Part shown: one piece after another, positions 1 through 46,177 of the stretch
How the letters are laid out: the number at the start of each line of letters is the position of its first letter
Numbering within the stretch: position 1 is the first letter of the stretch
DNA from: a virus
Lineage: Duplodnaviria; Heunggongvirae; Uroviricota; Caudoviricetes
Length of the DNA: 46,177 nucleotides
Strand: one strand, 5' to 3'
Virus record (IMG/VR): IMGVR_UViG_2627853910_000001
The notes under the pieces: generated by a model
Databases searched by the model: none
Told to the model about the DNA's origin: nothing
Seen by the model: the letters and a program-made list of their open reading frames with translations, nothing else
Made by a program: the position numbers and the translations under genes

Positions 1-484
1 ATTTATTATATCTACGATGGTAGGAAATCTTTTCCTATGTGGCAATAGAAATTTACTACATTGCGTATAAGACAAGTTTTCTATGTCTAATAGGAAATGA
101 TGTTTCTTACGTTTTATCGCGTTCTGATGGCTACTGTGTGCGTATTTATCGACGTTTATTGATAAGGCTCGCCCCTTCCTCCTGCAAAGCCCGGCCGTAG
201 GCCTTATTTCGGCATTATATAAATTGATTTTGTATAGTTCGAAACGCGCCGTTTCGAAAAGGATGATCAGGCTGCTCCATGCCTCCGGCAAGTGCCGGAG
301 GAGGTATATTTGAGCGTAGCGATTCGAACCGGCGCGAGCTTTAGCTCGCTGCAAGGGCGAACATATTCACAGGCAAAGCCTGCGTAAGTTGAATAAAGAA
401 AGTCTTAATAAAAGAAAGTGTTTTTGCATTTATTTGTTTAGCGCATCTATTATAAAAAACCATTTGCATATACATATCAAAACT

Positions 485-493
485 GTGGATAAC
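485..493 (-). promoter_or_regulatory. DnaA box (TGTGGATAA on plus = TTATCCACA on minus) in AT-rich region downstream of repA; putative oriR
   Basis: Exact 9-mer match to DnaA box consensus, surrounded by AT-rich sequence downstream of the repA stop. Confidence 0.45.
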
Positions 494-633
494 TTTATTA
501 GCCAATGCCTGTAAAGGCGATATTTTTGCTGTGTTCAGGTTTAGAGAAAATTAATCTAGATTGTTTTTTGAACAGATATTTTATTGCGACGTAGATAATC
601 CTCCGGTAAAACCGGATTCATCATTCAGGTGGG

Positions 634-1482
634 TTAATGTTGGAGTGATTTCCAGGTCTTTCTTAACCTGTTATAACGCTGCTCAACGAGGGATCGTAAA
701 TATGCAAGGTCAGCACCTGGATACATGCCATCAGCAAATTCCTGGCTAACCTCTCTAGTGATTTGATGACGAAGTTCGGCCTCTCCCTTTTCCTGAACAA
801 GACGCGCAGCTCTCTCCGCTGCTTTCTGTTTTGCCTTTATCTCTCTGGCCGTCTTCCTCTGACGCCATACATTCTCCATCTGCTCCTGAATAACAATACG
901 CTTATAATCAGCCTCCGTTATCGCTTTTTTAAGCCGTTCGCTATTCTTCGCATTGAAGTAATTAAGTTTCTGGCTAACCGCACGTCTCCATGCTTGTTCA
1001 GTAATACCGACGGTTTCCAGCAGTTGATCACGAATCTCTATTTTCGCTGGCCAATACTGTTTATTCACCCGATCCCAGCGACGTTCATAATCAATAAAAC
1101 CTAACGCTTTCAGTTGCGACAACGCCCTTGTACAGCGTGTTATAGACTTGTTCCCAGCTTCGGATACGGTAGACAGGCCGCAAAAATCAGCCAACGCCTC
1201 AGCACTGGCCAGAACCCGCTTAGAAATGATGTTTACATGGTGCAAAATCGCAGCAATCACAGCATTAATCGCCCGACGACGATGCTCGTTTATCCGGCGC
1301 TTCCGCTCTGACGGTTGATTAACGTAGAACGCAACCTCACACGTAAGATCACGACCATTAATGCGCTGTAAAGCATCAGATAACACCAGCGGCAGCTTGT
1401 GCGTATGGTGCTTTGGAGGCTGGAACTCCGGCGACAAATTACAAACGTAAGCTGAACGTAGAGACGGCATTGGTCTATCCAT
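634..1482 (-). CDS. repA: Plasmid replication initiator RepA, IncFII (RepFIIA)-like
   Basis: Translation has blocks typical of IncFII RepA1 as recalled (RRRAINAVIAAIL..., GLSTVSEAGNKSITRCTRALSQLKALGFIDYERRWD); start trimmed to internal MDRPMP (282 aa) from the 337-aa track ORF. Confidence 0.7.
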   Translation of the reverse strand: MDRPMPSLRSAYVCNLSPEFQPPKHHTHKLPLVLSDALQRINGRDLTCEVAFYVNQPSERKRRINEHRRRAINAVIAAILHHVNIISKRVLASAEALADFCGLSTVSEAGNKSITRCTRALSQLKALGFIDYERRWDRVNKQYWPAKIEIRDQLLETVGITEQAWRRAVSQKLNYFNAKNSERLKKAITEADYKRIVIQEQMENVWRQRKTAREIKAKQKAAERAARLVQEKGEAELRHQITREVSQEFADGMYPGADLAYLRSLVEQRYNRLRKTWKSLQH

Positions 1483-1526
1483 ATGTTCGCTCTTGCGTCC
1501 ACGGAAAACCAACGTATAATGGGAGT

Positions 1527-1608
1527 TGTCGAGGCGCCCATGGATTGTTGTTGGTTTTTGTTTCCGTGGATGTCGCAAGAAGCCCGCAGATTTATCTGCG
1601 GGCTTTTT
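1527..1608 (+). ncRNA. Candidate CopA-like antisense RNA in the repA leader
   Basis: Plus-strand TATAAT at 1515-1520 with weak -35 TTGCGT 16 bp upstream; intrinsic terminator at 1581-1608; lies antisense to the leader just upstream of repA, as in IncFII replicons. Confidence 0.3.
1581..1608 (+). terminator. Rho-independent terminator (stem AGCCCGCAGA/TCTGCGGGCT, loop TTTA, T5)
   Basis: 10-bp stem followed by TTTTT on plus strand only. Confidence 0.55.
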
Positions 1609-1652
1609 GTTTCCATATCTGGTCACTTTCCAACCAGACACCCACAATCATA

Positions 1653-1667
1653 ACCACGTTACGTGGT
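1653..1667. promoter_or_regulatory. Perfect 15-bp palindrome ACCACGTTACGTGGT upstream of repA (CI-operator-like)
   Basis: Half-site ACCACG identical to left half of operator at 37979-37993 next to the CI-like gene. Confidence 0.4.
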
Positions 1668-1797
1668 TTTAAGAGAACTCTACCACAACACTTTCGGTCA
1701 TGCACGAAGTCTCTCACTGATCGAACGATAATCCACCAGTAAAAGGATCTAAATTGGATCTCGTTTTGCGAGCATCATACTACTGGCCTAACTCCAG

Positions 1798-2352
1798 TCA
1801 ATGATTCCCAGCCGGAAACCTGCGGTAAAGCGTGGATAAGGTAACATCGAAGATAATCGCTATCCGCTTACGTGAAACACCATTCGCAATAAGCCTTCCG
1901 ATCTGTTCCCATTGCTCTGGTGCCAATTTTGAGCGGCGTCCTCCTATCCTGCCGTTAGCCCTTGCCACCGCCAATCCTGCACGCGTTCTTTCAATCATAT
2001 TTTCCCGCTCCATCTCTGCGACTGCACTCAGCATCGTGTAGGCAAAGCGGCCAATTGAAGTGCTAATTTTTATCCCTTCCGTAATCGAAATAAACTCAAT
2101 GTTGTTTGATAAAAAATGGTTAAGTAAATCAACAAGATGAATCAGAGAACGCCCCATTCGGTCCAGCTTCCAGACAATAACCGTATCGCCCGGCTGTAAC
2201 ACCTTAAGTAGCTTATCAAGTCCTGGTCGTTTTGATTTAGCACCGGATATTTTATCTTCAAAAATCCGGTCACATCCTAAACTCCTGAGCGCCTCCAGTT
2301 GTAATTCCAAATTCTGGTCAAAAGTTGACACCCTCGCATAACCATATTGCAT
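1798..2352 (-). CDS. Serine recombinase, DNA invertase of Hin/Gin/Pin/Cin family
   Basis: N-terminal YARVSTxDQ catalytic motif, resolvase core, C-terminal HTH; adjacent to gix-like crossover site. Confidence 0.9.
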   Translation of the reverse strand: MQYGYARVSTFDQNLELQLEALRSLGCDRIFEDKISGAKSKRPGLDKLLKVLQPGDTVIVWKLDRMGRSLIHLVDLLNHFLSNNIEFISITEGIKISTSIGRFAYTMLSAVAEMERENMIERTRAGLAVARANGRIGGRRSKLAPEQWEQIGRLIANGVSRKRIAIIFDVTLSTLYRRFPAGNH

Positions 2353-2416
2353 ACTTTCTAAACCGCGATTGTTGCTAAAAGCGGGAAAAAATATCGTTCA
2401 GACGACACAGAGGCAA

Positions 2417-2450
2417 TTCGCAAAAACCTCGGTTTGCAGGAAACGGTAAA
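2417..2450. repeat. gix/hix-like crossover site, left boundary of invertible segment
   Basis: Reverse complement TTCCTGCAAACCGAGGTTTTTGCGAA resembles Gin/Hin site consensus; 24/25 identical inverted repeat with 5480-5504. Confidence 0.7.
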
Positions 2451-3387
2451 TCAGGCTTCTGGCGCATTACAGAAAAACCAGAACGGTGCAGATATTCCGA
2501 ATAAAGATAAATTCATACAAAACACAGGGGCCTGTCGTGCATTTAGCGGTCAGACTGATATCGATGGTTCACAAGGTGCATGGTCGACAGTTGCATTTAT
2601 CTCGTGGCTGGAGAATAACGGAGCTTTCCGACATCCATACTGGATGTGTAAAGGGTCATGGTCCTATGCCAGAAACAGGGTTATTACGGATACCGGTTGT
2701 GGAAATATCTGCCTTGCCGGAGCCGTGATTGAGGTTATGGGAACCCGCGGCGCAATGACCATACGCGTTACCACGCCGAGCACGTCCAGCGGTGGCGGAA
2801 TTACTAACGCTCAATTCACTTATATTGATCATGGTGATGCTTATGCCCCCGGCTGGCGACGAGACTACAACACGAAAAACCAGCAGCCTGCATTTGCTTT
2901 AGGGCAAACAGGAAGCAGGGTTGCAAATGATAAAGCTGTTGGCTGGAACTGGAATAGCGGTGTTTATGATGCAGATATCAGCGGTGCATCGACATTAATC
3001 CTCCACTTCAATATGAATACGGGGAGCTGCCCTGCTGTACAGTTCCGCGTGAATTACAGGAACGGCGGTATTTTTTATCGTTCAGCGCGTGATGGTTATG
3101 GATTTGAGGCTAACTGGTCAGAGTTTTACACCACGACCCGCAAACCCTCTGCGGGAGATGTTGGTGCATACACGCAGGCAGAATGTAACTCAAGGTTTAT
3201 TACAGGTATTCGCCTTGGCGGTCTGTCATCTGTTCAGACATGGAATGGTCCCGGCTGGTCTGACAGGTCAGGTTATGTCGTTACGGGTTCAGTTAACGGA
3301 AACCGTGATGAATTAATTGATACAACTCAGGCAAGGCCAATTCAGTATTGCATTCATGGGACGTGGTATAACGCGGGGAGTATTTAA
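2434..3387 (+). CDS. Alternative tail-fibre C-terminal cassette (silent orientation, no own start expected)
   Basis: Begins at the crossover site with residues ([14 protein letters not shown]) matching the join in the expressed fibre (QETVNRAGNAVQKN); conserved C-terminal GTWYN motif in both. Confidence 0.7.
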
Positions 3388-3389
3388 TT

Positions 3390-3923
3390 ATGATGCACTT
3401 AAAAAATATTACTGCTGGCAACCCTAAAACAAAAGAGCAATACCAGCTAACGAAACAATTTAACATCAAATGGCTTTATACAGAGGATGGGAAAAACTGG
3501 TATGAGGAACAAAAGAACTTTCAGCCTGATACGTTGAAAATGGTCTATGACCACAACAACGTTATTATTTGTATTGAAAAGGATGTTTCAGCAATTAATC
3601 CAGAAGGCGCAAGCGTCGTTGAGGTTCCTGATATTACAGCAAATCGCCGGGCTGATATTTCTGGTAAATGGATGTTCAAAGATGGCGTAGTGGTAAAGCG
3701 AACTTATACCGAGGAAGAGCAGAGGCAGCAGGCGGAAAATGAAAAGCAAAGCCTGCTACAGCTCGTTAGGGATAAAACCCAGCTATGGGACTCACAGCTA
3801 CGGCTGGGCATCATTTCCGACGAGAATAAACAAAAATTAACCGAGTGGATGCTCTATGCGCAGAAAGTCGAATCTACAGACACCTCCAGCCTGCCAGTAA
3901 CATTTCCCGAACAACCTGAATGA
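3390..3923 (+). CDS. Tail fibre assembly protein (Tfa), partner of the silent cassette
   Basis: Paralogue of 3952-4482 (shared [12 protein letters not shown]...[12 protein letters not shown]...GKWMFKDG). Confidence 0.8.
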
Positions 3924-3928
3924 GACAA

Positions 3929-3955
3929 GGCCCGATCGCGGGCCTTAATTTTTAT
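3929..3955 (+). terminator. Hairpin plus T-rich tract between convergent tfa genes
   Basis: GGCCCG/CGGGCC stem followed by TTAATTTTTATT. Confidence 0.4.
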
Positions 3956-4482
3956 TCAGGCTTTTGTGGCCATTCAGGATTTGCCGTATCCACACGGCTG
4001 ACCAGAACACTGTAGCGTTCCCATGCTTCCAGTCGTGTGCGTTCCTCGTCTGTTGCCATATTCAGCCTGACAGCGCGTTCCAGCGGCTGGATGACTGATT
4101 CAGCTTCGGAAAGCAATGCGGCCTTTTGTGATTCGCCTTGTTGTTGCTGTTCGTCTGCCGTATAAATCCGTTTAACTACAGCTCCATCCTTAAACATCCA
4201 CTTTCCTGAATCATCAGCGCGGCGGTTGGCTGTAATATCAGGAACCTCAACGACGCTAAAACCTTCAGGGTTAAGCGTGGAGGCATCTTTAGTGATGGCG
4301 ACAATAATATTATTTGCATCGTAAACAATCTTTATTGTGTCTGGCTGAAAGTTTTTCACTTCCTCATACCAGTTTTTATCGTCTTCGGACCATAACCAGA
4401 TAACATCAAAATTCTTTGTTAGCTGATATTGTTCTTTCGTTTTAGGATTTCCAGACTTAATATTTTTTAAATGCTGCATCAT
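3952..4482 (-). CDS. Tail fibre assembly protein (Tfa), currently expressed orientation
   Basis: Immediately follows the tail-fibre gene; Tfa-type N-terminal sequence. Confidence 0.8.
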
Positions 4483-6861
4483 TTACACCTGTGCGACGTT
4501 ATACCATGTGCCATTGATGTATTTTTGTATTGGCCTGAAGATGGCTTCATCATCGCCATCTACTTCACCAATGATTCTTAATCCGGTAATTGCGTGTCCG
4601 GCTTTTTCATAACGACCACCACGCGCCATCAATTGAACAACTCGCGTACCCAGGCGAACATCTCTCACATATCTGGAATCAAAATTGCCATAGTTGCCAG
4701 GAATAACTTGCGAGCCACAAAGCCAGTTACCGTTATTGTCCATGTACGCCTGACCATCGGTGCCATTGGCTGTCCTTGAGTTATTAATCATGTAAAAACC
4801 AAACTGGTAGTTACCAAGTCCACCGACAAAAAATTTGCGTTCTGCATGGTCTTGTCTTAACAAAGCCTGCGCAGAACTTGTTGATACTGCGTTTCTACCA
4901 AAAATGACATTCTGGTTTCGCATATCAATCCATGAGGTTGAGCCACTATTAATAGCAAACCTGTTTGCATACACCCAGGCGTTAGTTGTTATATCTCCTG
5001 TAACATCCAGACCATGCCCCATAGTTATGCGGCCAGTTCTGAGATTAAGCGTAAAGGGACGTAGTGGCCCTATATCACCATTTTCCCCCTCATTCTCTCG
5101 TGTAGGGATGATATGCAGGCATTCTTCAGAACGGCGAAAAATGGCACCAAAAGATGAATTAAATATCCTCAGTGCATTGACTGTCGATATTTTTACTTCA
5201 CTGCTGAAAAGAGCTTTAACAAGAACATACAAAGCATCCCATTTAAGATTCATCAGGTCTTTTGTTGTGGTGCTTTGTTTGCTTCTCCATTTGAAATATT
5301 CATTGCCGTTGTCGCCTGTCTCAAACCACATGTATGAATCAGTGTCACCATCGGCATCATTTTTAAATCCAATCTTCGCCCAGTCAGTATTTCGAATCCA
5401 GGCAAGGATTGAGTCATTTTCAAAAGTAAGCCCACCGGACAAAGTATCGCCATTTTTTTGCACGGCGTTACCAGCCCTGTTTACCGTTTCCTGTAAACCG
5501 AGGTATTCGATAACGGCAGCAACGGTCGATTTCGCAAGAATATCCCGCCCGACTTTTGTCAGGGTTGCCAGGCTGGCGACATCATTCCCCGTAAAATACG
5601 GAAACTTGTCTGCCGCAGTAGCAAGCCCGGCCAGCGCCGTCAGGGTGGCATCTTTCGGTTGCTTACCCGCAAGCGCGTTAGTCATGGTGGTCGCAAAATT
5701 CGGGTCGTTGCCCAACGCCGCAGCCAGCTCGTTCAGCGTATTCAGTGCGTCAGGCGACGAGTCCACGAGGGCAGCGATCGCAGCCATAACATAAGCCGTG
5801 CTTGCGATCTGAGTATTGTTAGTACCTTTTGGCGCAGTTGGTGTTGTTGGCGTTCCGGTCAGCGCAGGACTGTTTAAGGGCGCTTTCTTGTTCGTTTCAT
5901 CCATTACCACCTTTACCGCTTTCGATGTCGCGGCCAGTGTTTCAGACGTGCTGTTGGTTGCACTACTGAGCTGAGTGATTCCCCTTACTGTCAGTGAAGC
6001 TACAGGCACATTTGTTATCTGCTCCCACGAATGCGTGTGATTGGACGGAGCCTTTCCGGCCGCAAGATCATACGCTGCCTTAACAGCCTTTGGTGTTGCG
6101 GCCAGCGTTTCCGAATCACTGTTAGTGGCGCTACTGAGCTGAACAATCCCTTTTCGCGCCGTGGTAGCGTCCTGTGCGGTGTATTTGCCATTAGCCAGGT
6201 CATATGCTGCCTTAACAGCCTTAGGCGTCGCAGCAAGCGTTTCAGACGAGCTATTGGTGGCGCTGCTAAGTTGAACAAAGCCTTTTGAGGTTAAAGTTGC
6301 ATCGGGATGATTACGTGATTGCTCATGTTTCACAATGGCTTGCTTAAGCCGCTTTGCTGAAACAGCAAGGGAATCATCTGTACCTGCATCAATTTCTTGT
6401 TCATTAGCAAACCTTGCCACCCCAACAACAGTTTCGGTCGCGGGAGGATTAATAAACTCAATATCACCAAATGTAATATTTTTAGTATCAAGAGTTTTAA
6501 TTGCTATATCACTTGATATTAAAGCGATAGTAGATGATGCTTTATTTATTATTGCTTGTTCTTGTGAGTATACAGCAAACAACGTACCCTTATTCGTATA
6601 CAATCCTATTGTATGGACAACATACTCATCTTTACTATCATCCTTCGCTGTTACATGAATTGTATCAGGGGAAACAACTTTGCCACCTATTGTGGTAAGT
6701 CGTTTTATTTCGTTTGTTATATTTGTTTGTGAAGTTGACGTGACATAATATCTACTACCTAAACCAACAGAAACAATCTCAACTTTATTTGTTCCTGTTT
6801 TGTTGGCATTAACCAGCTCCTGACGCCCGGCGTCAGTCATCGTAAATAATAATTTACTCAC
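4483..6861 (-). CDS. Tail fibre protein (constant N-terminal part plus invertible C-terminal part)
   Basis: 792 aa; tandem ~40-aa fibre repeats (GxVQLSSATNSxSETLAATPKAVKAAYDLA); crossover site inside the gene. Confidence 0.85.
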   Translation of the reverse strand: MSKLLFTMTDAGRQELVNANKTGTNKVEIVSVGLGSRYYVTSTSQTNITNEIKRLTTIGGKVVSPDTIHVTAKDDSKDEYVVHTIGLYTNKGTLFAVYSQEQAIINKASSTIALISSDIAIKTLDTKNITFGDIEFINPPATETVVGVARFANEQEIDAGTDDSLAVSAKRLKQAIVKHEQSRNHPDATLTSKGFVQLSSATNSSSETLAATPKAVKAAYDLANGKYTAQDATTARKGIVQLSSATNSDSETLAATPKAVKAAYDLAAGKAPSNHTHSWEQITNVPVASLTVRGITQLSSATNSTSETLAATSKAVKVVMDETNKKAPLNSPALTGTPTTPTAPKGTNNTQIASTAYVMAAIAALVDSSPDALNTLNELAAALGNDPNFATTMTNALAGKQPKDATLTALAGLATAADKFPYFTGNDVASLATLTKVGRDILAKSTVAAVIEYLGLQETVNRAGNAVQKNGDTLSGGLTFENDSILAWIRNTDWAKIGFKNDADGDTDSYMWFETGDNGNEYFKWRSKQSTTTKDLMNLKWDALYVLVKALFSSEVKISTVNALRIFNSSFGAIFRRSEECLHIIPTRENEGENGDIGPLRPFTLNLRTGRITMGHGLDVTGDITTNAWVYANRFAINSGSTSWIDMRNQNVIFGRNAVSTSSAQALLRQDHAERKFFVGGLGNYQFGFYMINNSRTANGTDGQAYMDNNGNWLCGSQVIPGNYGNFDSRYVRDVRLGTRVVQLMARGGRYEKAGHAITGLRIIGEVDGDDEAIFRPIQKYINGTWYNVAQV
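5480..5513. repeat. gix/hix-like crossover site, right boundary, inside tail-fibre gene
   Basis: TTCCTGTAAACCGAGGTATTCGATAA, about 23/26 to the Gin gix consensus as recalled. Confidence 0.7.
5905..6300. repeat. Three tandem ~120-bp repeats inside the tail-fibre gene
   Basis: Repeated DNA blocks (TTAACAGCCTTxGGxGTxGCxGCxAGCGTTTCxGA...) encoding the repeated fibre motif. Confidence 0.5.
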
Positions 6862-6891
6862 GCTTAATTCCTTGAATTAACAAATTGCGAA

Positions 6892-7473
6892 TTAGCACTC
6901 GCCAATTAATCGTACATAAGACACAGGCTGACAAGCACCAACAATACCGACACCACCAGAAACATTGGCTGCTTGCGAAAATGTAAATAATGTTCTTGCC
7001 GACTTTGCGCTCTTGATACTTCTTAACGTATCTTCCAACATCTCTTTCGAAGGAACGGCACCATCAAAAGAGTTAATCGAAGCAACAATTGAGGCTGTAT
7101 ATGGTTCGCCAGGTGGTGATGTTTCAAACCATTCTGTTATGTTTACCTCTCCACCCAAGCTATTTACTACATCTTCAACCGCTGCCCTTGTACCCTTTAT
7201 TCGCTTTGTTCGTATTATTGATTTAAAAACAGAACGCTTTAACGATACAGGCCAACTATCCCTCCATGTATCAGCATTCCATTGCCAGGCTAAATGATCG
7301 AGAACAACTGAATCCAGGTTATCAACAACGCTATATATTTCTGTCTTATATATTAAATTGTTAATTGCTTGTAGTTCATCATCGATAGCTTTCGACATAG
7401 CTATCACGTTGGGATCTCTAGCTAAGTTAGGAGGTAAAACATCCAACAAGCCAACATTAAAGATATCAGCCAT
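6892..7473 (-). CDS. Baseplate/tail protein, P2 gpI-like by position
   Basis: Position between J-like baseplate gene and tail fibre; size. Confidence 0.5.
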   Translation of the reverse strand: MADIFNVGLLDVLPPNLARDPNVIAMSKAIDDELQAINNLIYKTEIYSVVDNLDSVVLDHLAWQWNADTWRDSWPVSLKRSVFKSIIRTKRIKGTRAAVEDVVNSLGGEVNITEWFETSPPGEPYTASIVASINSFDGAVPSKEMLEDTLRSIKSAKSARTLFTFSQAANVSGGVGIVGACQPVSYVRLIGEC

Positions 7474-8590
7474 CCTCTAACCCCGCATACTGGCAATTTA
7501 TATTTCTCTCTCTGGCGACCTGCGTCTCTCCAACCACAGTAAATACAGGACTTGATATTTCTAATCTTTTAGCCCCAGCATTTTTTAAACGTTGAATAAT
7601 TTCATCTGGATTTATATCTCTTCCCATAACAGAACGTTGCCATTGTTTATACTCATCAATAGCTTTCTCAACCTCACCTTGAATTAAAGTTGTTCTGTTT
7701 TTGTCCGATGAGTTAATCCAGTATTTAATTATTATATCGTATTCAATGCTCTCTGGTTTCTTAACAAGAACTTTATCTGTGAATGGTCGAATATTAGTTG
7801 CAGAGAGAACGCTATTTATCTGCTCTAATAATTCATCAGAAGGTATATCTCCGTTCTCTAACAAAGAACGGATTTCTACAGTTCCGGGCGATGGTGTATA
7901 TACATTCACATCTTTTATATTCTGATTGGCTGTTCTTGTCCAATATTTATAAGAATCCTCCGGCCCTGCTGTAGATAGTTTTTCCGGCGAAAGTTTTATT
8001 CTTTCAGCATAATTATCATCTGACTCTGTATCAGCACCAGAATTAGATGTTGTTAGATTCCTTACGCTGGAAACATACGGCAACGGAGTCACCAACTCAT
8101 TTATTTGCCCTGGTAAAAAGCCATTCCCCGATAAACCAGGTATAACAGCATATCCTGAGACTGTACCAACTGTTTTCCCAGCTGGTATTTCCAACAAAAC
8201 ATCTGTTTGGAAAATAACACTATTTCCAGTTGAAATTTGAGTGCCAGCAGGTATTGTATATATCCCAGATAATTTTGTTGACAGATTAAACTCAAATGTA
8301 GTCAAGGCAGATTGAGCTTCCAGCCTAGGCGTATCCGTCAGATAGCCTATATGATCGAGATATTCACCCCCACCATATGTAAGAAGGTTTTGTTTTGCAG
8401 AAAAATCGATAGCTTTTCTTTGCTGTATAATAATCTCACACAATGACAAGATGAATAATCTACGTGGATCAGCAGGTGCTAATGTTTCACCTGTTATACT
8501 CTCAAAAGCCCTGATTGAACGAGTTGTTATATCAGTCGGGTTAGAATCTGCGAAAGTAATATCTGGCAAACCACCGCGCGGCAACGTCAT
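7466..8590 (-). CDS. Baseplate protein J-like
   Basis: 374 aa; position after gp25/W-like gene; overlapping stop/start coupling. Confidence 0.65.
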   Translation of the reverse strand: MTLPRGGLPDITFADSNPTDITTRSIRAFESITGETLAPADPRRLFILSLCEIIIQQRKAIDFSAKQNLLTYGGGEYLDHIGYLTDTPRLEAQSALTTFEFNLSTKLSGIYTIPAGTQISTGNSVIFQTDVLLEIPAGKTVGTVSGYAVIPGLSGNGFLPGQINELVTPLPYVSSVRNLTTSNSGADTESDDNYAERIKLSPEKLSTAGPEDSYKYWTRTANQNIKDVNVYTPSPGTVEIRSLLENGDIPSDELLEQINSVLSATNIRPFTDKVLVKKPESIEYDIIIKYWINSSDKNRTTLIQGEVEKAIDEYKQWQRSVMGRDINPDEIIQRLKNAGAKRLEISSPVFTVVGETQVARERNINCQYAGLEDG

Positions 8591-8907
8591 TCTCTAACTC
8601 CTATCACAAGTTTTGGCCTAATAAAACCATCAGAAACGTCCGTTCTTTCAAAAGTAACAGAATGGATAATCGCTCTAGGCTCAAACTCACTAATTTTTTG
8701 AATTATTTCTCGTGTTGCTGTAGCAATAAAAATTGGGCTGGGGCTATCAACAAGACTTGAATTAACTCCTAATTTTCTGGCATATGGTACAGTGCCAATC
8801 TGAGTATTAATAATAGTAGAGACATTTTGCAAAACTTCTTCTACAACTGTTTTGGGCGACCAATCAATCGAGTAAGAAGGTGATGATATGGTAAACGTAT
8901 TATTCAT
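8587..8907 (-). CDS. Baseplate wedge protein, GPW/gp25-like
   Basis: 106 aa; typical size and position. Confidence 0.6.
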   Translation of the reverse strand: MNNTFTISSPSYSIDWSPKTVVEEVLQNVSTIINTQIGTVPYARKLGVNSSLVDSPSPIFIATATREIIQKISEFEPRAIIHSVTFERTDVSDGFIRPKLVIGVRE

Positions 8908-9371
8908 AATAATTTACCTAACGCACTTCTAGTTTTTGACTCTATATTGCCAGCAATATCAACTAATGCTTCTTTCAGAGAGGTCTGTCCGACTTCCTGT
9001 AATTTAATGCCGACGATAATCACTCGTGGATTCCCAGTTGGACCGAAATAAGTCCATGATTCCTCTATATCTGTAATTATAAAATTACCAAAATACTGAA
9101 TACCAATTACAACAGGATTTACTTCCTGAATTGATTGCATTGTCCTAAGTAATGAAAGCGCAGCCAATGGAACAATGCCAAGTGTTGTATCCAACCGCAT
9201 ATTAAAACTAACTTCATCCAGATCTGGACCTATATCCTCCAGAACAGGTTTAAGCCCAATAACATCATGGCGCGCAACACGACGCTTTGACGTCCTTTTA
9301 AAATTGTTGAACGTATTCACCACTATTGATGAGGCAACAAAAGGCATTGTACCAAGCATACCCACAATCAT
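8904..9371 (-). CDS. Baseplate protein (Mu gp46 position)
   Basis: Position between spike and gp25-like genes. Confidence 0.35.
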   Translation of the reverse strand: MIVGMLGTMPFVASSIVVNTFNNFKRTSKRRVARHDVIGLKPVLEDIGPDLDEVSFNMRLDTTLGIVPLAALSLLRTMQSIQEVNPVVIGIQYFGNFIITDIEESWTYFGPTGNPRVIIVGIKLQEVGQTSLKEALVDIAGNIESKTRSALGKLL

Positions 9372-9988
9372 GCCTGAGCCTCCGTTGTCGGAGCGTATTC
9401 CCCCTGAGCTGTGTGATGGTGGCCTTTAGATTTAATCCCATCAACATCTATATCACCACCAACAACCTTAACATCCCCAGAAATTGTAGCTGCAACACCT
9501 CCAGCAGAAGATCCTTTCATTCCACCTTTGAAGGTTAGTAATCCTTCAACTGTAGCATTTCCGGTAATGATGGTTTCTGGAGCATCAATAGTTACGGTTC
9601 CTGTAGCCTTAACGGTTACATCTCCGACAGCATCAACAAGGAGTAAATTAGATTCTCTGTCTACCTCAATACGAGTTCCGTTATTAAATCTAATGACGCG
9701 TTTATTAACCGTATTAGATGGCGGCTTCTGTGTTTCATCATAAAAACTACCAAGAATAAAACCTTGTTGCGGCCCTGCGGGATGAAAGATACACAAAACT
9801 TGCTCACCAATATCTGGCATCCAGTAATCAGCATTCTTATCCGTATTTTTCACAATAACTGATAACTTTGCCGAAGTGACGTTATCCTGATCATCGAAAG
9901 TAACTCTTGCTGTAACATCACCATCATCAATATCAGAAACAACGCCAACTCTTATAGTCTGACGTAATAATGTTTCTAAATCATTCAT
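9368..9988 (-). CDS. Baseplate spike/assembly protein V-like
   Basis: 206 aa with Gly-rich repetitive C-terminal half typical of gpV-like spikes. Confidence 0.6.
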   Translation of the reverse strand: MNDLETLLRQTIRVGVVSDIDDGDVTARVTFDDQDNVTSAKLSVIVKNTDKNADYWMPDIGEQVLCIFHPAGPQQGFILGSFYDETQKPPSNTVNKRVIRFNNGTRIEVDRESNLLLVDAVGDVTVKATGTVTIDAPETIITGNATVEGLLTFKGGMKGSSAGGVAATISGDVKVVGGDIDVDGIKSKGHHHTAQGEYAPTTEAQA

Positions 9989-9990
9989 AA

Positions 9991-10992
9991 TTAATACCCA
10001 TTAATTACTCTTCGGACATCAATCGAGGTGGTATAACCACTAGCCCCAATTGAATGCACAGCTTTCGATATAAGATATTTTCCAGAAAATGAACCGAATC
10101 CGTCAAGATTTATAGTTACACCAGCAACCAATCTGGTGTCTCCAACCAATACTAAAGATCCTGTATTTTGATATCTATTTTTAATCCGCAAAGCAGCCTT
10201 TGCCTTACGTTTTGCTTCATCTAAATTAGCTACCAGTTTTCTTATCTTAAGATTCGACCCTTCTTCTACGGATGGATCTACCCAAGTATACGAAAGCGAC
10301 TTTCTTTTTTTAGGTACGCGATATTTGCACGTGCAACTTTTATACAAATCTGTAGATTGTGTGCTAAAGCTATATCTGATTATCTCATCAATACCTAACG
10401 TAAGCGTAGCGATAGGATCTTTTTGCTCAAACATCTCTTGAGCAAATATTATTAATTGGCTATCAGTGACCTTTAACGACAACCCTTCATCCTGGCAAAG
10501 TCGATGGAGAAATTTTAAATCGCTTTCCTCCATTTGATCTTCACGCGCATAATATGGATTACTATCACCATCAATAAGAAACAACAGTTCAAGGTTAGCT
10601 AATTTAGCTATAGAAGTTGCTATATCTTTAAGAGTTGTTTTTTCCCATGCATTACTTTTTAAATCACGTCTAATGCCTGATGAAACAGGAACAGAAACAG
10701 CAGTTACCTCAACAACAGAAGGTGGTCCAGAGCAAGTTATGCCATCTACCTGGAATTTCCCGCACTCAAGGACGATTTGATTTATAGGCTTAAAGCTCAA
10801 ATCAATAAAATCACCCTTTTTAGGTGTCCAGTCTCCAGACCATTTCCCATCATCATTTTTTAATATAATAGAAATATCATCGACCTGACCATCTTCATTA
10901 TCTGTATAAGACATTGACAAAACATCAGGTGACATATGAGCGGTAATATTTACATTCTGATATATAACATCAAAAAGCGTTTTACGTAACAC
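9991..10992 (-). CDS. Tail protein, P2 gpD / Mu gp44-like
   Basis: 333 aa; position after tape measure and X-like gene. Confidence 0.6.
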   Translation of the reverse strand: MLRKTLFDVIYQNVNITAHMSPDVLSMSYTDNEDGQVDDISIILKNDDGKWSGDWTPKKGDFIDLSFKPINQIVLECGKFQVDGITCSGPPSVVEVTAVSVPVSSGIRRDLKSNAWEKTTLKDIATSIAKLANLELLFLIDGDSNPYYAREDQMEESDLKFLHRLCQDEGLSLKVTDSQLIIFAQEMFEQKDPIATLTLGIDEIIRYSFSTQSTDLYKSCTCKYRVPKKRKSLSYTWVDPSVEEGSNLKIRKLVANLDEAKRKAKAALRIKNRYQNTGSLVLVGDTRLVAGVTINLDGFGSFSGKYLISKAVHSIGASGYTTSIDVRRVINGY

Positions 10993-11200
10993 TATTGCGT
11001 CTCCACGGAGGCAAATTGTTTACTGATATTGGCATAACCGGAGCATCAGGAACTTTAAGAATAATTCCCGCAGAAAAAAGCACCGTAAAGCGGTGCTCAG
11101 TATTAGCATCAATAAGAAGATAAGACAGGTACTCATTACCATACAACTTTAACGCGATACTATCCCATGAGTCCCCTTGAACCGTTCTATAATCATCCAA
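10982..11200 (-). CDS. Tail protein X-like (LysM-like small tail protein)
   Basis: 72 aa; resembles P2 gpX pattern (QGDSWDSIALKLYG...). Confidence 0.5.
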   Translation of the reverse strand: MDDYRTVQGDSWDSIALKLYGNEYLSYLLIDANTEHRFTVLFSAGIILKVPDAPVMPISVNNLPPWRRNSVT

Positions 11201-13985
11201 AACTTAATCTCCGTTGTTGGAACATATGAGCACTCAATTTCTTCTCAAAATCAGAATATCCCGCATCTAATGCTCTTTTAGCTGCCGCCTCAGTTTCCTT
11301 TGGTGAACCAGCCGGAAGATTGATTACAGGTGAATAGGTTATTCCACCAGTCACAGCGTTAACGTTCTGGCGAAGTCCAGAACTCCCGGCAGCAGAGATC
11401 CCGTGAGGTGATAAATTTGATTGCCCGAACTGGGTTGCGATTGCATTCTGTAAGCTGTTATTTCTGCTAACACCAGATGCCAGAGTAGTCATTATTGCAC
11501 CACCTGACTTTGTTAGCTGTGAGAATGGACCTTTTTTCGCATCAGAGAACGGTAAATACTCACGAACAGAAGAAAAAACGCCTTTCACCTCATTGATTAG
11601 AGCATTTGCTTTTGATTTTATCCCTGTGATTAACGTCTCAATTATTTTTGCGCCTGACTCACTCCAGTTTATTCCAGACAAATAAGCTGTTACAGATTGA
11701 AATGCTCTTATAAAGAGTCCAACGGGTGAAAAACGCATAAAAACAGATACCAGTGTATCTATGATTTTCTTTCCTGTTTCGCTCCAGTTAATGCCAGAAA
11801 GGTAATTTGTTGTAAGTTTAAATGCTTTAATTAAGAACGGAAGCGGAGACATCCATTTAAAAGCACTAATTAATGTACTGTAAATTCTTACTCCTGCCGA
11901 ACTCCAGTTTATGTTGGAAAGATAATCCCATGCTTTACCAAACATAGATATAATCCATCCATTGAGGTCAAAGTTTAAGATAAAGTTTTTTATAGCCTCA
12001 AATGATTTAACTGTATATTCCTTAACAGAAGGCCAAACTCTGACAGCATAATCTCTGATCTTATCCCAGTTCTGATAGAGCAATATTCCTGCGGCAACCA
12101 GCGCAGATATAGCCATCTGAATCCACCCGAAGGGTGTTAGCTTTGTCGCTACAGATAAAGCCAGCATAGCTACCCTACACGCTATAACCACACTTTTCAT
12201 GGTTAGAAACGCACCTGCCGCCATCACAATCTGAGACACAAAATTGGGGTTGTTAGCTACAAATTCACTAATTTTTGTAATCAGCGGAACCAAAACACTA
12301 AGCGCGGCATTCAAAGCTGGTTGCAAGGCCTGACCAAAACTTAATGATGCATTGCTAGCCTGAATACGTAATTGTTTCAATCGCTCCGCATTGTCTTTCG
12401 TTATGTTGGCAAAATCGCGGTCAATAACAGCACTTCCAGCCCCAAGAGATGTTGCTTTGATTCTCTGGTATTCCTTCCAGTTTTGAATCATCGGACGAAC
12501 AAAGTTCTGAACCTGCATATCGCCAAATAGCTCACCAAGTAACTTCTGATCTCCGTTCTTAGTCATTTTCATGACAGAATGCATTGCAGCTTCGAATGGA
12601 TTCTTCCCTTTTTTCTGCGCTGTTGTGACAATTTTATATAAATCTACACCGAAATTTTTCTTTGCTTTTTTTAGTGTTTCAGGGGAAAGTATTTTCGCCA
12701 AAAAGTTGTTCATATTATTAGCAGCCTCATCCGAAGTTGCAGCACCTTTGCGAGCTATCTGCAAAGCTGCCCCCATCGTCGCGGCGGCTTCTTTACCTCC
12801 CATTTTTAATGCCTGGAACTGAGCACCAAGCACAGGAAGATTTTTGGCCATATCTTTAAATTCAAAGTTTCCCTCTTTCCCTGCCTGAACCAGAATCCCC
12901 ATTGCAGACTTCATTTGAGATGGATCAATCTTCAATGAGTCACTTAATGTAAATGATGCTTTCGAGACATCGAGGATATCAGAGCCAGTAGCTGTAGCTG
13001 TTCTCCCAATAGTTAGTAGATTCGCCTGAGCCTCTTTATAATCCTGCCCAGCAGCGACAAGAAAACCCTGAGCGGCCTGAATATCAGATGCAAACTGGTT
13101 GGTGGCCGTTCCAGTAACAAGCATCGCCTGCCCCATCGCCTGAACTTCTTCCGGCTTCATATCTGCCGTAAGACCAATCATTTTGTTTTCACGATTGAAA
13201 TTTGCTGCATTGTTAGCAGCAGCAAATGCACCAGCCGCTACAGCACCAGTTTGTAATCCTGACCTTACAAGTTGACTCTTTGCCTCACCAAGATGCTCTC
13301 GCTTCAATTCACGCTGCCTTTCCAACGCGCGGTTTAACTCCTCCTGAGCACGTTTTACTGCAAGAACATTTTTCCGTGCTTCAGCCAACGCATTTTTATA
13401 GCTGTTAATTTTATCAATACGTTGTTTTTCTAATGCCCGGTTAAGTTCCTCCTGCTGTTTTTTCACTTGCTGAACATTTGCTCTGGCTAAAGCCAAAGCC
13501 GTTCTGTAGCGGTTAACCTGCTCAACGCTACGGGCCTGAGCCTCACGATTACGATCAATGCTTGCTTTAAGCTCTTTCTCTCTTGAGGCTAAAGCTCTGG
13601 CAGATGTATCAGCTCCCTGATACGCAGACTTTAAAGCGGCCAGTTCTTCACGCTGAGAACGTAGTGATGCTCGTAAATTTGATGAATGTGTTTTTGCCTT
13701 CTCAAAGTCACGAAGCATCGCTCTGGTTGGATTGGCCGTGTTTTTTATTTGCTTCTGTAACTCTTCAACGCGAGCAGCAGCTTTATGATATTCGAGGGCA
13801 GTCTGTCCAACCTTTACTTTTACAGATTGTAGCTTTTGAATTTCCCCATGTTCTTTCGTTAATCCAGCAAGCTCTGCATTTAATTTAGCAACAGCCTGAT
13901 TAGCTGTAGTAAAACTTTTGGGGAGAGAGGCGGCAACTTTGCCGCCAATTTCAAAAGCCAGCTTAAAGTTCTTATTGCTGGCCAT
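11193..13985 (-). CDS. Tail tape measure protein
   Basis: 930 aa, long coiled-coil N-terminal half with internal repeats, hydrophobic central segments; downstream of frameshifted chaperone. Confidence 0.8.
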   Translation of the reverse strand: MASNKNFKLAFEIGGKVAASLPKSFTTANQAVAKLNAELAGLTKEHGEIQKLQSVKVKVGQTALEYHKAAARVEELQKQIKNTANPTRAMLRDFEKAKTHSSNLRASLRSQREELAALKSAYQGADTSARALASREKELKASIDRNREAQARSVEQVNRYRTALALARANVQQVKKQQEELNRALEKQRIDKINSYKNALAEARKNVLAVKRAQEELNRALERQRELKREHLGEAKSQLVRSGLQTGAVAAGAFAAANNAANFNRENKMIGLTADMKPEEVQAMGQAMLVTGTATNQFASDIQAAQGFLVAAGQDYKEAQANLLTIGRTATATGSDILDVSKASFTLSDSLKIDPSQMKSAMGILVQAGKEGNFEFKDMAKNLPVLGAQFQALKMGGKEAAATMGAALQIARKGAATSDEAANNMNNFLAKILSPETLKKAKKNFGVDLYKIVTTAQKKGKNPFEAAMHSVMKMTKNGDQKLLGELFGDMQVQNFVRPMIQNWKEYQRIKATSLGAGSAVIDRDFANITKDNAERLKQLRIQASNASLSFGQALQPALNAALSVLVPLITKISEFVANNPNFVSQIVMAAGAFLTMKSVVIACRVAMLALSVATKLTPFGWIQMAISALVAAGILLYQNWDKIRDYAVRVWPSVKEYTVKSFEAIKNFILNFDLNGWIISMFGKAWDYLSNINWSSAGVRIYSTLISAFKWMSPLPFLIKAFKLTTNYLSGINWSETGKKIIDTLVSVFMRFSPVGLFIRAFQSVTAYLSGINWSESGAKIIETLITGIKSKANALINEVKGVFSSVREYLPFSDAKKGPFSQLTKSGGAIMTTLASGVSRNNSLQNAIATQFGQSNLSPHGISAAGSSGLRQNVNAVTGGITYSPVINLPAGSPKETEAAAKRALDAGYSDFEKKLSAHMFQQRRLSFG

Positions 13986-13990
13986 TAGTA

Positions 13991-14421
13991 TTAATCCTCA
14001 TTAAACACGTCAATCCATGCGACGATTCGCCTCAACCGAAGCGAAAGCCAGTAGGATATAGGTGTTGATTGAGATGATTGAGATAGAGAACTCGCGGCCC
14101 TCATTATTTGCTTATCAATAGGTTTTTGCTCATCAAAACCTACGAGAGCAAAAAATTCTGTACCTTTTGACAAACTTTAACAAAGTCTTTCGCTGGTAAT
14201 CCATTCAGATACTCTATTGGACGACCAATACAGCGAGCAGCCAAGGCTGCATGGACTTTATTATCAAGTGATGTCTGAACTGAAACATGCCCTTGAGATT
14301 GCAGTAAGTCCGATACCTCTAAAATATCACTGCCTTTTAGGTTGTCTAAATCAAGGTTGAGTTCAGTCACCGGCTCAAAGTCTTCAAAACGATATTCTTT
14401 ACTTAATTTAACGGTTTCCAT
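13991..14421 (-). CDS. Tail assembly chaperone, -1 frameshift fusion product
   Basis: ORFs 14140-14421 and 13991-14173 overlap in -1 relationship across slippery T TTT TTG (minus strand). Confidence 0.5.
14140..14421 (-). CDS. Tail assembly chaperone (short, in-frame product)
   Basis: 93 aa, located between tube and tape measure genes. Confidence 0.6.
   Translation of the reverse strand: METVKLSKEYRFEDFEPVTELNLDLDNLKGSDILEVSDLLQSQGHVSVQTSLDNKVHAALAARCIGRPIEYLNGLPAKDFVKVCQKVQNFLLS
14149..14155 (-). promoter_or_regulatory. Slippery heptamer TTTTTTG for -1 programmed frameshift
   Basis: Plus strand CAAAAAA; -1 shift reproduces the start of the downstream ORF (FFALVGFDEQ). Confidence 0.5.
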
Positions 14422-14430
14422 TTTGTCACC

Positions 14431-14952
14431 TTATAAACCTAAATCATCACGAACGCTTTTTAATATATCTTCACCATCAAAGATACAAATAAAGTTCAAC
14501 TTATCAATTTCCAGGACTTCTTTTCCATCAATAAATAATTTGATATAGAGAACTTCAAATTCATTCTCTGAATCAGTAGCCTTTGCCACCTGTAGCGAAC
14601 CTAAATCCAGTTTTTTAGGGTTTAGCTTCATTGAAGCCCGAATAGGAACCGTTTTATATTTTCCTGTTCCTGCATCATAAACCTGCTGGCTACCGCGAAA
14701 ATCTACCTGATGAGATGAGGATAGAAATAATTTTGTACCAGCAGAGGTCAGAGTTCGCCATTTAAGAGAGACAGTCATTGGTTTGAAATGCCCCAGCGTT
14801 CCGCTCTCAAGCTCTCCAGCGATACCTGCACCACTAACAGTTTCTGTCATCATCTCAATTGATGGCAGCTTTGCGTCAGCAACACCGATAATACGGTTTC
14901 CCTCACCGTATACTGTAAAGTTAATAAGTCTCTCAGGAATTTGATTGCTCAA
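14431..14952 (-). CDS. Tail tube protein
   Basis: 173 aa directly downstream of sheath gene. Confidence 0.7.
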   Translation of the reverse strand: MSNQIPERLINFTVYGEGNRIIGVADAKLPSIEMMTETVSGAGIAGELESGTLGHFKPMTVSLKWRTLTSAGTKLFLSSSHQVDFRGSQQVYDAGTGKYKTVPIRASMKLNPKKLDLGSLQVAKATDSENEFEVLYIKLFIDGKEVLEIDKLNFICIFDGEDILKSVRDDLGL

Positions 14953-14968
14953 AGCAACCTCCTATTAT

Positions 14969-16432
14969 TTATTCAGAAAACAAGTTCAGCAGATAATCAG
15001 GATTATATTCCATGACGAACTCTATATCTCTGGCAGGTGAGAACGGTGTCATTTTTACATGGAATTTAACAATCCCGTCCATTAATGACGTAATCGTGTT
15101 TTCAGACTGATCAAAGGTAACAACACCACCTGCAATATCCTGATTACCTGTGAGGCCGTTAAGCCAAATATTCGCACTTGTAACAATCGATTCAATTAAT
15201 CGACGGTTTGCAGGATTGTCTATTTTTGACCAATGCGAAAGAATTAACGTATTACCCACCCAGTTAAACATACGTCGGCAAACACGAAATGCGTCTTTGG
15301 GGTCTGTAGATGTTGGATAAATAGCATTACGGTTTCCCCATGATTTCCAACCATCAAAATTAAGGCTTGTTACAATCCCCTGTCCATTTAAGTAGTTTGC
15401 CTGGCTAATGTTAAGCCATACTTCACTGCCATTTTTACGTACAGCACCGTCCATCTGTAGTTTTATATTTGACGGAGAACGTGATGGAATATCACCATAC
15501 TGACTATCCAGCAAGCATGTTGCGGCCGCTAAATGGGTTGAGTGATGGTAAATATTGTCACCAAGTTTCACCATCGGCCAGCACACTGTCTGGTTAGCGG
15601 CCATGTGATTATTGTTCTGTTTCCATTCAGGAACAGCCGAGTAATCACTGATAGTAGATTTATCGGTCGGCGCATCCGTTATAGCTTCTGCTTTGAACAA
15701 TTCACTAATCAGCGCGGCTTTAGCCGCCATTAGCTGACCAACTTCACTATCAGAACTAAATCCAGGTGCAATCACTTGTCCAGGAACTAACTTGAAGCGG
15801 GGATACACATCTGACAGTAACTCAAGCCCTGTATTGGCTTTAGTGTTGGAATCCACACCACCGATAATGTCATTTTTAGTTACGGCACCGGGATCAAGAT
15901 GCGTATAACTAACCTTAAGAGTAGCGTCTTTTTCGGTAATTTTTCCTCCGCTAATAGCTGTAATGACCGTATAGCCATTATCATCCAGCGCCAGCACATA
16001 ATCGGTATCAACCGTTAACCCAGGTGAATCACCATCTGCTTTTTTCACAACAACAGATTTATATAAGACACCATCGTTAGAGAGCGTACCTTTCCCGCCA
16101 GAAAGTTTTACTAACTCATCAGTAACGTCTTTCTTATGCTTTGCTGGATCAAGCACATTGATAAATACAACTGGCGCAACACCATATATTCCAAATGCGA
16201 CTTTAATTACTTCGCTTAAAGTATATTTCTCGAAGTTTGTGCTATATCCTATTTTAGATACGGCCTCTGCGTATGTATAAGCAATGATAGGTTTATTTAC
16301 CGCTGAGGCTGGATCTTCTAACTGATTAACAGGAGCCGTACCAAATGCGACAATCAACCCAGCACTAACTTGCACTGGAGGAGTTATAGATGTAGCCAGT
16401 TCAGATATATAAATACCGTGGCGATATCCCAT
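14969..16432 (-). CDS. Contractile tail sheath protein
   Basis: 487 aa; position and size. Confidence 0.8.
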   Translation of the reverse strand: MGYRHGIYISELATSITPPVQVSAGLIVAFGTAPVNQLEDPASAVNKPIIAYTYAEAVSKIGYSTNFEKYTLSEVIKVAFGIYGVAPVVFINVLDPAKHKKDVTDELVKLSGGKGTLSNDGVLYKSVVVKKADGDSPGLTVDTDYVLALDDNGYTVITAISGGKITEKDATLKVSYTHLDPGAVTKNDIIGGVDSNTKANTGLELLSDVYPRFKLVPGQVIAPGFSSDSEVGQLMAAKAALISELFKAEAITDAPTDKSTISDYSAVPEWKQNNNHMAANQTVCWPMVKLGDNIYHHSTHLAAATCLLDSQYGDIPSRSPSNIKLQMDGAVRKNGSEVWLNISQANYLNGQGIVTSLNFDGWKSWGNRNAIYPTSTDPKDAFRVCRRMFNWVGNTLILSHWSKIDNPANRRLIESIVTSANIWLNGLTGNQDIAGGVVTFDQSENTITSLMDGIVKFHVKMTPFSPARDIEFVMEYNPDYLLNLFSE

Positions 16433-16722
16433 TATTTAATCTCCATGATAGAAGAAGAAACTCTAGAGTACATTACATACTCGACACTGGTTTTATCAGA
16501 AAGTCTTTTCTCTGCATCTGCAAAATCACTGGTTGCCACAAACAAACACTTTGCACCAGGAATATGTGATATTAATTTTTTACACTCTGGAGATAAGCCA
16601 TTCTTAAATAGTTTATGCTTCAAAATTGAGAGTTGAGGGATTGTTGGTCCTATATATACAAATGTTTGAGCAACATCTTCCTTCTTTTCTATATCTTCTT
16701 TACTACTTTTCTTATTAGCCAT
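16432..16722 (-). CDS. Hypothetical protein (tail completion region)
   Basis: ORF with start overlapping upstream stop. Confidence 0.3.
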   Translation of the reverse strand: MANKKSSKEDIEKKEDVAQTFVYIGPTIPQLSILKHKLFKNGLSPECKKLISHIPGAKCLFVATSDFADAEKRLSDKTSVEYVMYSRVSSSIMEIK

Positions 16723-17208
16723 TTAGATAAACTCCTGAGACTGAATATTCTGAGGCTTTAATACTAGCCACGTTCCAGTTGCTTCCGTTATCCAATATGG
16801 ATACGGTTGATCATCAAACATTCGCCATCTGATATCGCCCTGAAAGAGAAATTTCTCTTCAAGTAAAGGCTTCTCCTGAAAATGAAGCATCATCCTTTCA
16901 AGAAGAGCCATTACCCATTCATATCCAGTATGGTCCTCACAAAAACCACCTAGAAGAAACTTAACCTTAACTTCATCCGTTTCAGGCTGCATTCCTCCTT
17001 CCGTGGGCCTGATAATCACATGAGGAAATTCTGGCGGTTTATCTGGAGATGGTTGTGATTTAGGAGGCAAGTACCCTTTAAATATTGTTGGAACAAACAA
17101 TTTAATATCGCTGTCTGTTTCATCATAAGGAGGCCCCTGCACTAATAAATCATGGAAAACCTCATGTTCCAACCGATTTTTTATTGCATCTATCAAAAGA
17201 TTAATCAA
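16723..17208 (-). CDS. Hypothetical protein, putative tail completion/terminator
   Basis: Position between head-tail joining genes and sheath. Confidence 0.3.
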   Translation of the reverse strand: MINLLIDAIKNRLEHEVFHDLLVQGPPYDETDSDIKLFVPTIFKGYLPPKSQPSPDKPPEFPHVIIRPTEGGMQPETDEVKVKFLLGGFCEDHTGYEWVMALLERMMLHFQEKPLLEEKFLFQGDIRWRMFDDQPYPYWITEATGTWLVLKPQNIQSQEFI

Positions 17209-17549
17209 ATCGGCATTCCTCTGTTAGTATTAACAGTGAGAGTTATTTCCAATACACCAACATTATCTGATACTTCATCAACAATATAATTTTTACCGTT
17301 GATTTTCATTGACTGGTCTTTGACAGGGAGAACAGGAAAATCTTTTCTTGAAACAAATAATATTATTTGCCCCTGATTTATTCCCTCTGCAAACTCAGCA
17401 TATGAGCGTTTATTCCGCTCATGAATAAGGTCTGTATCAATAACGGCAAGGATATCCTTGCCGTCTATGTTATATGTATCGGCAAACTCTTTTTCATTGA
17501 GGAATATTGCAGAAATATCTTGCGCTATAACCTCTTTGAAGGAGTTCAT
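17205..17549 (-). CDS. Head-tail joining protein (lambda FII position)
   Basis: 114 aa; position. Confidence 0.35.
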   Translation of the reverse strand: MNSFKEVIAQDISAIFLNEKEFADTYNIDGKDILAVIDTDLIHERNKRSYAEFAEGINQGQIILFVSRKDFPVLPVKDQSMKINGKNYIVDEVSDNVGVLEITLTVNTNRGMPI

Positions 17550-17941
17550 TACTTCTTATTACCTTTTTTTTGCGTTGATTTTTTCGCATTACTGGTATCA
17601 GAAGTAGCTACAGATTCAGATGAATCATCAGCAACCGTTTCCTCATTGCCGCCATCATCCTCAAACTCAACCTCGAATACACAGCTACCCGCCTCCGTTC
17701 GCGTAATCAACCCCGCGTCCACAGCATCATTAACAGCAGATGCGTATCCATGCTCAAAAGCTAACTTAGCAGCATCATAGCCCCCGGCCGATGCCAAATC
17801 ACCATCCTCTTCGGTGGCAATAGCATGTCCTGACGCAATCAGTTCGGCAATTCTGGAGTTATCCATTAGCCCATTAAGCAAACGGCCCGCTTTTAGCGAG
17901 CCGTGGCTTATCGTATCAATGTTTTTAATCAGTCTGGCCAT
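17549..17941 (-). CDS. Head-associated protein (lambda FI position), acidic C-terminus
   Basis: 130 aa directly after major capsid gene. Confidence 0.3.
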   Translation of the reverse strand: MARLIKNIDTISHGSLKAGRLLNGLMDNSRIAELIASGHAIATEEDGDLASAGGYDAAKLAFEHGYASAVNDAVDAGLITRTEAGSCVFEVEFEDDGGNEETVADDSSESVATSDTSNAKKSTQKKGNKK

Positions 17942-18985
17942 TTAAACCACCTTAGCCACCAGATAGGCATCAGCCACACCAGGATTAGGCAGTGGAGATG
18001 ACTTCATGGCAACATAACGGCCAGCCGGCTTACGAGTTACCCAGGTGTCTGGAACTCGTGGTGACTCAACAATCGTTAGAGTCTTTTCGGCGTCATCTAC
18101 AAGCTCTACAGCACCATACAGCATCGTTCCTCGACCAGGAGAGCCAAAGAGGATCTTATCTTCCGGTACTAATGGTTCTGGTTTTCCTGTTTTATCATTG
18201 CGAATAAGTTCGTCGTAACCATAAAAATCGACACCTTCAAGATTGCCATAATGAGTTACGCCTTCTTCTAACTCCTTAGGCTCAATATACCCAAGCTCTT
18301 TTCGGCGATTATCAAGATATTTAGTTACTGCTTCATTTTTAACGAAAGCATCAACAACTTTTGCGCCCATTACGGCAACACGAGGTGTAAAACCTGAAGT
18401 TAGTGATACCCGACGTTTCCAGTTGCGAACATTGACCAACGGATCTGATTTTGCAGCACTCCATAAATCATCACCTGTCAGTTCAAGATATGGTTTATCT
18501 CCTTCCTCTTCAGGCCAAAAATAAACTGTGTCATCCACACCTTCACCAACAATATCAACCTGCCCCGTAAACAAGACTTGTGCACACATCCATTCTTCAC
18601 GGCGGTTAACCATTTCATCAAGCTCAAGCAAATCTTTACCTAATTGCTCGGCGGCTCGTTCTGCTGGCGATTTTGCGTTGTAAATATTCTCACCCGGAAG
18701 CCTGTTTAAAAGCAGCTCTGCTGTTGTTACCAAATCAGGTGCAACAAGTGGTGGCTCCAGAGTTCTCGTTACAAAGCCGCGTCGCTCAACGGTTTTTGAG
18801 CCAAAACCTTTACCAACAAACGGAGCCATAGTACGGCCACCGCGAACAAAATCCAGATCAACTTTCTTTGTATTAAAGGTCTGAACACCAGGAAAAAAGG
18901 TACGAAGAAGAAAACGACGAGCCTTGAAATTCTGAATAACAGGCTCAAGCATTGTACGTCGTTCAAAAATATCAATATTCGGCAT
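17942..18985 (-). CDS. Major capsid protein, lambda gpE-like
   Basis: 347 aa; size and position after decoration/scaffold genes. Confidence 0.7.
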   Translation of the reverse strand: MPNIDIFERRTMLEPVIQNFKARRFLLRTFFPGVQTFNTKKVDLDFVRGGRTMAPFVGKGFGSKTVERRGFVTRTLEPPLVAPDLVTTAELLLNRLPGENIYNAKSPAERAAEQLGKDLLELDEMVNRREEWMCAQVLFTGQVDIVGEGVDDTVYFWPEEEGDKPYLELTGDDLWSAAKSDPLVNVRNWKRRVSLTSGFTPRVAVMGAKVVDAFVKNEAVTKYLDNRRKELGYIEPKELEEGVTHYGNLEGVDFYGYDELIRNDKTGKPEPLVPEDKILFGSPGRGTMLYGAVELVDDAEKTLTIVESPRVPDTWVTRKPAGRYVAMKSSPLPNPGVADAYLVAKVV

Positions 18986-19005
18986 AAAAATACGACCTCT
19001 TTATA

Positions 19006-19389
19006 TTATGCAGATGGATTTTGTTGTGCGGTGTTAAGGAATATCCCAACCTTCCGGCAAGCCAGATATACATCGGCAATCTTTGCTGATTCAGGAAGGA
19101 TAACCGCATGTGCATTGAACATTCCGGTCAGCCATGCTGTTCCAACTTGCGCTGAATCAGTCGCATCAATACTGTGTTGAGCGATACAATACGGTTCTTT
19201 TGCCACCCCCTCACCAGAGAGATTTATTGGTGCAACAGTGACAACATTTGTTGTCTGATCAATACTGACAAAAGCAAGCAACTCACCTCGATTTACTTTA
19301 CCGCTGGCAAGTTTAATACTTGTTGTAATTGCTGGCATACCACCAGAAATAATCAGATTATCTGGTTCAAATGAAAAAGACTCTCGCAT
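19006..19389 (-). CDS. Head decoration protein, gpD-like
   Basis: 127 aa between scaffold and capsid. Confidence 0.5.
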   Translation of the reverse strand: MRESFSFEPDNLIISGGMPAITTSIKLASGKVNRGELLAFVSIDQTTNVVTVAPINLSGEGVAKEPYCIAQHSIDATDSAQVGTAWLTGMFNAHAVILPESAKIADVYLACRKVGIFLNTAQQNPSA

Positions 19390-19459
19390 AAACTCACCTT
19401 AATTTTTATCGCGGTTTTTAAATACTGACCCAATAACATTTTTTACTACTTCAGCTTGT

Positions 19460-19957
19460 TTATCGCCGTTGTTTTCTTGGTTGATTAACATCAACTGAAT
19501 CATTCACCTCATTTGCGTCTTCTTGCCGTTGATTAAGAAAGTTTTTGTTACGCGCTCGCTCTGCATTCATAATTTCCAAAGCAAGTTCAGCCGCAGAAAC
19601 TCCCGTTTTGAATTTTGCATTCTTAACCAGGTCGTCATGACCTGGAATCACGCTATTCTCGATTGTTTCAATGCGCTCGCGTTCTGATTTAACGCCCTCG
19701 TCTTTACCAGCATTAAAAACCTGATTGTATAATTCTGGATGTTTATTTTTTAATTCATCAAGAGTCACAACATCGTCCTCATTTTGTTCATTTAATTCAG
19801 TAGATAATTCATTTTTATTTTGTGGCAACTTTGCGAGAGAATCAGGTAATTTTGAAAACCTTGATGCTTCAAAAGTTATTCCATTGAGCGAAAGCATCCC
19901 TTCCTTTATAGAAGCGGATAAGCGCATTGGTTTTTTCAACTTCGTCAGCAAATCCAA
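19460..19957 (-). CDS. Scaffolding protein (Nu3-like), overlaps 3-prime end of protease gene
   Basis: Acidic, helical 165-aa ORF; true start uncertain. Confidence 0.45.
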   Translation of the reverse strand: MDLLTKLKKPMRLSASIKEGMLSLNGITFEASRFSKLPDSLAKLPQNKNELSTELNEQNEDDVVTLDELKNKHPELYNQVFNAGKDEGVKSERERIETIENSVIPGHDDLVKNAKFKTGVSAAELALEIMNAERARNKNFLNQRQEDANEVNDSVDVNQPRKQRR

Positions 19958-20490
19958 GCTCTACAGCCTCTTCTGCATTTAGCCATGTTTCCTGATCCAT
20001 TAGTTCAATTAATTTATCCTCAGAAAGCCCTGTTTTCTCCTTATATGCAGATAAAATACTATCTCGTATCTTATCCATCATCTCAGCAATATCACGTAGT
20101 TCATCCGCATCACCAGCAGCAAATGTCCACGGATTATGGATCATCATCATAGCATTAGATGGGATAACAACTTTATCACCTGCCATTGCAATAATGGTTG
20201 CAGCCGATGCAGCAATACCATCAATATAAACAGTAATATTAGCCTTATGACGTTTTAATGAAGAAAGAATAGCTTGAGCAGTAAAAAACAGAACCACCAT
20301 AACTATTAATTTTTACGTTGATAGCATTTGATGATATATCCTTTAATTTATTAACTATGTCAGAAGAAAAAACCTCATCAAATTCGCCAATATATCCGTA
20401 GATTAAAAGTTCAGCCGGAGAGTCATCTTCACCCGTGCTATTTTTTATTTCCCACCAATTAGGCATCATCTGTCTCCATATTTTGTTCAT
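19869..20490 (-). CDS. Head maturation protease (S49/ClpP-like, gpC-like), frame interrupted at a homopolymer
   Basis: N-part ORF 20245-20490 (INSYGGSV) and C-part ORF 19869-20300 (IDGIAASAATIIAMAGDKVV) are two halves in different frames; shift maps to A6 run at 20283-20288. Confidence 0.65.
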
Positions 20491-20627
20491 TTACCTCAGA
20501 AACAGGAGGCGTAATCAGCCCCAACTCACGGCGAGCATTCTCTTCTCTGCCACAAATTTGTGCGGTTTCTTCCCAGTTAAGACCTGACATTTCAGCCGCT
20601 TCCTTTTCACGGGTAGAGAATGTTTCC

Positions 20628-22034
20628 TCAACACGCCAGTTTTGCAGCTTTGACTTCTTTAAGGGGATCTAATTGGCCTTGTGATGGGCCATACCATTGA
20701 GCGCCACTCCATGCAGCGCGATATTCAGGCCCATAAAAAAAACCAGGGGCAATAACACGACCTTTAGCAACGGCTTCGGCCAACCATTCCTCATAGATCG
20801 GTTGGCAAAATGACTGAACCATCCAGTCACGTCGCATACGGAACATTTTCCAGGCTTCAAGTAATGCGGCCCTGCTTGCGCTATAACTTGCTGTAAAATG
20901 CTTTACCAAGAGTTCGTAAGGGAGTTCTAAAGCAGCCCCAATTTGACGGCATATGGCGACAACAAAACCATCAAATGCCGTATTTGGTCGCCCGGGATTT
21001 GCTGTATCTATCGACTCACCTTCACCCAAACTTACTATGGAGCCATTCCCCATTTCTTGGGTGTTATCATCATGGTTATCGATCTGCTCGTACTGAGGGA
21101 TACCCGATTCACCGACTGGTCCATCAGGAGCGTCTGTTTTAATAAAGACAGTAAACATCCCTGACACAACCGCAGCAACCAATTCAGCATCGGTGTATCG
21201 TCCTAACTGCTTCAATGCTTCAATAACAGGAGCAAGGACAGGAACGCCACGGCGTTGCCCAGGCCTTTCAAAATCCTGCATGACATGCAGAATATTTCTT
21301 CTTCCTGTTTTACTCCCATATGCGGGAATACGTTCCCACTTGCGGGTTACAAAACCAGAAGTCCCGGCTGGGTGATGTTTTGCAACCCAGTACGCCACAG
21401 GCTCGCTAAATTCACCAACCTCTACGCCACCGTAAAGATTTGGTATAAAACGATCCTCTGGATTGCAAACACGATCACCTTCAATTAAATAGACGCACAA
21501 ATCATATATAACACCCTTACGCTTAATAACTGGTAGCGCAGCAAATATATCGCCAGATGTTAACGCAGATATTTGGACCAATGATTGCAATTGTCCAAAA
21601 GTACACATTCTTGATGCATCACAATTTGGAGAATCAGCCCATAATCTAAACTCACGCTCAACATGCTTTTCCCATGCTCGCGCTTCTTCCTGCGTCATCC
21701 CCAAGAAATCGGCATCAATGTTCGCATTTAGTTTTAAACCGGAACCAACAACGTTTGTCCTGATAGTTTTTATTGCGCCAACCGATAGCGGGTTTCCCAT
21801 GAAGAGATCACGAGAACGCTCACGCAATTTATCTATATTTTTAACAATATCATCATCAGGAGAACCAGCTTTACTAAACCAACCCCTTAATGATTTTTTA
21901 TGAGTGCTTGCACCATGACGTGAATATCCAAGGTTATTAATACCTTCAAGTGCTTCTAACCGTTTTCTTGCCAAAGCTCGATTTAATGCCCTCTGAGGTG
22001 AAAACGGCGCAATAACTCGATCAAGAATATTCAT
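20628..22034 (-). CDS. Portal protein (lambda gpB-like)
   Basis: 468 aa between gpW-like and protease genes. Confidence 0.8.
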   Translation of the reverse strand: MNILDRVIAPFSPQRALNRALARKRLEALEGINNLGYSRHGASTHKKSLRGWFSKAGSPDDDIVKNIDKLRERSRDLFMGNPLSVGAIKTIRTNVVGSGLKLNANIDADFLGMTQEEARAWEKHVEREFRLWADSPNCDASRMCTFGQLQSLVQISALTSGDIFAALPVIKRKGVIYDLCVYLIEGDRVCNPEDRFIPNLYGGVEVGEFSEPVAYWVAKHHPAGTSGFVTRKWERIPAYGSKTGRRNILHVMQDFERPGQRRGVPVLAPVIEALKQLGRYTDAELVAAVVSGMFTVFIKTDAPDGPVGESGIPQYEQIDNHDDNTQEMGNGSIVSLGEGESIDTANPGRPNTAFDGFVVAICRQIGAALELPYELLVKHFTASYSASRAALLEAWKMFRMRRDWMVQSFCQPIYEEWLAEAVAKGRVIAPGFFYGPEYRAAWSGAQWYGPSQGQLDPLKEVKAAKLAC

Positions 22035-22270
22035 AAATCTCTTATCACCACTCGTTTAATTCGTGGGCCTCGGCGTATACCTGCTGATAATCTTTCTACT
22101 TCATTACGCCAGTAATCCATCTCTTTTCTGACTTCTGATAAATCCGCACGAGTTAACTGCCGCGTACCAAATTTATATGACTGACCGCCAATAGCAATAG
22201 CGCGATATGCTTCCCGCCAGACAGATAACATCTCTCTGGCTTCAGTCAGAGAAAATGCTTCATTGTTCAT
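22031..22270 (-). CDS. Head-tail joining protein gpW-like
   Basis: 79 aa between terminase large subunit and portal, as in lambda. Confidence 0.45.
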   Translation of the reverse strand: MNNEAFSLTEAREMLSVWREAYRAIAIGGQSYKFGTRQLTRADLSEVRKEMDYWRNEVERLSAGIRRGPRIKRVVIRDL

Positions 22271-22281
22271 TTATATTTCCT

Positions 22282-24138
22282 CTATATGGTTACGCCTTTA
22301 CTTATAACTCTACGGCGTCTTCTACGTATACCTGACGAGTTCTGCACATACACATTACCTCGCATTTCCTGTTCGGCAAGCCAGTTAAAATTAGGGTTCA
22401 GAATTTCCATCGCGGCAGTTGCATAGTTACGGCAATCAAGAGGCTCGTTACGCTCGTAGACTTTCACCCACTTTTCTTTTGTCTGCCCATTTTTATATTC
22501 AAATATTTTCTTCTCTGATAATAATCCTTTAAAGTATTCGGTATCATATCCTCTGTCAGAATCTAATGGGAAATGCATATAACCAGGACCAGGATCATGT
22601 AGTTTAATTCTTGCCATGATGGTCCCTTTACCATCATCAACCCCCAAATTAAACAACATAGCACCCACACGGTTATTATTACTTGGCTTTCCTATAAATG
22701 GTAAACCTACCCCACCACGCCCCCTGATAGAGTATATTCGCCTTGATTCTCTCGGCTTAGTAAAGCGATATACCTCTGTCGTAAAATGCCCACCAGAGTC
22801 AATACAAACGGAAGAAATCTGTAATTTTCGACCGTCACGGAATGACCAGCTACGGAGTAAGTATTCATCAAGTTGTTTCCAGACAACATCTTGTGCGGGA
22901 TCACCTGGGAATATTTTATATTCTATCCCCCATGACTCCTTACCTTTTCCCCAACCGACCAATTCACAAACTAAATACGTGTCCTGTACGTCAACACCAG
23001 CACTTAACAATAAAACATCATCTGGTAAAAACTCTTCAAACCTTATTCTGCGTTGCAACAAGTATTCAGGATCGATATCGTCTTTAGCATCCTCTTTCCA
23101 TGGCTCACCCAGCTTAAGGTTAATAAACTCCATTAATCCATTTTTATCGCGGTTTCTGGTTGCTTCCGTAAATTCTTCAACCAGCTCTGACAATGCAACC
23201 CACGGGGAGTAAAGACTGTTAATATGAAAACCAACAATACCTTTAACTCCAGTATGTTCAGCTATCCATACCCCCTTCGCCAACCAATCAACGTCTGGTT
23301 TACCAGATCCGCGCATAATCCCGCCGCACTCACAGCACTCATATCTGGCCGTTTCCGGTAACGCCTCACCTGAATCGCTCTTATCCCATCTGACTTGCGA
23401 CCATTTCATCACCTGCATGGTGCCACAACATGGGCAAGGAACATGGTAGTAACGCTGATCGGAGAGCTTAAACCACTTGTGGATTTTGCTCGTTTCCTCC
23501 AAAACAGGAGTAGAAACAAAAACTTTCTTACGATTATGAAAGTTGGTAGTACGCTGAATACCTAGTTTTAGTGGGTCGCCCTCCTGCGTCACACCGTAAC
23601 GATCAATCTCATCAGCTAACAGTATTCGAATTGGCCTGGATGCAAGACCTGCTGGGGAATTAGCACCAACAAGTGCTATATATCCACCAGCGTAATGCTT
23701 CATACGTATAGTCGTGCTGGACTTTTTGGCTGCACCGCGCCCCTCTTTCCCTTCATGCAGCTTGTGTTTCAAACCAGGGGAATATTTGAACGTCGGATCA
23801 ATACGCTCTTTTGAAAAAGCCTCAGCCGCCTCTACCGTTGGATAAATCATCAACTGAGGAGATGGCTCCTGATCTGCAAAGTAACCCATAACATTTAGCT
23901 GTAATTCGGATTTACCAATTTGCGAGCTACATTGCATCACTACTGTTTCTGTATCAGCGTCACCAATAACATCCATTGGTTCACGCAAATATGGCACTCG
24001 GCTTGTACGCCACGGCCCTGGCTCTGGAGACGTTCCCGGCGCTACATGACGATACTTATCAGCCCATTCGGAAACAGTTAGCCGTGATTTAGGGCGAAGC
24101 GCACGGAAAAAAGCGGTGCTCCATACTGTTTCGCCCAT
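22282..24138 (-). CDS. Terminase large subunit (lambda gpA-like)
   Basis: 618 aa; CPCCG motif region resembling gpA zinc-binding segment. Confidence 0.85.
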   Translation of the reverse strand: MGETVWSTAFFRALRPKSRLTVSEWADKYRHVAPGTSPEPGPWRTSRVPYLREPMDVIGDADTETVVMQCSSQIGKSELQLNVMGYFADQEPSPQLMIYPTVEAAEAFSKERIDPTFKYSPGLKHKLHEGKEGRGAAKKSSTTIRMKHYAGGYIALVGANSPAGLASRPIRILLADEIDRYGVTQEGDPLKLGIQRTTNFHNRKKVFVSTPVLEETSKIHKWFKLSDQRYYHVPCPCCGTMQVMKWSQVRWDKSDSGEALPETARYECCECGGIMRGSGKPDVDWLAKGVWIAEHTGVKGIVGFHINSLYSPWVALSELVEEFTEATRNRDKNGLMEFINLKLGEPWKEDAKDDIDPEYLLQRRIRFEEFLPDDVLLLSAGVDVQDTYLVCELVGWGKGKESWGIEYKIFPGDPAQDVVWKQLDEYLLRSWSFRDGRKLQISSVCIDSGGHFTTEVYRFTKPRESRRIYSIRGRGGVGLPFIGKPSNNNRVGAMLFNLGVDDGKGTIMARIKLHDPGPGYMHFPLDSDRGYDTEYFKGLLSEKKIFEYKNGQTKEKWVKVYERNEPLDCRNYATAAMEILNPNFNWLAEQEMRGNVYVQNSSGIRRRRRRVISKGVTI

Positions 24139-24143
24139 GAGGT

Positions 24144-24704
24144 TTATTCTTCCTGCTTAATAAATCGGGATTCCTGGAGCGCCTGAAGCGCAAAATTAAT
24201 CTCGTCTTCAATAATGCGTTCGATCTCCCTGGCTGTTTTGCCTTCACAACGGGGAGCAGCTCTTGGAGCAATACTAAATAAGCGGCTACGCAATTCATTA
24301 GCTGCCAGAAATGCATCATCCCTGACCGCATCTTTAGCGATGAGAGAGCCTTCCTTTTCTTCAAATTCAAGGCGTTTCAGCTTTGCCTGATAAATTTTTT
24401 CTGCGGTCTTAGCCTTGTTGAATTGCACCGCAACACCGGAAGTACCACCAGCTAATCCGGCATCATCAGCGGGTAACTCTGGTTGTTCCGAAGATATCCC
24501 ATGCCCTCTTTTTCCATTTTCAGCAGATACCTCACGACCAACCTGTCGGCTCGCTTCATAAGCCGCACTGGCTTTATCAAAATCCAGCTTGCCGCTTTTC
24601 AGCACTGGAATGCGACCGGAACGACAGAGCTTCGTAACCATTGCCGGAGAAATACCTTTCCGGCGGGCAAACTCTGACTTACTGACGATGGCCATTACTT
24701 GCAA
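24144..24704 (-). CDS. Terminase small subunit (Nu1-like, N-terminal HTH)
   Basis: 186 aa immediately upstream of terL; SKSEFARRKGISPAMVTKL HTH. Confidence 0.55.
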   Translation of the reverse strand: MQVMAIVSKSEFARRKGISPAMVTKLCRSGRIPVLKSGKLDFDKASAAYEASRQVGREVSAENGKRGHGISSEQPELPADDAGLAGGTSGVAVQFNKAKTAEKIYQAKLKRLEFEEKEGSLIAKDAVRDDAFLAANELRSRLFSIAPRAAPRCEGKTAREIERIIEDEINFALQALQESRFIKQEE

Positions 24705-25285
24705 CCATTAGCAAGATACTGAACAAATCCCTCATGCGTTTCATGCGCGTCGTGGTACTGACGATAAACATCCAGCAACAATGCAATTTCCATATCCGTC
24801 GCGGGAATACGTTCTTTATCAATAGCCAGGTACTTAATTTGAACAACAGGGGAAGAATTATCGTCTTCTTCCTGCGGCTGTTCATCGCTTAACATTTCGT
24901 CAAGCTCTGCATCATTAAACCCAAGCAGATCAATATCAAAATCATCATCCATTAACTCTTTGACTTCTTCGGCCAGAAGCTGCATATCCCAGCCAGCATT
25001 TAAGGCCAGCTTGTTATCTGCAATCCTGTACGCCTTCTTCTGTTTTTCAGAAAGGTTACTCAACCGAATCGCCGGAACTTTATCCATTTCCAGAATTTCG
25101 GCTGCTGCAAGCCGCCCATGCCCCGCAATCAGTTCATTCTTTTCATCGATCAGCACAGGATTAGTGAAACCGAACTCACGGATACTGTTCACCAACTGTT
25201 CAACTTGCTCATCTGAATGAGTCCGTGAATTTTTGGCATATCTGAGCAGCTTACCGACTGGTAAATATTCGATTTTTAGAGCCAT
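24695..25285 (-). CDS. ParB/Srx-fold (ParB-like nuclease domain) protein, copy 1
   Basis: GHGR motif in ParB N-terminal-like domain; overlaps terS start by 10 nt; paralogue of 27952-28575. Confidence 0.6.
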   Translation of the reverse strand: MALKIEYLPVGKLLRYAKNSRTHSDEQVEQLVNSIREFGFTNPVLIDEKNELIAGHGRLAAAEILEMDKVPAIRLSNLSEKQKKAYRIADNKLALNAGWDMQLLAEEVKELMDDDFDIDLLGFNDAELDEMLSDEQPQEEDDNSSPVVQIKYLAIDKERIPATDMEIALLLDVYRQYHDAHETHEGFVQYLANGCK

Positions 25286-25842
25286 TTTTTAACCGCCATA
25301 ACACAACAGGTTAAAGAAAACTGTTTAACTTATTGATACTAAAAGAGAAAAATGACGATCTTTTTACTCATAAAAAATCACACAAACCAGCATAATTATA
25401 TGATTTTATTAAGTTTTTATAAGTAAAAAGGATCTTGCGATAGTGTTTTGGTTAAAAGATTGGATGTATTTGCATGATTTATAACGATTTTTATCAGAAC
25501 AACATCACATTGGTTAAAGATCTGCGCGTATCTTGATGATCTAAAAGAAAATTTTCTACTTTCTTTTTACCAGCACAAATACAGCAAAAAATCACGTTTT
25601 CCCGATATTTTTCAATGAGATGAGTAAATTTCTTTTACCGCAACTTTTAACCTAACTTTTTTCACGTTTAGCTAGCCGAACATCGGGGTTCGAATGACCC
25701 GCATCCAACGCTTTTGGCCAGAAGGACCCAATTCTGCCGGACGATGAAACGATGCTCGTGCCCACCCACAGACAGCCAGAGAGCGACGCTACAGAACACA
25801 GTGAATACACCTTGCATAACAACACCATCAACCACACGATGA
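25286..25842. other. AT-rich 557-bp non-coding region upstream of packaging genes
   Basis: No ORF of 60 aa or more on the minus strand; short repeats (TGGTTAAAGAT) and a few GATC sites. Confidence 0.4.
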
Positions 25843-26562
25843 TTAACGAGAGAACGTCTTAGAAAGGATGTCATCAATAGCCTTTGTGACTTCATCAGCA
25901 AACGCATCCTCACCAGCACGTAGCGCCACGCCATGCCAATCAAGACGCTGCGAATAGTTAGGTTGCTGGATAAACGTAAGGATCAACGTAGGACGCCGCC
26001 CAACGCGCTGCCAGACGCCTGGTTGAAGCGGGTTACTTGTACCAGGTCGAACAACAAAAAACTCCGTAGGCTTGCCCTGACGGCGATTTTGATGCGCATC
26101 TCGCTGAACTCTTAGGCCAGATAAGACCTGCTGTAATTGCCCCCGCGAAATATTCCCGTATTTGTCCAGCTTTGCGCCGGGACCAGGAGCAAGCTGCCAG
26201 CCGTTAGGCAAATATCCACCAGCCCTTAGCGCCCCTTCTGAGCGTTTGTACTGTCGTTGGCCACCTTCGATTTGCGGAGTCAACGTTACAGGGGCTGGCG
26301 TTCCTCCCCATTCACGAGCATACACAATGGCTGTAGGATCACTCTTCTTTGCGGCCAAAACGTAAGTAGAGTTCTGAATCCACGGCGTGGGCCTGTCAAA
26401 TACCCGATTAATTTCATTCTTAATCGCAGCCTGAGAAGCCTTTGCCGTTCTGGTTGCCGCAAGCGCCATTGCGAACGGCAATTCGCGTTCTTCAAGGCGC
26501 TGGAGTTGTCGTTGAATATCCTGAGAAGAAAAATCCATCTTTATCTCAATTCTGTCAGCCAC
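25843..26562 (-). CDS. Hypothetical protein
   Basis: 239-aa ORF, no recognised motif. Confidence 0.35.
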   Translation of the reverse strand: MADRIEIKMDFSSQDIQRQLQRLEERELPFAMALAATRTAKASQAAIKNEINRVFDRPTPWIQNSTYVLAAKKSDPTAIVYAREWGGTPAPVTLTPQIEGGQRQYKRSEGALRAGGYLPNGWQLAPGPGAKLDKYGNISRGQLQQVLSGLRVQRDAHQNRRQGKPTEFFVVRPGTSNPLQPGVWQRVGRRPTLILTFIQQPNYSQRLDWHGVALRAGEDAFADEVTKAIDDILSKTFSR

Positions 26563-26578
26563 CAGCGCCTCCTACACA

Positions 26579-27958
26579 CTACTTAATCAACGGCCGGAAA
26601 GCCGCCAGCACATCATCAGATCGTCCGATTGTTGAACCACCAGGCAACGGCAACTCAAACTCAAAACGAACAGCTTTCTCCAGACTCGCCCAACTAAGGG
26701 AATCATCGTTAATGACGTGCAAATACCAGCTCTTACAGTTGAATATTGACCGCTTAATCCTGAAACCATGTACACGACACAACTGCTTCACTTCATCATC
26801 AGAGTGAAACTTCTGGTAAAACCAGTGCCCCTTCCGGTACAACGCGGTAAAACCGTTATGATCAATAAAATAAAGCCGGCTTTTGGAACTCGCCGCTTGT
26901 GTTTGCTTCAGGACTGTTTCCAGCTCTCCACGGCTACGACCAGAAAAGAATATTGACCCACCAGCTTTACACAGGCCTTTTAGAACCGTCAGAACGGACC
27001 ATTCAGCCTCGACACTATCGACCGAGTTCAAAACGCTATCGCAAATCACGTAGTCGTAACGCCCTCGCGTTTTTAAGTCGTCCACCAGCGTATCAATCAT
27101 CCGGTTTGTTGCGGCCCTATCCAAAGTGTTTCCAGCGCCCTTACGGCGGAAAAGCTCGAGATCATGCAGGTTATATCCCTTTGCCCTGAGCATTCGCGCG
27201 TAGTCTCCCTGCCCCGAGCCAAAATCAATTCCTCTTGGCGTCTTGGCAATGATCGGGAGGATCAACGACTCATACAGGTTTGATTTCAGGCTGCCACCAT
27301 TACGCAACCGCATAAGCTGCGCATACGTCTGGATGTATGTTGTTTTCTCCAGATGAGAATACTCAAATACACCATAAGTTTTATTCAGATAACTTTGGTA
27401 TTTTTCCTTCTCAACATCAGGGATCACAAACACCGTTAGCGGTGTGCGCGTCATCTTCGCTGCTAATGCATACTGAGCACAGTGAATAACCTCACCAGAC
27501 TGAGTCGCAACACAACCACCCCACGGACCATACTTGATAACCAGTTCCGCTATGTTCTTTCGAACATATGCCATTTTCGCGCGCATATTGCCTGAGATCT
27601 GGCTTGCCGATACCTGAACAAAACCATGCTTATCTTCCAGACCTGACACCCTGCAACGCTCATCTCCGCTATCAAAATCCGTTCCGTTATGCAGTTGGTT
27701 AAACCGTACTTCGTCGTATACCGTCGTTTCACAGGGCAACACATACACCGCAGCACTCGTTATTCCCAATTTACGTAGCGCCTTCGTCCTTTGGTGTCCC
27801 GCCACCAGCAAATCGCCGCGCACTATCAATGGCTTCACAAGCCCCAGCTCCCTGACGCTTTCCGCCAGCCTCGCAAGATCATCCTCACCGATAAAACGCG
27901 GGTTATATTCCGCGCCGCGTAGGTGCGTTATGTCGTAATTGAGGTGAAGCATCAGCAC
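26579..27958 (-). CDS. ParB-N-like domain fused to class I SAM-dependent methyltransferase
   Basis: N-terminal VAGHQR ParB-like motif; C-terminal IDFGSGQG and YDYVICDSVL motifs typical of SAM methyltransferases. Confidence 0.6.
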   Translation of the reverse strand: MLMLHLNYDITHLRGAEYNPRFIGEDDLARLAESVRELGLVKPLIVRGDLLVAGHQRTKALRKLGITSAAVYVLPCETTVYDEVRFNQLHNGTDFDSGDERCRVSGLEDKHGFVQVSASQISGNMRAKMAYVRKNIAELVIKYGPWGGCVATQSGEVIHCAQYALAAKMTRTPLTVFVIPDVEKEKYQSYLNKTYGVFEYSHLEKTTYIQTYAQLMRLRNGGSLKSNLYESLILPIIAKTPRGIDFGSGQGDYARMLRAKGYNLHDLELFRRKGAGNTLDRAATNRMIDTLVDDLKTRGRYDYVICDSVLNSVDSVEAEWSVLTVLKGLCKAGGSIFFSGRSRGELETVLKQTQAASSKSRLYFIDHNGFTALYRKGHWFYQKFHSDDEVKQLCRVHGFRIKRSIFNCKSWYLHVINDDSLSWASLEKAVRFEFELPLPGGSTIGRSDDVLAAFRPLIK

Positions 27959-28575
27959 ACCTCCCCAGCCAGCAATGCGGATACAAATCCGATATAGCTG
28001 CCATTATCATCAACATAACGAGACACCGCGCAGTCAAAACGATCCGCTTCCTCATCCGTTGCTGGGATTTTATGACCTCCAAATGACAGGTACTGAACTT
28101 TTACGCCTGATTTGGCCTCATCCTTCTCAAATGGGATATCCATACCCTCTGTGTCATCGTAGACTGCCGCACTCAATAAGTTATCCAGTTCGCGCTGAGT
28201 AAAACCAATTGAGTCCAGAGCAAAATCATCGGCCGCAAGATCTGCAAGCTCCGCGCTTAACAGCTCTTCATCCCAACCAGCATTCAGCGGAATACGGTTG
28301 TCGGCCAGACGATATGCCTTCTTCTGATTCTCCGTTAGCCCTTCCAGAACAATGCAGGGAACATCATCCATCCCCAACTGAGTGGCCGCAGCAATTCGAC
28401 CATGACCAGCAATTACAACGTTGTTCTCGTCTATCAGGATCGGATTAGTCCATCCGTACTCCTGTATGCTGGCAACAATCTGATCTACCTGCTCCACGGA
28501 GTGTGTGCGAGCGTTCTTTTCATAACCAATCAACACAGAAAGTGGTAAAGAAACCACATTAAGATGTTTTGTCAT
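27952..28575 (-). CDS. ParB/Srx-fold (ParB-like nuclease domain) protein, copy 2
   Basis: Paralogue of 24695-25285 (IAGHGR, NQKKAYRLADN, LNAGWD); overlaps downstream gene start. Confidence 0.6.
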   Translation of the reverse strand: MTKHLNVVSLPLSVLIGYEKNARTHSVEQVDQIVASIQEYGWTNPILIDENNVVIAGHGRIAAATQLGMDDVPCIVLEGLTENQKKAYRLADNRIPLNAGWDEELLSAELADLAADDFALDSIGFTQRELDNLLSAAVYDDTEGMDIPFEKDEAKSGVKVQYLSFGGHKIPATDEEADRFDCAVSRYVDDNGSYIGFVSALLAGEVC

Positions 28576-28810
28576 GCCGTTTATCCGCTAAAATCCCCTC
28601 GCTTGTGCAAGCAAGTGGGCCTCGGTTTGTATCCACGGCACCCTGTGGGTATGAATGACTGTCGTCAGGTCGCAACTGACGGCGGTCGCCCACCTTCCAG
28701 TAATAAAAAAGCAACCAGCATTAACTCTACAGCGAGCTGGAGTTAATGAGGCAGCTTTGGTTTGCGCATTATCGCAGCCCCTGGTAAGCACAAGAGCTGC
28801 TGTAATGCTA

Positions 28811-28840
28811 AAAAAACAAAACCACCCGCAGGTGGTTTTA
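28811..28840 (-). terminator. Terminator hairpin ACCACC-CGCA-GGTGGT with A-run/T-run flanks
   Basis: 6-bp GC-rich stem flanked by A6 and T4; follows the minus-strand gene ending at 28868. Confidence 0.5.
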
Positions 28841-28867
28841 TAAATAAATAGCAAACAGGTATCTGCA

Positions 28868-29275
28868 CTAATCAGATAAACCAAACTTCTTCTTTGCCAA
28901 TGACTTGAGAAGTTCTACACCAACATCCTTCATAACAGCCAATGGCTCATTGCTAATTTCTTTTAGTCTAGCGAAAACATCTTTGCTCTCTAGTGCACAG
29001 GCAAAATCCTGTCCCTCTGTAGTCAATCTAATATCTACATCAACAGTCCTCATTCCTGCAAAGGAATTAACATAGCCAAGACGCAGAGGATCACGCGTTT
29101 CCATCTTCATATTGCTGATAAAACCTTGCTCAATCAATTGCATATAATGAAACATGCCCTTTTCTGAGGCTATATCAAACCCCGCATCTCTTAGTTGATT
29201 TACTGTTATGAACGTGCTTTCTGAATCCAAAAACACAGTCAGCATCTTTTTTAGATAATCTAGATCGGTGCGCAT
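28868..29275 (-). CDS. Hypothetical protein
   Basis: Start set at internal ATG preceded by AAGGAGG RBS (29281-29287). Confidence 0.4.
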   Translation of the reverse strand: MRTDLDYLKKMLTVFLDSESTFITVNQLRDAGFDIASEKGMFHYMQLIEQGFISNMKMETRDPLRLGYVNSFAGMRTVDVDIRLTTEGQDFACALESKDVFARLKEISNEPLAVMKDVGVELLKSLAKKKFGLSD

Positions 29276-29721
29276 TTTACCCTCCTTAAATGGAACGCAA
29301 ATGTTACACAACCTTTAAAAAAGACACATTGTTTTATTTATGCCTCATTTTAATCGACCAATTACTGCCTAAATTTATCAATCAATAATTGCTACCGCTT
29401 ACGCCGAAAAGCTCTCTGCGCCACTAAGATGCGCCACAGGACACCAGCAATAACCACCAGCGAGATACAAAAACACACGGCCACAACCATCAGAAAAAAT
29501 GCCAAGACCATTCATGAAACTATCCATTTTTCAATGAATACCTCCAGTAATATCAAGAGATACGCCGTACCCAGCGCGGTTCCTACCGATATAGCTAAGA
29601 CAAACCTCAAAGATAACGAGGTATCTTTCGCTTTTCTCCCAGACGTAAGCGCCAGCCAGAAATACCAACAAATCTCTTATTGGAAGCGGAAACCAGAACA
29701 AATCACTCGGCAAGTCCACGG

Positions 29722-30177
29722 TTATATCCTTCCATTCATTTTTATCGGATGACCAGATAGCCTTACGCAGTTGAGCTGTAAAGCTCCGGTATCAACTAAC
29801 TGATCAACTAACATGATTAGAGCTTCATATTCAGACTGATAGCTAACCTGACGCATTCGACCGCCGTTGTTCTCCAGAATGTCGGCCACCTTTGCAGCCA
29901 ACTCGCTTAGACAGGAGAACTTATTCCCATATATCGTTTTATACTCGCGCTTCTGGCATTCTTCGGCTTGCGGCTGGTTATCGAGAGCTATCAGCGACCG
30001 ATGGCTATCAAGGAAGTCCACAATCTCATTCAGGCACTCTTTGGCTGCCTCATCGTGACTTTTTCCGTATGCTTCATGGAGGACTTTCATCCTCATCATT
30101 GCTCCGTCACACATAATCGAAAGCGCGTAAAGCACATCACTAATCGCCATTTCTTTTTTGGTGCTTGTCGAAGGCAT
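29722..30177 (-). CDS. Hypothetical protein
   Basis: 151-aa ORF in accessory cassette. Confidence 0.4.
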   Translation of the reverse strand: MPSTSTKKEMAISDVLYALSIMCDGAMMRMKVLHEAYGKSHDEAAKECLNEIVDFLDSHRSLIALDNQPQAEECQKREYKTIYGNKFSCLSELAAKVADILENNGGRMRQVSYQSEYEALIMLVDQLVDTGALQLNCVRLSGHPIKMNGRI

Positions 30178-30251
30178 CCCATGTTCTCCTTTGTCTGGAT
30201 GTAAAAAAGCCCCGGCAATTGCCGAGGCTCGTTGTTCGTTATCGTTACGGT

Positions 30252-30452
30252 TTAATGCTCGCGTCGTCCGGCGACAACTTCGGATTTGTATTTCAGGTCG
30301 CCCAGCAAGAATTGCAGCTTAAGCATCTTTGCCGCCGTGTAGTTCCCTGATTCCACAACCTCTTTCATGAGGTCATAAACGGCCGCTACATCATCAGCCA
30401 GGAACTCTTTGCGTTGCTGCTCAGTCGCACGTTTGAAGGAAATACGCATCAC
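30252..30452 (-). CDS. Hypothetical small protein
   Basis: 66-aa ORF overlapping upstream stop (coupled). Confidence 0.3.
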   Translation of the reverse strand: MMRISFKRATEQQRKEFLADDVAAVYDLMKEVVESGNYTAAKMLKLQFLLGDLKYKSEVVAGRREH

Positions 30453-30718
30453 TCATCATCTCCTGCCGCACATACAACCTCACAAAAAACATCAGCGGAA
30501 TGTTTCTCCTTGAACGAATGACGCTCAAAACCGCACTCAATATCAGGCGCAAAAACATCCACCACATACGGTCTTTCAGAATGTTCGTTTTCCCAACGAT
30601 AAACCGTAGTGACGTTGAAATGTTTTAACGCTTCACGGAACTCAACGCTGCCCGTCAGGTTTTTTGAGGTCAGGTATTGCAGGAGGTTTTTTACTACTTC
30701 ACGGTCTTGTACTTTCAT
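30449..30718 (-). CDS. Hypothetical protein, first gene after repeated promoter cassette copy A
   Basis: ATG immediately follows the repeat, which supplies GGAGA RBS. Confidence 0.45.
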   Translation of the reverse strand: MKVQDREVVKNLLQYLTSKNLTGSVEFREALKHFNVTTVYRWENEHSERPYVVDVFAPDIECGFERHSFKEKHSADVFCEVVCAAGDDE

Positions 30719-30835
30719 CGGGTTATCTCCGGTTTAACCAGGGCGGGTATCGCTCGGTTTCGGGTATAACCTTAGGAAATTTTTTCCCACCTGTAAAGCA
30801 CTTTTTATATAAATCTATAATTATATAATTCTATG
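30719..30835 (-). repeat. Repeated promoter/leader cassette, copy A (~117 bp)
   Basis: Near-identical (1 mismatch) to 44539-44655 and ~95% to 35440-35547; ends at the start codon of the downstream gene. Confidence 0.85.
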
Positions 30836-31418
30836 CCACTTGCCAGAGAGCATCATGCAACTGGATACCTCCATTGCACTGGTTGCCCCAGCCATGCCAG
30901 CCATCAGGTAAATCACCGCGAGCAAACAGCTCAATACGAGGAACATCACCTAACAGCTTTACCAGCTTGTCACGGACCACATCAGGCTTCCGAGAATGCT
31001 CCAGACGAGGCGATGTAAACGACTGAATGATCCCCGCATCAAGACGGGTCGGCAGTTTGCCTTTTACCGCAAACAAGCAATCTTCACTGTTTGCACGAGT
31101 CATATGCCCCATCCCCATCACCAGCTTATCTGGTTGTCGGCTACCACATTTGTTCCATGTGAAGCCCTTCATGGTCATCAGCCTGAATCCCCATGCTTTA
31201 ACCACCAGCAACGCTTCTTCTGGCTGAGTCGGAACCCACCACATGGCCAACAAACACGATTCAGGATTAGCAAGCTGCCAGACAGGAATACGAGCAATCT
31301 CCTCAGCTTTCATCGTTGGATACTTAAAACCAGCTCCACGATTCCCATCCTTACACTTGTCTTTGTATTCCCAGGGGGGATCTGCATAAATCAGATTAAA
31401 CAATGCAATTGCCTCCAT
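30831..31418 (-). CDS. MT-A70-family DNA N6-adenine methyltransferase
   Basis: DPPW catalytic motif (YADPPWEY) near N-terminus. Confidence 0.8.
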   Translation of the reverse strand: MEAIALFNLIYADPPWEYKDKCKDGNRGAGFKYPTMKAEEIARIPVWQLANPESCLLAMWWVPTQPEEALLVVKAWGFRLMTMKGFTWNKCGSRQPDKLVMGMGHMTRANSEDCLFAVKGKLPTRLDAGIIQSFTSPRLEHSRKPDVVRDKLVKLLGDVPRIELFARGDLPDGWHGWGNQCNGGIQLHDALWQVA

Positions 31419-31484
31419 GTTAATTGTGCCTCCGGCGCTTATCTCCGGCAGTCATAACGCTGGCCAGCTCTACAGCAAACACAA

Positions 31485-31517
31485 CGAAAAGGGCACTAAC
31501 CAGACTGATTAATGCCC
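31485..31517 (-). terminator. Terminator-like hairpin downstream of tRNA
   Basis: Stem GGGCATTAA/TTAGTGCCC followed by TTTT on minus strand. Confidence 0.4.
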
Positions 31518-31725
31518 TTGCCTGTTGTGTGCCGGATATCGCCCGACAACGCTGTTTTGGTAACACGGCTACAGTTCCGTGCCGCTCCAGCTTTTACCCC
31601 TTTGCGGATAACAGGCCCTGCCTGTAACTTAGCCCCACGTTCGCCCGAAATGCGCACCAGGCACGCATAAAGATGAGCACGAAGAAGTAACTCCACCGCG
31701 CTTATCTTTATGTGTGAGAGTGAAT

Positions 31726-31801
31726 TGGTGGCCCCTACCGGATTTGAACCGATGACCGTGCGATTATGAGTCGCCTGCTCTAACCACTGAGCTAAGGGGC
31801 C
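31726..31801 (-). tRNA. tRNA with CAU anticodon (Ile2/lysidine-type or Met)
   Basis: 76-nt cloverleaf GGCCCCTTAGCTCAGTGGTTAGAGCAGGCGACTCATAATCGCACGGTCATCGGTTCAAATCCGGTAGGGGCCACCA; acceptor and D-arm identical to E. coli ileX-type tRNA as recalled; encoded CCA. Confidence 0.85.
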
Positions 31802-31812
31802 ATATTTGATTT

Positions 31813-31894
31813 GTTTGTCTGGTGTGGAACCGCGCACGAAAATCCCAGCCAATAAATTCAGGATTTTTGGGCGCGGCGGCATATCAGACAAACA
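31813..31894 (-). other. Long imperfect hairpin between lysis genes and tRNA
   Basis: Arms 31830-31845 and 31861-31876 pair 14/16; outer arms TGTTTGTCTG/CAGACAAACA. Confidence 0.4.
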
Positions 31895-31970
31895 TGGTTG
31901 ATGCGTGCGCCCATGAGAAAAGCGCATAGAATGTTGTAACTATATATTTATATAATTATAGAAATATATA

Positions 31971-32180
31971 TTACTTTGGACAGTTGATTTCCCATGCCCT
32001 GTTATGAGCCAGAATATCTTTCTTTGTCTGTCGGTCCATAACATCGATGTCGTGATCAGTCAGGTAGATGGGCTTTACCCAATCACAGGCGGTATCAACC
32101 ACCACCGGGACGCTTCCACGACTCCCGCAGCTCGCGATCAACATCGTCATCAGCCATATGGTTAACACTCTGCTGTACAT
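31971..32180 (-). CDS. o-spanin (Rz1-like lipoprotein), overlapping 3-prime end of i-spanin
   Basis: Signal peptide with lipobox LIASC; overlaps the i-spanin gene. Confidence 0.55.
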   Translation of the reverse strand: MYSRVLTIWLMTMLIASCGSRGSVPVVVDTACDWVKPIYLTDHDIDVMDRQTKKDILAHNRAWEINCPK

Positions 32181-32373
32181 TCCCCACCTCTTTTGTCACT
32201 TCTATACGCCGCTCCGCAGTGGCTTTTACGGCGGCTGCATTCTCATTAATGCGCTGCTTTTCAGCTTCATCTTCGGCCTTTTCTCGCCCCTTCATACGAC
32301 CAAAACCAAACGCGCCAAATGCAACCAATATAATTGTGCCAATAAATGACAAAACGGCCTTCAAACCAGTCAT
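32095..32373 (-). CDS. i-spanin (Rz-like)
   Basis: N-terminal TM helix then charged coiled-coil; directly after endolysin. Confidence 0.6.
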   Translation of the reverse strand: MTGLKAVLSFIGTIILVAFGAFGFGRMKGREKAEDEAEKQRINENAAAVKATAERRIEVTKEVGNVQQSVNHMADDDVDRELRESWKRPGGG

Positions 32374-32912
32374 ACCACCACTCGCTCTTTCATCCAGCCG
32401 TAGACAAACGACTCATTAGCCTCGCGCTTCTCCGCCAACTCCAGATAGCGTTCGCCCTGCGTACAGTTCAGCGACGTCAGCATCACCCGTTCGCCGTCTT
32501 TTCCCCGATTCCCAAGATAAGCACGCAGCGCATTAATGGTACGTGGACCGATTCGTCCGTCTGCATCCAAATCGGGATACAGCTTCCCACGCAGGTTGAA
32601 CACATTCAGCCAGCGTTGAAGCATTTTTGACGCCACTGTTGGCCCCATGTTGACGCCCGTGTCGCACAGTTCTGCGGCAATATCCGGCGACAGAGTTGCT
32701 ATCTGGTCAAAACGTGGGCCGTACCAGTAATCAGCCTCAAGGATTTCCAGAGCCTGTTCGCGAGTTAAATCGCGCATATCGCCACGGTATCCATGAGCAC
32801 GGGCAGTGTTCTGAGTAATGCCCCACTTTGTTGGGCCTCCCTTGTCGTCAGGGTGATCCACATAGCCGCCCTCTTTTCCAAGAACACTGTTAAAAATCTC
32901 ATCTTTGGTCAT
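32370..32912 (-). CDS. Endolysin, glycoside hydrolase family 108-type with peptidoglycan-binding domain
   Basis: N-terminal EGGYVDHPDDKGGPTKWGIT motif typical of GH108. Confidence 0.8.
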   Translation of the reverse strand: MTKDEIFNSVLGKEGGYVDHPDDKGGPTKWGITQNTARAHGYRGDMRDLTREQALEILEADYWYGPRFDQIATLSPDIAAELCDTGVNMGPTVASKMLQRWLNVFNLRGKLYPDLDADGRIGPRTINALRAYLGNRGKDGERVMLTSLNCTQGERYLELAEKREANESFVYGWMKERVVV

Positions 32913-33195
32913 GATTAAACCCTAATGCGTCAACTATCCGCGCCAGATTGCCCCTGAAATACAGAACAACGATGCAGATAATCAGATTTCCAATAACCAC
33001 CAGCCAGTGGGATTCTTGATAAAGACCGAACACATAACGGAAGGGAACATTGGCGTATACAATGACGTAGATATAAGCCAGAAAGGAAACAAATGGACGA
33101 TGCCTGGAGTCTTTCCGTCGATAAAGCATCAGCGCCATTACTATTACTGTGCAAAGCACCGCATTAATCAGTGCTGACGGGTCACTGCTTACCAT
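32899..33195 (-). CDS. Holin-associated membrane protein (second holin/antiholin candidate)
   Basis: About 3 predicted TM segments; start set at ATG with GGAGGGGG RBS. Confidence 0.5.
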   Translation of the reverse strand: MVSSDPSALINAVLCTVIVMALMLYRRKDSRHRPFVSFLAYIYVIVYANVPFRYVFGLYQESHWLVVIGNLIICIVVLYFRGNLARIVDALGFNHDQR

Positions 33196-33577
33196 TTGAA
33201 CCCCCTCCACGTAAGCGGGAAAGCATTCCAAAGATGCTACCGAGATCCTGGCTGTTTACGAACGTGAGGATTTTAATGGTCAATGCAGCCACAATAACCG
33301 CACCAAGCGCATCCAGAGGACGATCGTTGTAGCTGGTCCATTTGGCAAGAAATGAGCCAACTAACGGCGCTCCAATCACTCCAACAATGAACGATGTAAA
33401 GAAATAGCCAATCAGCTTGAGACGGCTAATATTCACCGCTGTAGCAACATAGAAAACAGCGCCAGCAAATGCCCCGAATACAACGCCGTAATCAATACCA
33501 GTTGCAATACCAAAAACGCTGGCACCCATCAGGCCACCAGCAGCAACGGCCGTACCGGAAATTGGTTCTGCTGACAT
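33182..33577 (-). CDS. Putative holin
   Basis: Gly/Ala-rich TM segments; start trimmed to ATG with GAGGA RBS because the track ORF N-terminus runs through a terminator. Confidence 0.55.
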   Translation of the reverse strand: MSAEPISGTAVAAGGLMGASVFGIATGIDYGVVFGAFAGAVFYVATAVNISRLKLIGYFFTSFIVGVIGAPLVGSFLAKWTSYNDRPLDALGAVIVAALTIKILTFVNSQDLGSIFGMLSRLRGGGSNGKQ

Positions 33578-33589
33578 TGAAATCCTCGT

Positions 33590-33625
33590 TAAAAAAAAAA
33601 AGCCCCGCCGAAAAGGCAGGGCTTC
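33590..33625 (-). terminator. Intrinsic terminator immediately upstream of holin (tR-prime-like position)
   Basis: 10-bp stem (1 mismatch) with GAAAA loop followed by T11 on minus strand. Confidence 0.6.
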
Positions 33626-34012
33626 ATAAAGCAACAAATTACGCGGTAATCGCTTAACGCAGTTTTACTACGTTAAATGAAACACTACACCCAGTTACCA
33701 CCTAAAACAAGGTTTTCCCATAAAAAAACCTTCATATTGTGGTTAATCGATCAATAAAAAAACAATACTTAACTTTTGACCAACCGAACATCCCGACCAG
33801 GACTTCCATAATATTCGCCGATATGCCACTGCTTAAGTTGAGTAATCTTCTCCAACTTAACGCCCATAGAGTCCAGTTTCTGCCATGTTTTCGGTTGTAT
33901 GTGCTTCATTATGTTTCTTTCGGACCAACACACCAGGTTGTCGGCGTTTCGCGCAACTTCACTCTTTTCTCACCATCATTGGTAATGATTATTCCGGTAT
34001 GGGTTTTGATGC

Positions 34013-34315
34013 TCATGCCACAGCCCCTCTCAACGGCTTAACTTTGGCTAATAAGGTGTTAAACAACATGGAGTTAGGATTCATGCCAAATGGCAATTCC
34101 GGTTTAGCGGAGTAGTACAGGCAACCATTTATTTTCCTGGTTGTTATCTGTCCTTCGGCAACCATGCTTCTCAGTCTGCAACGCATAGAGTTCTGCGACA
34201 CACCAATGTGCTCCGCGATTACGTCCACTTTTGAACATGGGTGATCGGTCAGGAAATTAATCACATCTTGGGGGTTAATAATTTTGCGTTTCATTGTCGA
34301 GGCGTCCTTATACAT
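34013..34315 (-). CDS. Small winged-helix/HTH DNA-binding protein (candidate regulator)
   Basis: 100 aa; HTH-like segment SKVDVIAEHIGVSQNSMRCRLRSMVAEGQI. Confidence 0.4.
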   Translation of the reverse strand: MYKDASTMKRKIINPQDVINFLTDHPCSKVDVIAEHIGVSQNSMRCRLRSMVAEGQITTRKINGCLYYSAKPELPFGMNPNSMLFNTLLAKVKPLRGAVA

Positions 34316-34371
34316 TTATATAAATATATAATTCTATATACGGCGGGAGATATCCCGCCGTAGGCTTACTG

Positions 34372-35439
34372 TCAGGCTTTCAATAGCGATTCTTTCAGAT
34401 ATCGGGCATCAGCCAGGGCGTTTGGAGTAATCTTGCGAACCCATGCATTACGGGTTGGACTCCACTTAAAGGCGCGTGATTTAAGCAGCGAACGAATGTT
34501 TGCCTCTGGTTTGCCAGGGAAATAAAACAGGATGCGGTTATCCTCTGGATCTATCTCCATAGAAAAGCCGTCGTATTCTTCGCGCTGTGCTCCTGTTACA
34601 GACTTGACCGATTCAAGCTCCTTAATACGGCTCTGTAGTCGTTTGATTTCGGCCTTATTGTTGCTCAGTGCGTATGAAGGGAATCCGATGTGCCCACAGA
34701 AATCTCCGGCCAGTAACTCTTTGGCTTCGCTTTCTGTAAACCTGAGATCGATTAATGCAGAAAGCTGCTGTAATTGGTCTTTTTTGTATTTGCGAATGGC
34801 CTTATTTGCGGCCTTCATTTTGACGTGTGACTTCATGCAGCCTTGCAGCTTACGAAGCAACTTAAATAGCGCATCAGGATCATCAGACGAAATTCCATTA
34901 CGACCAACACCTGCGGCTTTGCTCTCGTAGTGTGATGCTTTACTTTCGCATTCAACAAACGCTTTTCTGAATAACGCATCAGCTTTAGACAAACGGCGGC
35001 GATGGCCTTTCGCGCTATAATGGTCAACTAAAATCGGCTGGCCTAACGGGATCACATCCAACAGGTCATGCGCTCGCTTATGCGCTACCGCACCTTCTTT
35101 TCTGGCTTTTTCTGCACGAGCAATATATCGGGCAAGACGCGCGTTCTGGCGTTCCTGATAGGTGTTTACGTAATCATCTCCGCGCTGCTGCTGTTCAAGC
35201 CATGCTTTGCGCAGATCTTCTGTTACGTCCACCAGCTCCGCAGGGATACAACCAGTTTGGGCTTCATAAGAGTAACCATCCTCATAGATACGCCCATCGT
35301 CTTCAACAAAGAAAAAGGTTTCGTGCTCATCGCTTTTGACCATACGACCATTAACATGGCGTAATAGGTAGCCAGTATCAGTGCTTAACAGGCTGTTAGG
35401 GTTGTTGATCCAGTCAGAAATAATTACTTGTTTATTCAT
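34372..35439 (-). CDS. Conserved hypothetical protein (possibly DUF3560-type; recalled, unverified)
   Basis: 355-aa ORF starting right after repeat copy B; basic helical central region. Confidence 0.45.
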   Translation of the reverse strand: MNKQVIISDWINNPNSLLSTDTGYLLRHVNGRMVKSDEHETFFFVEDDGRIYEDGYSYEAQTGCIPAELVDVTEDLRKAWLEQQQRGDDYVNTYQERQNARLARYIARAEKARKEGAVAHKRAHDLLDVIPLGQPILVDHYSAKGHRRRLSKADALFRKAFVECESKASHYESKAAGVGRNGISSDDPDALFKLLRKLQGCMKSHVKMKAANKAIRKYKKDQLQQLSALIDLRFTESEAKELLAGDFCGHIGFPSYALSNNKAEIKRLQSRIKELESVKSVTGAQREEYDGFSMEIDPEDNRILFYFPGKPEANIRSLLKSRAFKWSPTRNAWVRKITPNALADARYLKESLLKA

Positions 35440-35547
35440 CAGATTTCTCCGGTTTAACCAGGGCGGGTATCGCTCGGTTTCGGGTATAACCTTAGGAAAT
35501 TTTTTCCCACCTGTAAAGCACTTTTTATATAAATCTATAATTATATA
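35440..35547 (-). repeat. Repeated promoter/leader cassette, copy B
   Basis: ~108 bp shared with copies A and C; lies between Q-like gene and next gene. Confidence 0.85.
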
Positions 35548-35608
35548 TTTATAGATTTTCGATGTTCCCGATGTCTACACACCATCAAAACAGCTCAAAA
35601 TGACACTT

Positions 35609-35986
35609 TCACTCTCTTCGCTTTTTCAAATAGTCGACAACATACGCCCTGGCTTTTGCCAGCTTCCGGCGATACTGTCTGAGACTAAGAGAAAGGGCGT
35701 GGGCTTTATCAATATGCGGTGCATTTATGTCGAGGCCCCGAATCTCCCACGCCCCGTATTCAATTCGGACAACCAGCGCCGCAGTCTCATCAACTACCGT
35801 GAGGGCCGTCACAGCTCCCTCGATACTGGTTTCCAGTGAGTCATTTGGTGCGCCGCCCCCTCCGGTAAACTGGCAACGCGTAACCATCATCATTTCTAAC
35901 ATCGACGCGAAACCGCTACGGGCGTTGCAGCCATTGCGCACCCACAGCGCCCATAGCTCAAACAAGCTATCCAGATCGCGTCTCAC
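35609..35986 (-). CDS. Putative late antiterminator (Q-like)
   Basis: N-terminal LFELWALWVRNG resembles Q/QuuD N-terminus as recalled; last early gene before promoter copy B; lacks Zn-finger cysteines. Confidence 0.35.
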   Translation of the reverse strand: MRRDLDSLFELWALWVRNGCNARSGFASMLEMMMVTRCQFTGGGGAPNDSLETSIEGAVTALTVVDETAALVVRIEYGAWEIRGLDINAPHIDKAHALSLSLRQYRRKLAKARAYVVDYLKKRRE

Positions 35987-35989
35987 TGT

Positions 35990-36322
35990 TCAGATCTCCC
36001 GTATCGTGACGGGATAAAGCGCCTCTACCTGCTTTTTCTTCATGATGTAGACGTCTGTTCGCACACCTTTAGTGTCGACACAATCAATCGTCCCATCGTC
36101 ATAAAACACCATGAAATCAAGTTTATAAACGACACCACCAGGCAGATGAAAAGGCACCTGCATAAGAAACGTCACAACGCGGCCAGCTTTTCTCAGTAAC
36201 TTCAGTTCGCAGTAGTAATCAGCCTCTTTTTTGCTATCAAAAGCGATATCATCGACAACCGTTTTTTTATTGCCGTATTTGCTTTTCCTGGTCGCTGGTT
36301 TGCGAAAGCCGGTATATCTCAT
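35990..36322 (-). CDS. DUF1064-like phage protein (putative nuclease), nin-region type
   Basis: KYGNKKTVVDDIAFDSKKEADYY...LDFMVFY...VDTKG pattern. Confidence 0.5.
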   Translation of the reverse strand: MRYTGFRKPATRKSKYGNKKTVVDDIAFDSKKEADYYCELKLLRKAGRVVTFLMQVPFHLPGGVVYKLDFMVFYDDGTIDCVDTKGVRTDVYIMKKKQVEALYPVTIREI

Positions 36323-36723
36323 TTGGTATCCCCTGGTACTTCACCAAGACTAAGATCAAACCCAATTTCGTCTTTAACTGACTGCGGCAACAGCTCCCAC
36401 GTCTGCGCACACAAAAATTCATCGGTGCCATAACGCTCAACAAAGCGAGCACAATTACTCAGGGGAGGGTGACGAACGGCGATATGCGGAGGCACGCGCC
36501 CACCACCAGGCACAACACCGCGATGATGTGGTGCGCACAATCCAAAGCTATGAAAGTGGCAATTCTCATCAACGCTGCCGTAATCAGGATCGTGATGTAG
36601 CTCCGTCCACAGCTCTGGATTCTCAATTTCACGGCCATCAATAATGCAAGCTATGCAACCCACGTGAGTGAGCACCGCTTGTATATAAAGTTTCTCTTTC
36701 TTCGTTGGTGTACGTCCGTTCAT
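36319..36723 (-). CDS. Cys/His-rich putative HNH/Ref-like nuclease
   Basis: Paired Cys and His clusters (CIACII..., CHFHSFGLCAPHH). Confidence 0.3.
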   Translation of the reverse strand: MNGRTPTKKEKLYIQAVLTHVGCIACIIDGREIENPELWTELHHDPDYGSVDENCHFHSFGLCAPHHRGVVPGGGRVPPHIAVRHPPLSNCARFVERYGTDEFLCAQTWELLPQSVKDEIGFDLSLGEVPGDTK

Positions 36724-36956
36724 CAGCGCCCCTTACCATTGATAAAGAGGTTGAACTCGTTGATTAACTGGACATACATGCTTCTGGCCGCGTAGTTCTT
36801 TGCCAGCTCTTTACGGGATGAGATCCCGCAAAACTCACGCAGAATCACAGAGGCCTCAGAACTGTTTGAAACGTTCTTCCCTGTTTTACTGGTCAGAAAG
36901 CGCCAGAATTGGGAATTCTGGCAATGCATCGCAGCACCGCGAACATAACTACTCAT
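36723..36956 (-). CDS. Hypothetical small protein
   Basis: 77-aa ORF in coupled early operon. Confidence 0.3.
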   Translation of the reverse strand: MSSYVRGAAMHCQNSQFWRFLTSKTGKNVSNSSEASVILREFCGISSRKELAKNYAARSMYVQLINEFNLFINGKGR

Positions 36957-37468
36957 TGATGGCCCCCGTCATTTCTGGTGCTTTTCACCGTGCGGCTTCT
37001 TAAAAACCTGCCATCACGAACAACAGACACTTCTCGTTTACCCAACCTCATTTCACGGCGGTAACATTCAGAAAATGCCTCGTCCGGCATCATATAAATG
37101 CGACGCTTCGCCTCCGTATCCAGAAGGGAACGGCTTGGGGTTACATATAAAAACGACTCATCAATAGGGACAAAACCACGAGCAAGAATTGCTGGCAGAA
37201 TGCCAGGAAGAACGCAGAAAACAGCTCCACGATGCAGCAACATCTGGTACTCCATGACCTCCGTTATCCCCGTGACTACTGTTACGGTGTCACGTCTGTT
37301 ACGGCTGGCAACCAGTCGCTGCACACGTCCAATTTTCTGATCTACAGATAGATGTTTGCTATCGTTATCAATATGATCGATAACAAATCCTTTAATCGTT
37401 TGATCAAGGTAGTGCACCACCTGCGATTGAATCTGGTGATTATCACCAAAGAAGGCCAGAATCATCAT
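36953..37468 (-). CDS. Hypothetical early protein
   Basis: 171-aa ORF in early operon. Confidence 0.35.
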   Translation of the reverse strand: MMILAFFGDNHQIQSQVVHYLDQTIKGFVIDHIDNDSKHLSVDQKIGRVQRLVASRNRRDTVTVVTGITEVMEYQMLLHRGAVFCVLPGILPAILARGFVPIDESFLYVTPSRSLLDTEAKRRIYMMPDEAFSECYRREMRLGKREVSVVRDGRFLRSRTVKSTRNDGGHQ

Positions 37469-37959
37469 TCCTCAAGCCTCCCAAGTGCTGAACGCCGGGC
37501 GTTGCTAATCTCCTTATGAATCAGCTCGATATCGCTGGAATCTTTATTCTTAAGCTCCAGCACGGTAATCGCATCACGAACCTCTGAAACGGTTACGTGT
37601 GAGTGTTTCCAGCGAGCAATGAATCGCGGACCGCGTAGATTGCAACGCTCCGCAGGCATCCCCAGCTCAGAGAAAACCGCTTTCAGCCTTGATAAGCAGT
37701 TAACAGGGAGATTCCCTTTGATCTTGTTCTGCCGAACCGATGTGCCATCGCTACGCTGGCGCTGACGTTCGGCAAAATCTGCCGCCCATTGCTGGACGTT
37801 AATCCGGCCTTCCGAATACGCCACCAGCAGCGTCAGGTTATCCGCACGAGGGAATCTCTCGAAGCGATACCAGGCACCAATCAGTGATGACGTAAAGCCA
37901 AACTTTCTGGCAACACCAATTTGGCCTCCATTTTCGTCAACCCACTCCTGAAAGGTCAT
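37465..37959 (-). CDS. First early-operon protein, Cro/YdaS-like HTH N-terminus
   Basis: Divergent from CI-like gene across operator region; GGAG RBS. Confidence 0.4.
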   Translation of the reverse strand: MTFQEWVDENGGQIGVARKFGFTSSLIGAWYRFERFPRADNLTLLVAYSEGRINVQQWAADFAERQRQRSDGTSVRQNKIKGNLPVNCLSRLKAVFSELGMPAERCNLRGPRFIARWKHSHVTVSEVRDAITVLELKNKDSSDIELIHKEISNARRSALGRLEE

Positions 37960-37978
37960 TTAACGAACTCCAGTTAAA

Positions 37979-38014
37979 ACCACGATATGTGGTATTAAAA
38001 CCACATATCGTGAG
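37979..38014. promoter_or_regulatory. Two adjacent 15-bp operators (ACCACGATATGTGGT and inverted copy)
   Basis: Same 15-mer in opposite orientations between divergent Cro-like and CI-like genes. Confidence 0.55.
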
Positions 38015-38081
38015 TTTTTCAATGGGCGAAACAAAAAATAACCTTCTATTTGTGGTCCACCTCTCGTCTTACCATGTGAAA

Positions 38082-38096
38082 ACCACTAAATGTGGT
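38082..38096. promoter_or_regulatory. Third operator ACCACTAAATGTGGT adjacent to TATAAAT -10 upstream of CI-like gene
   Basis: Same ACCAC-N5-GTGGT architecture; TATAAAT at 38101-38107. Confidence 0.45.
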
Positions 38097-38133
38097 AATG
38101 TATAAATAACCCACCATTCACGATTGATGAGAC

Positions 38134-38790
38134 ATGAAAAGCAACGACGAGAACATCAAGAAAGAAATAGGTCTGCGCATTCAGACTCTACGGAAACAAT
38201 CCGGCATGACTGCCGGAGATCTCCAGCAAGTCACTGGAATAGGCTTAAGCACCTTGCAGAACTATGAGGCCGGATTAAGACAACCATCGATACCTGCCAT
38301 CAAGAAAATCGCGCACGCCCTGAAAGCATCAGCGCCTTATATCGCGTGCTTAACAGATAACCCGTTCCCACCCCAGAATACTAACGCTCCTGTTATTCCT
38401 GGGCTTGTAGCTATAAAAAATGACATAGCATCGCACGCCGGAGAAAAGCCAGTGCTGGCGATAGAACAGGAGATTCTACGAAGCAAGAACATCAACCCAT
38501 CGTCTCTGTCAGTTCTCCAGAGCAACGATGAGTTAATGTCACCAACAATATCCCCTGGCTCCCAAGTCCTGATTAATACAGACGATACAGAGATTCATGA
38601 GGGGATCTATGCCCTTGAAGACAGAAATGGCCTGGTTGTTTTGAGGCACTGTAGAGTCATACCGGGTGACAATGCTGTTATGCTGTCAACCGAAAGGGAT
38701 GCTGAAATGAACACTAAGCATCTGAATAACGAGGAATTTAAGCGTTATAAAGTTCTTGGCCGCGTAGTTAGTGTTGTCAACTGGTTATGA
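38134..38790 (+). CDS. CI/LexA-like repressor (N-terminal HTH, C-terminal S24 peptidase-like domain)
   Basis: HTH (MTAGDLQQVTGIGLSTLQNYEAG) plus C-terminal autocleavage-like domain. Confidence 0.75.
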   Translation: MKSNDENIKKEIGLRIQTLRKQSGMTAGDLQQVTGIGLSTLQNYEAGLRQPSIPAIKKIAHALKASAPYIACLTDNPFPPQNTNAPVIPGLVAIKNDIASHAGEKPVLAIEQEILRSKNINPSSLSVLQSNDELMSPTISPGSQVLINTDDTEIHEGIYALEDRNGLVVLRHCRVIPGDNAVMLSTERDAEMNTKHLNNEEFKRYKVLGRVVSVVNWL

Positions 38791-38832
38791 TACACAGCAC
38801 GGCGAAAGCCGTGCATTTCTACGCTCAAAAAA

Positions 38833-38847
38833 ACCACATTATGTGGT
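38833..38847. promoter_or_regulatory. Perfect operator palindrome ACCACATTATGTGGT overlapping TTGACA upstream of 38883 gene
   Basis: Palindrome ends inside the TTGACA hexamer at 38849-38854. Confidence 0.45.
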
Positions 38848-38882
38848 TTTGACAACATGTAAAAGTATAAAAGAGGCTACGC

Positions 38883-39257
38883 ATGGAATTACATACAGCC
38901 AATAAAAATGAAACTCTGATCACTGCTGGAATCGAAATCCAAGCGTTGAACATAGCGATTGAGTGTATGTTATGCCAAATCATTGATAATGAGAAAGATA
39001 TCGACTGGATAGAATCTATCCTTCATCTGGCATCAGAACAAAAAGTCTGCCTCAAAACGGCCTTGCAATACGATGTGCCAGCGGTATCGAAGCTGTGCCA
39101 GCCATTGATGGCATATAACAGGGCTATTATTTCTGTATGCCTCATGATTCTTGATGAAAACACTCCTCTTAGCGACCGCTCAGAAGCTGCTCTAACCCTC
39201 TCACGTAAACAGCGACAGCTAGCAAATCAACTGATATCAACGATAGCTGACCTCTGA
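38883..39257 (+). CDS. Hypothetical protein downstream of repressor
   Basis: 124-aa ORF with AAGAGG RBS. Confidence 0.4.
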   Translation: MELHTANKNETLITAGIEIQALNIAIECMLCQIIDNEKDIDWIESILHLASEQKVCLKTALQYDVPAVSKLCQPLMAYNRAIISVCLMILDENTPLSDRSEAALTLSRKQRQLANQLISTIADL

Positions 39258-39283
39258 CTGCAAGCGGGCTAACGCCCGCTTAT

Positions 39284-39392
39284 ATGATTATAGATTTATA
39301 TAATTATATAAAACGCTTTCCATCCGCCAAAAAGTTGGTTATGCTTACCTCGTTCTATAAATATAGATTTATAGAATTATATAACCAAACAC
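39284..39392 (+). promoter_or_regulatory. AT-rich iterons upstream of parA (candidate centromere/operator)
   Basis: ATTATAGATTTATATA at 39287-39302 and variant at 39362-39377. Confidence 0.45.
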
Positions 39393-39407
39393 ATGGAGTC
39401 TCGACAA

Positions 39408-40061
39408 ATGACTATCTCTGTAGGTATTTTCAACGGAAAAGGCGGCGTAACCAAATCAACAATTGCCCGTGCTTTAGCAGTTGCTTATGCAAAGGCTGGC
39501 TGGAATGTATGCCTGATCGATATGGATGTGCTTAACGGAACGGTAACGCGTTGGGTACAACGCAGAATGGCCAACAATATCGAACCAGCAATCGCGGCGC
39601 AGCCGTGCGGCACACCATCACAAGTCCAGAAAATCATCGAATCAGAAGTATACGACCTGGTTATCGTTGATGGCGGTGCCTACGCATCTGAATCAGTACC
39701 GAAGCTATCTGAATTTCTGGATATGGTTATTTTGCCAACCCGATTCTCTACCGATGACCTGGAAACCACCGTTAACACTGCTCACGGCATCGTTAAAAAG
39801 GGTGTGCCAATCAAGAAAATTTGCATGGTGTTTTCCGGCGCGGCTGAAAATGAAGCTGACTATATTGAAGCCCAAGAGTACCTGGCTAATACGCCATACT
39901 TTGTTGTCGATAAGTACATTCCCCACAAGCCAGCTCTGAGCAAAGCTCAGGATAAGGGCTTAAGCCTCATTGAATGCTCATACGTTGCGCCACGCAAAAA
40001 GGCAGACGACGTTATTCAGGGGATTATCAACCAGCTTGAGGCTCTGACTACTGCCGCGTAA
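39408..40061 (+). CDS. parA: ParA-family partition ATPase
   Basis: Deviant Walker A GKGGVTKST; start set at ATG with GGAG RBS (track ORF begins 39393). Confidence 0.8.
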   Translation: MTISVGIFNGKGGVTKSTIARALAVAYAKAGWNVCLIDMDVLNGTVTRWVQRRMANNIEPAIAAQPCGTPSQVQKIIESEVYDLVIVDGGAYASESVPKLSEFLDMVILPTRFSTDDLETTVNTAHGIVKKGVPIKKICMVFSGAAENEADYIEAQEYLANTPYFVVDKYIPHKPALSKAQDKGLSLIECSYVAPRKKADDVIQGIINQLEALTTAA

Positions 40062-40104
40062 TATATAATTATAGTTTTATAGATTTATATAAGAGGGGAT
40101 ACAC

Positions 40105-40353
40105 ATGGCCGCACCATCAAAACCACCAAAGAAGAACAGCAAAGGCGTACCGCCATCGATCGAACAACCGCAGGTTTTCGACCCGACTGAAACGCCAACC
40201 AGAACCAAATCAGGTGGGGCACAAATGGCGTTTAACGTCGACCCTGAATTTAAACGCGAGTACAAAACGTTCGCCAGTTCAATGGATATGTCATTGAAAG
40301 AAGTGCTGACAAAATCTTTTGAGTTACTCAAGGCTCAATACAACCAGAAGTAA
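40105..40353 (+). CDS. Small partition partner, ParG/RHH-like centromere-binding protein candidate
   Basis: 82 aa directly after parA; disordered basic N-terminus then helical C-terminus; iteron TATAGATTTATATA immediately upstream. Confidence 0.5.
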   Translation: MAAPSKPPKKNSKGVPPSIEQPQVFDPTETPTRTKSGGAQMAFNVDPEFKREYKTFASSMDMSLKEVLTKSFELLKAQYNQK

Positions 40354-40382
40354 GAGAAGGTGACGGCCTCCAGCGCCAACTG

Positions 40383-40565
40383 TTGGCCGTCGCGACACAA
40401 CAAGGGGAATTTGTTATGTCCGAACAACAATATACACGGTTACTAAAAACTCGTCTAATAGACCTCAAGCGACTCAAAGCTGGGCGTTTATTTGCCTTGC
40501 TATCAACCAGGCCAGAATGGGTACGTGAAGCAGTTCTGAAAGGTTTAATGCGTTCCAGCGTTTAA
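40383..40565 (+). CDS. Hypothetical small protein
   Basis: 60-aa ORF; start uncertain. Confidence 0.25.
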   Translation: MAVATQQGEFVMSEQQYTRLLKTRLIDLKRLKAGRLFALLSTRPEWVREAVLKGLMRSSV

Positions 40566-40750
40566 ATGTAGCCATAAAAAAGGCGGGCAACCAACCCGCC
40601 TCATTAGAGGTCAACGTCTCTTAGAAACCATCAAATTCGTCATACCGCTTTTTCATATCAACCCCGTATTGAAATCGTAACCACATCTTGTGGCTCTTAC
40701 GGTATATAAGCTACTGCAATGGTAAACAGCTATCAAATGCAGGTTGCAGT

Positions 40751-40772
40751 AAAAAAGGCCCCCGAAGGGGCC
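40751..40772 (-). terminator. Terminator GGCCCC-GAA-GGGGCC with T-run on minus strand
   Basis: GC stem; A6 on plus strand upstream gives T6 after hairpin on minus. Confidence 0.5.
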
Positions 40773-40778
40773 TAATCG

Positions 40779-40901
40779 CTACTTGCTGCTAATGTTTATC
40801 GTCACATTCAGAGCGTTATCAGTAATCTTCCAACCCTCCCCATGTGGCGTAAACAAAGCTCCAGTAACAACGATAAAAATACACATACAGTATTTTTTCA
40901 T
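40779..40901 (-). CDS. Small hydrophobic peptide (40 aa), candidate type I toxin or small membrane protein
   Basis: MKKYCMCIFIVVTGALFTPHGEGWKITDNALNVTINISSK; terminator 7 nt downstream. Confidence 0.35.
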   Translation of the reverse strand: MKKYCMCIFIVVTGALFTPHGEGWKITDNALNVTINISSK

Positions 40902-40966
40902 TGTGTGGCCCTTACAGGCCGTTTCACGGCATCTCCACCGACGAAAATGACGCGAGAGCAAGCACT

Positions 40967-40983
40967 CCGCTTGTGCTTGCGTG
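40967..40983. repeat. 17-nt direct repeat CCGCTTGTGCTTGCGTG (copy 1, in putative 5-prime UTR of small ORF)
   Basis: Identical 17-mer at 41216-41232; copy 1 sits in an 8-bp hairpin. Confidence 0.7.
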
Positions 40984-41149
40984 TACGGCAAGTGGATGAT
41001 CCTTTCCTTAAAGTCGGTGCCCGGGTGCGAATCGGCGAAAAGGCCCCAAGCCATATTACACGTCCTCGCCTTCATAATGAAGGAATAACAATTGCTTTTA
41101 TTACATGTAATTACATCCGAAGAAGTTAAAAAACTTCATTCTGCATGAA

Positions 41150-41316
41150 CTAAGGAACTAAATTTCTTTATATGAATAGTGGACTATTCACCTCAGTTGA
41201 GTAAGAATAGATACGCCGCTTGTGCTTGCGTGGTTGTTTACACAACGACGTTATGCTGAAAGGACCGCGAATCCGATCAGCACAAAAGAACCGTCCTCAA
41301 TAGGGCGGTTTTTTTG
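41150..41316 (+). ncRNA. Candidate divergent antisense sRNA carrying the 17-nt repeat, ends at terminator 41289-41316
   Basis: 17-mer at 41216-41232 on plus strand; intrinsic terminator downstream; promoter not confidently located. Confidence 0.3.
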
Positions 41317-41334
41317 TTTCTGCCTACCAATAAA

Positions 41335-41349
41335 CCCACGCTATGTGGT
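41335..41349. promoter_or_regulatory. CI-operator-like site CCCACGCTATGTGGT upstream of antirepressor operon
   Basis: 14/15 match to operator at 37979-37993. Confidence 0.4.
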
Positions 41350-41552
41350 TGTCTCTGTTAAAATCCCGCCGTATTGACATGAATGCGCCATTGGTGGACA
41401 CTTTCCGAGCCGTAGCAAAATCTACGGCCGGGATTGGCGTCCCGATAATCATCATGGCGCATACCGCGTTAGCGGTTTTTTTATGCGTAAAGCACGGCTA
41501 CACCCGAATTATGGTGGGGCGTGCGGGGGAGCCGTAAGGCTCGCCGGGTATC

Positions 41553-41840
41553 ATGATGACCGGTTACGCCAACCCTGTACGTCTCACCACCTCACTGATT
41601 GGCGTCAGCGGTGGTGATTATTCCAATATCAAAACTGGAACTATCATCATGACAAACTTACCCCATGACTATTACGTCAACCTCGTAAAGATCCTTCTCA
41701 AGAAAGCCTCATACGCCGATAAATTCCGCCTGGCTGAAATCATCGAGCGCGAAGCTATGCGCATCGCCAGCAACGATAACGCTGTTTCTGACGCAAAAAT
41801 CTCCCTCGTAACCAAAGTAGTTATGGGAGGTGCAAAATGA
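41553..41840 (+). CDS. Hypothetical protein translationally coupled to antirepressor (icd-like position)
   Basis: Stop overlaps antirepressor ATG (ATGA). Confidence 0.4.
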   Translation: MMTGYANPVRLTTSLIGVSGGDYSNIKTGTIIMTNLPHDYYVNLVKILLKKASYADKFRLAEIIEREAMRIASNDNAVSDAKISLVTKVVMGGAK

Positions 41841-43012
41841 AAACGCTTCCGACCGTTAACACCCTACAACCTATCCTGCATAACCAGCTCCCCGTTATCA
41901 CTACTGAACTACTGGCAAAGCTATACGGCACAGACGTTGATAACATCAAAAAAAATTACTCACGTAACGCAAACCGCTTTATTGAAGGAAAGCATTTTTT
42001 CAAAGTGGCTGGCGATGAGTTAAAAACTTTGCGAGTGACTTTAAGTCACTCACAAAATTTGCGGGTAGCTTTAAACTACTCACAAAATACCATCTCCCCA
42101 AAAACCCGCACCCTCATCCTCTGGACAGAACGCGGGGCTGCACGTCACGCCAAAATGCTCGAAACCGATCAGGCGTGGGATGTATTCGAACGGCTGGAAG
42201 ACTGCTATTTCAACCAGAACGCGAAAACGGCAGCGACCGTAACCGTCTCGCCAAACAATGCTCGTGAGGTCGTCGATACGCTCAACGCCAAACCGATGTT
42301 TTACATTAAGGTGTGCAATAACGAGCCACTCACAACCTCAGCCGATGTTGCCCAGGCATTCAGCACCACAAACAATTCCATCGTTATGGCCATCGATGCG
42401 TTACGCATTCCTCGCACAGCTGCGGCACGTCATTTCTTTAAAGAGCAACGACCGCTGGAAGGAAGCGACCGCGAAATAACAATCTATCGCATGACAAAAG
42501 ACGGATTTACCTTGCTCATGGAAAGTATCGACGGTCCAGGCGTGAAGGATATCAAGCTGGCCTACATTGAAGCCTTTAACGCTATCAGCAGCGTGTTAAA
42601 AACACAGTACGAGCGCGATCTGGCTAAACGACTGTACCAGGAAAAAACGATTATCCGCGCGGCAACAGAGCATAATCGGCTATTAACGGAACCGAACTAC
42701 AGGAAGGAACTAATCAAGGAGTTTGACAAGGCAACAGGGAAAACCAAAGCGGCGCTAAATCTGCCAGCAATGACTCAGGAAAATGTGATATCAGCCTTAC
42801 TTCTTGATCTACTCAGAAACGCCAGAGCACTTATCAGCTTTGACGAAAACCTGAATCCTCAACTCAAGCTACTACCACCGACAGGCAAAGTAGTCGACCA
42901 GGCTGATCACAACAGCATACTCAGCGTACTGGATGCAAACCTGCCAACCAGGACACTACAGGATCTGATAAAAACATGTGCTGATAAGCTGGCACAGAAA
43001 AGCAGACCATAA
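41837..43012 (+). CDS. Antirepressor (ORF6N/Rha-like domains)
   Basis: N-terminal ITTELLAKLYGTDVDNIKKNYSRNANRF and central PMFYIKVCNNEPLTTSADVAQAF segments typical of phage antirepressors. Confidence 0.7.
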   Translation: MKTLPTVNTLQPILHNQLPVITTELLAKLYGTDVDNIKKNYSRNANRFIEGKHFFKVAGDELKTLRVTLSHSQNLRVALNYSQNTISPKTRTLILWTERGAARHAKMLETDQAWDVFERLEDCYFNQNAKTAATVTVSPNNAREVVDTLNAKPMFYIKVCNNEPLTTSADVAQAFSTTNNSIVMAIDALRIPRTAAARHFFKEQRPLEGSDREITIYRMTKDGFTLLMESIDGPGVKDIKLAYIEAFNAISSVLKTQYERDLAKRLYQEKTIIRAATEHNRLLTEPNYRKELIKEFDKATGKTKAALNLPAMTQENVISALLLDLLRNARALISFDENLNPQLKLLPPTGKVVDQADHNSILSVLDANLPTRTLQDLIKTCADKLAQKSRP

Positions 43013-43016
43013 CTAC

Positions 43017-43050
43017 AAGGGGCTACGGCCCCTTACTCTTTTCTCTCTTA
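43017..43050 (+). terminator. Terminator after antirepressor gene
   Basis: 7-bp stem followed by T-rich tract. Confidence 0.45.
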
Positions 43051-43750
43051 TCAACGCCAGAGACTTTCTGAAAATCCTTTCGAATAGCGTCAGCATCACG
43101 CGCCAAGCCCATACTGGAATGCGTCGCCATATGACGAAAATGATCAACTGCCGGAAACAAAGAAATAATGGACCCAATAGCTTGCAGCAAACTCGCTTTT
43201 CTACGCATCATAATTCCACCATAACCGATAACCACCCTTCAGACACAACCCCCCCTCCCCCCATACAGGGTGCCCTTTACCGGAGTTCCGGCCCCTTCTC
43301 AAAAGCATCAAAAAAAGCTCGAGATCGAGTACCGGAACTCATGCCACCAGATAGCTCCACATCGTTTCCAATGCTTCGCCGCCGTGTGCGCCCTGTGGCC
43401 CACAATCATGCCATTGGTCGTCTGATATACCTTCTTCTGCTCATAGAGCACAGGCGAGTTGTCGCACTCCTGCCTTTCTCAGACTCGACTTAGTTTAGAT
43501 CGTTGTTCCTGGCTTGCGTCAGCACACTTTCCCCTTGTACGCATACCCGCGCGCCACTTCGCCCAAAAACACCGAACCCAACGAAGTGGCAAAGACAACG
43601 ACGCGAGCGTGAGTCTGAAATGGGCACCAGTAAAAAAGGGGTTGCAGGCGCAAAAAGATTTGATTATCTTTAGACGCAAGAAAGCCGCCCCAATCAAGAG
43701 GTGTCTTTTTAAATCCAGCCTACCAAGCAAGATTTAAATTTCAGACTGAA

Positions 43751-43775
43751 AACCGCCCGGCAAGGCGGTTTTTGT
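43751..43775 (+). terminator. Rho-independent terminator (AACCGCC-CGGCAA-GGCGGTT, T5)
   Basis: 7-bp stem and TTTTT on plus strand. Confidence 0.55.
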
Positions 43776-43821
43776 CTTTCTGGCGCTTACATTACACCAC
43801 CATAAAACGATCCGTAAAGGA

Positions 43822-44094
43822 TCATTTGATCCCTTGTTCCAATTCTGACGACACTTTAACCTTTTCCCATACAAGGGTTTGCAGCCTTAACAGAATCGCA
43901 TCTTTATCAAGATGTGAAAGATCCTTAACCATATCGTCAAACGACAGAACGCGAATGGCCATCTCAATGACCCTCGGCGGCTCACCCTTCTCATATCGCT
44001 TATATGTAGCCAACGATATCCCAAACTCTTCGGCGGCTCGCTCCTGCGTCCAGTTCATCCCACGACGCCATAATTTCAATTCATAACCCGTCAT
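43822..44094 (-). CDS. XRE-family HTH transcriptional regulator
   Basis: HTH (MNWTQERAAEEFGISLATYKRYEKG); start at ATG with GGAGG RBS. Confidence 0.6.
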   Translation of the reverse strand: MTGYELKLWRRGMNWTQERAAEEFGISLATYKRYEKGEPPRVIEMAIRVLSFDDMVKDLSHLDKDAILLRLQTLVWEKVKVSSELEQGIK

Positions 44095-44122
44095 AGCATC
44101 CTCCGCGCACAATATTAACACT

Positions 44123-44149
44123 CACAAAGTGTCAAAATGACACTTTGTG
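44123..44149. promoter_or_regulatory. 27-bp perfect palindrome CACAAAGTGTCA-AAA-TGACACTTTGTG upstream of XRE regulator
   Basis: 12-bp arms with 3-bp spacer. Confidence 0.55.
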
Positions 44150-44157
44150 CATTGTGT

Positions 44158-44538
44158 TTACTTAACGAGAAATAAAAATGGTTTATTGTTCGGAGGTGTA
44201 ATCGGGGCTGGCTCGCTTTTGCTCATGCGATCAGTGTACCAGGCCAGCTCCTTGTCAAAGTAAGCCTGATTAAAATAGGCCATGAATGTAGTTTCAAATC
44301 CATAACGACCGCTAATACGCAGCATCTGATTGCCGTTCTCTGTTTCCAGATATACCTGGGCACGTTCCTGATTCTCCTTCAGCCAGGTTAAAGCCTCGTC
44401 GCACGAGGACACACGATACTCATCATCGTAGCCGTCATCGATGCGGCTTGAAGAAGAACGGCAAATCACGCCAACAGAACCAGCCAGGATAGTTTGAATT
44501 TTAAGGAAAGCGTTTTTGCGGATTTTAATCATGCTCAT
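44158..44538 (-). CDS. Hypothetical protein, first gene after repeated promoter cassette copy C
   Basis: 126-aa ORF; ATG immediately follows the repeat. Confidence 0.45.
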   Translation of the reverse strand: MSMIKIRKNAFLKIQTILAGSVGVICRSSSSRIDDGYDDEYRVSSCDEALTWLKENQERAQVYLETENGNQMLRISGRYGFETTFMAYFNQAYFDKELAWYTDRMSKSEPAPITPPNNKPFLFLVK

Positions 44539-44655
44539 CGGGTTATCTCCGGTTTAACCAGGGCGGGTATCGCTCGGTTTCGGGTATAACCCTAGGAAAT
44601 TTTTTCCCACCTGTAAAGCACTTTTTATATAAATCTATAATTATATAATTCTATG
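44539..44655 (-). repeat. Repeated promoter/leader cassette, copy C
   Basis: 116/117 identical to copy A. Confidence 0.85.
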
Positions 44656-44660
44656 AGCAC

Positions 44661-44686
44661 AAAAAAGCCCCTTTGCAACAGGGGCT
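44661..44686 (-). terminator. Terminator after HigA-like gene
   Basis: 7-bp stem followed by T6 on minus strand. Confidence 0.5.
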
Positions 44687-44701
44687 TATCATTCGTTCTG
44701 A

Positions 44702-45001
44702 TCAGATGTTAAACGCTATTCGTTTTCCTGTGGGAAGCTCAACATCCAGGCTTAATTTGCCTCCCATAGCTTCAACGTAACGCTTTAATGTCGCCAGCTT
44801 TAAATCATTTCCGCGCTGCTCCAGCTTTGTTACTGCTGGCTGACTAATACCCATCGCCTCAGCAACCTGTTTTTGTGATAACTGGAGTTCTTCACGCATC
44901 ATCTGCAAGCCGACCTCAAGAATCATCTCATCTGCCATTTCTTTAATTCGCGCCTGGCTTTCAGGTGAACGGCTGGCAATCACCTCATCTAATGTTCTCA
45001 T
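44702..45001 (-). CDS. HigA-like antitoxin (XRE HTH)
   Basis: HTH LSQKQVAEAMGISQPAVTKLEQ; follows and overlaps toxin gene. Confidence 0.65.
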   Translation of the reverse strand: MRTLDEVIASRSPESQARIKEMADEMILEVGLQMMREELQLSQKQVAEAMGISQPAVTKLEQRGNDLKLATLKRYVEAMGGKLSLDVELPTGKRIAFNI

Positions 45002-45354
45002 TACTTGCTCTCCAGTGTGTTCAGATGTGCTGCAAACTCATCCTCAGCTATACGCACCAGTTTTTTATAAAACCGCTTATCGTTACTTTTGTCTCCTGCA
45101 CAAAGAACGATAGCCCGGCGAATCGGATCGAACGCATAAAAGGCTCTTATCGGACGGCCAGAAAACTGAACGCGAAGCTCTTTCATATTTTTGTACCGAG
45201 AACCTTTTACGGTATCGGCATATGGCCTGGGTAACTCAGGTCCGTAAACCTGTAGATTTTTCAAATCAGCCAAAACCTTTTCCTGAAGAGCGTCTTCTTG
45301 CTCATTTAGCCAGTCGTCAAATCGCTGGCTAAAAAGTACCGTCCACATGATCAA
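45001..45354 (-). CDS. HigB-like toxin (RelE/ParE superfamily), toxin-first arrangement
   Basis: ~115 aa; upstream of and coupled to HTH antitoxin. Confidence 0.6.
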   Translation of the reverse strand: MIMWTVLFSQRFDDWLNEQEDALQEKVLADLKNLQVYGPELPRPYADTVKGSRYKNMKELRVQFSGRPIRAFYAFDPIRRAIVLCAGDKSNDKRFYKKLVRIAEDEFAAHLNTLESK

Positions 45355-45592
45355 CCCTATAACCTGTAGTTTATATCACTAACTATATAACCCGTAGGTT
45401 ATAATTTCAAGAAAAACGGGGCTATTTAACATAATGGACGTTATCGGCACCACCGGATCACCGTTCGTTGTCGGATCTAAAAAATCCGCTCAAAAGATCA
45501 TGTTTTCCTGGGCGTTTTCCACCGTTTTTTATGTTGCTTATTTGTTAATAAAATCTCGTTTCCAGTTTCGCCTCATTTTCGACACGAAAGCC

Positions 45593-45883
45593 CTATTTTT
45601 GTGACTTTACTCCTGGCATATGAACTTCCCAGCGTCGAATCCCCATAGCTGCGCAAAAATCAGCCACATAATTCAATCCCGCCCATTCGCGGATACCACC
45701 ACGGGCTTTTTCAATGAAAACGGCAATCCCTTTTTTATTGAGAGCAAAAAGCCGCCAGCTTTTTGTCACTTCGTCCTGGGTAGCCACAACACAAGTGAAA
45801 GCTCCCATGCGATACAGGTCCAAGAACTCTTTGCGTGTTTTGCGTACAAGTTCCATAACAAACCTCATATTTGCATGTTTCAA
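45593..45883 (-). CDS. Hypothetical protein
   Basis: 96-aa ORF overlapping upstream HTH gene stop. Confidence 0.3.
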   Translation of the reverse strand: MKHANMRFVMELVRKTRKEFLDLYRMGAFTCVVATQDEVTKSWRLFALNKKGIAVFIEKARGGIREWAGLNYVADFCAAMGIRRWEVHMPGVKSQK

Positions 45884-46173
45884 ACATCTGTTTTGTTATC
45901 AATGAAGATTAACCCTAACCCAGCGAAGTAACACAGCAGCGCCCAGGCTGCATACGGAATGCTGGATCTGGATGTGGACTCCTTTAACATCTGCCAGTTG
46001 CGAACATTGCGACTATCTTTTAAGCCAAGTTTTTTGGCCAACTGCGAGCCGCTCATTCCGGTCAGGCCAATGACTGCCCGAACTTCTCCACATGTAGGAG
46101 ATTCCCATTCATCCGCTTTTTTTAAACAAGCCGGATTCAACATTTTTAAAACAGTATCTTTATCCATAACCAT
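45880..46173 (-). CDS. HTH (XRE-like) protein with hydrophobic C-terminus
   Basis: HTH segment LTGMSGSQLAKKLGLKDSRNVRNWQ; start 4 nt from window edge. Confidence 0.4.
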   Translation of the reverse strand: MVMDKDTVLKMLNPACLKKADEWESPTCGEVRAVIGLTGMSGSQLAKKLGLKDSRNVRNWQMLKESTSRSSIPYAAWALLCYFAGLGLIFIDNKTDV

Positions 46174-46177
46174 CTCC

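Follow-up and report, generated by a model that had tools for sequence, protein, structure and literature searches.

The window analysed here, a 46,177-nucleotide stretch of DNA from a tailed virus (Caudoviricetes; IMG/VR record IMGVR_UViG_2627853910_000001), carries head, tail, fibre and lysis genes together with a replication initiator, a partition locus and toxin systems (Table 1). All of the modules claimed in an initial annotation of a phage-plasmid architecture are present at or near the positions it gave, and every module is backed by domain evidence from profile scans. The head genes run in the order TerS, gpA-type TerL, DUF6148 protein, lambda-family portal, ClpP-type protease, decoration protein and gpE-type capsid, and the tail follows the Mu order (sheath, tube, tape measure, gpD-like hub, V, J, I, fibre), bearing out the lambda-order head and contractile tail proposed earlier. 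The invertible tail-fibre segment, likewise predicted, is bounded by inverted cix-like sites with exact cores and shares 95.7% identity with the C segment annotated in P7; the lysis cassette was also correctly recognized, and its Rz-like gene is similar to the mEp390 Rz-like spanin. The 184-aa serine invertase is the sole site-specific recombinase in the window, and, as had been claimed for the integrase, we find no tyrosine integrase, large serine recombinase or protelomerase in Pfam, PHROG and NCBIfam scans or in the annotations of relatives. None of the proteins of the DNA-modification/accessory cluster is the partition ParB. A 558-bp non-coding gap upstream of the packaging genes may contain the cos or packaging site; the phage record OR545053.1 starts within this gap, at window position 25699, and OR545054.1 has the same gene offsets.

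Table 1. Positions, strands and supporting evidence for features of the window
Feature	Position	Strand	Evidence
Candidate replication origin (oriR-like), downstream of repA	390-500	-	DnaA box, adjoining AT-rich stretch
repA, replication initiator	634-1482	-	Pfam IncFII_repA (E=1e-43); annotated RepA in relatives
Predicted countertranscript to repA leader	1527-1612	+	Sequence reading; folding -41 kcal/mol
Perfect 17-bp palindrome, repA leader/promoter region	1652-1668		Repressor-operator type
Cin/Hin-type serine DNA invertase	1798-2352	-	Pfam Resolvase, HTH_7; annotated hin in OR545053.1
Invertible tail-fibre segment (Sv'/U', plus strand, 2434-3923; U/Sv, minus strand, 3952 to ~5490)	2427-5503		Inverted cix-like sites (2427-2442, 5488-5503)
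Tail fibre gene S, constant and currently joined variable part	4483-6861	-	Annotation of 99.9% relative; matches P1, P7 and Mu S
Contractile tail and baseplate module (I, J, W-like, V, gpD-like hub, tape measure 11193-13985, chaperone, tube 14431-14952, sheath 14969-16432)	6892-16432	-	Relatives' annotation; Pfam Phage_tube, Phage_GPD
Head-tail joining and lambda-order head module (capsid 17942-18985, decoration 19006-19389, protease 19399-20466, portal 20459-22034, DUF6148 protein 22031-22270, TerL 22282-24138, TerS 24144-24704)	16432-24704	-	Pfam Phage_cap_E, CLP_protease, Phage_portal_2, GpA_ATPase, GpA_nuclease; annotation of 99.9% relative
DNA-modification/accessory cluster (ParB_N/Srx-like 24695-25285 and 27952-28575, ParB_N-methyltransferase fusion 26579-27958, DUF2513 protein, MT-A70 methylase 30831-31418)	24695-31418	-	Pfam; PADLOC MTase_II
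Non-coding gap, candidate cos/packaging site	25286-25842
Promoter/5'UTR cassette, copy 1	30715-30835	-	Repeat family, alignment; conserved in three relatives
tRNA-Met (anticodon CAT)	31726-31801	-	ARAGORN, Rfam
Iteron array between lysis cassette and tRNA-Met	31932-31979
Lysis cassette (Rz-like gene 32095-32373, GH108 endolysin 32370-32912, two holins)	32095-33637	-	Relatives' annotation
Leftward early operon (small protein with weak winged-helix matches 34013-34315, DUF3560 34372-35439, DUF1064, Ref-type nuclease 36319-36723, two unknown proteins)	34013-37959	-	Pfam, PHROG scans
Iteron array just before the ribosome-binding site of gene 34013-34315	34300-34339
Promoter/5'UTR cassette, copy 2, directly before DUF3560 gene	35435-35555	-	90% identical to copy 1
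Immunity region	37976-38790	+	Three operator palindromes (37978, 37999, 38081), CI-type repressor gene
CI-type repressor	38134-38790	+	Pfam HTH_3 (E=4.5e-11); S24 match sub-threshold
Type Ib-like partition locus	39280-40353	+	Pfam CbiA/ParA; iteron arrays
par iteron arrays, 8-bp	39280-39311, 39353-39392, 40061-40100
parA	39405-40061	+	Pfam CbiA/ParA; NCBIfam ParA_partition sub-threshold; weak match to ParF 4dzz
82-aa ParA partner gene	40105-40353	+
ryfA/timP-like type I toxin RNA	40751-41048	-	Rfam ryfA, 135.5 bits (gathering score 80)
Candidate antitoxin small RNA (TimR-like)	41195-41316	+	Predicted duplex -42.6 kcal/mol; terminator hairpin end
P1 immI-like module (operator 41334-41350, isrK-like RNA 41409-41482, C4 antisense RNA 41507-41594, small ORF 41649-41840, ORF6N+Rha antirepressor 41837-43012)	41334-43012	+	Rfam; Pfam ORF6N, Phage_pRha
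Promoter/5'UTR cassette, copy 3, directly before gene 44158-44538	44535-44655	-	99% identical to copy 1
higB-higA-type pair, toxin first (HTH antitoxin 44702-45001, HigB 45001-45354)	44702-45354	-	Pfam Gp49 (E=7e-23), HTH_3 (E=4e-10)

The IncFII-like RepA and DnaA box placed earlier at 485-1482 are both present, and RepA matches a Pfam family of plasmid initiators. It passes the NCBIfam model RepA_IncFII_LM (232 bits; cut-off 70) but not incFII_RepA (78.8 bits; cut-off 446.9), and shares no more than 31-40% identity with genuine IncFII RepA; the term "IncFII replicon" was too strong, and the broader IncFII/IncL-M family is the better description. An alternative repA start codon lies at 1470. 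The DnaA box (TTATCCACA, 484-492) is the only perfect one in the window and is found within a region of 74-78% AT (401-500) downstream of repA, which, from the IncFII-type layout, may function as the origin. A putative antisense RNA to the repA leader would be transcribed from the promoter TTGCGT-16-TATAAT and form two stem-loops, the second a terminator hairpin followed by a T-run; no Rfam family is matched, with CopA absent even at E<=0.5. The palindrome in the same leader, AACCACGT-T-ACGTGGTT, is identical in CP055628.1, OR545053.1 and pECO-b75. Pfam and PHROG scans identified neither a second replication module nor lytic replication genes, leaving RepA as the only replication protein.

The ParA/small-partner operon with iterons (39284-40353 in the initial annotation) was recovered with parA, the partner gene and three iteron arrays, two of which flank the par promoter (TTTCCA-17-TATGCT). 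The partner belongs to no detectable family (no sequence, Foldseek or PDB match), and a low-confidence model (pLDDT 65) hints at a ribbon-helix-helix fold. The iteron unit is TTATAKAW, with 44 matches of the pattern in the window versus 0.76 expected by chance, and forms eight arrays over 14 kb of phage genes. Arrays of this 8-bp unit occur both at the par locus and in a promoter cassette present in three copies, copy 1 of which combines four iterons, the promoter TTTACA-17-TAAGGT, a UTR of ~45 nt, GGAGA and the ATG of gene 30449-30718. The iterons are kept in relatives and are absent from Vibrio phage XM1 and from one unrelated RepA plasmid.

Where a CI/Cro-like switch had been proposed, the CI-type repressor is found but no Cro is identified in the window; instead there is a P1-like antirepressor module with small-RNA control. 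The C4 and isrK RNAs of this module score above the Rfam thresholds (81 bits vs. 45 and 73 vs. 50, respectively), and c4-a1b1 falls below (42 vs. 46.7). The operator pattern has nine matches versus 1.4 expected, at positions conserved across relatives. From these patterns, the repressor would act at seven dispersed operators, one of them the perfect palindrome in the repA leader, and the ParA partner would bind the iterons. The initial annotation had overlooked the antirepressor module with its C4 and isrK RNAs, these operators, the ryfA/timP-like toxin and the iteron arrays that link the par locus with the promoter cassettes.

Pfam confirms the HigB/HigA-like pair expected at 44702-45354, which is annotated as a RelE/ParE toxin and XRE regulator in a 99.9% identical relative and as higB2 in OR545053.1. 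The ryfA/timP-like RNA (for timP/timR biology, see PMC7667032) encodes a 40-aa hydrophobic peptide with its start codon at 40901, and 20 nt at 41213-41232 are complementary to positions 40964-40983 of this RNA, suggesting that the small RNA located there may act as a TimR-like antitoxin.

The window has no terminal overlap, and its end-to-start junction (6 kb) aligns unbroken to the 99.4-99.9% identical circular plasmid CP055628.1 (pRHB38-C13_5), a member of the same lineage; over all parts aligned to it, identity is 97.9-99.9%. Since the window ends are contiguous in this plasmid, the window is the whole replicon, and, as the initial annotation had it, no host genes flank it within the complete circle. 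CP055628.1, pECO-b75 (NZ_CP009861.1), NZ_CP009073.1 and the Yersinia phages vB_YpM_39/41/44 (OR545053-55; ~98% identical to the window, with RepA, ParA and HigB genes) share its gene order, RepA, ParA and partner, HigBA, operators, iteron arrays and three promoter cassettes. Accessory genes vary among lineage members; pECO-b75 has a different fibre module without the invertase, and the window differs from CP055628.1 in the antirepressor region (41.9-42.1 kb) and by one additional 8-bp iteron unit, in cassette copy 3.

The element is known both as E. coli plasmids of ~48 kb and as phages isolated on Yersinia pestis, with dozens of independent closed plasmid assemblies of 46-50 kb and some shortened relatives of 31-39 kb. 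The repA-ori segment is present in 71 of 5,426 complete E. coli genomes, on plasmids in 82/82 places, and the head genes in 72, on plasmids in 81/82 places and on a chromosome in one; carriers include E. coli ATCC 25922 (NZ_CP009073.1, 48,488 bp). Judging by these records, the relatives occur in E. coli only as plasmids, and as isolated phages they carry the same plasmid genes. We found no publication on virion production by the lineage, for which the evidence is GenBank record metadata. Domain searches, circular closure in near-identical records and database occurrence all support the plasmid state, and the window very probably represents one entire genome, circularly permuted, of a temperate myovirus that is passed on as a circular plasmid of low copy number, i.e., a phage-plasmid.

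Compared with CP055628.1, the window contains seven single-base insertions, four of them clustered in 1.2 kb, with three in the protease gene (19477, 19931, 20283) and one in the portal gene (20636), in a stretch otherwise 99.9% identical. These four split both genes into several ORFs and, if real, would leave this copy unable to make virions. Their clustering, together with the existence of shortened relatives, could indicate a decaying phage-plasmid that persists only as a plasmid, but we consider this unlikely: each of the seven insertions repeats the base next to it, and several lie in homopolymers of 5 to 11 bases, a signature of sequencing or assembly error; the surrounding 2 kb has only two substitutions; and the frameshifts occur in the window alone, protease and portal being intact in every relative with annotation listed. 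The insertions are probably sequencing errors.

Because RepA is the only replication protein found, it must serve lytic growth too, and one could picture an ordinary temperate or pseudolysogenic phage that uses RepA as its lytic initiator and is carried as a plasmid only transiently, with no maintained plasmid lifestyle, as in the unstable episomal carriage of the unrelated Y. pestis phage HQ103 (PMC11177050). The dedicated ParA/partner operon, two toxin systems, countertranscript and plasmid-type origin make this very improbable, as does the presence of the element as a closed plasmid in 71 complete genomes of differing years and unrelated hosts, among them ATCC 25922 (Seattle 1946), a strain with a long passage history. 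An excised circle of an integrative prophage, or chromosomal DNA misassembled as a plasmid, can be set aside with near certainty in spite of the single chromosomal place of the head genes, given a complete circle without integrase or host flanks, a repA-ori segment chromosomal in 0/82 places and so many independent closed assemblies of the same size.

For the phage-plasmid, we propose that the CI-type repressor is bound in the prophage state to palindromic operators located at the divergent early promoters, before the antirepressor operon and in the repA leader. The countertranscript would further limit RepA synthesis. ParA and its partner would act at the iteron arrays to segregate copies, and plasmid loss would be penalised by the type II and type I toxins. 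Induction would probably proceed via the ORF6N/Rha antirepressor, encoded in an operon that, like P1 immI, contains C4- and isrK-type RNAs. Cleavage mediated by RecA seems an unlikely route, given that the S24-like part of the repressor is sub-threshold and the Ser motif is absent by eye. Derepression would start a 34-kb leftward transcription unit and, as no second replication module was found, is proposed to raise RepA. The lambda gpA-type terminase would then package DNA from a site in the 25.3-25.8-kb gap, and the Cin-type invertase would alternate two fibre tips, changing host range.

The closest distinct phages are Vibrio phages X29, phi 2, Rostov 7 and vB_VpaM_XM1 (TerL 63-65% identical); a family "Weiviridae" has been proposed for the X29-like group (PMC11432961). 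Its virion module has the window's order, from ParB-like nuclease and terminase to sheath, tape measure, baseplate and fibres, whereas XM1 has two integrase genes and lacks RepA, ParA, iterons and operator palindromes. As a lambda-like head with a contractile tail is common to these integrase-bearing phages, and the same element is already in databases and frequent, the architecture is real but not the unusual mosaic initially suggested; with the lineage already known, only the regulatory wiring is potentially novel.

P1 and P7 are, like the window, myoviruses whose circular plasmid prophages encode RepA together with partition and addiction systems. They also share with it a C4 antisense RNA (Rfam C4) that precedes an antirepressor gene and a Cin-type invertible fibre segment, and the P1 repressor likewise has many dispersed operators. 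The window is about half their size, with an unrelated head and tail module, an IncFII/LM-type RepA without origin iterons, a small ParA whose partner is an 82-aa protein and not a ParB, and an HTH_3 repressor rather than P1 C1; Cre/lox and a separate lytic replicon (repL) were not found. N15 is of similar size and does not integrate; its centromere sites are dispersed among phage genes, and its prophage repressor influences repA expression. These sites are four in number, IR1-4 (PMC7205306). N15 is however a linear siphovirus with a protelomerase and type Ia SopAB, whereas the window is circular and its ORF list contains no unaccounted-for ORF of protelomerase size.

The partition locus resembles type Ib systems (TP228 ParF/ParG, pSM19035 delta/omega) in its small ParA without an N-terminal DNA-binding domain and its short partner, in which a long flexible N-terminal part precedes a strand-helix-helix pattern. 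Neither in sequence nor in fold did the partner match ParG or omega. The pSM19035 omega protein binds repeat arrays at several promoters and is both a regulator and a centromere protein. As in the window, the par promoter of TP228 (parH/OF) is surrounded by box arrays with an 8-bp period; in TP228, 4-bp boxes alternate with 4-bp AT-rich spacers (PMC3130281). The window differs from both systems in its TTATAKAW repeat unit and in the spread of its eight sites among phage genes.

Positions 1-41932 of the window are 99.65% identical to the circular Escherichia coli plasmid pRHB38-C13_5 (CP055628.1, 46,125 bp), and positions 42100-46177 are 97.9% identical to it. A 6-kb sequence joining the end of the window to its start aligns to the same plasmid unbroken, and no terminal overlap was found between the window ends, from which we infer that the window is an entire, circularly permuted replicon that closes into a circle of 46,177 bp. 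Because it is the whole replicon, the possibility raised in the initial annotation of an integrase or att sites elsewhere on the same replicon cannot apply. That annotation had described a phage-plasmid lacking a tyrosine integrase, and every module it claimed was located by domain searches or through the annotation of relatives. Genes for the virion, packaging, and lysis form a complete set, though this copy has frameshifts in the protease and portal genes; the genes for plasmid replication and partition (RepA, ParA, and an 82-residue partner protein encoded after parA) lie on the same closed circle; and neither the domain and family scans nor the relatives' annotations revealed a tyrosine integrase, large serine recombinase, or protelomerase.

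We identified 26 PLSDB records that span at least 80% of the first 25 kb of the window at about 98-99.9% identity, ranging from 32 to 49 kb and coming from E. coli, E. fergusonii, and Klebsiella aerogenes; these plasmid relatives are typed as non-mobilizable, and their replicon type is left unassigned by MOB-suite. Three Yersinia phages with host Y. pestis EV76 (vB_YpM_39, vB_YpM_41, and vB_YpM_44, each about 49 kb and about 98% identical) share the RepA, ParA, HigB, and invertase genes. Among 5,426 complete E. coli genomes, 71 carry the segment spanning repA and the candidate origin (repA-ori), which is plasmid-borne in 82 of 82 places and on no chromosome; with no integrase, the lineage is thus extrachromosomal and has no integration module. 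Head genes were found in 72 of the same genomes, where plasmids account for 81 of their 82 places, and overall the lineage is carried by about 1.3% of complete E. coli genomes. The one remaining head-gene place is chromosomal, though repA-ori is on no chromosome. The 48,488-bp plasmid of the quality-control and reference strain ATCC 25922 (Seattle 1946) belongs to the lineage. Separately, a metagenome contig of 68.5 kb (IMGVR_UViG_3300029841_000009) encodes an identical ParA and exceeds one genome unit; it may represent a concatemer or else a cointegrate.

The lineage has therefore been sequenced many times already and is public, and phage-plasmids are a recognized class; the architecture alone adds little, and the phage-plasmid finding is correct but ordinary. 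Our literature search found no paper describing the lineage, none on its Yersinia-phage relatives, and none linking its "plasmid" deposits with its "Yersinia phage" deposits; the likeliest prior mention, the survey of Enterobacterales plasmid-prophages by Gilcrease & Casjens (2018), lay outside that search. It is nevertheless worth recording as a lineage untyped by MOB-suite, present in a quality-control strain, deposited as both plasmid and phage, and outside the ten well-defined phage-plasmid types. Those types were taken from Table 1 of tyPPing (AB_1, P1_1, P1_2, N15, SSU5_pHCM2, pMT1, pCAV, pSLy3, pKpn, and cp32), and accessions of the lineage were not found in the supplements of phage-plasmid surveys that we searched. 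The fibre segment is the only DNA similarity to P1, P7, and D6, and the protelomerase of the N15 type is absent. We rejected a grouping with pSLy3, which falls in the SSU5 supergroup with far larger members of about 107 kb, and also HQ103, a phage of 32 kb reported as pseudolysogenic in Y. pestis, which is unrelated.

The large terminase is 63-65% identical to those of the Vibrio phages X29, phi 2, Rostov 7, and XM1 (vB_VpaM_XM1), and in XM1, the one of these whose annotation we compared, the virion gene order is the same as in the window; unlike the window, XM1 encodes two integrases and neither RepA nor ParA. On this comparison the lineage seems to combine a virion module of X29 type with one for plasmid maintenance. 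The head does follow a lambda-like order, as proposed from the sequence (small terminase, gpA-type large terminase, DUF6148, lambda-family portal, ClpP-type protease, decoration protein, gpE-family capsid), and the contractile tail a Mu-like one (sheath, tube, chaperone, tape measure, gpD-like hub, V, W-like, J, I, fibre). Calling this head and tail an unusual mosaic is not borne out, since the combination is common to the Vibrio X29-type phages.

The remaining phage modules were likewise recovered as described, including the lysis cassette and the invertible tail-fibre segment. The latter, of 3.1 kb, lies between inverted cix-like cores (2427-2442 and 5488-5503) as in Cin, Gin, and Hin systems, encodes alternative fibre C termini, and matches the annotated C segment of P7 at 95.7% identity. 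The phage record OR545053.1 (vB_YpM_39) starts at window position 25699, in the non-coding stretch of 558 bp that lies upstream of the packaging genes, and this start suggests a cos site there. The ParB_N/Srx-domain genes, one of them fused to a methyltransferase, and the MT-A70 gene look like a DNA-modification cluster, and none encodes a partition ParB; a PADLOC search for defence systems returned methyltransferases only. Alignment to CP055628.1 shows a single-base insertion at seven positions of the window: 19477, 19931, and 20283 in the head protease, 20636 in the portal, 29494 in a small hypothetical gene, and 29638 and 33591 in non-coding DNA. Those in the protease and portal break both frames and all fall within 1.2 kb, a clustering compatible with real gene decay that would make this copy a plasmid-only derivative. 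This is possible, but every one of the seven copies the adjacent base, a pattern that points to sequencing error, and sequencing errors are probably what they are.

Coordinates of features located or predicted in the window
Feature	Position	Strand	Remarks
repA	634-1482	minus	Pfam IncFII_repA, E=1e-43
Predicted repA countertranscript	1527-1612	plus	about 86 nt; promoter TTGCGT-16-TATAAT, -10 starting at 1515; strong terminator hairpin and T-run
Cin/Hin-type serine invertase	1798-2352		adjoins invertible segment
ParB_N/Srx-domain proteins	24695-25285, 26579-27958, 27952-28575		
Non-coding gap	25286-25842		558 bp
MT-A70 methylase	30831-31418		
tRNA-Met (CAT)	31726-31801	minus	between lysis cassette and MT-A70 gene
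Lysis cassette	32095-33637		two holins, GH108 endolysin, Rz-like gene
CI-type repressor	38134-38790		
parA	39405-40061		218 aa; Walker-type ATPase, KGGVTKS motif; Pfam CbiA/ParA
Partner gene	40105-40353		82 aa; follows parA
Iteron arrays beside par promoter	39280-39311, 39353-39392		
Iteron array ahead of partner gene	40061-40100		
Iteron arrays of cassettes	30805-30836, 35525-35556, 44625-44656		
Iteron array before tRNA-Met gene	31932-31979		
Iteron array abutting ribosome-binding site	34300-34339		
Promoter/5'UTR cassettes	30715-30835, 35435-35555, 44535-44655	minus	121 bp; 90-99% identical; conserved in relatives
Putative operators	1652-1668, 37978-38015, 38081-38097, 38832-38848, 40679-40695, 41334-41350		palindrome search
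ryfA-family RNA	40751-41048	minus	Rfam 135.5 bits against 80; 40-aa hydrophobic ORF
Candidate antitoxin sRNA (TimR-like)	41195-41316	plus	divergent; 20-nt complementarity to ryfA RNA
isrK-like RNA	41409-41482	plus	above Rfam gathering score
C4 antisense RNA	41507-41594	plus	Rfam 81 bits against 45
Antirepressor	41837-43012		ORF6N and Rha; preceded by 63-codon ORF, with isrK-like and C4 RNAs upstream
higB-higA pair	44702-45354		toxin (45001-45354) upstream, Gp49, E=7e-23; antitoxin (44702-45001), HTH_3; one-base overlap

RepA matches plasmid initiator families in profile searches and belongs to the IncFII/IncL-M superfamily (PF02387; NCBIfam NF040977, RepA_IncFII_LM, 232 bits against a cut-off of 70). 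The description of the replicon as IncFII-like stands at that level but does not extend to IncFII proper: the TIGR03474 incFII_RepA score is 78.8 bits, below the cut-off of 446.9, alignments to IncFII RepA cover part of the protein at 31-40% identity, and Rfam CopA gives no match even at E<=0.5. The closest RepA beyond the lineage is 36% identical and comes from an Enterobacter plasmid with type IV secretion and KPC genes that is not a phage-plasmid. The DnaA box that the initial annotation placed at 485 is the only perfect one in the window (TTATCCACA at 484-492); it sits about 140 bp beyond the repA stop codon within a stretch of 74-78% AT, and AT-rich DNA then follows. A DnaA box downstream of repA is the IncFII/IncL-M layout and makes this region a candidate origin. 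Upstream of repA we found a single ORF, of 19 codons (1651-1592) and about 110 nt away, and no leader ORF with a canonical start overlapping the repA start. The predicted countertranscript is likewise in the IncFII/IncL-M style of control, analogous to CopA although no Rfam family matches it. The window yielded no helicase, primase, loader, or second initiator, so RepA presumably also initiates lytic replication.

The partition operon with iterons was also recovered. ParA is small and has no N-terminal DNA-binding domain, as in type Ib systems; its match to ParF (4dzz) is weak (E=3e-4), and none of its IMG/VR relatives falls below 93% identity. Among 5.8 billion proteins, homologues of the partner occur only in the lineage, all at least 79% identical, and no family or fold was found for it by Pfam (E<=10), NCBIfam, phmmer and profile searches of the PDB, or Foldseek against the PDB. 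Its AlphaFold model (pLDDT 65) has disordered residues 1-40, a short extended stretch, and helices at 47-59 and 62-79, which is compatible with, and not proof of, a ParG/omega-like ribbon-helix-helix dimer.

The iterons are 8-bp TTATAKAW repeats; searched as a double unit, they give 44 matches in the window against 0.76 expected and form eight intergenic arrays. Two arrays lie on either side of the par promoter (TTTCCA-17-TATGCT), the type Ib arrangement, and another immediately ahead of the partner gene. Three more form the upstream ends of three near-identical promoter/5'UTR cassettes, each consisting of iterons just upstream of the -35, a promoter (TTTACA-17-TAAGGT), a UTR of about 45 nt, and GGAGA; the ATG on which a cassette exactly ends belongs to a different gene each time. 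Arrays also stand directly before two further gene starts. Pairing of the C4, isrK, TimR-like, and repA antisense RNAs with the cassette 5'UTR is no better than in shuffled controls. Three relatives have arrays at corresponding positions, one array differing by exactly one 8-bp unit from CP055628.1; both XM1 and an unrelated RepA plasmid lack them. Omega of pSM19035 has repeat arrays linked to several promoters, which the dispersed, promoter-linked arrays of the window parallel. The boxes around the par promoter of the TP228 ParF/ParG system have the same 8-bp periodicity as the arrays of the window (PMC3130281), and the four separate centromere sites of N15 offer a further parallel to their dispersal (PMC7205306). 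The partner could be an omega/ParG-like array binder and the iterons the par centromere and operator.

Of the CI/Cro-like switch initially proposed, the CI-type repressor was found and Cro was not: the first leftward gene (37465-37959) has no recognizable domain. The repressor scores 18.4 bits against Pfam S24, below the cut-off of 23.3, and by eye the position of the catalytic motif reads NDELMSPTI, without the catalytic Ser; LexA/SOS boxes are not enriched in the window (17 observed against 13.6 expected). These three observations make induction through the antirepressor the more likely route. AACCAC-N5-GTGGTT palindromes are in excess (9 matches against 1.4 expected). Three of the putative operators lie between the repressor gene and the leftward operon, one (41334-41350) is ahead of the antirepressor operon, and the one in the repA leader (1652-1668) is a perfect 17-bp palindrome. 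Of the six best positions, five are shared with CP055628.1, OR545053.1, and pECO-b75 (NZ_CP009861.1, an E. coli plasmid relative with a different fibre module), and the repA-leader palindrome is present in all three, whereas the operator at 40679 recurs only in CP055628.1. An isrK/C4 antirepressor module, a second immunity layer, was absent from the initial annotation. Its order of C4 RNA, small ORF, and antirepressor is that of P1/P7 immI (c4-icd-ant), but the antirepressor is not homologous to P1 Ant, and the c4-a1b1 target model scores 42 bits, below its threshold of 46.7. A stretch inside the antirepressor gene (41933-42099) has no counterpart in CP055628.1, and identity next to it falls to 92-98%; it appears to be a mosaic hotspot.

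A working mechanism can be proposed from these elements, going beyond the gene content, circularity, and extrachromosomal occurrence, which are established. In the plasmid state the repressor would hold the early and antirepressor promoters and possibly that of repA, RepA would be limited by the countertranscript, host DnaA would act at the origin, ParA and its partner would segregate copies on the iteron arrays, and HigBA and the ryfA-like toxin would penalize loss. Induction, probably through the antirepressor, would leave lytic replication to RepA, with the operator in the repA leader acting as a simple switch, and the lambda gpA-type terminase would package the DNA. That the plasmid and phage halves are wired together by two shared DNA-binding proteins, the partition partner and the prophage repressor, is a tentative reading that we consider rather unlikely to hold. 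If the partner binds the arrays, the partition protein might regulate phage operons globally, and the dispersed arrays might be multiple centromeres. The repressor, in turn, could bind the perfect operator in the repA leader; if it does, derepression would switch one IncFII/LM-type replicon from copy-controlled plasmid replication to lytic amplification, which would explain the absence of a second replication module. If true, this would be a compact and tractable case of a partition protein and a repressor jointly coordinating maintenance and lytic development, and it is this network of shared iterons and operators that deserves experiment; such experiments are simple to set up because ATCC 25922 is obtainable everywhere.

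The HigB/HigA-like pair is confirmed by a Gp49 toxin gene upstream of an HTH antitoxin gene, the HigBA layout. Next to the antirepressor module, the ryfA-family RNA and the divergent TimR-like RNA are predicted to pair at -42.6 kcal/mol. The chromosomal ryfA locus is the timP-timR type I system (PMC7667032), and the locus in the window has the features of timP/timR and is predicted to be a second addiction module.

Follow-up and report, generated by a model that had tools for sequence, protein, structure and literature searches.

The repA locus of a myovirus phage-plasmid

The stretch of DNA analysed here, which we call the window, is 46,177 nucleotides long and represents a myovirus phage-plasmid of ~46 kb that exists as a plasmid in Escherichia coli. 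On its minus strand lies repA, the product of which matches the IncFII-family initiator profile PF02387 with an E value of 6.1e-44 and a score of 150.9 bits (cut-off 22.9) over profile positions 2–272 of 275. Homologues of this RepA are 277 residues long and 85–58% identical to it; the classical IncFII RepA shares ~31% identity over part of its length only. Two in-frame AUG codons could start the protein, and the downstream one aligns with the starts of relatives (Table 1). RepA versions of 326 residues annotated by PGAP begin at an ATG that in the window (position 1616) is not in frame, and this longer "RepA", running over the antisense RNA gene described below, is a recurrent annotation error. 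By analogy with the IncFII layout, in which oriR sits downstream of repA, the perfect DnaA box that follows the gene likely marks oriR. A search of genome contigs with a RepA profile returned one spurious Streptomyces match only, and a RepA from Arsenophonus (33% identity) stands in a different genomic context.

Of 5,426 complete E. coli genomes, 71 (~1.3%) have the control region upstream of repA, which was plasmid-borne in every case. Over the surrounding 2 kb, the window is 98–100% identical to ~60 circular, non-mobilizable plasmids of 46–52 kb from E. coli, E. albertii, E. fergusonii and K. aerogenes, including the 48.5-kb plasmid of the reference strain ATCC 25922. Three records submitted as Yersinia phages (vB_YpM_39, 41 and 44) match this 2 kb too. 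Annotated relatives encode a full myovirus morphogenesis set and an invertible tail-fibre segment with its invertase, as well as a ParA-type partition operon, a toxin–antitoxin pair and a single replication gene, repA. It is this combination of virion genes, partition functions, repA and plasmid location that leads us to call the element a phage-plasmid. The annotations of the ATCC 25922 and Salmonella elements name no second replication initiator, nor any helicase or primase; the relatives are circular records, and protelomerase annotations are absent from them. A literature search on replication control in these phage-plasmids, carried out also by accession, found no description.

We sampled relatives at increasing distance from the window. 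The E. coli-type elements have a RepA at least 99% identical to that of the window. Group A comprises elements from Salmonella, K. aerogenes, Yokenella and C. amalonaticus with 80–85% RepA identity, and the control regions of its Salmonella, K. aerogenes and C. amalonaticus members are ~75% identical to the window's. Group B consists of Citrobacter and metagenome elements, in which RepA is ~60% and the CI-like repressor ~28% identical to that of the window.

Table 1. Features of the repA control region and the immunity region (positions in the window)
Feature	Position	Strand	Sequence or description	Basis or remark
DnaA box, perfect	484..492	minus	TTATCCACA	142 bp downstream of repA stop
repA, IncFII-family initiator	634..1482	minus		Pfam PF02387
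repA start	1470-1468 or 1482-1480	minus	AUG 1470-1468 (MPSLRS...) or in-frame AUG 1482-1480	1470 start aligns with relatives
Segment Z of repA leader	1492..1514	minus	CGUUGGUUUUCCGUGG + A + CGCAAG	3' arm of predicted long X:Z helix
Antisense RNA promoter	1493..1520	plus	TTGCGT (1493-1498), 16 nt, TATAAT (1515-1520)	Read from sequence
Antisense (countertranscript) RNA, predicted	~1527..1612	plus	~85 nt	Fold and conservation; 5' end inferred from -10
Stem-loop I	1533-1574	plus	18-nt G/U-rich hypervariable loop at 1545-1562	Fold
Segment X of repA leader	1550..1579	minus	CUUGCG ... CCACGGAAACAAAAACCAAC	Predicted target of antisense stem-loop I; 5' arm of X:Z helix
Terminator hairpin	1575/1581-1604/1610	plus	U-run after hairpin	Sequence and fold
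Candidate operator O-rep	1652..1668		AACCACGT-T-ACGTGGTT	~+2 to +18 of predicted P2 start
Predicted repA promoter P2	1677..1685	minus	Extended -10 TGgTAGAGT, no good -35	Start predicted near 1670
Predicted promoter P1	1774..1801	minus	TTGACT, 16 nt, TATGAT	Scanner match, 10/12
Cro-like early gene	37465..37959	minus	164 aa, no Pfam family	Divergent from cI
Immunity operator	37979-37993		ACCACGATATGTGGT	
Weaker immunity operator	38000-38014		ACCACATATCGTGAG	21 bp from first site
Immunity operator	38082-38096		ACCACTAAATGTGGT	
cI-like repressor gene	38134..38790	plus	XRE-type HTH and degenerate S24-like C-terminal domain	Pfam
Fourth exact operator	38833..38847		ACCACATTATGTGGT	After cI terminator, before orf124-parA; place kept in relatives

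The original prediction held that no CopB-like gene accompanies repA, and this agrees with what we find: the interval of 327 nt that separates repA from the invertase stop (1798) contains no conserved copB-like ORF, only unconserved read-through frames that indels break in relatives. Nor does a comparison of the window with groups A and B reveal a conserved tap-like ORF in the leader, or a conserved short ORF of the repY/repB type. The ATG at 1616 is missing from the Salmonella and K. aerogenes relatives; that at 1541 opens a long out-of-frame ORF, lacks a Shine–Dalgarno (SD) sequence and is missing from group B.

A predicted antisense RNA against the repA leader

A plus-strand TATAAT box followed by an intrinsic terminator (1581–1608) had been taken to delimit a CopA-like antisense RNA against the repA leader. 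Both elements are present, with TTGCGT positioned 16 nt upstream of the TATAAT. The terminator is formed by a perfect, GC-rich 10-bp hairpin, AGCCCGCAGA-TTTA-TCTGCGGGCT (1581–1604), and continues with TTTTGTTT up to position 1612. In the minus-strand reading, TCTTGCGA comes after the hairpin and contains no T-run; because the T-run exists on the plus strand alone, the hairpin serves as a terminator for plus-strand transcription only. The transcript predicted between the two elements would fold into stem-loop I and the terminator hairpin, and the 86-nt plus-strand RNA has a folding energy of -41 kcal/mol with a z-score of -6.6.

This arrangement is well conserved. The TATAAT box and its 16-nt spacing are invariant in all relatives of groups A and B, the -35 element being either TTGCGT or TTGCAT, and the two-hairpin architecture is predicted in 12 of 12 distinct sequence variants of group A and in all three of group B. 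When the antisense RNAs of group A are aligned, 99.1% of the cells are paired, and each helix contains one compensatory double change, from GC to AU in stem-loop I and from AU to GC in the terminator. An alignment of E. coli-type control regions (16 sequences, 364 columns) has 25 variable columns. Of these, 11 fall within 1544–1560, in the stem-loop I loop; the palindrome and the promoters are free of variation. A fast-diversifying loop amid frozen surroundings is the pattern of the antisense loops that determine plasmid incompatibility (PMC10724649).

A consensus scanner listed neither the antisense promoter nor the terminator. The features are present, and the cause lies in the scanner's thresholds: the -35 element agrees at three of six positions, and extension of the stem absorbs the terminator's T-run. 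An Rfam search of the whole window at the gathering threshold returned no CopA (RF00042) and no antisense family, and relaxing the threshold to E ≤ 10 over positions 1400–1850 again gave no CopA, with weak matches to leader and terminator hairpins only. The label "CopA-like" thus holds for the layout and the proposed role of the RNA and fails for homology, and the tap-like peptide is lacking as well. The broader claim of a countertranscript against the repA leader is upheld in silico, with the promoter, both hairpins and the terminator maintained down to a RepA identity of ~60%.

A predicted switch in the repA leader

Two segments of the repA leader, beyond anything in the original prediction, are expected to pair with one another. 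Segment X, which reads CUUGCG...CCACGGAAA..AACCAAC from 1579 to 1550, lies opposite stem-loop I of the antisense RNA, and segment Z is situated just upstream of the repA ribosome site in DNA that doubles, on the plus strand, as the -35 element and spacer of the antisense promoter. By its sequence, segment Z mimics, within the leader itself, the antisense stem-loop's 3' half. The long X:Z helix is the minimum free energy structure in every variant of groups A and B, which build it from entirely different sequences. In group A, 97.3% of the cells in this helix are paired, compared with at most 42% in slid controls, and the co-variation score was matched by none of 500 shuffles. Two pairs show compensatory changes in this group, GC to AU in four sequences and AU to UA in two; that such changes are few (two pairs per helix) reflects low divergence. 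The isolated X:Z hairpin has a predicted energy of -37.7 kcal/mol (z -5.9). RNAalifold applied to a mixed MAFFT alignment of groups A and B missed the long helix because the 5' arms were misaligned, and we scored it instead by group-specific pair counts and per-sequence folds.

Constrained folds in which X is blocked give a different predicted structure, with Z paired to the start region. In the window this pairing covers both AUG codons (-19.7 kcal/mol, z -3.4), and in group B it covers the SD sequence. The hairpin between Z and the start region modestly beats shuffled sequences, with z-scores from -0.9 to -2.7 across variants and the -3.4 of the window, and mean accessibility of the start region shifts little in an ensemble calculation. 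These modelled structures resemble a switch among target, anti-target and start codon, nearer to the logic of the I-complex and IncL/M plasmids than to that of CopA and tap in R1. The direction in which the switch would act we infer from that same I-complex and IncL/M logic. The X:Z leader switch is a new element of this analysis.

Two predicted promoters and a candidate operator upstream of repA

Two promoters are predicted to drive repA. P1 reads towards the gene from a start ~100 nt upstream of the operator and is conserved in groups A and B as TTGAC(T/G)-16-TA(T/G)(G/A)AT. The extended -10 element of P2 is likewise retained in both groups, as TGnTA(G/A)AGT at the same position; P2 was not listed by the consensus scanner. 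We also considered the TATGAT directly after the palindrome as a -10 element for repA. It reads TACGAT, TAAGAA or TAAGTA in relatives, and given this lack of conservation we prefer the upstream TGnTAGAGT.

The palindrome anticipated 45 bp beyond position 1608 is indeed there and perfect. Its core, ACCACGTTACGTGGT at 1653–1667, consists of 7-bp arms flanking a central T, lengthened to 8 bp (1652–1668) in the candidate operator that we term O-rep. It starts ~9 bases after the -10 element of P2, placing it at ~+2 to +18 of P2 and at ~+100 of P1, so that a repressor bound there would, by this geometry, block transcription from both.

The site belongs to a small family. The motif ACCAC-N5-GTGGT occurs exactly at four sites in the window (1653, 37979, 38082 and 38833), and with up to one mismatch there are nine matches against 0.70 expected. 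In the longer form AACCAC-N5-GTGGT, the four exact sites (1652, 37978, 38081 and 38832) compare with an expectation of 0.03 and were equalled in 0 of 100 shuffles. A chance origin of this family is excluded. Three of the four exact sites bracket the cI-like gene, two in the spacer towards the Cro-like gene and one behind cI. The proposal that the palindrome shares its half-site with the CI operators is therefore borne out, in that O-rep and the three sites flanking cI are members of one exact site family. RepA itself was ruled out as the binder of the palindrome: no such site occurs in the oriR region (1–633), and three copies lie around cI.

The CI-like protein contains an HTH_3 domain (E = 4.5e-11), and its C-terminal domain scores 18.4 bits against Peptidase_S24, below the cut-off of 23.3. 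Self-cleaving repressors carry a GDSM motif; at its place we find DELM in group A and DDLL in group B, and the catalytic Ser motif is absent from CI. Judged from these residues, self-cleavage of CI is unlikely. The window has, in addition, a C4-type RNA and an ORF6N/Ant-like gene; together with the missing GDSM, these make relief by an antirepressor likelier than RecA-mediated cleavage. Judged by sequence, the protein that binds the operator could be CI, the Cro-like protein or both.

Operator specificity changes together with the immunity region

O-rep is invariant in 16 E. coli-type sequences. Throughout group A the half-sites AAAACCAC/GTGGTT are unchanged and the central five bases are free: the spacers GTAAC, GTTGT, GATGC, GATGT and ACATC are seen across five lineages, with flanks that diverge by ~25%. 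The half-sites at repA are kept in the Salmonella, K. aerogenes, Yokenella and C. amalonaticus elements, and those of Salmonella, K. aerogenes and C. amalonaticus repeat all four sites in the same layout, the one upstream of repA among them. Fixed half-sites around a free 5-bp spacer are a typical signature of an operator for a dimeric HTH protein, which is how this sequence pattern may be read.

At the aligned position upstream of repA, group B has TTGACTACAAAACGTAGC in place of the palindrome. The 8-mer GACTACAA is found four times in 20.8 kb of group B sequence against 0.38 expected, three times in the cI–cro spacer, where the half-sites are 21 bp apart, and once at repA; the pattern recurs in a second group B locus (L019), and the group B motif was not found in the control and immunity regions of the window. 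The operator has thus changed from ACCAC to ACTAC in one arm and from GTGGT to GTAG[T/C] in the other. The start of the CI recognition helix differs alongside the operators. In group A proteins, which are 60–66% identical overall, the HTH helix TGIGLSTLQNYEAGLR is invariant and begins with GL (GIGLSTLQNYE), and group B has TGIPRSTIQNYEAGIR, with PR at this place (GIPRSTIQNYE). The original claim that the palindrome belongs to the immunity operator family is strengthened in silico by this concerted change of specificity.

The palindrome is missing from a related replicon carried by a T4SS plasmid that has no CI; XRE genes located at the CopB position of a related T4SS plasmid were examined and share only generic HTH similarity with CI. 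There are no heteroimmune variants within the E. coli-type group, where 58 of 58 plasmids share the immunity region at 95.7% identity or more, and no third operator specificity was found, since CI homologues at 60–66% identity keep both the helix and the ACCAC sites. The two operator specificities amount to one evolutionary switch, and the replicon and immunity region, which lie within ~10 kb of each other, travel together.

Alternative readings of the palindrome and the antisense RNA

The binder at O-rep might be the 164-aa Cro-like protein or some other phage protein, in which case the effect on repA would be a modulation in the course of lytic development and not repression in the prophage. 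CI and Cro act on the same sites in lambda-type switches, the immunity sites here lie between cI and the cro-like gene, and the Cro-like protein, too, diverges between groups A and B (41–44% identity). Against these points, it is the CI helix that is invariant in group A and differs exactly where the group B operators differ, the Cro-like protein has no recognisable HTH family, and in phiKO2 CB alone, and not Cro, binds the repA operators (PMC4997575); we consider such a binder unlikely. The palindrome could also be a distant auxiliary site similar to lambda OL, looping to the cI–cro operators to make the switch sharper, with little or no effect on repA, as would suit its membership in the immunity operator family and the site pairs 21 bp apart, which suggest cooperative binding. 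Although looping has been raised for phiKO2 as well (PMC4997575), the sites here are ~9–10 kb apart around the circle, far above the 2–3 kb typical of CI loops, the palindrome sits exactly at a conserved repA promoter element in two diverged groups, and the equivalent sites of N15 and phiKO2 do repress repA (PMC4997575), all of which renders this role distinctly unlikely.

We give very little weight to the idea that the plus-strand promoter and terminator are not those of an antisense regulator and instead reflect structure in the sense leader or a barrier to transcription entering repA from downstream. The antisense transcript is a prediction, its -35 element is weak and Rfam offers no match, but the T-run is found on the plus strand only, TATAAT and its spacing stay fixed while RepA diverges by ~40%, variation is concentrated in the stem-loop I loop as it is in the loops of incompatibility-determining antisense RNAs (PMC10724649), the 3' half of the antisense RNA has a co-varying mimic in the leader, and antisense control is the rule among replicons of the PF02387 family (PMC8053102). 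Still harder to credit is the suggestion that the palindrome acts as RNA, as a 5'-proximal leader hairpin for stability or attenuation that resembles the operators by coincidence. It is the first hairpin in every leader prediction, and conserved arms with a free centre would suit a stem-loop equally; this account nevertheless leaves unexplained both the three further copies around cI (0.03 expected) and the group B replacement that matches the group B immunity sites, and the group B version forms a poorer hairpin (ACUAC/GUAGC).

Relation to known replication control systems

The R1 replicon employs PcopB, PrepA, CopB and CopA (PMC5717011). The present control region is similar to R1 and R100 (IncFII) in several ways: its RepA falls in the same Pfam family, its leader faces a constitutive countertranscript (here in silico), a DnaA box lies downstream of repA, and the promoters form a tandem pair of which the downstream one bears a repressor site (here predicted; PMC5717011). 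It differs in that copB is missing and the candidate repressor site matches phage CI operators 9–10 kb away, in the lack of CopA homology in Rfam and of a conserved tap-like ORF, and in the low identity of its RepA to the classical protein.

In the I-complex plasmids, the antisense RNA and an activating pseudoknot are in competition (PMC8053102, PMC10724649), and in these and IncL/M the RNA prevents the pairing needed for rep translation (PMC8053102). We see several parallels with the I-complex (IncI-alpha, IncB/O, IncK) and IncL/M: an antisense RNA (here predicted) aimed at the loop of a leader stem-loop, and a loop that decides specificity, as we propose here (both PMC8053102, PMC10724649), as well as, in our predicted folds, a target loop and arm complementary to a segment next to the rep start that would otherwise sequester that start. 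Unlike those plasmids, the window would use a long alternative helix (15+6 bp) in place of a short loop pseudoknot, has no repY/repB-type leader peptide that we could find, and carries a candidate repressor operator, of which they have none.

A precedent for the operator comes from N15 and phiKO2. Their CB repressor occupies OL operators located at the promoter of repA and reduces copy number, thereby coupling it to lysogeny (PMC4997575); CB, too, lacks cleavage residues (PMC4997575). The window has in common with N15, phiKO2 and PY54 a single operator family represented at the promoter of repA as well as in the immunity region, a repressor C-terminal domain devoid of self-cleavage residues, and an antirepressor locus. 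N15 itself is different: it is a linear plasmid without antisense-RNA copy control, and its multifunctional initiator RepA is unrelated, whereas here we find a circular IncFII-type replicon with one operator at repA in a myovirus with an invertible tail-fibre segment, and no protelomerase annotated in relatives.

Phage P1 combines an autonomous plasmid replicon with a lytic replicon under the control of C1 (repL, Op53), and it has the immI locus (c4 RNA-icd-ant). The likeness to P1 lies in a repressor that gates replication for lytic growth, as we propose here, and in the C4-type RNA and ant-like gene of the window. P1 differs in having two separate replicons; one initiator is evident in the window, and hence one replicon would have to serve both modes.

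RepA of the window belongs to the IncFII family, the antisense RNA falls outside the CopA family and the replicon is not of the N15 type. Control of repA appears to work as a hybrid of the R1, I-complex/IncL/M and N15 systems, a variant that would be new although its kinds are known.

A two-layer model for repA control

We propose that an antisense RNA and a CI-type operator jointly control the IncFII-family repA of this phage-plasmid, a model to which we assign a probability of about 60%. The elements and their conservation, co-variation and statistics come from sequence and comparison. In the first layer, a constitutive countertranscript of ~85 nt would pair through the loop of stem-loop I with leader segment X. 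As long as X is free, X:Z pairing would leave the repA start codons open; with the antisense RNA on X, Z would fold onto the start codons and RepA would not be made. The dosage of the antisense RNA would then set the copy number and its hypervariable loop the incompatibility specificity.

In the second layer, repA would be read from P1 and P2, with the palindrome covering the start of P2 and a CI-type repressor taking the place of CopB there. The lack of copB and the presence of a CI-type site at the downstream repA promoter would in this way reproduce the PcopB/PrepA pair of R1 with a CI operator. In the lysogenic plasmid state, CI would shut P2 and obstruct read-through from P1, and the antisense RNA would keep the copy number low. 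On inactivation of CI, probably by an Ant-type antirepressor and not by self-cleavage, repA transcription would rise and outrun the antisense RNA, and the same replicon would drive amplification in the lytic phase. We propose this last step, in which loss of CI makes the plasmid replicon lytic, since no other initiator, helicase or primase is annotated.

On this model the switch between lysis and lysogeny probably also sets the rate at which the element is copied. That a single IncFII-type replicon serves both lives of the element, with CI replacing CopB, the fast loop sorting co-circulating phage-plasmids into incompatibility types, and replicon, operator and immunity block passing as one module between virions of unrelated type (P2-like and Mu-like myovirus and lambda-like siphovirus backbones), we advance more tentatively, as a proposal whose chances fall slightly below even.

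Phage-plasmids replicate sparingly as plasmids and massively as phages, and switching between the two modes with a single initiator is known in detail only for linear prophages of the N15 type. The control region described here offers a compact, testable circuit within 350 bp, consisting of two predicted promoters, one candidate operator, one predicted antisense RNA and a three-way leader switch. If the model is true, a classical plasmid copy-control module has been rewired to a phage repressor, and the operator half-site and the antisense loop would together provide a sequence rule by which immunity and incompatibility among such elements could be predicted.

Additional operators around the repressor and partition genes

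In both specificity groups, neighboring CI-type operators (in the window, ACCAC-N5-GTGGT palindromes or weaker versions of them) lie 21 bp apart from center to center, or two helical turns (window 37979-37993 and 38000-38014; 19540-19588 in L006, a group B locus), a spacing that suggests cooperative binding. The fourth exact operator of the window falls between the terminator of the cI-like gene and the orf124-parA-parG-like genes, and therefore the partition operon may also be under CI control. Relatives retain this operator as well.

Two further sites, each one mismatch away from the operator, lie near matches to RNA families. The arrangement of near-operator AAACCCACGCTATGTGGTT and the TTGACA, isrK-like RNA, C4 antisense RNA and ORF6N/Ant-like gene that follow it resembles immI of bacteriophage P1, which has a repressor-controlled promoter. 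The second site, TAACCACATCTTGTGGC, adjoins a match to the ryfA RNA family. Elsewhere in this phage-plasmid, we observed a tRNA gene.

Features of the window and extra RepA-like ORFs of group B relatives
Feature	Coordinates	Strand	Remarks
tRNA gene	31729-31801	minus	Rfam tRNA, 67 bits
Fourth exact operator	38833-38847
orf124-parA-parG-like genes	38883-40353
Near-operator TAACCACATCTTGTGGC	40680-40694		1 mismatch
ryfA-family RNA match	40751-41048	minus	135 bits
Near-operator AAACCCACGCTATGTGGTT	41335-41349		1 mismatch; directly behind terminator
isrK-like RNA	41409-41482		downstream of AAACCCACGCTATGTGGTT and TTGACA
C4 antisense RNA	41507-41594		downstream of AAACCCACGCTATGTGGTT
ORF6N/Ant-like gene	41837-43012		downstream of AAACCCACGCTATGTGGTT
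Extra RepA-like ORF, L005, L006, L032	~9516/9528-10004
Extra RepA-like ORF, L019	3340-3717
Extra RepA-like ORF, L020

The CI repressor (38134-38790) is probably not RecA-cleavable, because its C-terminal domain falls short of the S24 cut-off in Pfam and the position of the GDSM motif of self-cleaving repressors is occupied by DELM in the window and by DDLL in group B. In this respect it would resemble the CB repressors of N15 and phiKO2, which are reported as not RecA-cleavable (PMC4997575).

The repA start region and its upstream promoter

Directly downstream of the start of promoter P1, the predicted upstream promoter reading towards repA, two GATC sites (1746-1749 and 1757-1760) are spaced by exactly 11 bp; group B relatives carry three in the same place, likewise at 11-bp spacing. 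These sites may mediate Dam/SeqA sequestration, tying repA transcription to replication.

In many relatives (including L001, L022, L024, L025 and L027-L029), PGAP annotates repA as a protein of 325-326 residues starting at the ATG equivalent to window position 1616. Loop indels place this ATG out of frame in the window and in other variants; the N-terminal extension (window 1483-1616, minus strand), which covers the gene for the antisense RNA, is thus an artefact of annotation.

Group B elements have an additional ORF of 158-162 residues that matches RepA's N-terminal half at 28-31% identity. This ORF follows the leader, precedes full-length repA and extends over the start of that gene. The group B leader switch, a predicted alternative pairing in the repA leader, appears to gate this ORF, the first after the leader.

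Distribution of the replicon

The same group B replicon, together with its control region, was found both beside lambda-like siphovirus tail genes (L033/L034) and beside Mu-like baseplate genes (L005, L008, L032 and L035). In addition, a T4SS plasmid (L007) encodes a 63%-identical RepA and carries two XRE HTH genes where CopB would be encoded. The replicon apparently moves as a module.

Follow-up and report, generated by a model that had tools for sequence, protein, structure and literature searches.

The genes upstream of the large terminase in an Escherichia coli phage-plasmid are probably best read as a composite around the cos site of a lambda-type (GpA) element, a reading to which we give about an even chance of being right. 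It comprises a putative DNA-modification cassette of a stand-alone ParB-like protein (ParB2) and a ParB–methyltransferase fusion, an extra ParB copy (ParB1) and an independent gene, p239. The most likely function of the cassette, judging from sequence comparison, is late, packaging-linked DNA modification; we infer the substrate (DNA), the interaction of ParB2 with the fusion and the timing.

Source element and gene content

The window, i.e., the whole 46,177-nt stretch of DNA that was analysed, is an entire ~46-kb E. coli phage-plasmid with ~99% identity to a plasmid of strain ATCC 25922. Of the 74 matching complete E. coli genomes, 72 carry the four-gene region at 95% identity or more, and 80 of the 83 places carrying the region in complete E. 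coli genomes are plasmids. All four open reading frames proposed in a sequence-only reading of this DNA were found, on the minus strand (Table 1). The genes are under strong purifying selection where this was measurable, with dN/dS of 0.03–0.07 against a relative with 79–90% identical proteins (four gene pairs with unsaturated dS; ParB1 was not computable), and the four ORFs are real genes.

The ParB2–fusion cassette is located downstream of the lysis genes and in the same orientation as both lysis and structural genes. A terminator-like hairpin upstream of ParB2 is followed by a structured leader. Weak AbiEi_4 and Cox-like HTH matches were found in the small terminase (TerS). Additionally, the phage encodes a canonical MT-A70 adenine methyltransferase.

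Table 1 Features of the cos region and other genes of the phage-plasmid mentioned in the text
Feature	Position	Strand	Description
Large terminase (TerL)	22282..24138	-	Lambda gpA type; GpA_ATPase E=7e-76, GpA_nuclease E=1e-84
Small terminase (TerS)	24144..24704	-	phrog_57 E=7.4e-42; N-terminal HTH-like region
ParB1	24695..25285	-	196-aa paralogue of ParB2; phrog_620 E=4.6e-75
Non-coding gap	25286..25842		557 bp; contains the probable cos site
cosB-like array	25288..25652	.	Five TTTAACC heptamers between cosN and ParB1; AT-rich
Probable cosN	25688..25699	.	12-nt cohesive end, GGTCATTCGAAC on the minus strand
p239	25843..26562	-	239-aa uncharacterised protein; last gene before the probable cos
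Fusion	26579..27958	-	459 aa from GTG; 457 aa from ATG at 27952 (RefSeq start)
Fusion, N-domain	residues ~1-100		ParB_N NTP-binding-type domain; invariant YNPR and AGHQR
Fusion, middle domain	residues ~105-205		Conserved; possibly a degenerate second ParB-like repeat
Fusion, C-terminal domain	residues ~230-459		Class I SAM methyltransferase
ParB2	27952..28575	-	207-aa stand-alone ParB/Srx-fold protein; phrog_620 E=2.9e-74
Leader	28576..28815		~240 nt after the hairpin; folding z-score -3.25
Terminator-like hairpin	28816..28841	-	Upstream of ParB2; 11-bp stem and T-run
MT-A70 methyltransferase	30831..31418		Canonical adenine methyltransferase
ParA	39408..40058	+	82-aa ORF downstream

A conserved pair of ParB2 and the fusion

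The catalytic part of the fusion was matched by Pfam Methyltransf_23 at residues 234–400 (E=7.6e-8). The protein carries the motifs GHQR and DFGSGQG, and across its homologues the SAM motif DFGxG and the NTP-pocket motifs YNPR and AGHQR are invariant. Outside its own phrog_5475, the best PHROG for the N-domain is phrog_620 (E=1.5e-14), the family of the partner protein. A motif scan of the fusion found no (D/N/S)PP(Y/F/W), PCQ or ENV motifs; the first of these is absent from all four proteins, and PF01555 was not matched. The sequence-only reading had been correct in assigning N-domains of the ParB/Srx type and, to the fusion, a SAM methyltransferase of class I devoid of amino-methyltransferase and C5 motifs. 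Neither Pfam nor structure comparison gave a strong match to a characterised DNA methyltransferase. PF02195 and PF13489 share one polypeptide in the fusion and in most of the 120 homologues among the matches listed.

The stop codon of ParB2 overlaps the fusion start by one base (TGATG), and in 59 of 62 related viral loci the gene immediately before the fusion encodes a ParB. From this conservation, the functional core appears to be a two-gene cassette, ParB2 plus fusion, with overlapping coding regions. In 49 of 56 loci the fusion is followed by a TerL gene on its own strand, at a median distance of 1.1 kb (2.4 kb in the window). These terminases belong to GpA, Terminase_6C and other families; such linkage favours the DNA-modification/anti-restriction or packaging roles that had been suggested from the sequence. 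The order ParB-fusion-TerS-TerL also occurs in a Bacteroides phage, Serratia prophages and metagenomic phages. No ParA was found at the related loci of integrated prophages and lytic-type phages, and about half of the related loci have a third conserved gene, which is absent from the window. The slot between lysis and terminase genes is a general hot spot for accessory genes; position alone is therefore no proof of a link to packaging.

ParB1, p239 and the cos site

Aligned from end to end, ParB1 and ParB2 share 48% identity (E=1e-61), and both contain the GHGR motif that had been claimed for them. In ParB2, a nucleotide-binding-type domain at the N-terminus is joined through an acidic linker to a small domain at the C-terminus. 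With the Pfam ParB_N cut-off at 26.3 bits, ParB1 scored above it (33.7) and ParB2 (24.8) and the fusion (24.4) just below; ParB, Noc and Spo0J structures in PDB were matched with E=1e-4 to 1e-3. A Pfam scan detected no HTH DNA-binding family in either ParB1 or ParB2. Residues 1–150 of both proteins correspond to a module usually fused to N6/N4 DNA methyltransferases (phrog_498, about E=1e-51, best E=4e-52). They also match positions 7–158 of the PADLOC profile PDLC03229 (MTase_II; ParB1 E=2e-40, ParB2 E=6e-38), and the matched residues 11–151 of ParB2 are equivalent to the N-terminal module of ParB-fused type II DNA methyltransferases. The domain of this module was found in 402 phage records, mostly within DNA methylases or as the first gene beside a genome end.

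The inferred cosN is situated in the gap between ParB1 and p239. Two Yersinia phage records, vB_YpM_39 and vB_YpM_44, start and finish at this point with an offset of exactly 12 nt, and within the gap no other block is as well conserved as GGGTCATTCGAACCCCG in relatives with 57–70% identical flanking proteins. Five of the 13 TTTAACC copies of the whole window fall within the 365 nt that make up the array, and a relative has nine of ten TTGTTAACC copies in the equivalent stretch, against 0.12 expected. Cleavage at cos would probably divide the genes between the two ends of virion DNA, the right end carrying ParB2, the fusion and p239 and the left end ParB1, TerS and TerL.

The four genes had been taken for a single cluster at the head of the packaging operon, with the two paralogues bracketing the fusion. 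They are not contiguous, as the gap with the probable cos separates them. The operon placement holds for ParB1, which is the first gene past the probable cos, 557 nt upstream of TerL, and whose stop overlaps the TerS start as proposed (TAATG); it fails for ParB2, the fusion and p239, all upstream of cos. Bracketing as a functional architecture had to be abandoned: loci with another ParB copy downstream of the fusion come almost exclusively from the lineage of this phage (five of six), the probable cos splits the cluster, and p239 comes from a separate, GpA-linked family. ParB1 is as close to the fusion-partner ParBs of other phages (44–49% identity) as it is to ParB2, and is probably an additional partner ParB of old origin. 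Its role may be that of another adaptor for the enzyme, or it may link the enzyme with the complex of cos and terminase.

No Pfam or NCBIfam entry matched p239. It matched phrog_1924, labelled 'minor tail protein', and its AF2 model (pLDDT 86) gave no significant fold match against PDB. In 53 of 59 loci of its family, a GpA TerL is encoded downstream (median 712 nt), and the fusion was beside none of the family members (0/78 loci). Judging from these neighbourhoods, p239 is an independent conserved cos-proximal gene of GpA-type packaging regions and not part of the cassette.

Proposed function and alternative explanations

In the scheme we propose, the cassette would be expressed together with the late genes. 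ParB2 would activate the fusion or serve as its DNA adaptor, probably by engaging the homologous ParB N-domain of the fusion in an NTP-dependent manner, and the methyltransferase would mark replicated phage DNA just before or during packaging by the terminase. The mark might then protect or label the injected genome. Against the scheme, the fusion lacks DPPY-type and C5 motifs, neither motifs nor structure support DNA as its substrate, and the phage already possesses the MT-A70 adenine methyltransferase; the third gene missing from the window and the hot-spot character of the slot also count against it. In uninduced ATCC 25922, known enzymes account for every nanopore-called motif (PMC12679398), which is compatible with late-only expression or a non-canonical mark and offers no positive support.

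The same methylome, with no unassigned DNA methylation motif in the lysogen (PMC12679398), would also suit an enzyme acting on a small molecule, nucleotide, tRNA or other RNA, or protein, although we regard this as unlikely. Here the ParB/Srx domains would be ATP/NTP-binding or kinase-like modules (cf. SerK, sulfiredoxin), the system would serve host takeover or anti-defence, and adjacency to the terminase would reflect a shared hot spot. The closest structural neighbours of the methyltransferase are small-molecule and tRNA enzymes, namely Trm9, METTL6, GNMT and toxoflavin methyltransferase, and the Methyltransf_23 assignment points the same way. Some enzymes with the ParB fold are kinases, and ATP binding is reported for bacterial ParB-SAM-methyltransferase fusions (PMC12704722). 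However, structural likeness of this kind is shared by every class I methyltransferase and cannot tell one substrate from another. The subfamily of the partner ParB is otherwise fused to DNA methyltransferases, and a slot directly upstream of TerS/TerL, kept from Proteobacteria to Bacteroidota, is tighter than expected of a generic accessory gene.

In phage HK97, the HNH protein gp74 is a cos-proximal cofactor of terminase. The ParB-like proteins could likewise be packaging accessory factors, i.e., nickases or helpers in cos/pac recognition, with ParB1 binding the TTTAACC array and the methyltransferase domain being regulatory; we consider this improbable. ParB1 comes first after cos and overlaps TerS, the repeats between cosN and ParB1 are dense and co-vary in a relative, ParB-like genes are often first beside the terminase in unrelated phages, and the B. 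cereus ParB-methylase Bce_0392 has nicking activity, as outlined in PMC5512222. On the other hand, the cassette is found with at least three unrelated terminase families, of both cos and headful types, and a mechanism-specific helper is therefore unlikely. The HTH-like N-terminus of TerS could itself read the repeats. A DNA-binding HTH is not recognisable in ParB1 or ParB2, and in most relatives packaging proceeds with no additional ParB encoded between cos and TerS. Finally, a helper role accounts neither for the invariance of the SAM-binding motif nor for a catalytic domain of 250 aa.

That ParB1 and ParB2 are centromere-binding partition proteins of a plasmid prophage is effectively refuted, despite the plasmid state of the element in the great majority of its places (80/83) and some records labelling such proteins 'chromosome (plasmid) partitioning protein ParB': no HTH domain was detected in them, TIGR00180 scored 31–40 bits (cut-off 58.45) with coverage of the N-domain only, the same cassette occurs beside the terminase in integrated prophages and lytic-type phages without ParA, and the ParA of this plasmid is encoded 11 kb away on the opposite strand with a partner ORF of its own. 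The real partition genes of the plasmid are this ParA and the 82-aa ORF.

Comparison with known systems

The putative DNA-modification cassette differs from canonical ParABS, with which it shares the ParB N-terminal fold and the conserved Box II arginine (GHGR/GHQR here, GERR there); it has no HTH, no adjacent ParA and a score under the TIGR00180 cut-off. Like gp74 of HK97, an HNH endonuclease, its genes are accessory genes beside cos and terminase, but the fold is different and the HNH motif is absent from all four proteins; Pfam, PHROGs and NCBIfam gave no match to an HNH nuclease family in ParB1, ParB2, the fusion or p239.

ParB-fused N6/N4 DNA methyltransferases (phrog_498, PDLC03229 and Bce_0392, the last as presented in PMC5512222) have an N-terminal module homologous to residues 1–150 of ParB1 and ParB2. 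In contrast to them, ParB1 and ParB2 lack the PF01555 domain, and the catalytic domain of the fusion is unrelated to it.

Although the sequence-only reading did not recognise the combination as a described system, both ParB-terminase loci (PMC4738411, citing Iyer et al. 2013) and the PF13489 fusion (PMC12704722) have been described, and the cassette is widespread and already catalogued, its role being a prediction. Kaljevic et al. 2025 (PMC12704722) catalogued fusions of the ParB-CTPase fold with Methyltransf_23 (PF13489), reported them to be enriched in phages and prophages and suggested a role in anti-defence. They have the same Pfam architecture and a phage context, here that of a phage-plasmid; neither a function nor a partner gene or genomic position is given for them in the survey, and its ATP-binding fusions are described as bacterial.

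By analogy, the proposed scheme would parallel the ParB-dependent thymine dioxygenases and correspond to what Iyer and Aravind predicted as the "ParB-terminase large subunit locus". For the former, it was demonstrated experimentally that a phage ParB without a DNA-binding domain is needed by its cognate thymine dioxygenase on dsDNA, and terminases co-occur in 19% of ParB-thymine dioxygenase contexts (PMC13229309). The 5mYOX176/ParB176 pair resembles the present one in having a small ParB (nucleotide-binding domain, linker, C-terminal domain) beside a DNA-modifying enzyme, which is only predicted to be one in the present case, with terminases as frequent neighbours (PMC13229309). Its enzyme is an Fe/2OG dioxygenase without a ParB domain of its own, whereas ours is a methyltransferase known from sequence; no TET/JBP-family dioxygenase was found in the proteins scanned, and none is annotated on the ~99%-identical plasmid.

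Phage ParB-terminase loci, as outlined in PMC4738411 (citing Iyer, Zhang, Burroughs and Aravind 2013), are predicted to modify DNA during packaging. As in those loci, a ParB-fold gene and a gene for a nucleic-acid-modifying enzyme (putative here) are linked to the terminase (49/56 loci here). The enzymes outlined there are canonical N6A/C5 methyltransferases, TET/JBP dioxygenases or glycosyltransferases, whereas the cassette described here has a separate clade of class I methyltransferase without DNA-methyltransferase motifs, fused to ParB and paired with a free ParB.

A conserved ParB–methyltransferase cassette ahead of the terminase genes

The core of the locus is a cassette of two genes, encoding ParB2, one of two ~200-aa ParB/Srx-fold paralogues, and a 459-aa protein (the fusion), in which Pfam places a ParB_N domain at residues 9–71 and a class I SAM methyltransferase domain (Methyltransf_23) at 234–400. 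Gene context was surveyed in 74 IMG/VR loci that encode the fusion at full length. A phrog_620-type ParB gene lies directly upstream of it in 59 of 62 loci, and a large terminase gene follows on the same strand in 49 of 56, at a median of 1.1 kb. These terminases belong to GpA (lambda gpA-type), Terminase_6C and other families, and the cassette is almost always positioned immediately ahead of the terminase genes. In Bacteroides phage BS-TP3 the order is ParB-fusion-TerS-TerL (small and large terminase subunits) with nothing intervening, and prophages have the same order. The fusion matches phrog_5475 over its full length; its homologues fall into 715 clusters, from Enterobacteria, Bradyrhizobium, Xanthobacteraceae and metagenomes, and the 120 listed are conserved along their entire length, with identities of at least 45%. 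The range of the cassette also takes in Bacteroides phages.

All four genes of interest were confirmed as minus-strand open reading frames where the sequence-only reading had placed them (Table). ParB1 and ParB2 share 48% identity from end to end (E=1e-61), and the GHGR motif reported for both was found in each. The ParB2 stop is joined to the fusion start by TGATG, and the earlier-described overlap of ParB1 with TerS is a TAATG joining stop to start. Compared with a relative with 79–90% identical proteins, dN is low for all five genes, and dN/dS is 0.03–0.07 for the four with unsaturated dS; the cassette evolves under strong purifying selection. A second ParB gene downstream of the fusion occurs in six loci, five of them in the window's own lineage. 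ParB1 is as close to the ParBs that partner the fusion in other phages (44–49% identity) as to ParB2, and is therefore an old duplicate or an acquisition from another phage; in a search with ParB1, the 120 matches listed were all ~99% identical.

Another observation concerns a ~150-aa, Cys/His-rich family (fam3), whose gene overlaps the fusion stop in 37 of the 74 loci (five in the Table and 32 more). Its invariant motifs are H-C, C-G-V, N-x-H and C-R-N (H31-C32, C67-G68-V69, N78, H80, C130-R131-N132). No match was found in Pfam, PHROG, NCBIfam or PDB, and a search of the window showed fam3 to be absent there. It may represent a third component of the cassette. In a Bradyrhizobium prophage (L006), ParB-fusion-fam3 adjoins divergent Amidoligase_2, GGACT/AIG2-like and N6_Mtase-like genes, a neighbourhood that precedes a Terminase_3 gene, which suggests that some relatives have a larger modification gene neighbourhood around the cassette.

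Upstream of ParB2, a strong terminator-like hairpin (11-bp stem and T-run) is located just past a DUF2513 gene, and the GC-rich leader of ~240 nt is predicted to fold more stably than shuffled sequence (z=−3.25). No Rfam family matched this region, and the sole Rfam match within 24000–32500 was a tRNA. Hairpin and leader may regulate how the ParB2-fusion unit is expressed. The sigma-70 promoter scan was uninformative, as hits were rarer than in shuffled sequence.

Positions of features in the window and of fam3 in related loci
Feature	Position	Strand	Remark
Recombinase gene	1801–2352		adjoins the reversed segment
Tail-fibre and fibre-assembly segment	2423–4527		reversed relative to the ATCC 25922 plasmid
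Portal gene	20628–22034	minus	extra G near ~20637
ParB1	24695–25285	minus	
cosB-like array	25288–25652		five TTTAACC heptamers, between putative cosN and ParB1
Putative cosN	25688–25699	minus	12-nt cohesive end GGTCATTCGAAC; record breaks and conservation
p239	25843–26562	minus	239 aa
ParB2	27952–28575	minus	
Region upstream of ParB2	28576–28841	minus	terminator-like hairpin at 28816–28841
Promoter-like element 1	30715–30835		~120 bp
MT-A70 family adenine methyltransferase	30831–31418	minus	canonical, DPPW motif
tRNA gene	31729–31801	minus	
Promoter-like element 2	35435–35552		~120 bp
ParA and 82-aa ORF	39408–40353	plus	ParA (217 aa) at 39408–40058; ORF without Pfam match
Promoter-like element 3	44535–44660		~120 bp
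fam3	L024:1610–2041		
fam3	L039:2240–2668		
fam3	L045:7398–7865		
fam3	L008:2210–2644		
fam3	L006:9419–9883		
Neighbourhood of ParB-fusion-fam3	L006:10879–17196		Bradyrhizobium prophage

Domains of the ParB proteins and the fusion

Residues 1–150 of ParB1 and ParB2 correspond to a module whose usual fusion partners are N6/N4 DNA methyltransferases (PDLC03229, E=2e-40; phrog_498, E=4e-52). This module is found in 402 phage records, mostly within DNA methylases or as a stand-alone protein, and its gene is often the first beside a genome end. The PADLOC defence models gave a single match, to the ParB module of MTase_II.

The fusion was modelled by AF2 with pLDDT 94 and pTM 0.90. Invariant positions comprise YNPR and AGHQR in the N-domain and DFGxG in the methyltransferase domain. 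In the model, residues ~105–205 follow the beta-alpha-beta-beta-alpha-beta-alpha order of a ParB domain; Pfam found nothing in this stretch, and an hhalign comparison of domains 1 and 2 was not significant (E=0.15). A second ParB-like domain may be present here, but is unproven.

The motif scan bore out the earlier reading of the methyltransferase domain: DFGSGQG is present, and (D/N/S)PP(Y/F/W), PCQ and ENV are absent. The domain resembles generic class I small-molecule and tRNA methyltransferases only. Searched on its own against 1.84 billion representatives, it retrieved only 391 proteins, nearly all of which are ~460 aa long and carry it at a constant position. It is a dedicated clade, essentially confined to this fusion architecture.

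A putative cos site within the cluster

The sequence-only reading had taken both ParB paralogues, the fusion and p239 as one cluster at the head of the packaging operon. A 557-bp non-coding gap separates p239 from ParB1, and three Yersinia phage records start and end within it, vB_YpM_39 and 41 at window position 25699/25700 and vB_YpM_44 at 25687/25688. These break points differ by exactly 12 nt (GGTCATTCGAAC, minus strand), as would result from a 12-nt cohesive end assigned to one or other genome end. The best-conserved block of the gap among relatives with 57–70% identical flanking proteins is GGGTCATTCGAACCCCG. The 12-nt segment is probably cosN. Five of the window's 13 TTTAACC copies are concentrated within 365 nt between it and ParB1; in a relative (L019), nine of ten TTGTTAACC copies occupy the equivalent stretch, against 0.12 expected, and the repeat therefore co-varies between relatives. 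The stretch looks like a cosB-type array. With cos inside the gap, the left end of the virion genome would carry ParB1, TerS and TerL, and the right end ParB2, the fusion and p239, so that cos would divide the cluster.

The p239 protein has no Pfam or NCBIfam family; no PDB entry resembles its AF2 model (pLDDT 86) significantly (best E=0.4), and a 73-residue match to a SaPI1 tail-completion protein is non-significant. The family is widespread, with at least 564 stretches in IMG/VR, and was followed in loci L091–L171. In 53 of 59 loci the homologue immediately precedes TerS and a GpA TerL (median 712 nt). Outside the window's lineage, none of 78 loci has the fusion and only one a ParB gene; only in that lineage is p239 found beside the cassette. 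It belongs with GpA-type packaging regions and not with the ParB–methyltransferase cassette; the absence of co-occurrence rules it out as the cassette's third component. The PHROG label 'minor tail protein' is doubtful, having no fold support, and the position upstream of cos/TerS argues against a tail-module gene. The family may supply a cos-proximal factor for packaging or late regulation. The proposed cluster thus consists of real genes but not of one unit: it is a composite, with the cassette as core, p239 apart and the putative cos between.

The phage-plasmid carrying the locus

Plasmids of 67 complete E. coli genomes, among them the 48.5-kb one of ATCC 25922, share 99% identity with the segment 24100–28900, which is also matched by Escherichia phage vB_EcoM-613R2 and by three Yersinia phages (vB_YpM_39, 41 and 44). 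Aligned to the ATCC 25922 plasmid, the window spans the entire circular element. It encodes a RepA replicon, ParA with a small ORF, a repressor region, lysis genes, an MT-A70 methyltransferase and a tRNA, together with the lambda-type GpA terminase, head genes and a P2-like contractile tail; from replicon and phage genes together, the element is a phage-plasmid. Infectious phages related to it have been recovered on Yersinia pestis EV76.

Relative to the ATCC 25922 plasmid, the portal gene has a frameshift from a single extra G, which leaves an ORF of 468 instead of 524 aa, either by sequencing error or as an inactivating mutation of this copy. The reversed tail-fibre segment has collinear flanks and fits a Gin/Cin-type invertible host-range segment beside its own serine recombinase. 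Three near-identical promoter-like elements with leader and RBS each contain GGTTTAACC and end at a minus-strand gene's start codon; they look like a common regulatory cassette of three transcription units. The MT-A70 and tRNA genes have the lysis genes on one side and the ParB cassette on the other, and with MT-A70 the phage already has a standard DNA methyltransferase.

Proposed role and alternatives

We put at about even chances that ParB2 and the fusion form a late DNA-modification cassette of the ParB-Tls type (ParB–terminase large subunit loci with predicted DNA modification at packaging). The pair would be expressed late, ParB2 would activate the fusion or serve it as adaptor, plausibly by engaging its homologous N-domain in an NTP-dependent manner, and the methyltransferase would mark DNA due for packaging; ParB1 would be an extra adaptor copy. 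A bolder version, which we consider unlikely, sees ParB2, the fusion and, in many phages, fam3 as an NTP-gated machine whose clade puts a non-canonical mark on DNA at packaging, i.e., not 6mA, 4mC or 5mC but, for example, another base position, the backbone or a pre-modified base.

An acceptor other than DNA, with the site beside the terminase a mere hot spot for accessory genes, keeps some plausibility because the methyltransferase fold is generic and DNA-methyltransferase motifs are missing; we regard this reading as improbable. A role of the ParB-like proteins as packaging accessory or nickase is quite improbable. That the cassette accompanies several unrelated families of terminase is evidence against a helper for one terminase mechanism. 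Partition by ParB1 and ParB2 is scarcely credible and was rejected: ParA and its own partner ORF lie 11 kb away on the opposite strand, no HTH was found in either protein, and partition-ParB models including TIGR00180 score under cut-off. A cognate ParA near the ParB genes, which the sequence-only reading had named among the things that would refute it, is lacking, and ParA with the 82-aa ORF is probably the real partition pair of the plasmid prophage, type Ib-like.

If the modification cassette does act on DNA, the phage repertoire gains a methyltransferase clade without canonical DNA-methyltransferase motifs, and the recent finding of phage ParB proteins activating DNA-modifying enzymes is extended. 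A non-canonical mark, if real, would amount to a new class of epigenetic or anti-defence chemistry in phages, and E. coli ATCC 25922, a standard laboratory strain, would harbour it. The function may prove that of an ordinary accessory; even so, the picture of the locus is corrected in the probable cos split, the assignment of p239 to the GpA packaging region and the location of the partition genes elsewhere. The question is directly testable because the host, ATCC 25922, is a standard laboratory strain; the element sits in its plasmid, and relatives infect Y. pestis EV76.

Comparison with known systems

In the nanopore methylome of uninduced ATCC 25922 every motif was assigned to known enzymes (PMC12679398); the mark of the cassette would therefore be lytic-only or not a called 6mA/4mC/5mC motif. 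A ParB-methylase with nicking activity is among the proteins discussed in PMC5512222. Phage ParB proteins have been linked to DNA modification by O'Toole et al. 2026 (PMC13229309), who reported a thymine dioxygenase acting on dsDNA only with a small cognate phage ParB that has no DNA-binding domain, and terminases as frequent neighbours of the dioxygenase/ParB genes. Kaljevic et al. 2025 (PMC12704722) found ParB-CTPase folds fused to Methyltransf_23 (PF13489) and N6_N4_Mtase to be enriched in phages and prophages, with a role "perhaps in anti-defense", and bacterial ParB–SAM-methyltransferase fusions to bind ATP. The initial view that the combination was not a described system does not hold, as the cassette is already catalogued: it is a new variant within the ParB-terminase and ParB-methyltransferase theme, and not a new kind of system.

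Follow-up and report, generated by a model that had tools for sequence, protein, structure and literature searches.

Six small genes in two transcription units make up an accessory region with exchangeable parts in an Escherichia coli phage-plasmid

Introduction

What is encoded by the group of small genes that separates the lysis/tRNA/MT-A70 block of an E. coli phage-plasmid from its ParB-like/terminase block? The element is a temperate myovirus of ~46-49 kb, and the window (the whole stretch of DNA that was analysed) comprises 46,177 nucleotides, that is, ~46 kb. The group is a non-virion accessory region within a long co-directional gene array that runs from lysis to tail genes. The lineage is common, being carried by 69 of 5,426 complete E. 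coli genomes and with its exact proteins on at least 1,000 contigs, yet the proteins of this region are all named merely 'hypothetical' in the source annotation. Assignment of the element to the pSLy3 phage-plasmid group was considered and rejected, since pSLy3 belongs, as a subgroup, to the SSU5 supergroup.

A sequence-only reading of the locus had described a single cassette of four motif-free proteins (89, 66, 151 and 135 aa), driven by an upstream repeat called copy A and closed by a terminator, and had proposed them as candidate anti-defence or host-takeover genes. Here we revise the gene map and transcription units, separate the fixed parts from the exchangeable ones and weigh the possible functions.

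Results

The region holds six genes in two transcription units

All four proposed ORFs are real, lie on the minus strand and are subject to purifying selection, and both flanks, the MT-A70 methylase and the ParB cluster, were confirmed by Pfam. The number of genes has to be raised from four to six, two of which are pseudogenes in the window. The features are as follows:

30831-31418, flank: MT-A70 methylase gene (Pfam E 2.9e-23)
30715-30835, minus strand: copy A, putative promoter/5'UTR module, a 121-nt repeat ending at the orf89 ATG
30449-30718, minus strand: orf89, acidic protein of 89 aa, pI 5.2
30252-30452, minus strand: orf66, basic protein of 66 aa from a GTG start, pI 9.1
30201-30230, minus strand: intrinsic terminator 1 (10-bp stem with 7 GC pairs, U6, -19.4 kcal/mol, z -3.9)
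29722-30177, minus strand: orf151, two-part protein of 151 aa
29512-29719, minus strand: smpA pseudogene, recognized by alignment to relatives
29362-29515, minus strand: smpB pseudogene, annotated by PGAP in relatives (WP_021542835/WP_170939178)
28868-29275, minus strand: DUF2513-like gene, 135 aa, predicted winged-helix protein
28809-28841, minus strand: intrinsic terminator 2 (11-bp stem, -19.9 kcal/mol, z -4.6)
27952-28575, flank beyond terminator 2: ParB-like gene, of the ParB-N-domain genes

Copy A does lie upstream of the group, and two further copies of the repeat (35435-35555 and 44535-44655) bring the total in the window to three. It carries 8-bp TTATAKAW iterons (30805-30836), a -35-like TTTACA (30792-30797), a spacer of 17 nt that includes a GGAAA-N3-TTTCC palindrome and a -10-like TAAGGT (30769-30774), followed in its 3' part by a structured leader of ~50 nt (-16.5 kcal/mol, z -3.8), an RBS and the orf89 ATG. 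The module is nearly invariant in two diverged relatives, L014 and L015, though the flanking proteins there are only 45-75% identical. From the TTTACA-17-TAAGGT consensus and this conservation we infer that copy A is a promoter; the promoter scan made no call. A late promoter that depends on an activator or antiterminator would suit the iterons, the palindrome and the conserved leader equally well, and the location of the region in the lysis-to-tail array weighs on the same side.

The idea that copy A drives all four ORFs up to one closing terminator is not supported. Terminator 2 ends the region ahead of the ParB-like gene, as proposed, but a second strong terminator lies inside the supposed cassette, 20 nt past the orf66 stop. 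The Shine-Dalgarno sequence of orf151, AAGGAG, begins ~12 nt past the U-run of terminator 1, and the hairpin and this downstream RBS are conserved at the DNA level in L014 and L015. Thus, copy A directly serves only orf89 and orf66, and the genes from orf151 onward need read-through. The promoter scan showed no separate promoter-like site for the second unit, and because terminator 1 leaves no space for one behind it, transcription can come only from read-through, antitermination or a promoter inside orf66. Rfam searches matched no family in the interval 29312-29721 or around terminator 1, nor on an extra ~250-nt element of L014 and L015. Unit 1 thus consists of the regulated copy A module, which recurs at two other operons, followed by orf89, overlapping with orf66, and by a strong terminator. 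In unit 2, orf151 precedes the coupled membrane pair smpA-smpB, an exchangeable last gene and terminator 2.

Unit 1 is fixed throughout its lineage, and its first gene encodes an acidic domain found in early operons

The start of orf66 overlaps the stop of orf89 (TGATG); an alternative ATG at 30449, which is the PGAP choice in relatives, gives a protein of 65 aa (30252-30449). Compared with L014, pN is well below pS for both genes (orf89, 0.16 and 0.67; orf66, 0.16 and 0.83), which supports their coding reality, and both are under purifying selection. The orf89 protein is a stand-alone alpha/beta domain of ~95 aa (phrog_6143, E 3e-52) that elsewhere forms the N-terminus of acidic proteins of 160-256 aa. 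Members of the family have net charges of -6 to -21. A total of 42 relatives were found among the 1.84e9 representatives searched, and orf89 had no match in Pfam, PADLOC, NCBIfam or the PDB. The orf66 protein matches phrog_6621 (E 7e-49), is confined to the lineage of the window and is not partnered with orf89-family genes elsewhere. We rejected the idea that it is the detached C-terminus of the long orf89-family proteins (hmmsearch E > 0.1); it is also not their neighbour.

The orf89 domain opens early operons in unrelated phages, including lytic phages of the Pavtokvirus type, and relatives are present in strictly lytic Erwinia phages. In a Rac-like prophage, a family gene comes immediately after a cI-like repressor gene, and on one plasmid a relative lies beside hok. 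Since orf89 would be made once copy A fires, and its family leads early operons and adjoins the cI-like gene and hok, we tentatively regard early host takeover or counter-defence as the single likeliest function of unit 1. The anti-defence or host-takeover reading is plausible for orf89, but on circumstantial evidence only. A wider proposal, which we consider doubtful, is that the domain defines a new immediate-early takeover or counter-defence family and that iterons of the copy A type, which also flank parA, tie plasmid silencing to lytic control. The range proposed for the family spans E. coli phage-plasmids, Rac-like prophages, Erwinia Pavtokvirus phages and hok-adjacent plasmid regions.

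The 400-bp gap contains a membrane-protein gene pair that is broken in the window

The interval 29312-29721, previously left unassigned, proved to hold smpA and smpB. In relatives, smpA encodes 68 or 70 aa with two hydrophobic segments, is preceded by an RBS (GGAAGGA-N7-GTG) and is missing from the RefSeq/GenBank annotation tables examined. The smpB product is a single-pass membrane protein of 50 aa with a basic tail; in relatives its ATG overlaps the smpA TGA (ATGA), and the pair is translationally coupled. Homologues persist in the diverged relatives: smpA in L015 (4126-4329, 67 aa; pN 0.38, pS 0.98) and smpB in both L014 and L015 (pN 0.43, pS 0.70). Both genes were intact in 12 of 12 relatives examined.

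In the window, smpA has gained one base at 29636-29638 (CCC on the plus strand vs CC in relatives), which shifts the frame. The 62-aa minus-strand ORF noted earlier at 29531-29719 does exist, but as the frameshifted N-terminal part of smpA; we rejected it as an independent gene, its second half being out of frame in every relative. The smpB gene bears two lesions, an additional base at 29489-29494 (plus strand A6 vs A5) and a GAG-to-TAG change at 29392-29394. A 39-aa ORF (29392-29511), in which the membrane segment is preserved, is still open.

All three lesions are exclusive to the window among the 69 E. coli genomes with the region, and in the closest of these the 401-bp smpAB segment differs from the window by the three lesions alone. 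A 9-kb comparison with the closest plasmid showed just two indels in coding sequence, both of them in smpAB. Three of the nine window-unique mutations in 4.8 kb lie within the 358 bp of smpAB, and all three are disabling. Assembly errors are conceivable in principle, because two of the lesions are in short homopolymer runs; against this, the third replaces G by T, and the 9 kb contain no further frameshifted coding gene. The occurrence of three independent disabling mutations in the window but nowhere else suggests that smpAB may be counter-selected in the plasmid state. The window thus offers a natural triple-hit knockout of smpAB beside the intact allele of pE200086_49, to which this allele is otherwise identical. 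The two proteins would reside in the inner membrane, act in an exclusion- or toxin-like manner and be dispensable.

A toxin-like action raises the question of whether the region contains addiction modules for plasmid maintenance, with orf89-orf66 as a type II TA-like pair, smpB as a type I-like toxin, or both. The genes of unit 1 are small and overlapping, pair an acidic with a basic product and have a putative promoter and a terminator of their own, and the hok-adjacent orf89 relative fits such a role. So do the hydrophobic 50-aa smpB peptide with its basic tail and the accumulation of disabling mutations in smpAB. Nevertheless, we consider this explanation very unlikely. No TA family matched in Pfam, NCBIfam or PADLOC, and no Rfam antisense-RNA family was found within 29312-29721 at E <= 10. 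Further arguments against it are that orf66 is absent beside orf89 relatives elsewhere, that orf89 relatives in lytic phages speak against addiction and that translational coupling of smpB to smpA is atypical of type I toxins. RelE/ParE-type and ryfA-type loci are, moreover, already present on the element.

The remaining genes of unit 2 have exchangeable parts

The protein encoded by orf151 joins an N-terminal helical hairpin of ~65 aa, constant across the lineage, to a C-terminal part of ~85 aa that is swapped in relatives, giving versions of 99, 123 and 260 aa. It matches phrog_14707 (E 2e-103), and its N-terminal part also matches phrog_8319; all 15 homologues fall within the lineage. The AF2 model, built on a shallow alignment, reached a pLDDT of 55 (residues ~10-60 alone, 69-83), so we draw no reading from its fold. 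The window protein had no match to Pfam DUF1804. Its N-domain homologues aligned with DUF1804 positions 92-151 in L014 (E 7e-3) and L015 (E 3e-3), with scores of 16.6-17.7 bits that are below the cut-off of 29, and the L015 homologue matched phrog_756, 'DNA binding protein', at E 2.7e-4. We treat these likenesses of the N-domain, which come from profile comparison, as a lead only. A PADLOC PtuB match of orf151 (E 0.014, 12.8 bits) is at chance level.

The 135-aa protein had been called free of recognizable motifs, and this is not the case. It aligned with positions 3-96 of the 100 in the DUF2513 profile (PF10711) at 19.4 bits and E 1.4e-3, short of the gathering cut-off of 29.6 bits, and matched phrog_585 at E 9e-26; PGAP names near-identical proteins DUF2513 domain-containing. 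The AF2 model (pLDDT 94) has a helix-turn-helix in a three-helix bundle, a beta-hairpin wing and C-terminal helices, which together constitute a winged-helix fold. This is a generic fold. Foldseek returned nothing at E <= 0.001 for the model and only generic winged-helix matches, and the fold resembles MarR/PadR and STIV F93/TubR structurally. DNA binding is a probable activity of the winged-helix proteins encoded in unit 2. The gene is a minority allele with a dip in GC (0.37-0.41); in most relatives its place is taken by an unrelated acidic protein of 136 or 141 aa, pI 4.3. Lambdoid prophages have homologues in their lysis-terminase slot, immediately ahead of the small-terminase genes.

This position, and the fact that the ParB-like and terminase genes follow immediately downstream of the region, would fit a part for winged-helix proteins (the DUF2513-like one and possibly those of orf151 and orf89) in regulation or late functions of the phage itself. 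They would control late transcription, the modification of DNA or the choice of packaging sites for the neighbouring MTase, ParB and terminase genes. The predicted fold of the DUF2513-like protein and the weak DUF1804 and phrog_756 likenesses of the orf151 homologues point the same way. On the other side, those likenesses are below or near threshold, and among ~56-65 related plasmids only 7 carry the DUF2513-like gene, which the unrelated acidic protein replaces. The orf151 C-domain is replaceable too, and such exchangeability argues against an essential regulator. We therefore consider a regulatory or late-function role improbable.

The mosaic pattern extends across the lineage and fits the proposed moron-like organization. 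In PLSDB, orf89-orf66 was found on 56 plasmids, the orf151 C-half on 20 and the DUF2513-like gene on 7, so that moron-like patchiness applies to the latter two and unit 1 is fixed, with a GC content like that of the backbone. The alleles of slots 3 and 5 occur in four combinations among close relatives, indicating independent assortment. In the diverged L014 and L015, synteny is kept and the inserts are different. A search of 185k species genomes for MT-A70 homologues gave 33 further Enterobacterales genomes with a methylase-bearing prophage, none of them with a cassette gene nearby; the methylase and the cassette are thus not a conserved pair outside the lineage.

Database searches and the function of the region

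We searched general profile and structure databases for anti-defence relatives of the six proteins and their alternative alleles. No anti-defence family, such as the anti-restriction proteins Ocr, ArdA and ArdB-KlcA or the anti-CRISPR proteins, and no defence family matched in Pfam, PHROGs, NCBIfam or PADLOC, in PDB sequence searches or in fold searches with the DUF2513-like model. The PADLOC-DB 2.0 defence models gave nothing beyond the chance-level PtuB match, and PDB sequence searches were negative. Structural and housekeeping families likewise gave no confident match in Pfam, PHROGs or NCBIfam; such a match had been named in the sequence-only reading as what would refute it. Hints in favour of anti-defence or host takeover come from position only, namely the lead of orf89-family genes in early operons and the flanking DNA methylases.

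Could the genes instead be lysogenic-conversion or defence morons that shield the plasmid-carrying cell? The pair smpA-smpB would then mediate superinfection exclusion or abortive infection at the membrane, and the DUF2513-like gene or its acidic 136-aa counterpart would be a defence or regulatory gene expressed from the prophage. Small membrane-protein pairs typify exclusion functions, the DUF2513-like gene occupies a classical lambdoid moron slot with low GC and a terminator next to it, and allele swaps at two slots resemble defence hotspots. The negative PADLOC result weighs against this, as do the co-orientation of the genes with lytic genes and the lack of a separate promoter-like site for unit 2. 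Loss of smpAB in the window has no visible compensation, and in strictly lytic Erwinia phages, which have orf89 relatives, lysogenic conversion is meaningless. Overall, we consider protection of the lysogen unlikely.

Taken together, the six are ordinary accessory genes for a phage. The explanation that we favour for the whole, with reserve, is a two-unit, dispensable host-interaction accessory region, whose genes would serve contacts with the host and not morphogenesis or replication.

Discussion

The corrected map comprises six genes, adds smpA, which RefSeq lacks, places the internal terminator and tells the fixed parts from the exchangeable ones. If orf89 is a counter-defence or takeover factor, it represents a new family across lytic phages, prophages, phage-plasmids and plasmids; if it is not, the region is routine accessory-gene content.

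Phage morons occupy slots such as the lambdoid lysis-terminase junction and the variable hotspots of P2/P4. The region resembles them in that its small genes are non-essential, are framed by elements of promoter-like and terminator type, lie between conserved late-gene blocks and vary in their alleles. The resemblance to lambdoid morons is closest for the DUF2513-like gene, with its lower GC and its occurrence in that same junction. In contrast to morons, unit 1 is fixed lineage-wide and not sporadic, its putative promoter belongs to a phage-wide regulatory module present in three copies and is not private and constitutive, and unit 2 lacks one of its own.

A second comparison is with leading early anti-restriction genes, such as T7 0.3 (Ocr) and ArdA of plasmid leading regions. 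No Ocr, ArdA or KlcA family matched orf89 in Pfam or PHROGs, and the resemblance is by position only: the orf89 family is acidic, provides the first gene of early operons in lytic and temperate phages and, on a plasmid, has hok as a neighbour.

Finally, some small phage membrane proteins act against superinfection or modulate lysis, among them T4 Imm/Sp and HK97 gp15. No homology of smpA or smpB to these was detected, and a full set of lysis genes is already encoded at another place on the element, with two holins, a GH108 endolysin and spanin-like ORFs. The likeness lies in smpA, with its two hydrophobic segments, and smpB, with one membrane segment and a basic tail, being small, coupled and probably dispensable.

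Organization of the accessory region

The sequence-only reading had described four ORFs as a single cassette under a promoter repeat, copy A. An ORF check placed all four ORFs on the minus strand at the positions that had been claimed for them, with genes for an MT-A70 methylase (Pfam E 2.9e-23) and for ParB N-domain proteins on either side of the region, and copy A proved to be real, belonging to a 121-nt repeat of three copies, all ending in ATG. However, a single four-gene cassette did not hold, because an internal terminator divides the region into two units. The gap at 29312-29721, left unassigned in that reading, contains two genes for small membrane proteins, smpA and smpB. Sequence comparison shows what is best described as a two-unit, six-gene mosaic accessory region, with the following predicted features.

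30715-30835: copy A, promoter/leader module
30449-30718, minus strand: orf89
30252-30452, minus strand: orf66
30201-30230, minus strand: terminator 1, a 10-bp GC-rich hairpin followed by U6 (-19.4 kcal/mol, z -3.9), 20 nt past the orf66 stop codon
29722-30177, minus strand: orf151
29512-29719, minus strand: smpA
29362-29515, minus strand: smpB
28868-29275, minus strand: gene for the 135-aa DUF2513-like protein
28809-28841, minus strand: terminator 2, which closes the region (-19.9 kcal/mol, z -4.6)

In computed folding, terminator 1 is equal in strength to the closing terminator. The Shine-Dalgarno sequence of orf151 begins about 12 nt past its U-run, a spacing that leaves no room for a promoter. 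The internal terminator and the lack of promoter room argue for two units, unit 1 comprising promoter A, orf89, orf66 and terminator 1, and unit 2 running from orf151 to the 135-aa gene. The hairpin and its junction with orf151 are conserved at the DNA level in two diverged relatives, L014 and L015. Unit 2 would be transcribed via read-through, antitermination, or an unrecognised promoter inside orf66.

Between their orf66-like and orf151-type genes, L014 (3290-3590) and L015 (3060-3380) carry an extra, highly conserved non-coding element of ~250 nt. It has an intrinsic terminator at either end, the second of which is kept in the window; it has no Rfam match and is a candidate small RNA.

The promoter module and its iterons

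Copy A consists, in order, of three to four TTATAKAW iterons, AAAAAGTGC, TTTACA, 17 nt containing GGAAA-N3-TTTCC, TAAGGT, a leader of ~50 nt, GGAG and ATG. The module occurs in the window at 30715-30835, 35435-35555 and 44535-44655, in L014 at 2706-2822 and in L015 at 2454-2570. It is almost invariant in these relatives, though the neighbouring proteins are 45-75% identical and silent sites are saturated. The predicted fold of the leader partly covers the ribosome binding site (-16.5 kcal/mol, z -3.8), which, together with the invariance of the module, suggests control at the RNA level, for example by an antitermination or translational-control site.

Eight intergenic clusters of TTATAKAW iterons with an 8-bp period were found, including those at all three promoter copies, upstream of the holin/lysis genes and on both flanks of parA.

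30805-30836, 31940-31971, 34308-34339, 35525-35556, 39280-39311, 39353-39392, 40061-40100 and 44625-44656: iteron clusters
39393-40061: parA, with iterons at 39280-39392 and 40061-40100

This pattern looks like the work of a single DNA-binding protein, perhaps the one that binds the partition centromere, which would contact the par locus as well as the lytic promoters. The eight sites and the near-invariance of the module argue that this putative promoter is a regulated, phage-wide control element.

A membrane protein pair that has probably decayed in the window copy

smpB is a 50-aa ORF annotated by PGAP in relatives, and alignment of the window with 10 relatives revealed smpA upstream of it. 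smpA encodes 68 aa from a GTG after GGAAGGA-N7, or 70 aa from an ATG where the 99-aa variant of the preceding gene is present, and its TGA overlaps the smpB ATG (ATGA). None of the RefSeq/GenBank annotation tables for the relatives examined lists it, though it is intact and conserved there (e.g. L086 1676-1880). Hydropathy gives two hydrophobic segments in smpA; in smpB there is a single, strongly hydrophobic one, with a basic tail after it. L015 carries both genes (67 and 50 aa) and L014 carries smpB; pN is 0.38 against a pS of 0.98 for smpA, and 0.43 against 0.70 for smpB. A 62-aa ORF proposed at 29531-29719 does exist, but it is only the shifted front of smpA, and no relative has the second half of this ORF in frame.

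Both genes are intact in 12 of 12 relatives examined. The window carries three lesions:

29636-29638: extra base in this run, frameshifting smpA
29489-29494: extra base in this run, frameshifting smpB
29392-29394: GAG to TAG

The two indels are the sole coding indels over 9 kb relative to the closest plasmid. Nine mutations in 4.8 kb are unique to the window, and the three that fall within the 358-bp smpA/smpB stretch are all disabling. Among 69 complete E. coli genomes with the segment, the best match, pE200086_49, differs in 401 bp by exactly these three lesions. Assembly error could in principle account for them; we read them as probable real inactivation, possibly selected, so that the membrane pair would be decayed in this copy.

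Unit 1 genes and mosaic structure of unit 2

The proteins of orf89 and orf66 share 71% identity with those of L014, with silent sites near saturation (pN 0.16 for both; pS 0.67 and 0.83, respectively). This identity, with pN below pS, argues that both are genuine genes. orf66 encodes a basic protein restricted to the lineage, and is neither a fusion partner nor a neighbour of orf89 relatives elsewhere. orf89 has 11 close homologues, and a profile search of 1.84 billion representatives returned 42 relatives, none with a Pfam or PDB-sequence match. Many are 160-256 aa long, with the orf89 domain N-terminal to heterogeneous acidic extensions. In Pavtokvirus-type phages (Erwinia phages PEp14, Pavtok and Stean, and metagenomic relatives), an orf89-family gene leads a run of small genes, divergent from the small-terminase gene across an intergenic region of ~380 nt. 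In a Rac-like prophage it directly follows a cI-like repressor gene and precedes kilR, and a 98-kb plasmid contig has it a short way downstream of hok, with Rep3, ParM and DUF4942 genes nearby.

For orf151, all 15 homologues are within the lineage, and the structural model is poor, the N-terminal helical hairpin alone reaching pLDDT 69-83. The N-domains of the L014 and L015 homologues match the C-terminal region of DUF1804 below threshold, and the homologue in L015 has a further match, to phrog_756 'DNA binding protein'; we regard this possible resemblance as a lead, not a result.

Among close relatives, the orf151 position (slot 3) holds either orf151 or a 99-aa protein with the first ~65 residues alone in common, and the last position (slot 5) holds the DUF2513-like gene or an unrelated acidic protein of 136/141 aa (pI 4.3). 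Each of the four possible combinations is seen. Plasmids in PLSDB that carry orf89-orf66 number 56, against 20 with the C-terminal half of orf151 and 7 with the DUF2513-like gene. The arrangement is kept in L014 and L015, where MT-A70 is followed in turn by the promoter module, the orf89-like and orf66-like genes, the N-domain protein of 123 or 260 aa, the smp gene or genes, a relative of the acidic slot-5 allele that is SH3-like, and ParB. None of the region's genes accompanies MT-A70 homologues in 33 other Enterobacterales genomes.

Genome setting

The window holds nearly all of a 46-49-kb element of E. coli that is both a non-mobilizable plasmid and a temperate myovirus. Over the 3 kb surrounding the region, matches were obtained to 65 plasmids in PLSDB, the best being CP055628.1 at 99.5%, and to Yersinia phages vB_YpM_39/41/44. 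An annotated relative, NZ_CP057564.1, encodes RepA, ParA, a cI-like HTH/S24 repressor, Ref, DUF3560, two holins, a GH108 endolysin and the MT-A70 methylase; downstream of the region follow three ParB/Srx-N-domain proteins (one a methyltransferase fusion), terminase, portal, capsid, a P2-like contractile tail, an invertible tail-fibre segment and a RelE/ParE pair. Between about 38.0 kb and 4 kb of the window, every gene is on the minus strand.

26579-28575 and 24695-25285, minus strand: three consecutive ParB/Srx N-terminal-domain proteins, upstream of terminase
31729-31801, minus strand: tRNA gene with the lysis genes on one side and the MT-A70 methylase on the other (tRNA-Met in the vB_YpM_39 annotation)
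32095-32373, minus strand: ORF of 92 aa, with a membrane segment at its N-terminus and a charged tail
31971-32180, minus strand: 69-aa ORF with a lipobox-like LIASC, partly overlapping the 92-aa ORF
40751-41048, minus strand: ryfA, a type I toxin-type locus (Rfam, above gathering score)
41409-41482 and 41507-41594, plus strand: isrK and C4 antisense RNA (Rfam, above gathering score)

One protein in the ParB/Srx row, of 459 aa, is a fusion with a methyltransferase domain of the class-I SAM type, so that, with MT-A70, at least two DNA-methylase candidates flank the accessory region. The 92-aa and 69-aa ORFs look like an i-spanin/o-spanin pair, which would complete the lysis cassette; the 69-aa ORF has no annotation in the relatives inspected. 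The RNA matches point to a P1/P7-like immI-type immunity region, followed by ORFs of 95 and 391 aa.

Two further differences from relatives were observed. In an intergenic A-run at 33583-33591, upstream of the first gene for a holin, the window and the closest plasmid have different numbers of bases, and this is the sole non-coding indel in 9 kb. A second variable slot lies in the same late-strand array (L008 8592-10450 versus window ~34013-34372), where the relative L008 has five extra small genes, missing from the window, between the DUF3560 gene and the holins.

Possible functions and comparison with lambdoid phages

The region's proteins have no homologues among virion, packaging, replication and defence proteins or among known anti-defence proteins, none matches a PADLOC defence model, and their public names are all 'hypothetical'. 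We infer that the genes are dispensable host-interaction genes. Direct evidence neither refutes nor supports the anti-defence or host-takeover role proposed for them from sequence. For orf89, perhaps with orf66, early host takeover or counter-defence is tentatively the single most likely role, because the orf89 family heads early operons in unrelated lytic and temperate phages, and because orf89 is acidic and surrounded by DNA-modification genes. It is unlikely that the genes act as morons for lysogenic conversion or exclusion, a little less likely still that they are phage-internal regulators of late, methylation or packaging functions, and quite improbable that they form addiction modules. 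Regions of this kind are ordinary; this one is of value for its corrected map and for a natural pair of knockout and intact alleles.

The proteins had been said to contain no recognisable motifs, which is incorrect for the 135-aa protein. It aligns over its full length with Pfam DUF2513, at 19.4 bits under a cut-off of 29.6 bits, and with phrog_585 (E 9e-26), and its AlphaFold model, built with 22 homologues, is confident (pLDDT 94). The gene has a GC content of 0.37-0.41 versus 0.47-0.52 in its flanks. Chromosomes of Citrobacter, Edwardsiella, Pantoea, Pectobacterium, Serratia and E. coli carry the homologues, which have 49-81% identity. On five prophage contigs the gene directly follows holin-lysozyme-Rz and precedes the terminase genes. 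This one gene of the region is shared horizontally by the phage-plasmid and lambdoid prophages. In the prophages it occupies what is classically the accessory slot in lambdoid phages, equivalent to its position in the window.

Follow-up and report, generated by a model that had tools for sequence, protein, structure and literature searches.

In the type Ib RHH system of pSM19035, the repeats of omega also precede other promoters, and in the phage-plasmid N15 the IR sites are spread around the genome. N15 has four of these centromere sites (PMC7205306) and, according to the title of Ravin et al. 2008 as cited in PMC11652158, its Sop system facilitates late gene expression. In the type Ib ParG/parH system of TP228, an RHH protein with a basic disordered N-terminal tail is encoded after a small ParA, and tandem short repeats with 8-bp periodicity lie at the par promoter (PMC3130281). 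[quoted passage not shown] Multi-operon Aca regulons, structured RNA motifs in 5′ UTRs, and an Aca of the RHH type have all been described, and the general idea of Aca control over several anti-defence operons is thus already published; the paper concerned makes no mention of the phage-plasmid family considered here, of DUF3560, or of partition proteins (PMC13551039). In the lambdoid PR′-qut-tR′ arrangement exemplified by Q21, a Q gene is followed by a promoter with a site in its spacer, and terminators stand before the lysis and late genes (PMC6606751, bioRxiv 10.1101/651190). The locus described below has features in common with each of these systems.

The window, that is, the whole stretch of 46,177 nucleotides that was analysed, is a circular phage-plasmid of ~46 kb carrying a contractile-tail gene set of myovirus type. 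It carries lysis genes and a tRNA-Met and encodes HigBA, a small ParA and a RepA of the IncFII type. An early operon runs divergently from the gene for a cI-like repressor, the immI region is of the P1 type (with isrK and C4 RNAs and Ant), and the late region is that of a myovirus. The plasmid family to which it belongs has members of 46-50 kb, and the wider phage-plasmid family is also present in Salmonella, Klebsiella, Serratia and Citrobacter and includes infectious Yersinia phages, with parts of vB_YpM_39, 41 and 44 being 98% identical to the window. No paper on the regulation of this family was found in the library searched.

The first-pass annotation had drawn attention to three near-identical copies of a noncoding element, each of which ends at the start codon of an unrelated gene, and both MAFFT alignment and a repeat search bear this out. 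The repeat search returned copies at 30715-30835, 35435-35555 and 44535-44655 (100/90/99% over 121 nt), the pairwise identity of the three minus-strand copies (30835-30719, 35555-35440 and 44655-44539) is 92-99%, and a three-copy repeat of this kind is far beyond chance. Copy B departs from the other two copies solely at the upstream edge and over the ~12 nt that precede the ATG (GGAGAAATCTGATG vs GGAGATAACCCGATG). The genes next to the copies all lie on the minus strand, and the open reading frames that begin at these start codons are 30449-30718 (89 aa), 34372-35439 (355 aa) and 44158-44538 (126 aa). The element recurs, at about three copies per record, in 66 PLSDB plasmids, in 3 Yersinia phages, and in 74 of 5426 complete E. 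coli genomes (~1.4%), including ATCC 25922. Members of the 46-50-kb plasmid family almost always carry three copies at the same three positions, and relatives from E. coli, Salmonella, Serratia and metagenomes carry two or three. A pattern scan of viral contigs added copies of the E. coli and Salmonella type only, and nearly all matches returned by a 16-base degenerate pattern searched against genome contigs were chance matches. For comparison we used E. coli, Salmonella (L002, L006) and Serratia (L003) lineages, and then L223, L227, L229 and L230, metagenomic and plasmid sequences reached through the protein encoded upstream of copy B.

Across these lineages the order of parts is invariant. 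Tandem 8-bp AT-rich units are followed by an A-tract, a −35 element, a 17-bp spacer, a −10 element and, after 9-11 nt, a hairpin. An A-rich stretch with GGAG comes next, separated from the ATG by 7-9 nt. In copy A (30719-30835, minus strand), the AT array occupies 30828-30805, the −35 (TTTACA) 30797-30792, a palindrome 30789-30773, the −10 (TAAGGT) 30774-30769, the hairpin 30759-30736, the Shine-Dalgarno sequence GGAG 30730-30727, and the ATG begins at 30718; genes for 89- and 66-aa proteins follow, and the unit closes with a terminator at 30230-30207. Copy B (35440-35555, minus strand) has its array at 35548-35525, −35 at 35517-35512, palindrome at 35509-35493, −10 at 35494-35489, hairpin at 35479-35456, Shine-Dalgarno sequence at 35450-35447 and ATG at 35439, and precedes genes for the DUF3560 protein (34372-35439) and a 100-aa wHTH protein, followed by a terminator at 33625-33599. 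Copy C (44539-44655, minus strand) is preceded by the higBA terminator (44687-44665) and carries its array at 44648-44625, −35 at 44617-44612, palindrome at 44609-44593, −10 (TAGGGT) at 44594-44589, hairpin at 44579-44556, Shine-Dalgarno sequence at 44550-44547 and ATG at 44538, from which it would drive the 126-aa gene.

The comparative evidence that these cassettes contain a promoter is strong. The −35, the 17-bp spacer and a −10 of the form TAnnnT are kept in more than 25 cassettes of a cross-genus alignment, with −35 variants TTTACA, TTGCAG and TTGCAC and −10 variants TAAGGT, TATGGT, TAATAT and TATTAT. A simple sigma-70 scan missed the predicted promoter, since the E. coli −10 matches at only 3 of 6 positions, and comparison across lineages recovered it. 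Because this −10 is weak in E. coli (TAAGGT, or TAGGGT in copy C), a positive factor acting at the promoter is conceivable. The predicted −10 lies ~55 nt before the ATG, and the transcribed leader would therefore be ~45-50 nt long, not ~85 nt as initially proposed, with the remainder of the conserved element consisting of promoter and operator DNA.

In the window's cassettes, the spacer is itself a 17-bp inverted repeat, TAGGAAA-N3-TTTCCTA. Across lineages it conforms to the consensus T(A/G)GGAnn-N3-nnTCCTA, and its final two bases double as the start of the −10. In Serratia copy 3, L223 and L227 (TAGGACT-AAA-AGTCCTA), both half-sites have changed together. Only four sites with ≤1 mismatch are present in the window, namely those of the three cassettes and a perfect palindrome (TAGGAAAAGATTTCCTA) at 21-37 on the minus strand, which occupies the same register in a TTGCCA-17-TACCAT promoter and is accompanied by neither an AT array nor a hairpin. 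Across the circular junction, which is contiguous in L001 and L005, this fourth site lies directly upstream of the gene for a 97-aa HTH protein, HTH97 (45880-46173, minus strand), and a palindrome in this location is conserved in E. coli, Salmonella, Serratia, L229 and L230. The HTH97 gene adjoins repA and forms its own transcription unit, not downstream of cargo. Its product is homologous to the HTH domain that provides the Aca function of AcrIF24 (profile E-value 2.5e-8; 0.004 for Aca3). HTH97 family members occur in all cassette lineages in which the repA region is covered and are absent from the cassette-less L224, L225 and L228, whereas the Q-like, RHH and early proteins are present in both groups. 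On the basis of this phyletic pattern and of the AcrIF24-like geometry, repeat length and TAG...CTA ends, we predict that the palindrome is the operator of HTH97, which would repress by occluding RNA polymerase. The Vibrio relative L226 carries the palindrome at its parA promoter, but the 20 kb of its sequence that were searched yielded no HTH97 homolog.

The suggestion that the element is a site for a dedicated activator gains no support from these observations, as the promoter is near consensus, the putative partner is a homolog of Aca-type repressors, and a palindrome that overlaps the −10 is the layout of a repressor site. Two other candidates for binding the palindrome were rejected. The intergenic region between cI and the early operon carries CCAC...GTGG palindromes, unlike that of the cassettes, and a 99-aa HTH protein encoded after copy C has a perfect palindrome of its own, CACAAAGTGTCA-TTT-TGACACTTTGTG (44149-44123), with TTGACA inside, and is also absent from Serratia.

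The second candidate input to the cassette promoter is the array of three 8-bp AT-rich units upstream of the −35. Its reference sites in the window are the arrays that flank the parA promoter (39281-39384, plus strand; array, A-tract, TTTCCA-17-TATGCT, array) as part of the partition/RHH module, and another array (40063-40092) lies upstream of the RHH gene. Stand-alone arrays are found on the minus strand at 34315-34338, directly upstream of the wHTH gene and followed by ...CCTCGACAATG in a ribosome-binding context like that of parA, and at 31929-31970, upstream of the tRNA-Met region; the window contains eight array clusters in all. Unit sequence depends on lineage: E. coli and Salmonella have TTATAnAn, L223 has GATATAnn, and Serratia, L230, L224 and L225 have TTAAATAn. 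Without exception, the variant of a lineage is also the one found on both sides of its parA promoter and ahead of the small gene that follows parA. When cassette arrays were compared with par DNA by 7-mer sharing, the matrix was clade-diagonal, with values of 0.60-0.94 within the E. coli/Salmonella clade and 0.05-0.28 against Serratia-type par DNA; sharing with their own par DNA was 0.73-0.92 for Serratia and L230 and 1.00 for L223, and this covariation, like that in the hairpin, comes from few independent lineages.

The ParA-like gene (39393-40061; phrog_164) is followed by one for an 82-aa protein (40105-40353, plus strand) whose tail is basic and disordered and which has a beta-strand (MAFNVD) and two helices. 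Its profile has SvtR (E 0.03) and ParG of TP228 (1p94; E 0.05) as best PDB matches, both borderline, and genomic context supports its assignment as a ParG-like RHH protein, the predicted binder of the 8-bp arrays. The residue before the conserved Phe of the RHH beta-strand tracks the type of unit (A or S, N, or L). Since the arrays stand at a fixed distance upstream of a −35, as they do at the autoregulated parA promoter, an operator function is suggested, and the cassette and the parA promoter have the same upstream layout. We conclude that the arrays are predicted ParG-like operator/centromere sites. A non-phage conjugative plasmid, L004, carries the parA-RHH module with arrays at its par locus and has no Q-like gene, and on this ground we rejected a reading of the arrays as direct-repeat QBEs of the Q21 type; the same plasmid also contains an IS26-truncated remnant of copy C.

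A 5′-terminal stem-loop in the ompA 5′ UTR stabilises its mRNA, and the cassette leaders resemble it in having a hairpin a few nucleotides from the predicted 5′ end, structure that is kept over sequence, and a single-stranded ribosome-binding site thereafter. Five leader variants fold independently to the same hairpin, as do those of all further lineages, and a covariance model for which only E. coli and Salmonella leaders were used detects all three from Serratia, with E-values of 4e-7 to 2e-5. In the alignment, 100% of cells pair, vs 16-45% when partners are slid, and two pairs have changed on both sides. Inner stems include GCG/CGC, GCGA/UCGC, GGC/GCC, GAC/GUC, GGAC/GUCC and GGGUAG/CUACCC, outer stems AACC/GGUU, GGCC/GGCC and GGCU/GGCC, and the loops vary (AUACC, AUAGU, ACAUC, AUUC and others); thermodynamic z-scores, at −0.6 to −2.1, are modest. 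Even within a single genome, L229, two cassettes have unlike stems and loops, which indicates that structure and not sequence is constrained and argues against boxB-like recognition. As the hairpin lies ~3-5 nt from the predicted transcription start, a role in stabilisation or in tuning translation fits, and it is probably a 5′-terminal stabiliser or a modulator of translation. An antisense interaction with C4 or isrK was considered and discarded; duplex energies are no better than those of shuffled controls (z −1.0 to +0.2), and an 8-nt match between C4 and the leader in E. coli is lost in Salmonella and Serratia.

Copy B lies immediately downstream of the last gene of the early operon, which encodes a 125-aa protein remotely similar to Q21 and to sigma region 4 (35609-35986, minus strand), a candidate antiterminator or late regulator. 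Its family is small and unannotated. Pfam Phage_antitermQ gives weak matches in 5 of 28 members and Sigma70_r4_2 in 3, and in an NCBIfam comparison the protein weakly matches, over its full length, the PA0613 family, the founding gene of which adjoins pyocin lysis genes; the literature on DUF3560 and PA0613 offered no functional lead from either. The intrinsic terminators originally named near 33590-33625 and 28811-28840 are present, as 33625-33599 and 28841-28816, and there is a further one at 30230-30207. The strong terminator at the end of the copy-B unit (33599-33625, minus strand) has the Shine-Dalgarno sequence and ATG (33576) of the holin gene within ~20 nt, and that at the end of the copy-A unit (30207-30230, minus strand) is directly followed by the ribosome-binding site of the next gene. 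At both, the next ribosome-binding site comes within 12-20 nt and leaves no room for a promoter, and some antitermination is therefore needed for lysis and late genes, for which the Q-like protein is a reasonable candidate factor. Repression of the cassettes does not explain antitermination on these transcripts.

Several explanations compete for the cassette as a whole. The first-pass annotation had compared copy B with a lambda-like Q-dependent late promoter and Q-utilisation site, to which the remote Q21 resemblance of the upstream protein and the terminators close to the downstream ribosome-binding sites lend partial support. By this account, the 125-aa protein would bind in the spacer and load onto polymerase paused in the leader, and transcripts from copies B and A would pass 33625-33599, 30230-30207 and 28841-28816 and so reach the genes for lysis and morphogenesis. 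The spacer between −35 and −10, which holds the palindrome, is also where published QBEs are located (PMC6606751), and the terminators that abut the next ribosome-binding site and the weak match to the family of PA0613, a gene beside pyocin lysis genes, are further points in its favour. The Q21 QBE, however, is a direct repeat and the cassette site an inverted one, the 125-aa protein shows weak homology to Q (Foldseek E 0.4-1.8), and inspection of the first ~30 transcribed nucleotides across lineages revealed no conserved pause hexamer (A at position 2, T at position 6), so that a −10-like pause element is not visible in the initial transcribed region of any lineage. The palindrome tracks the HTH97 family but not the Q-like one, which is present in L224, L225 and L228 where palindrome and cassette are both lacking; the palindrome is also found in the promoter of the HTH gene in the maintenance region and, in Vibrio, at parA. 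Moreover, several cassettes face away from late genes, and many lie in the maintenance region facing the convergent ant operon. The arrangement differs from lambdoid qut regions, too, in having two genes between promoter and terminator. A Q/qut function of copy B is possible, but it is not the best explanation; as an account of the cassette we rate it improbable. A purely RNA-level core, with the leader acting as a nut/boxB- or put-like signal, as a C4/isrK target or as a translational operator, seems to us very improbable. The hairpin is conserved with compensatory changes, the Shine-Dalgarno region is highly conserved, and Aca1 and Aca2 are reported to bind RNA motifs in 5′ UTRs (PMC13551039), yet the variable loops, and the unlike stems within L229, speak against sequence-specific recognition. 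In addition, the cassettes have no match in Rfam 15 at the gathering score or at E≤1, comparison with nut boxA/boxB and put signals shows a single hairpin with no conserved loop and no two-hairpin put structure, the pairing with C4 or isrK fails as described, and the HTH-type promoter at 21-37 has no hairpin.

Partition might instead be the primary function, with the arrays serving as dispersed centromere sites and the link to promoters being secondary. The match of cassette arrays to par-locus arrays lineage by lineage, the number of array clusters in the window and the precedent of the four IR sites in N15 (PMC7205306) are consistent with such a role, but it would leave most of the cassette, that is, the conserved promoter, palindrome, hairpin and ribosome-binding site, unexplained, and the constant spacing between array and −35 suggests an operator. 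We regard partition as an unlikely primary function, and one that is compatible with regulation of the promoter and not exclusive of it. Finally, the cassettes are multi-copy, short, and AT-rich at one end, as might be a MITE or an IS-derived mobile repeat that carried a promoter by chance. This origin, which the first-pass annotation had named among the findings that would refute its proposal, has next to no probability; terminal inverted repeats (6/20 matches) and target-site duplications are absent, the copies are found at the same three syntenic positions from genus to genus, each one finishing at a start codon, and the sole out-of-context copy, in L004, is the IS26-truncated fragment. The cassette is neither mobile DNA nor a known RNA family.

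The proposal that the element is a portable expression module that has recruited accessory genes agrees well with how cassettes and cargo have evolved, the former being conserved and the latter varying between lineages. Between E. coli and Salmonella, cassettes are 82-88% identical and cargo proteins 45-68%. Within a genome, cassettes are 92-99% identical in E. coli and 88-97% in Salmonella, compared with 82-88% for positional orthologs, and in L005, an E. coli plasmid, the leader of copy A alone is of the Salmonella type, which together point to concerted evolution and recombination. The Serratia copy that follows the Q-like gene is closest to its positional ortholog in L230 (83%), and the triplication is therefore old. 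The cargo proteins are small, often acidic and lineage-variable; those of the window (89, 66, 126 and 355 aa, the last being the DUF3560 protein) gave no informative match in Pfam, PHROG, NCBIfam or the PDB and showed no resemblance to solved or annotated anti-defence proteins. These features are compatible with an anti-defence role and prove nothing.

Taken together, we think it probable that the cassette is a portable promoter for variable accessory cargo, repressed by an Aca-type protein, decorated with ParG-type arrays and provided with a structured leader. The repeat structure, its conservation and covariation, the protein homologies and the phyletic co-occurrence are observed, and from them we infer the binding partners, the direction of regulation, the transcription start and the role of the cargo. 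Three 8-bp units, spanning about −66 to −43 and predicted to be bound by the ParG-like RHH protein, would precede a near-consensus sigma-70 promoter (TTTACA, 17 bp, TAAGGT) that drives the cargo, in the same layout as at parA. HTH97 would bind the 17-bp repeat that fills the spacer and overlaps the −10, blocking RNA polymerase as AcrIF24 does at its own promoter, and the same repeat in the promoter of its gene would allow autorepression. The mRNA would begin with the conserved stem-loop of a ~45-50 nt 5′ UTR and continue with the A-rich stretch and GGAG Shine-Dalgarno sequence, which form a strong ribosome-binding site. By analogy with Aca regulons, we envisage that DNA entry or derepression would trigger a strong burst of expression, which is then shut off. 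The partition protein may provide a second negative input, and the cassette arrays may act as extra centromere sites. A more far-reaching version, about which we are doubtful though it is conceivable, makes each cassette an integration point for two repressors, with the ParG-like protein as a global transcription factor alongside the Aca-type repressor and the arrays as dispersed centromeres; expression of anti-defence or establishment functions would then be tied to plasmid entry, copy number and partition state, and the Q-like protein would turn the transcripts into lysis and late ones after induction.

Compared with the described systems, the cassettes share with acrIF23-acrIF24 a sigma-70 promoter, predicted here to be strong, with a 17-bp spacer occupied by an inverted repeat of the same length and a small dimer-type HTH regulator with a homologous domain and predicted autoregulation, and with Aca regulons the use of one operator before several operons of small genes and a structured 5′ UTR. 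They differ from acr-aca loci in that the 97-aa regulator stands alone beside repA instead of being fused to an Acr or encoded at the end of the operon it regulates, in the operator sequence (TAGGAAA-N3-TTTCCTA vs TAGCTCGA-T-TCGAGCTA of AcrIF24), in the spread of cassette units over ~15 kb of a phage-plasmid, in the extra RHH array upstream, and in the absence of a known Acr among the cargo. Recurrence of par repeats before other promoters recalls omega-type regulons, whereas the repeat sequence, the second operator in the same promoter and the predicted arrays across phage genes set the locus apart from type Ib systems. As in N15, predicted partition-protein sites are scattered near the promoters of a phage-plasmid, with the difference that N15 uses a type Ia SopB (an HTH ParB) and 16-bp palindromes and this family a predicted type Ib RHH protein and direct 8-bp arrays. 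What is new is the stand-alone HTH gene next to repA, of AcrIF24 type by homology, the three dispersed and complete promoter-operator-leader cassettes, and their combination with putative ParG-type arrays common to the partition locus.

The cassette provides a sequence handle on an Aca-like regulon, and in each clade it singles out six or more small proteins as candidates for a part in anti-defence or establishment. From a practical standpoint, it is predicted to combine promoter, operator, stabilising leader and ribosome-binding site in a compact, conserved and repressible module of ~117 bp. Our results also suggest a type Ib partition protein as a co-regulator of accessory and possibly lysis genes, which would extend the precedents of N15 Sop and omega. 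If control by two repressors proves to be true, such coupling would operate in a widespread phage-plasmid of E. coli, including that of ATCC 25922.

The parA promoters point to a second recycled leader type besides the 117-bp promoter-operator-leader cassette. It combines a GC hairpin with the AT array, the tandem 8-bp AT-rich units predicted to bind the ParG-like RHH protein, and the sequence '...CCTCGACAATG', and it occurs at 34315-34350 and 39354-39392 of the window and at 6331-6386 of the cassette-bearing relative L223. This leader lies upstream of parA in all lineages, and also before the wHTH gene in the window and before the L223 gene that follows the Q-like gene. In the Vibrio cholerae-type relative L226, parA is itself driven by a cassette-type promoter architecture (3308-3324, minus strand), composed of an AT array, TTTACA, TAGGACGGATAGTCCTA and TATTAT; the 20 kb of L226 that was searched yielded no homolog of the predicted cassette repressor, the 97-aa HTH protein.

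After the Q-like gene, the cassette-less L224 carries at 10540-10585 an inverted repeat of another sequence, GTGATTT-N12-AAATCAC. Behind this repeat comes CTATCGGCCAAAC, similar to the way the cassette leader begins, and the arrangement may represent an operator swap. In Serratia-type cassettes (L003 and L230; for example L003 29472-29527), the predicted transcript opens with the six bases AUCUCU, which can pair with GGAGAU in the SD region and so close a long-range helix that encloses the hairpin (MFE -17.5 kcal/mol). AUCUCU may act as an anti-SD in these leaders; pairing of this type is absent from the E. coli cassette copies.

Other candidate operators are present in the window. A perfect 12+12 palindrome, CACAAAGTGTCA-TTT-TGACACTTTGTG, occupies 44123-44149 with TTGACA inside it, directly 5′ of the RBS of a 99-aa HTH gene whose true start is probably the ATG at 44094. 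It looks less like a terminator than like an operator for the 99-aa protein itself. Three palindromes of the CCAC-N-GTGG type, among them CCACGATATGTGG and ACCACATATCGTG, lie in the cI/early-operon intergenic region (37960-38130) and are probably cI operators. Coexisting with this lambda-type cI is a P1/P7-type immI module, made up of ryfA-like (40751-41048, minus strand, 135 bits), isrK-like (41409-41482, plus strand) and C4 antisense (41507-41594, plus strand) RNAs with, downstream of them, an icd-like ORF and Ant (41837-43012). C4 was also found in Salmonella and Serratia relatives; isrK was not detected in the Serratia relative.

A GcvB-like Rfam match at 33594-33752 (minus strand; 34.3 bits, E 6e-5) falls below the gathering score of 42 and may reflect a phage sRNA with its 3′ end at the terminator abutting the holin RBS. 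The ∼400-nt stretch of non-coding DNA that holds the match separates the wHTH gene from that terminator. Just upstream of the packaging genes are two ParB/Srx-N-domain proteins and an MT-A70 methyltransferase (27952-28575, 26579-27958 and 30831-31418), and the upstream edge of cassette copy A contains the MT-A70 stop codon. Elsewhere, a 361-nt inverted repeat (70% complementary) bounds what looks like an invertible host-range segment. The repeat flanks tail-fibre and assembly genes that neighbour a Hin-like invertase, an arrangement located at 3386-3746/4123-4483 and 1798-2352.

L004 (NZ_CP037908.1), a 28-kb conjugative cfr plasmid with higBA, parA and the RHH gene, retains at 1444-1491 a remnant of cassette copy C, cut short by IS26 after its first 48 nt. 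Evidently, phage-plasmids and conjugative plasmids have exchanged the maintenance module.
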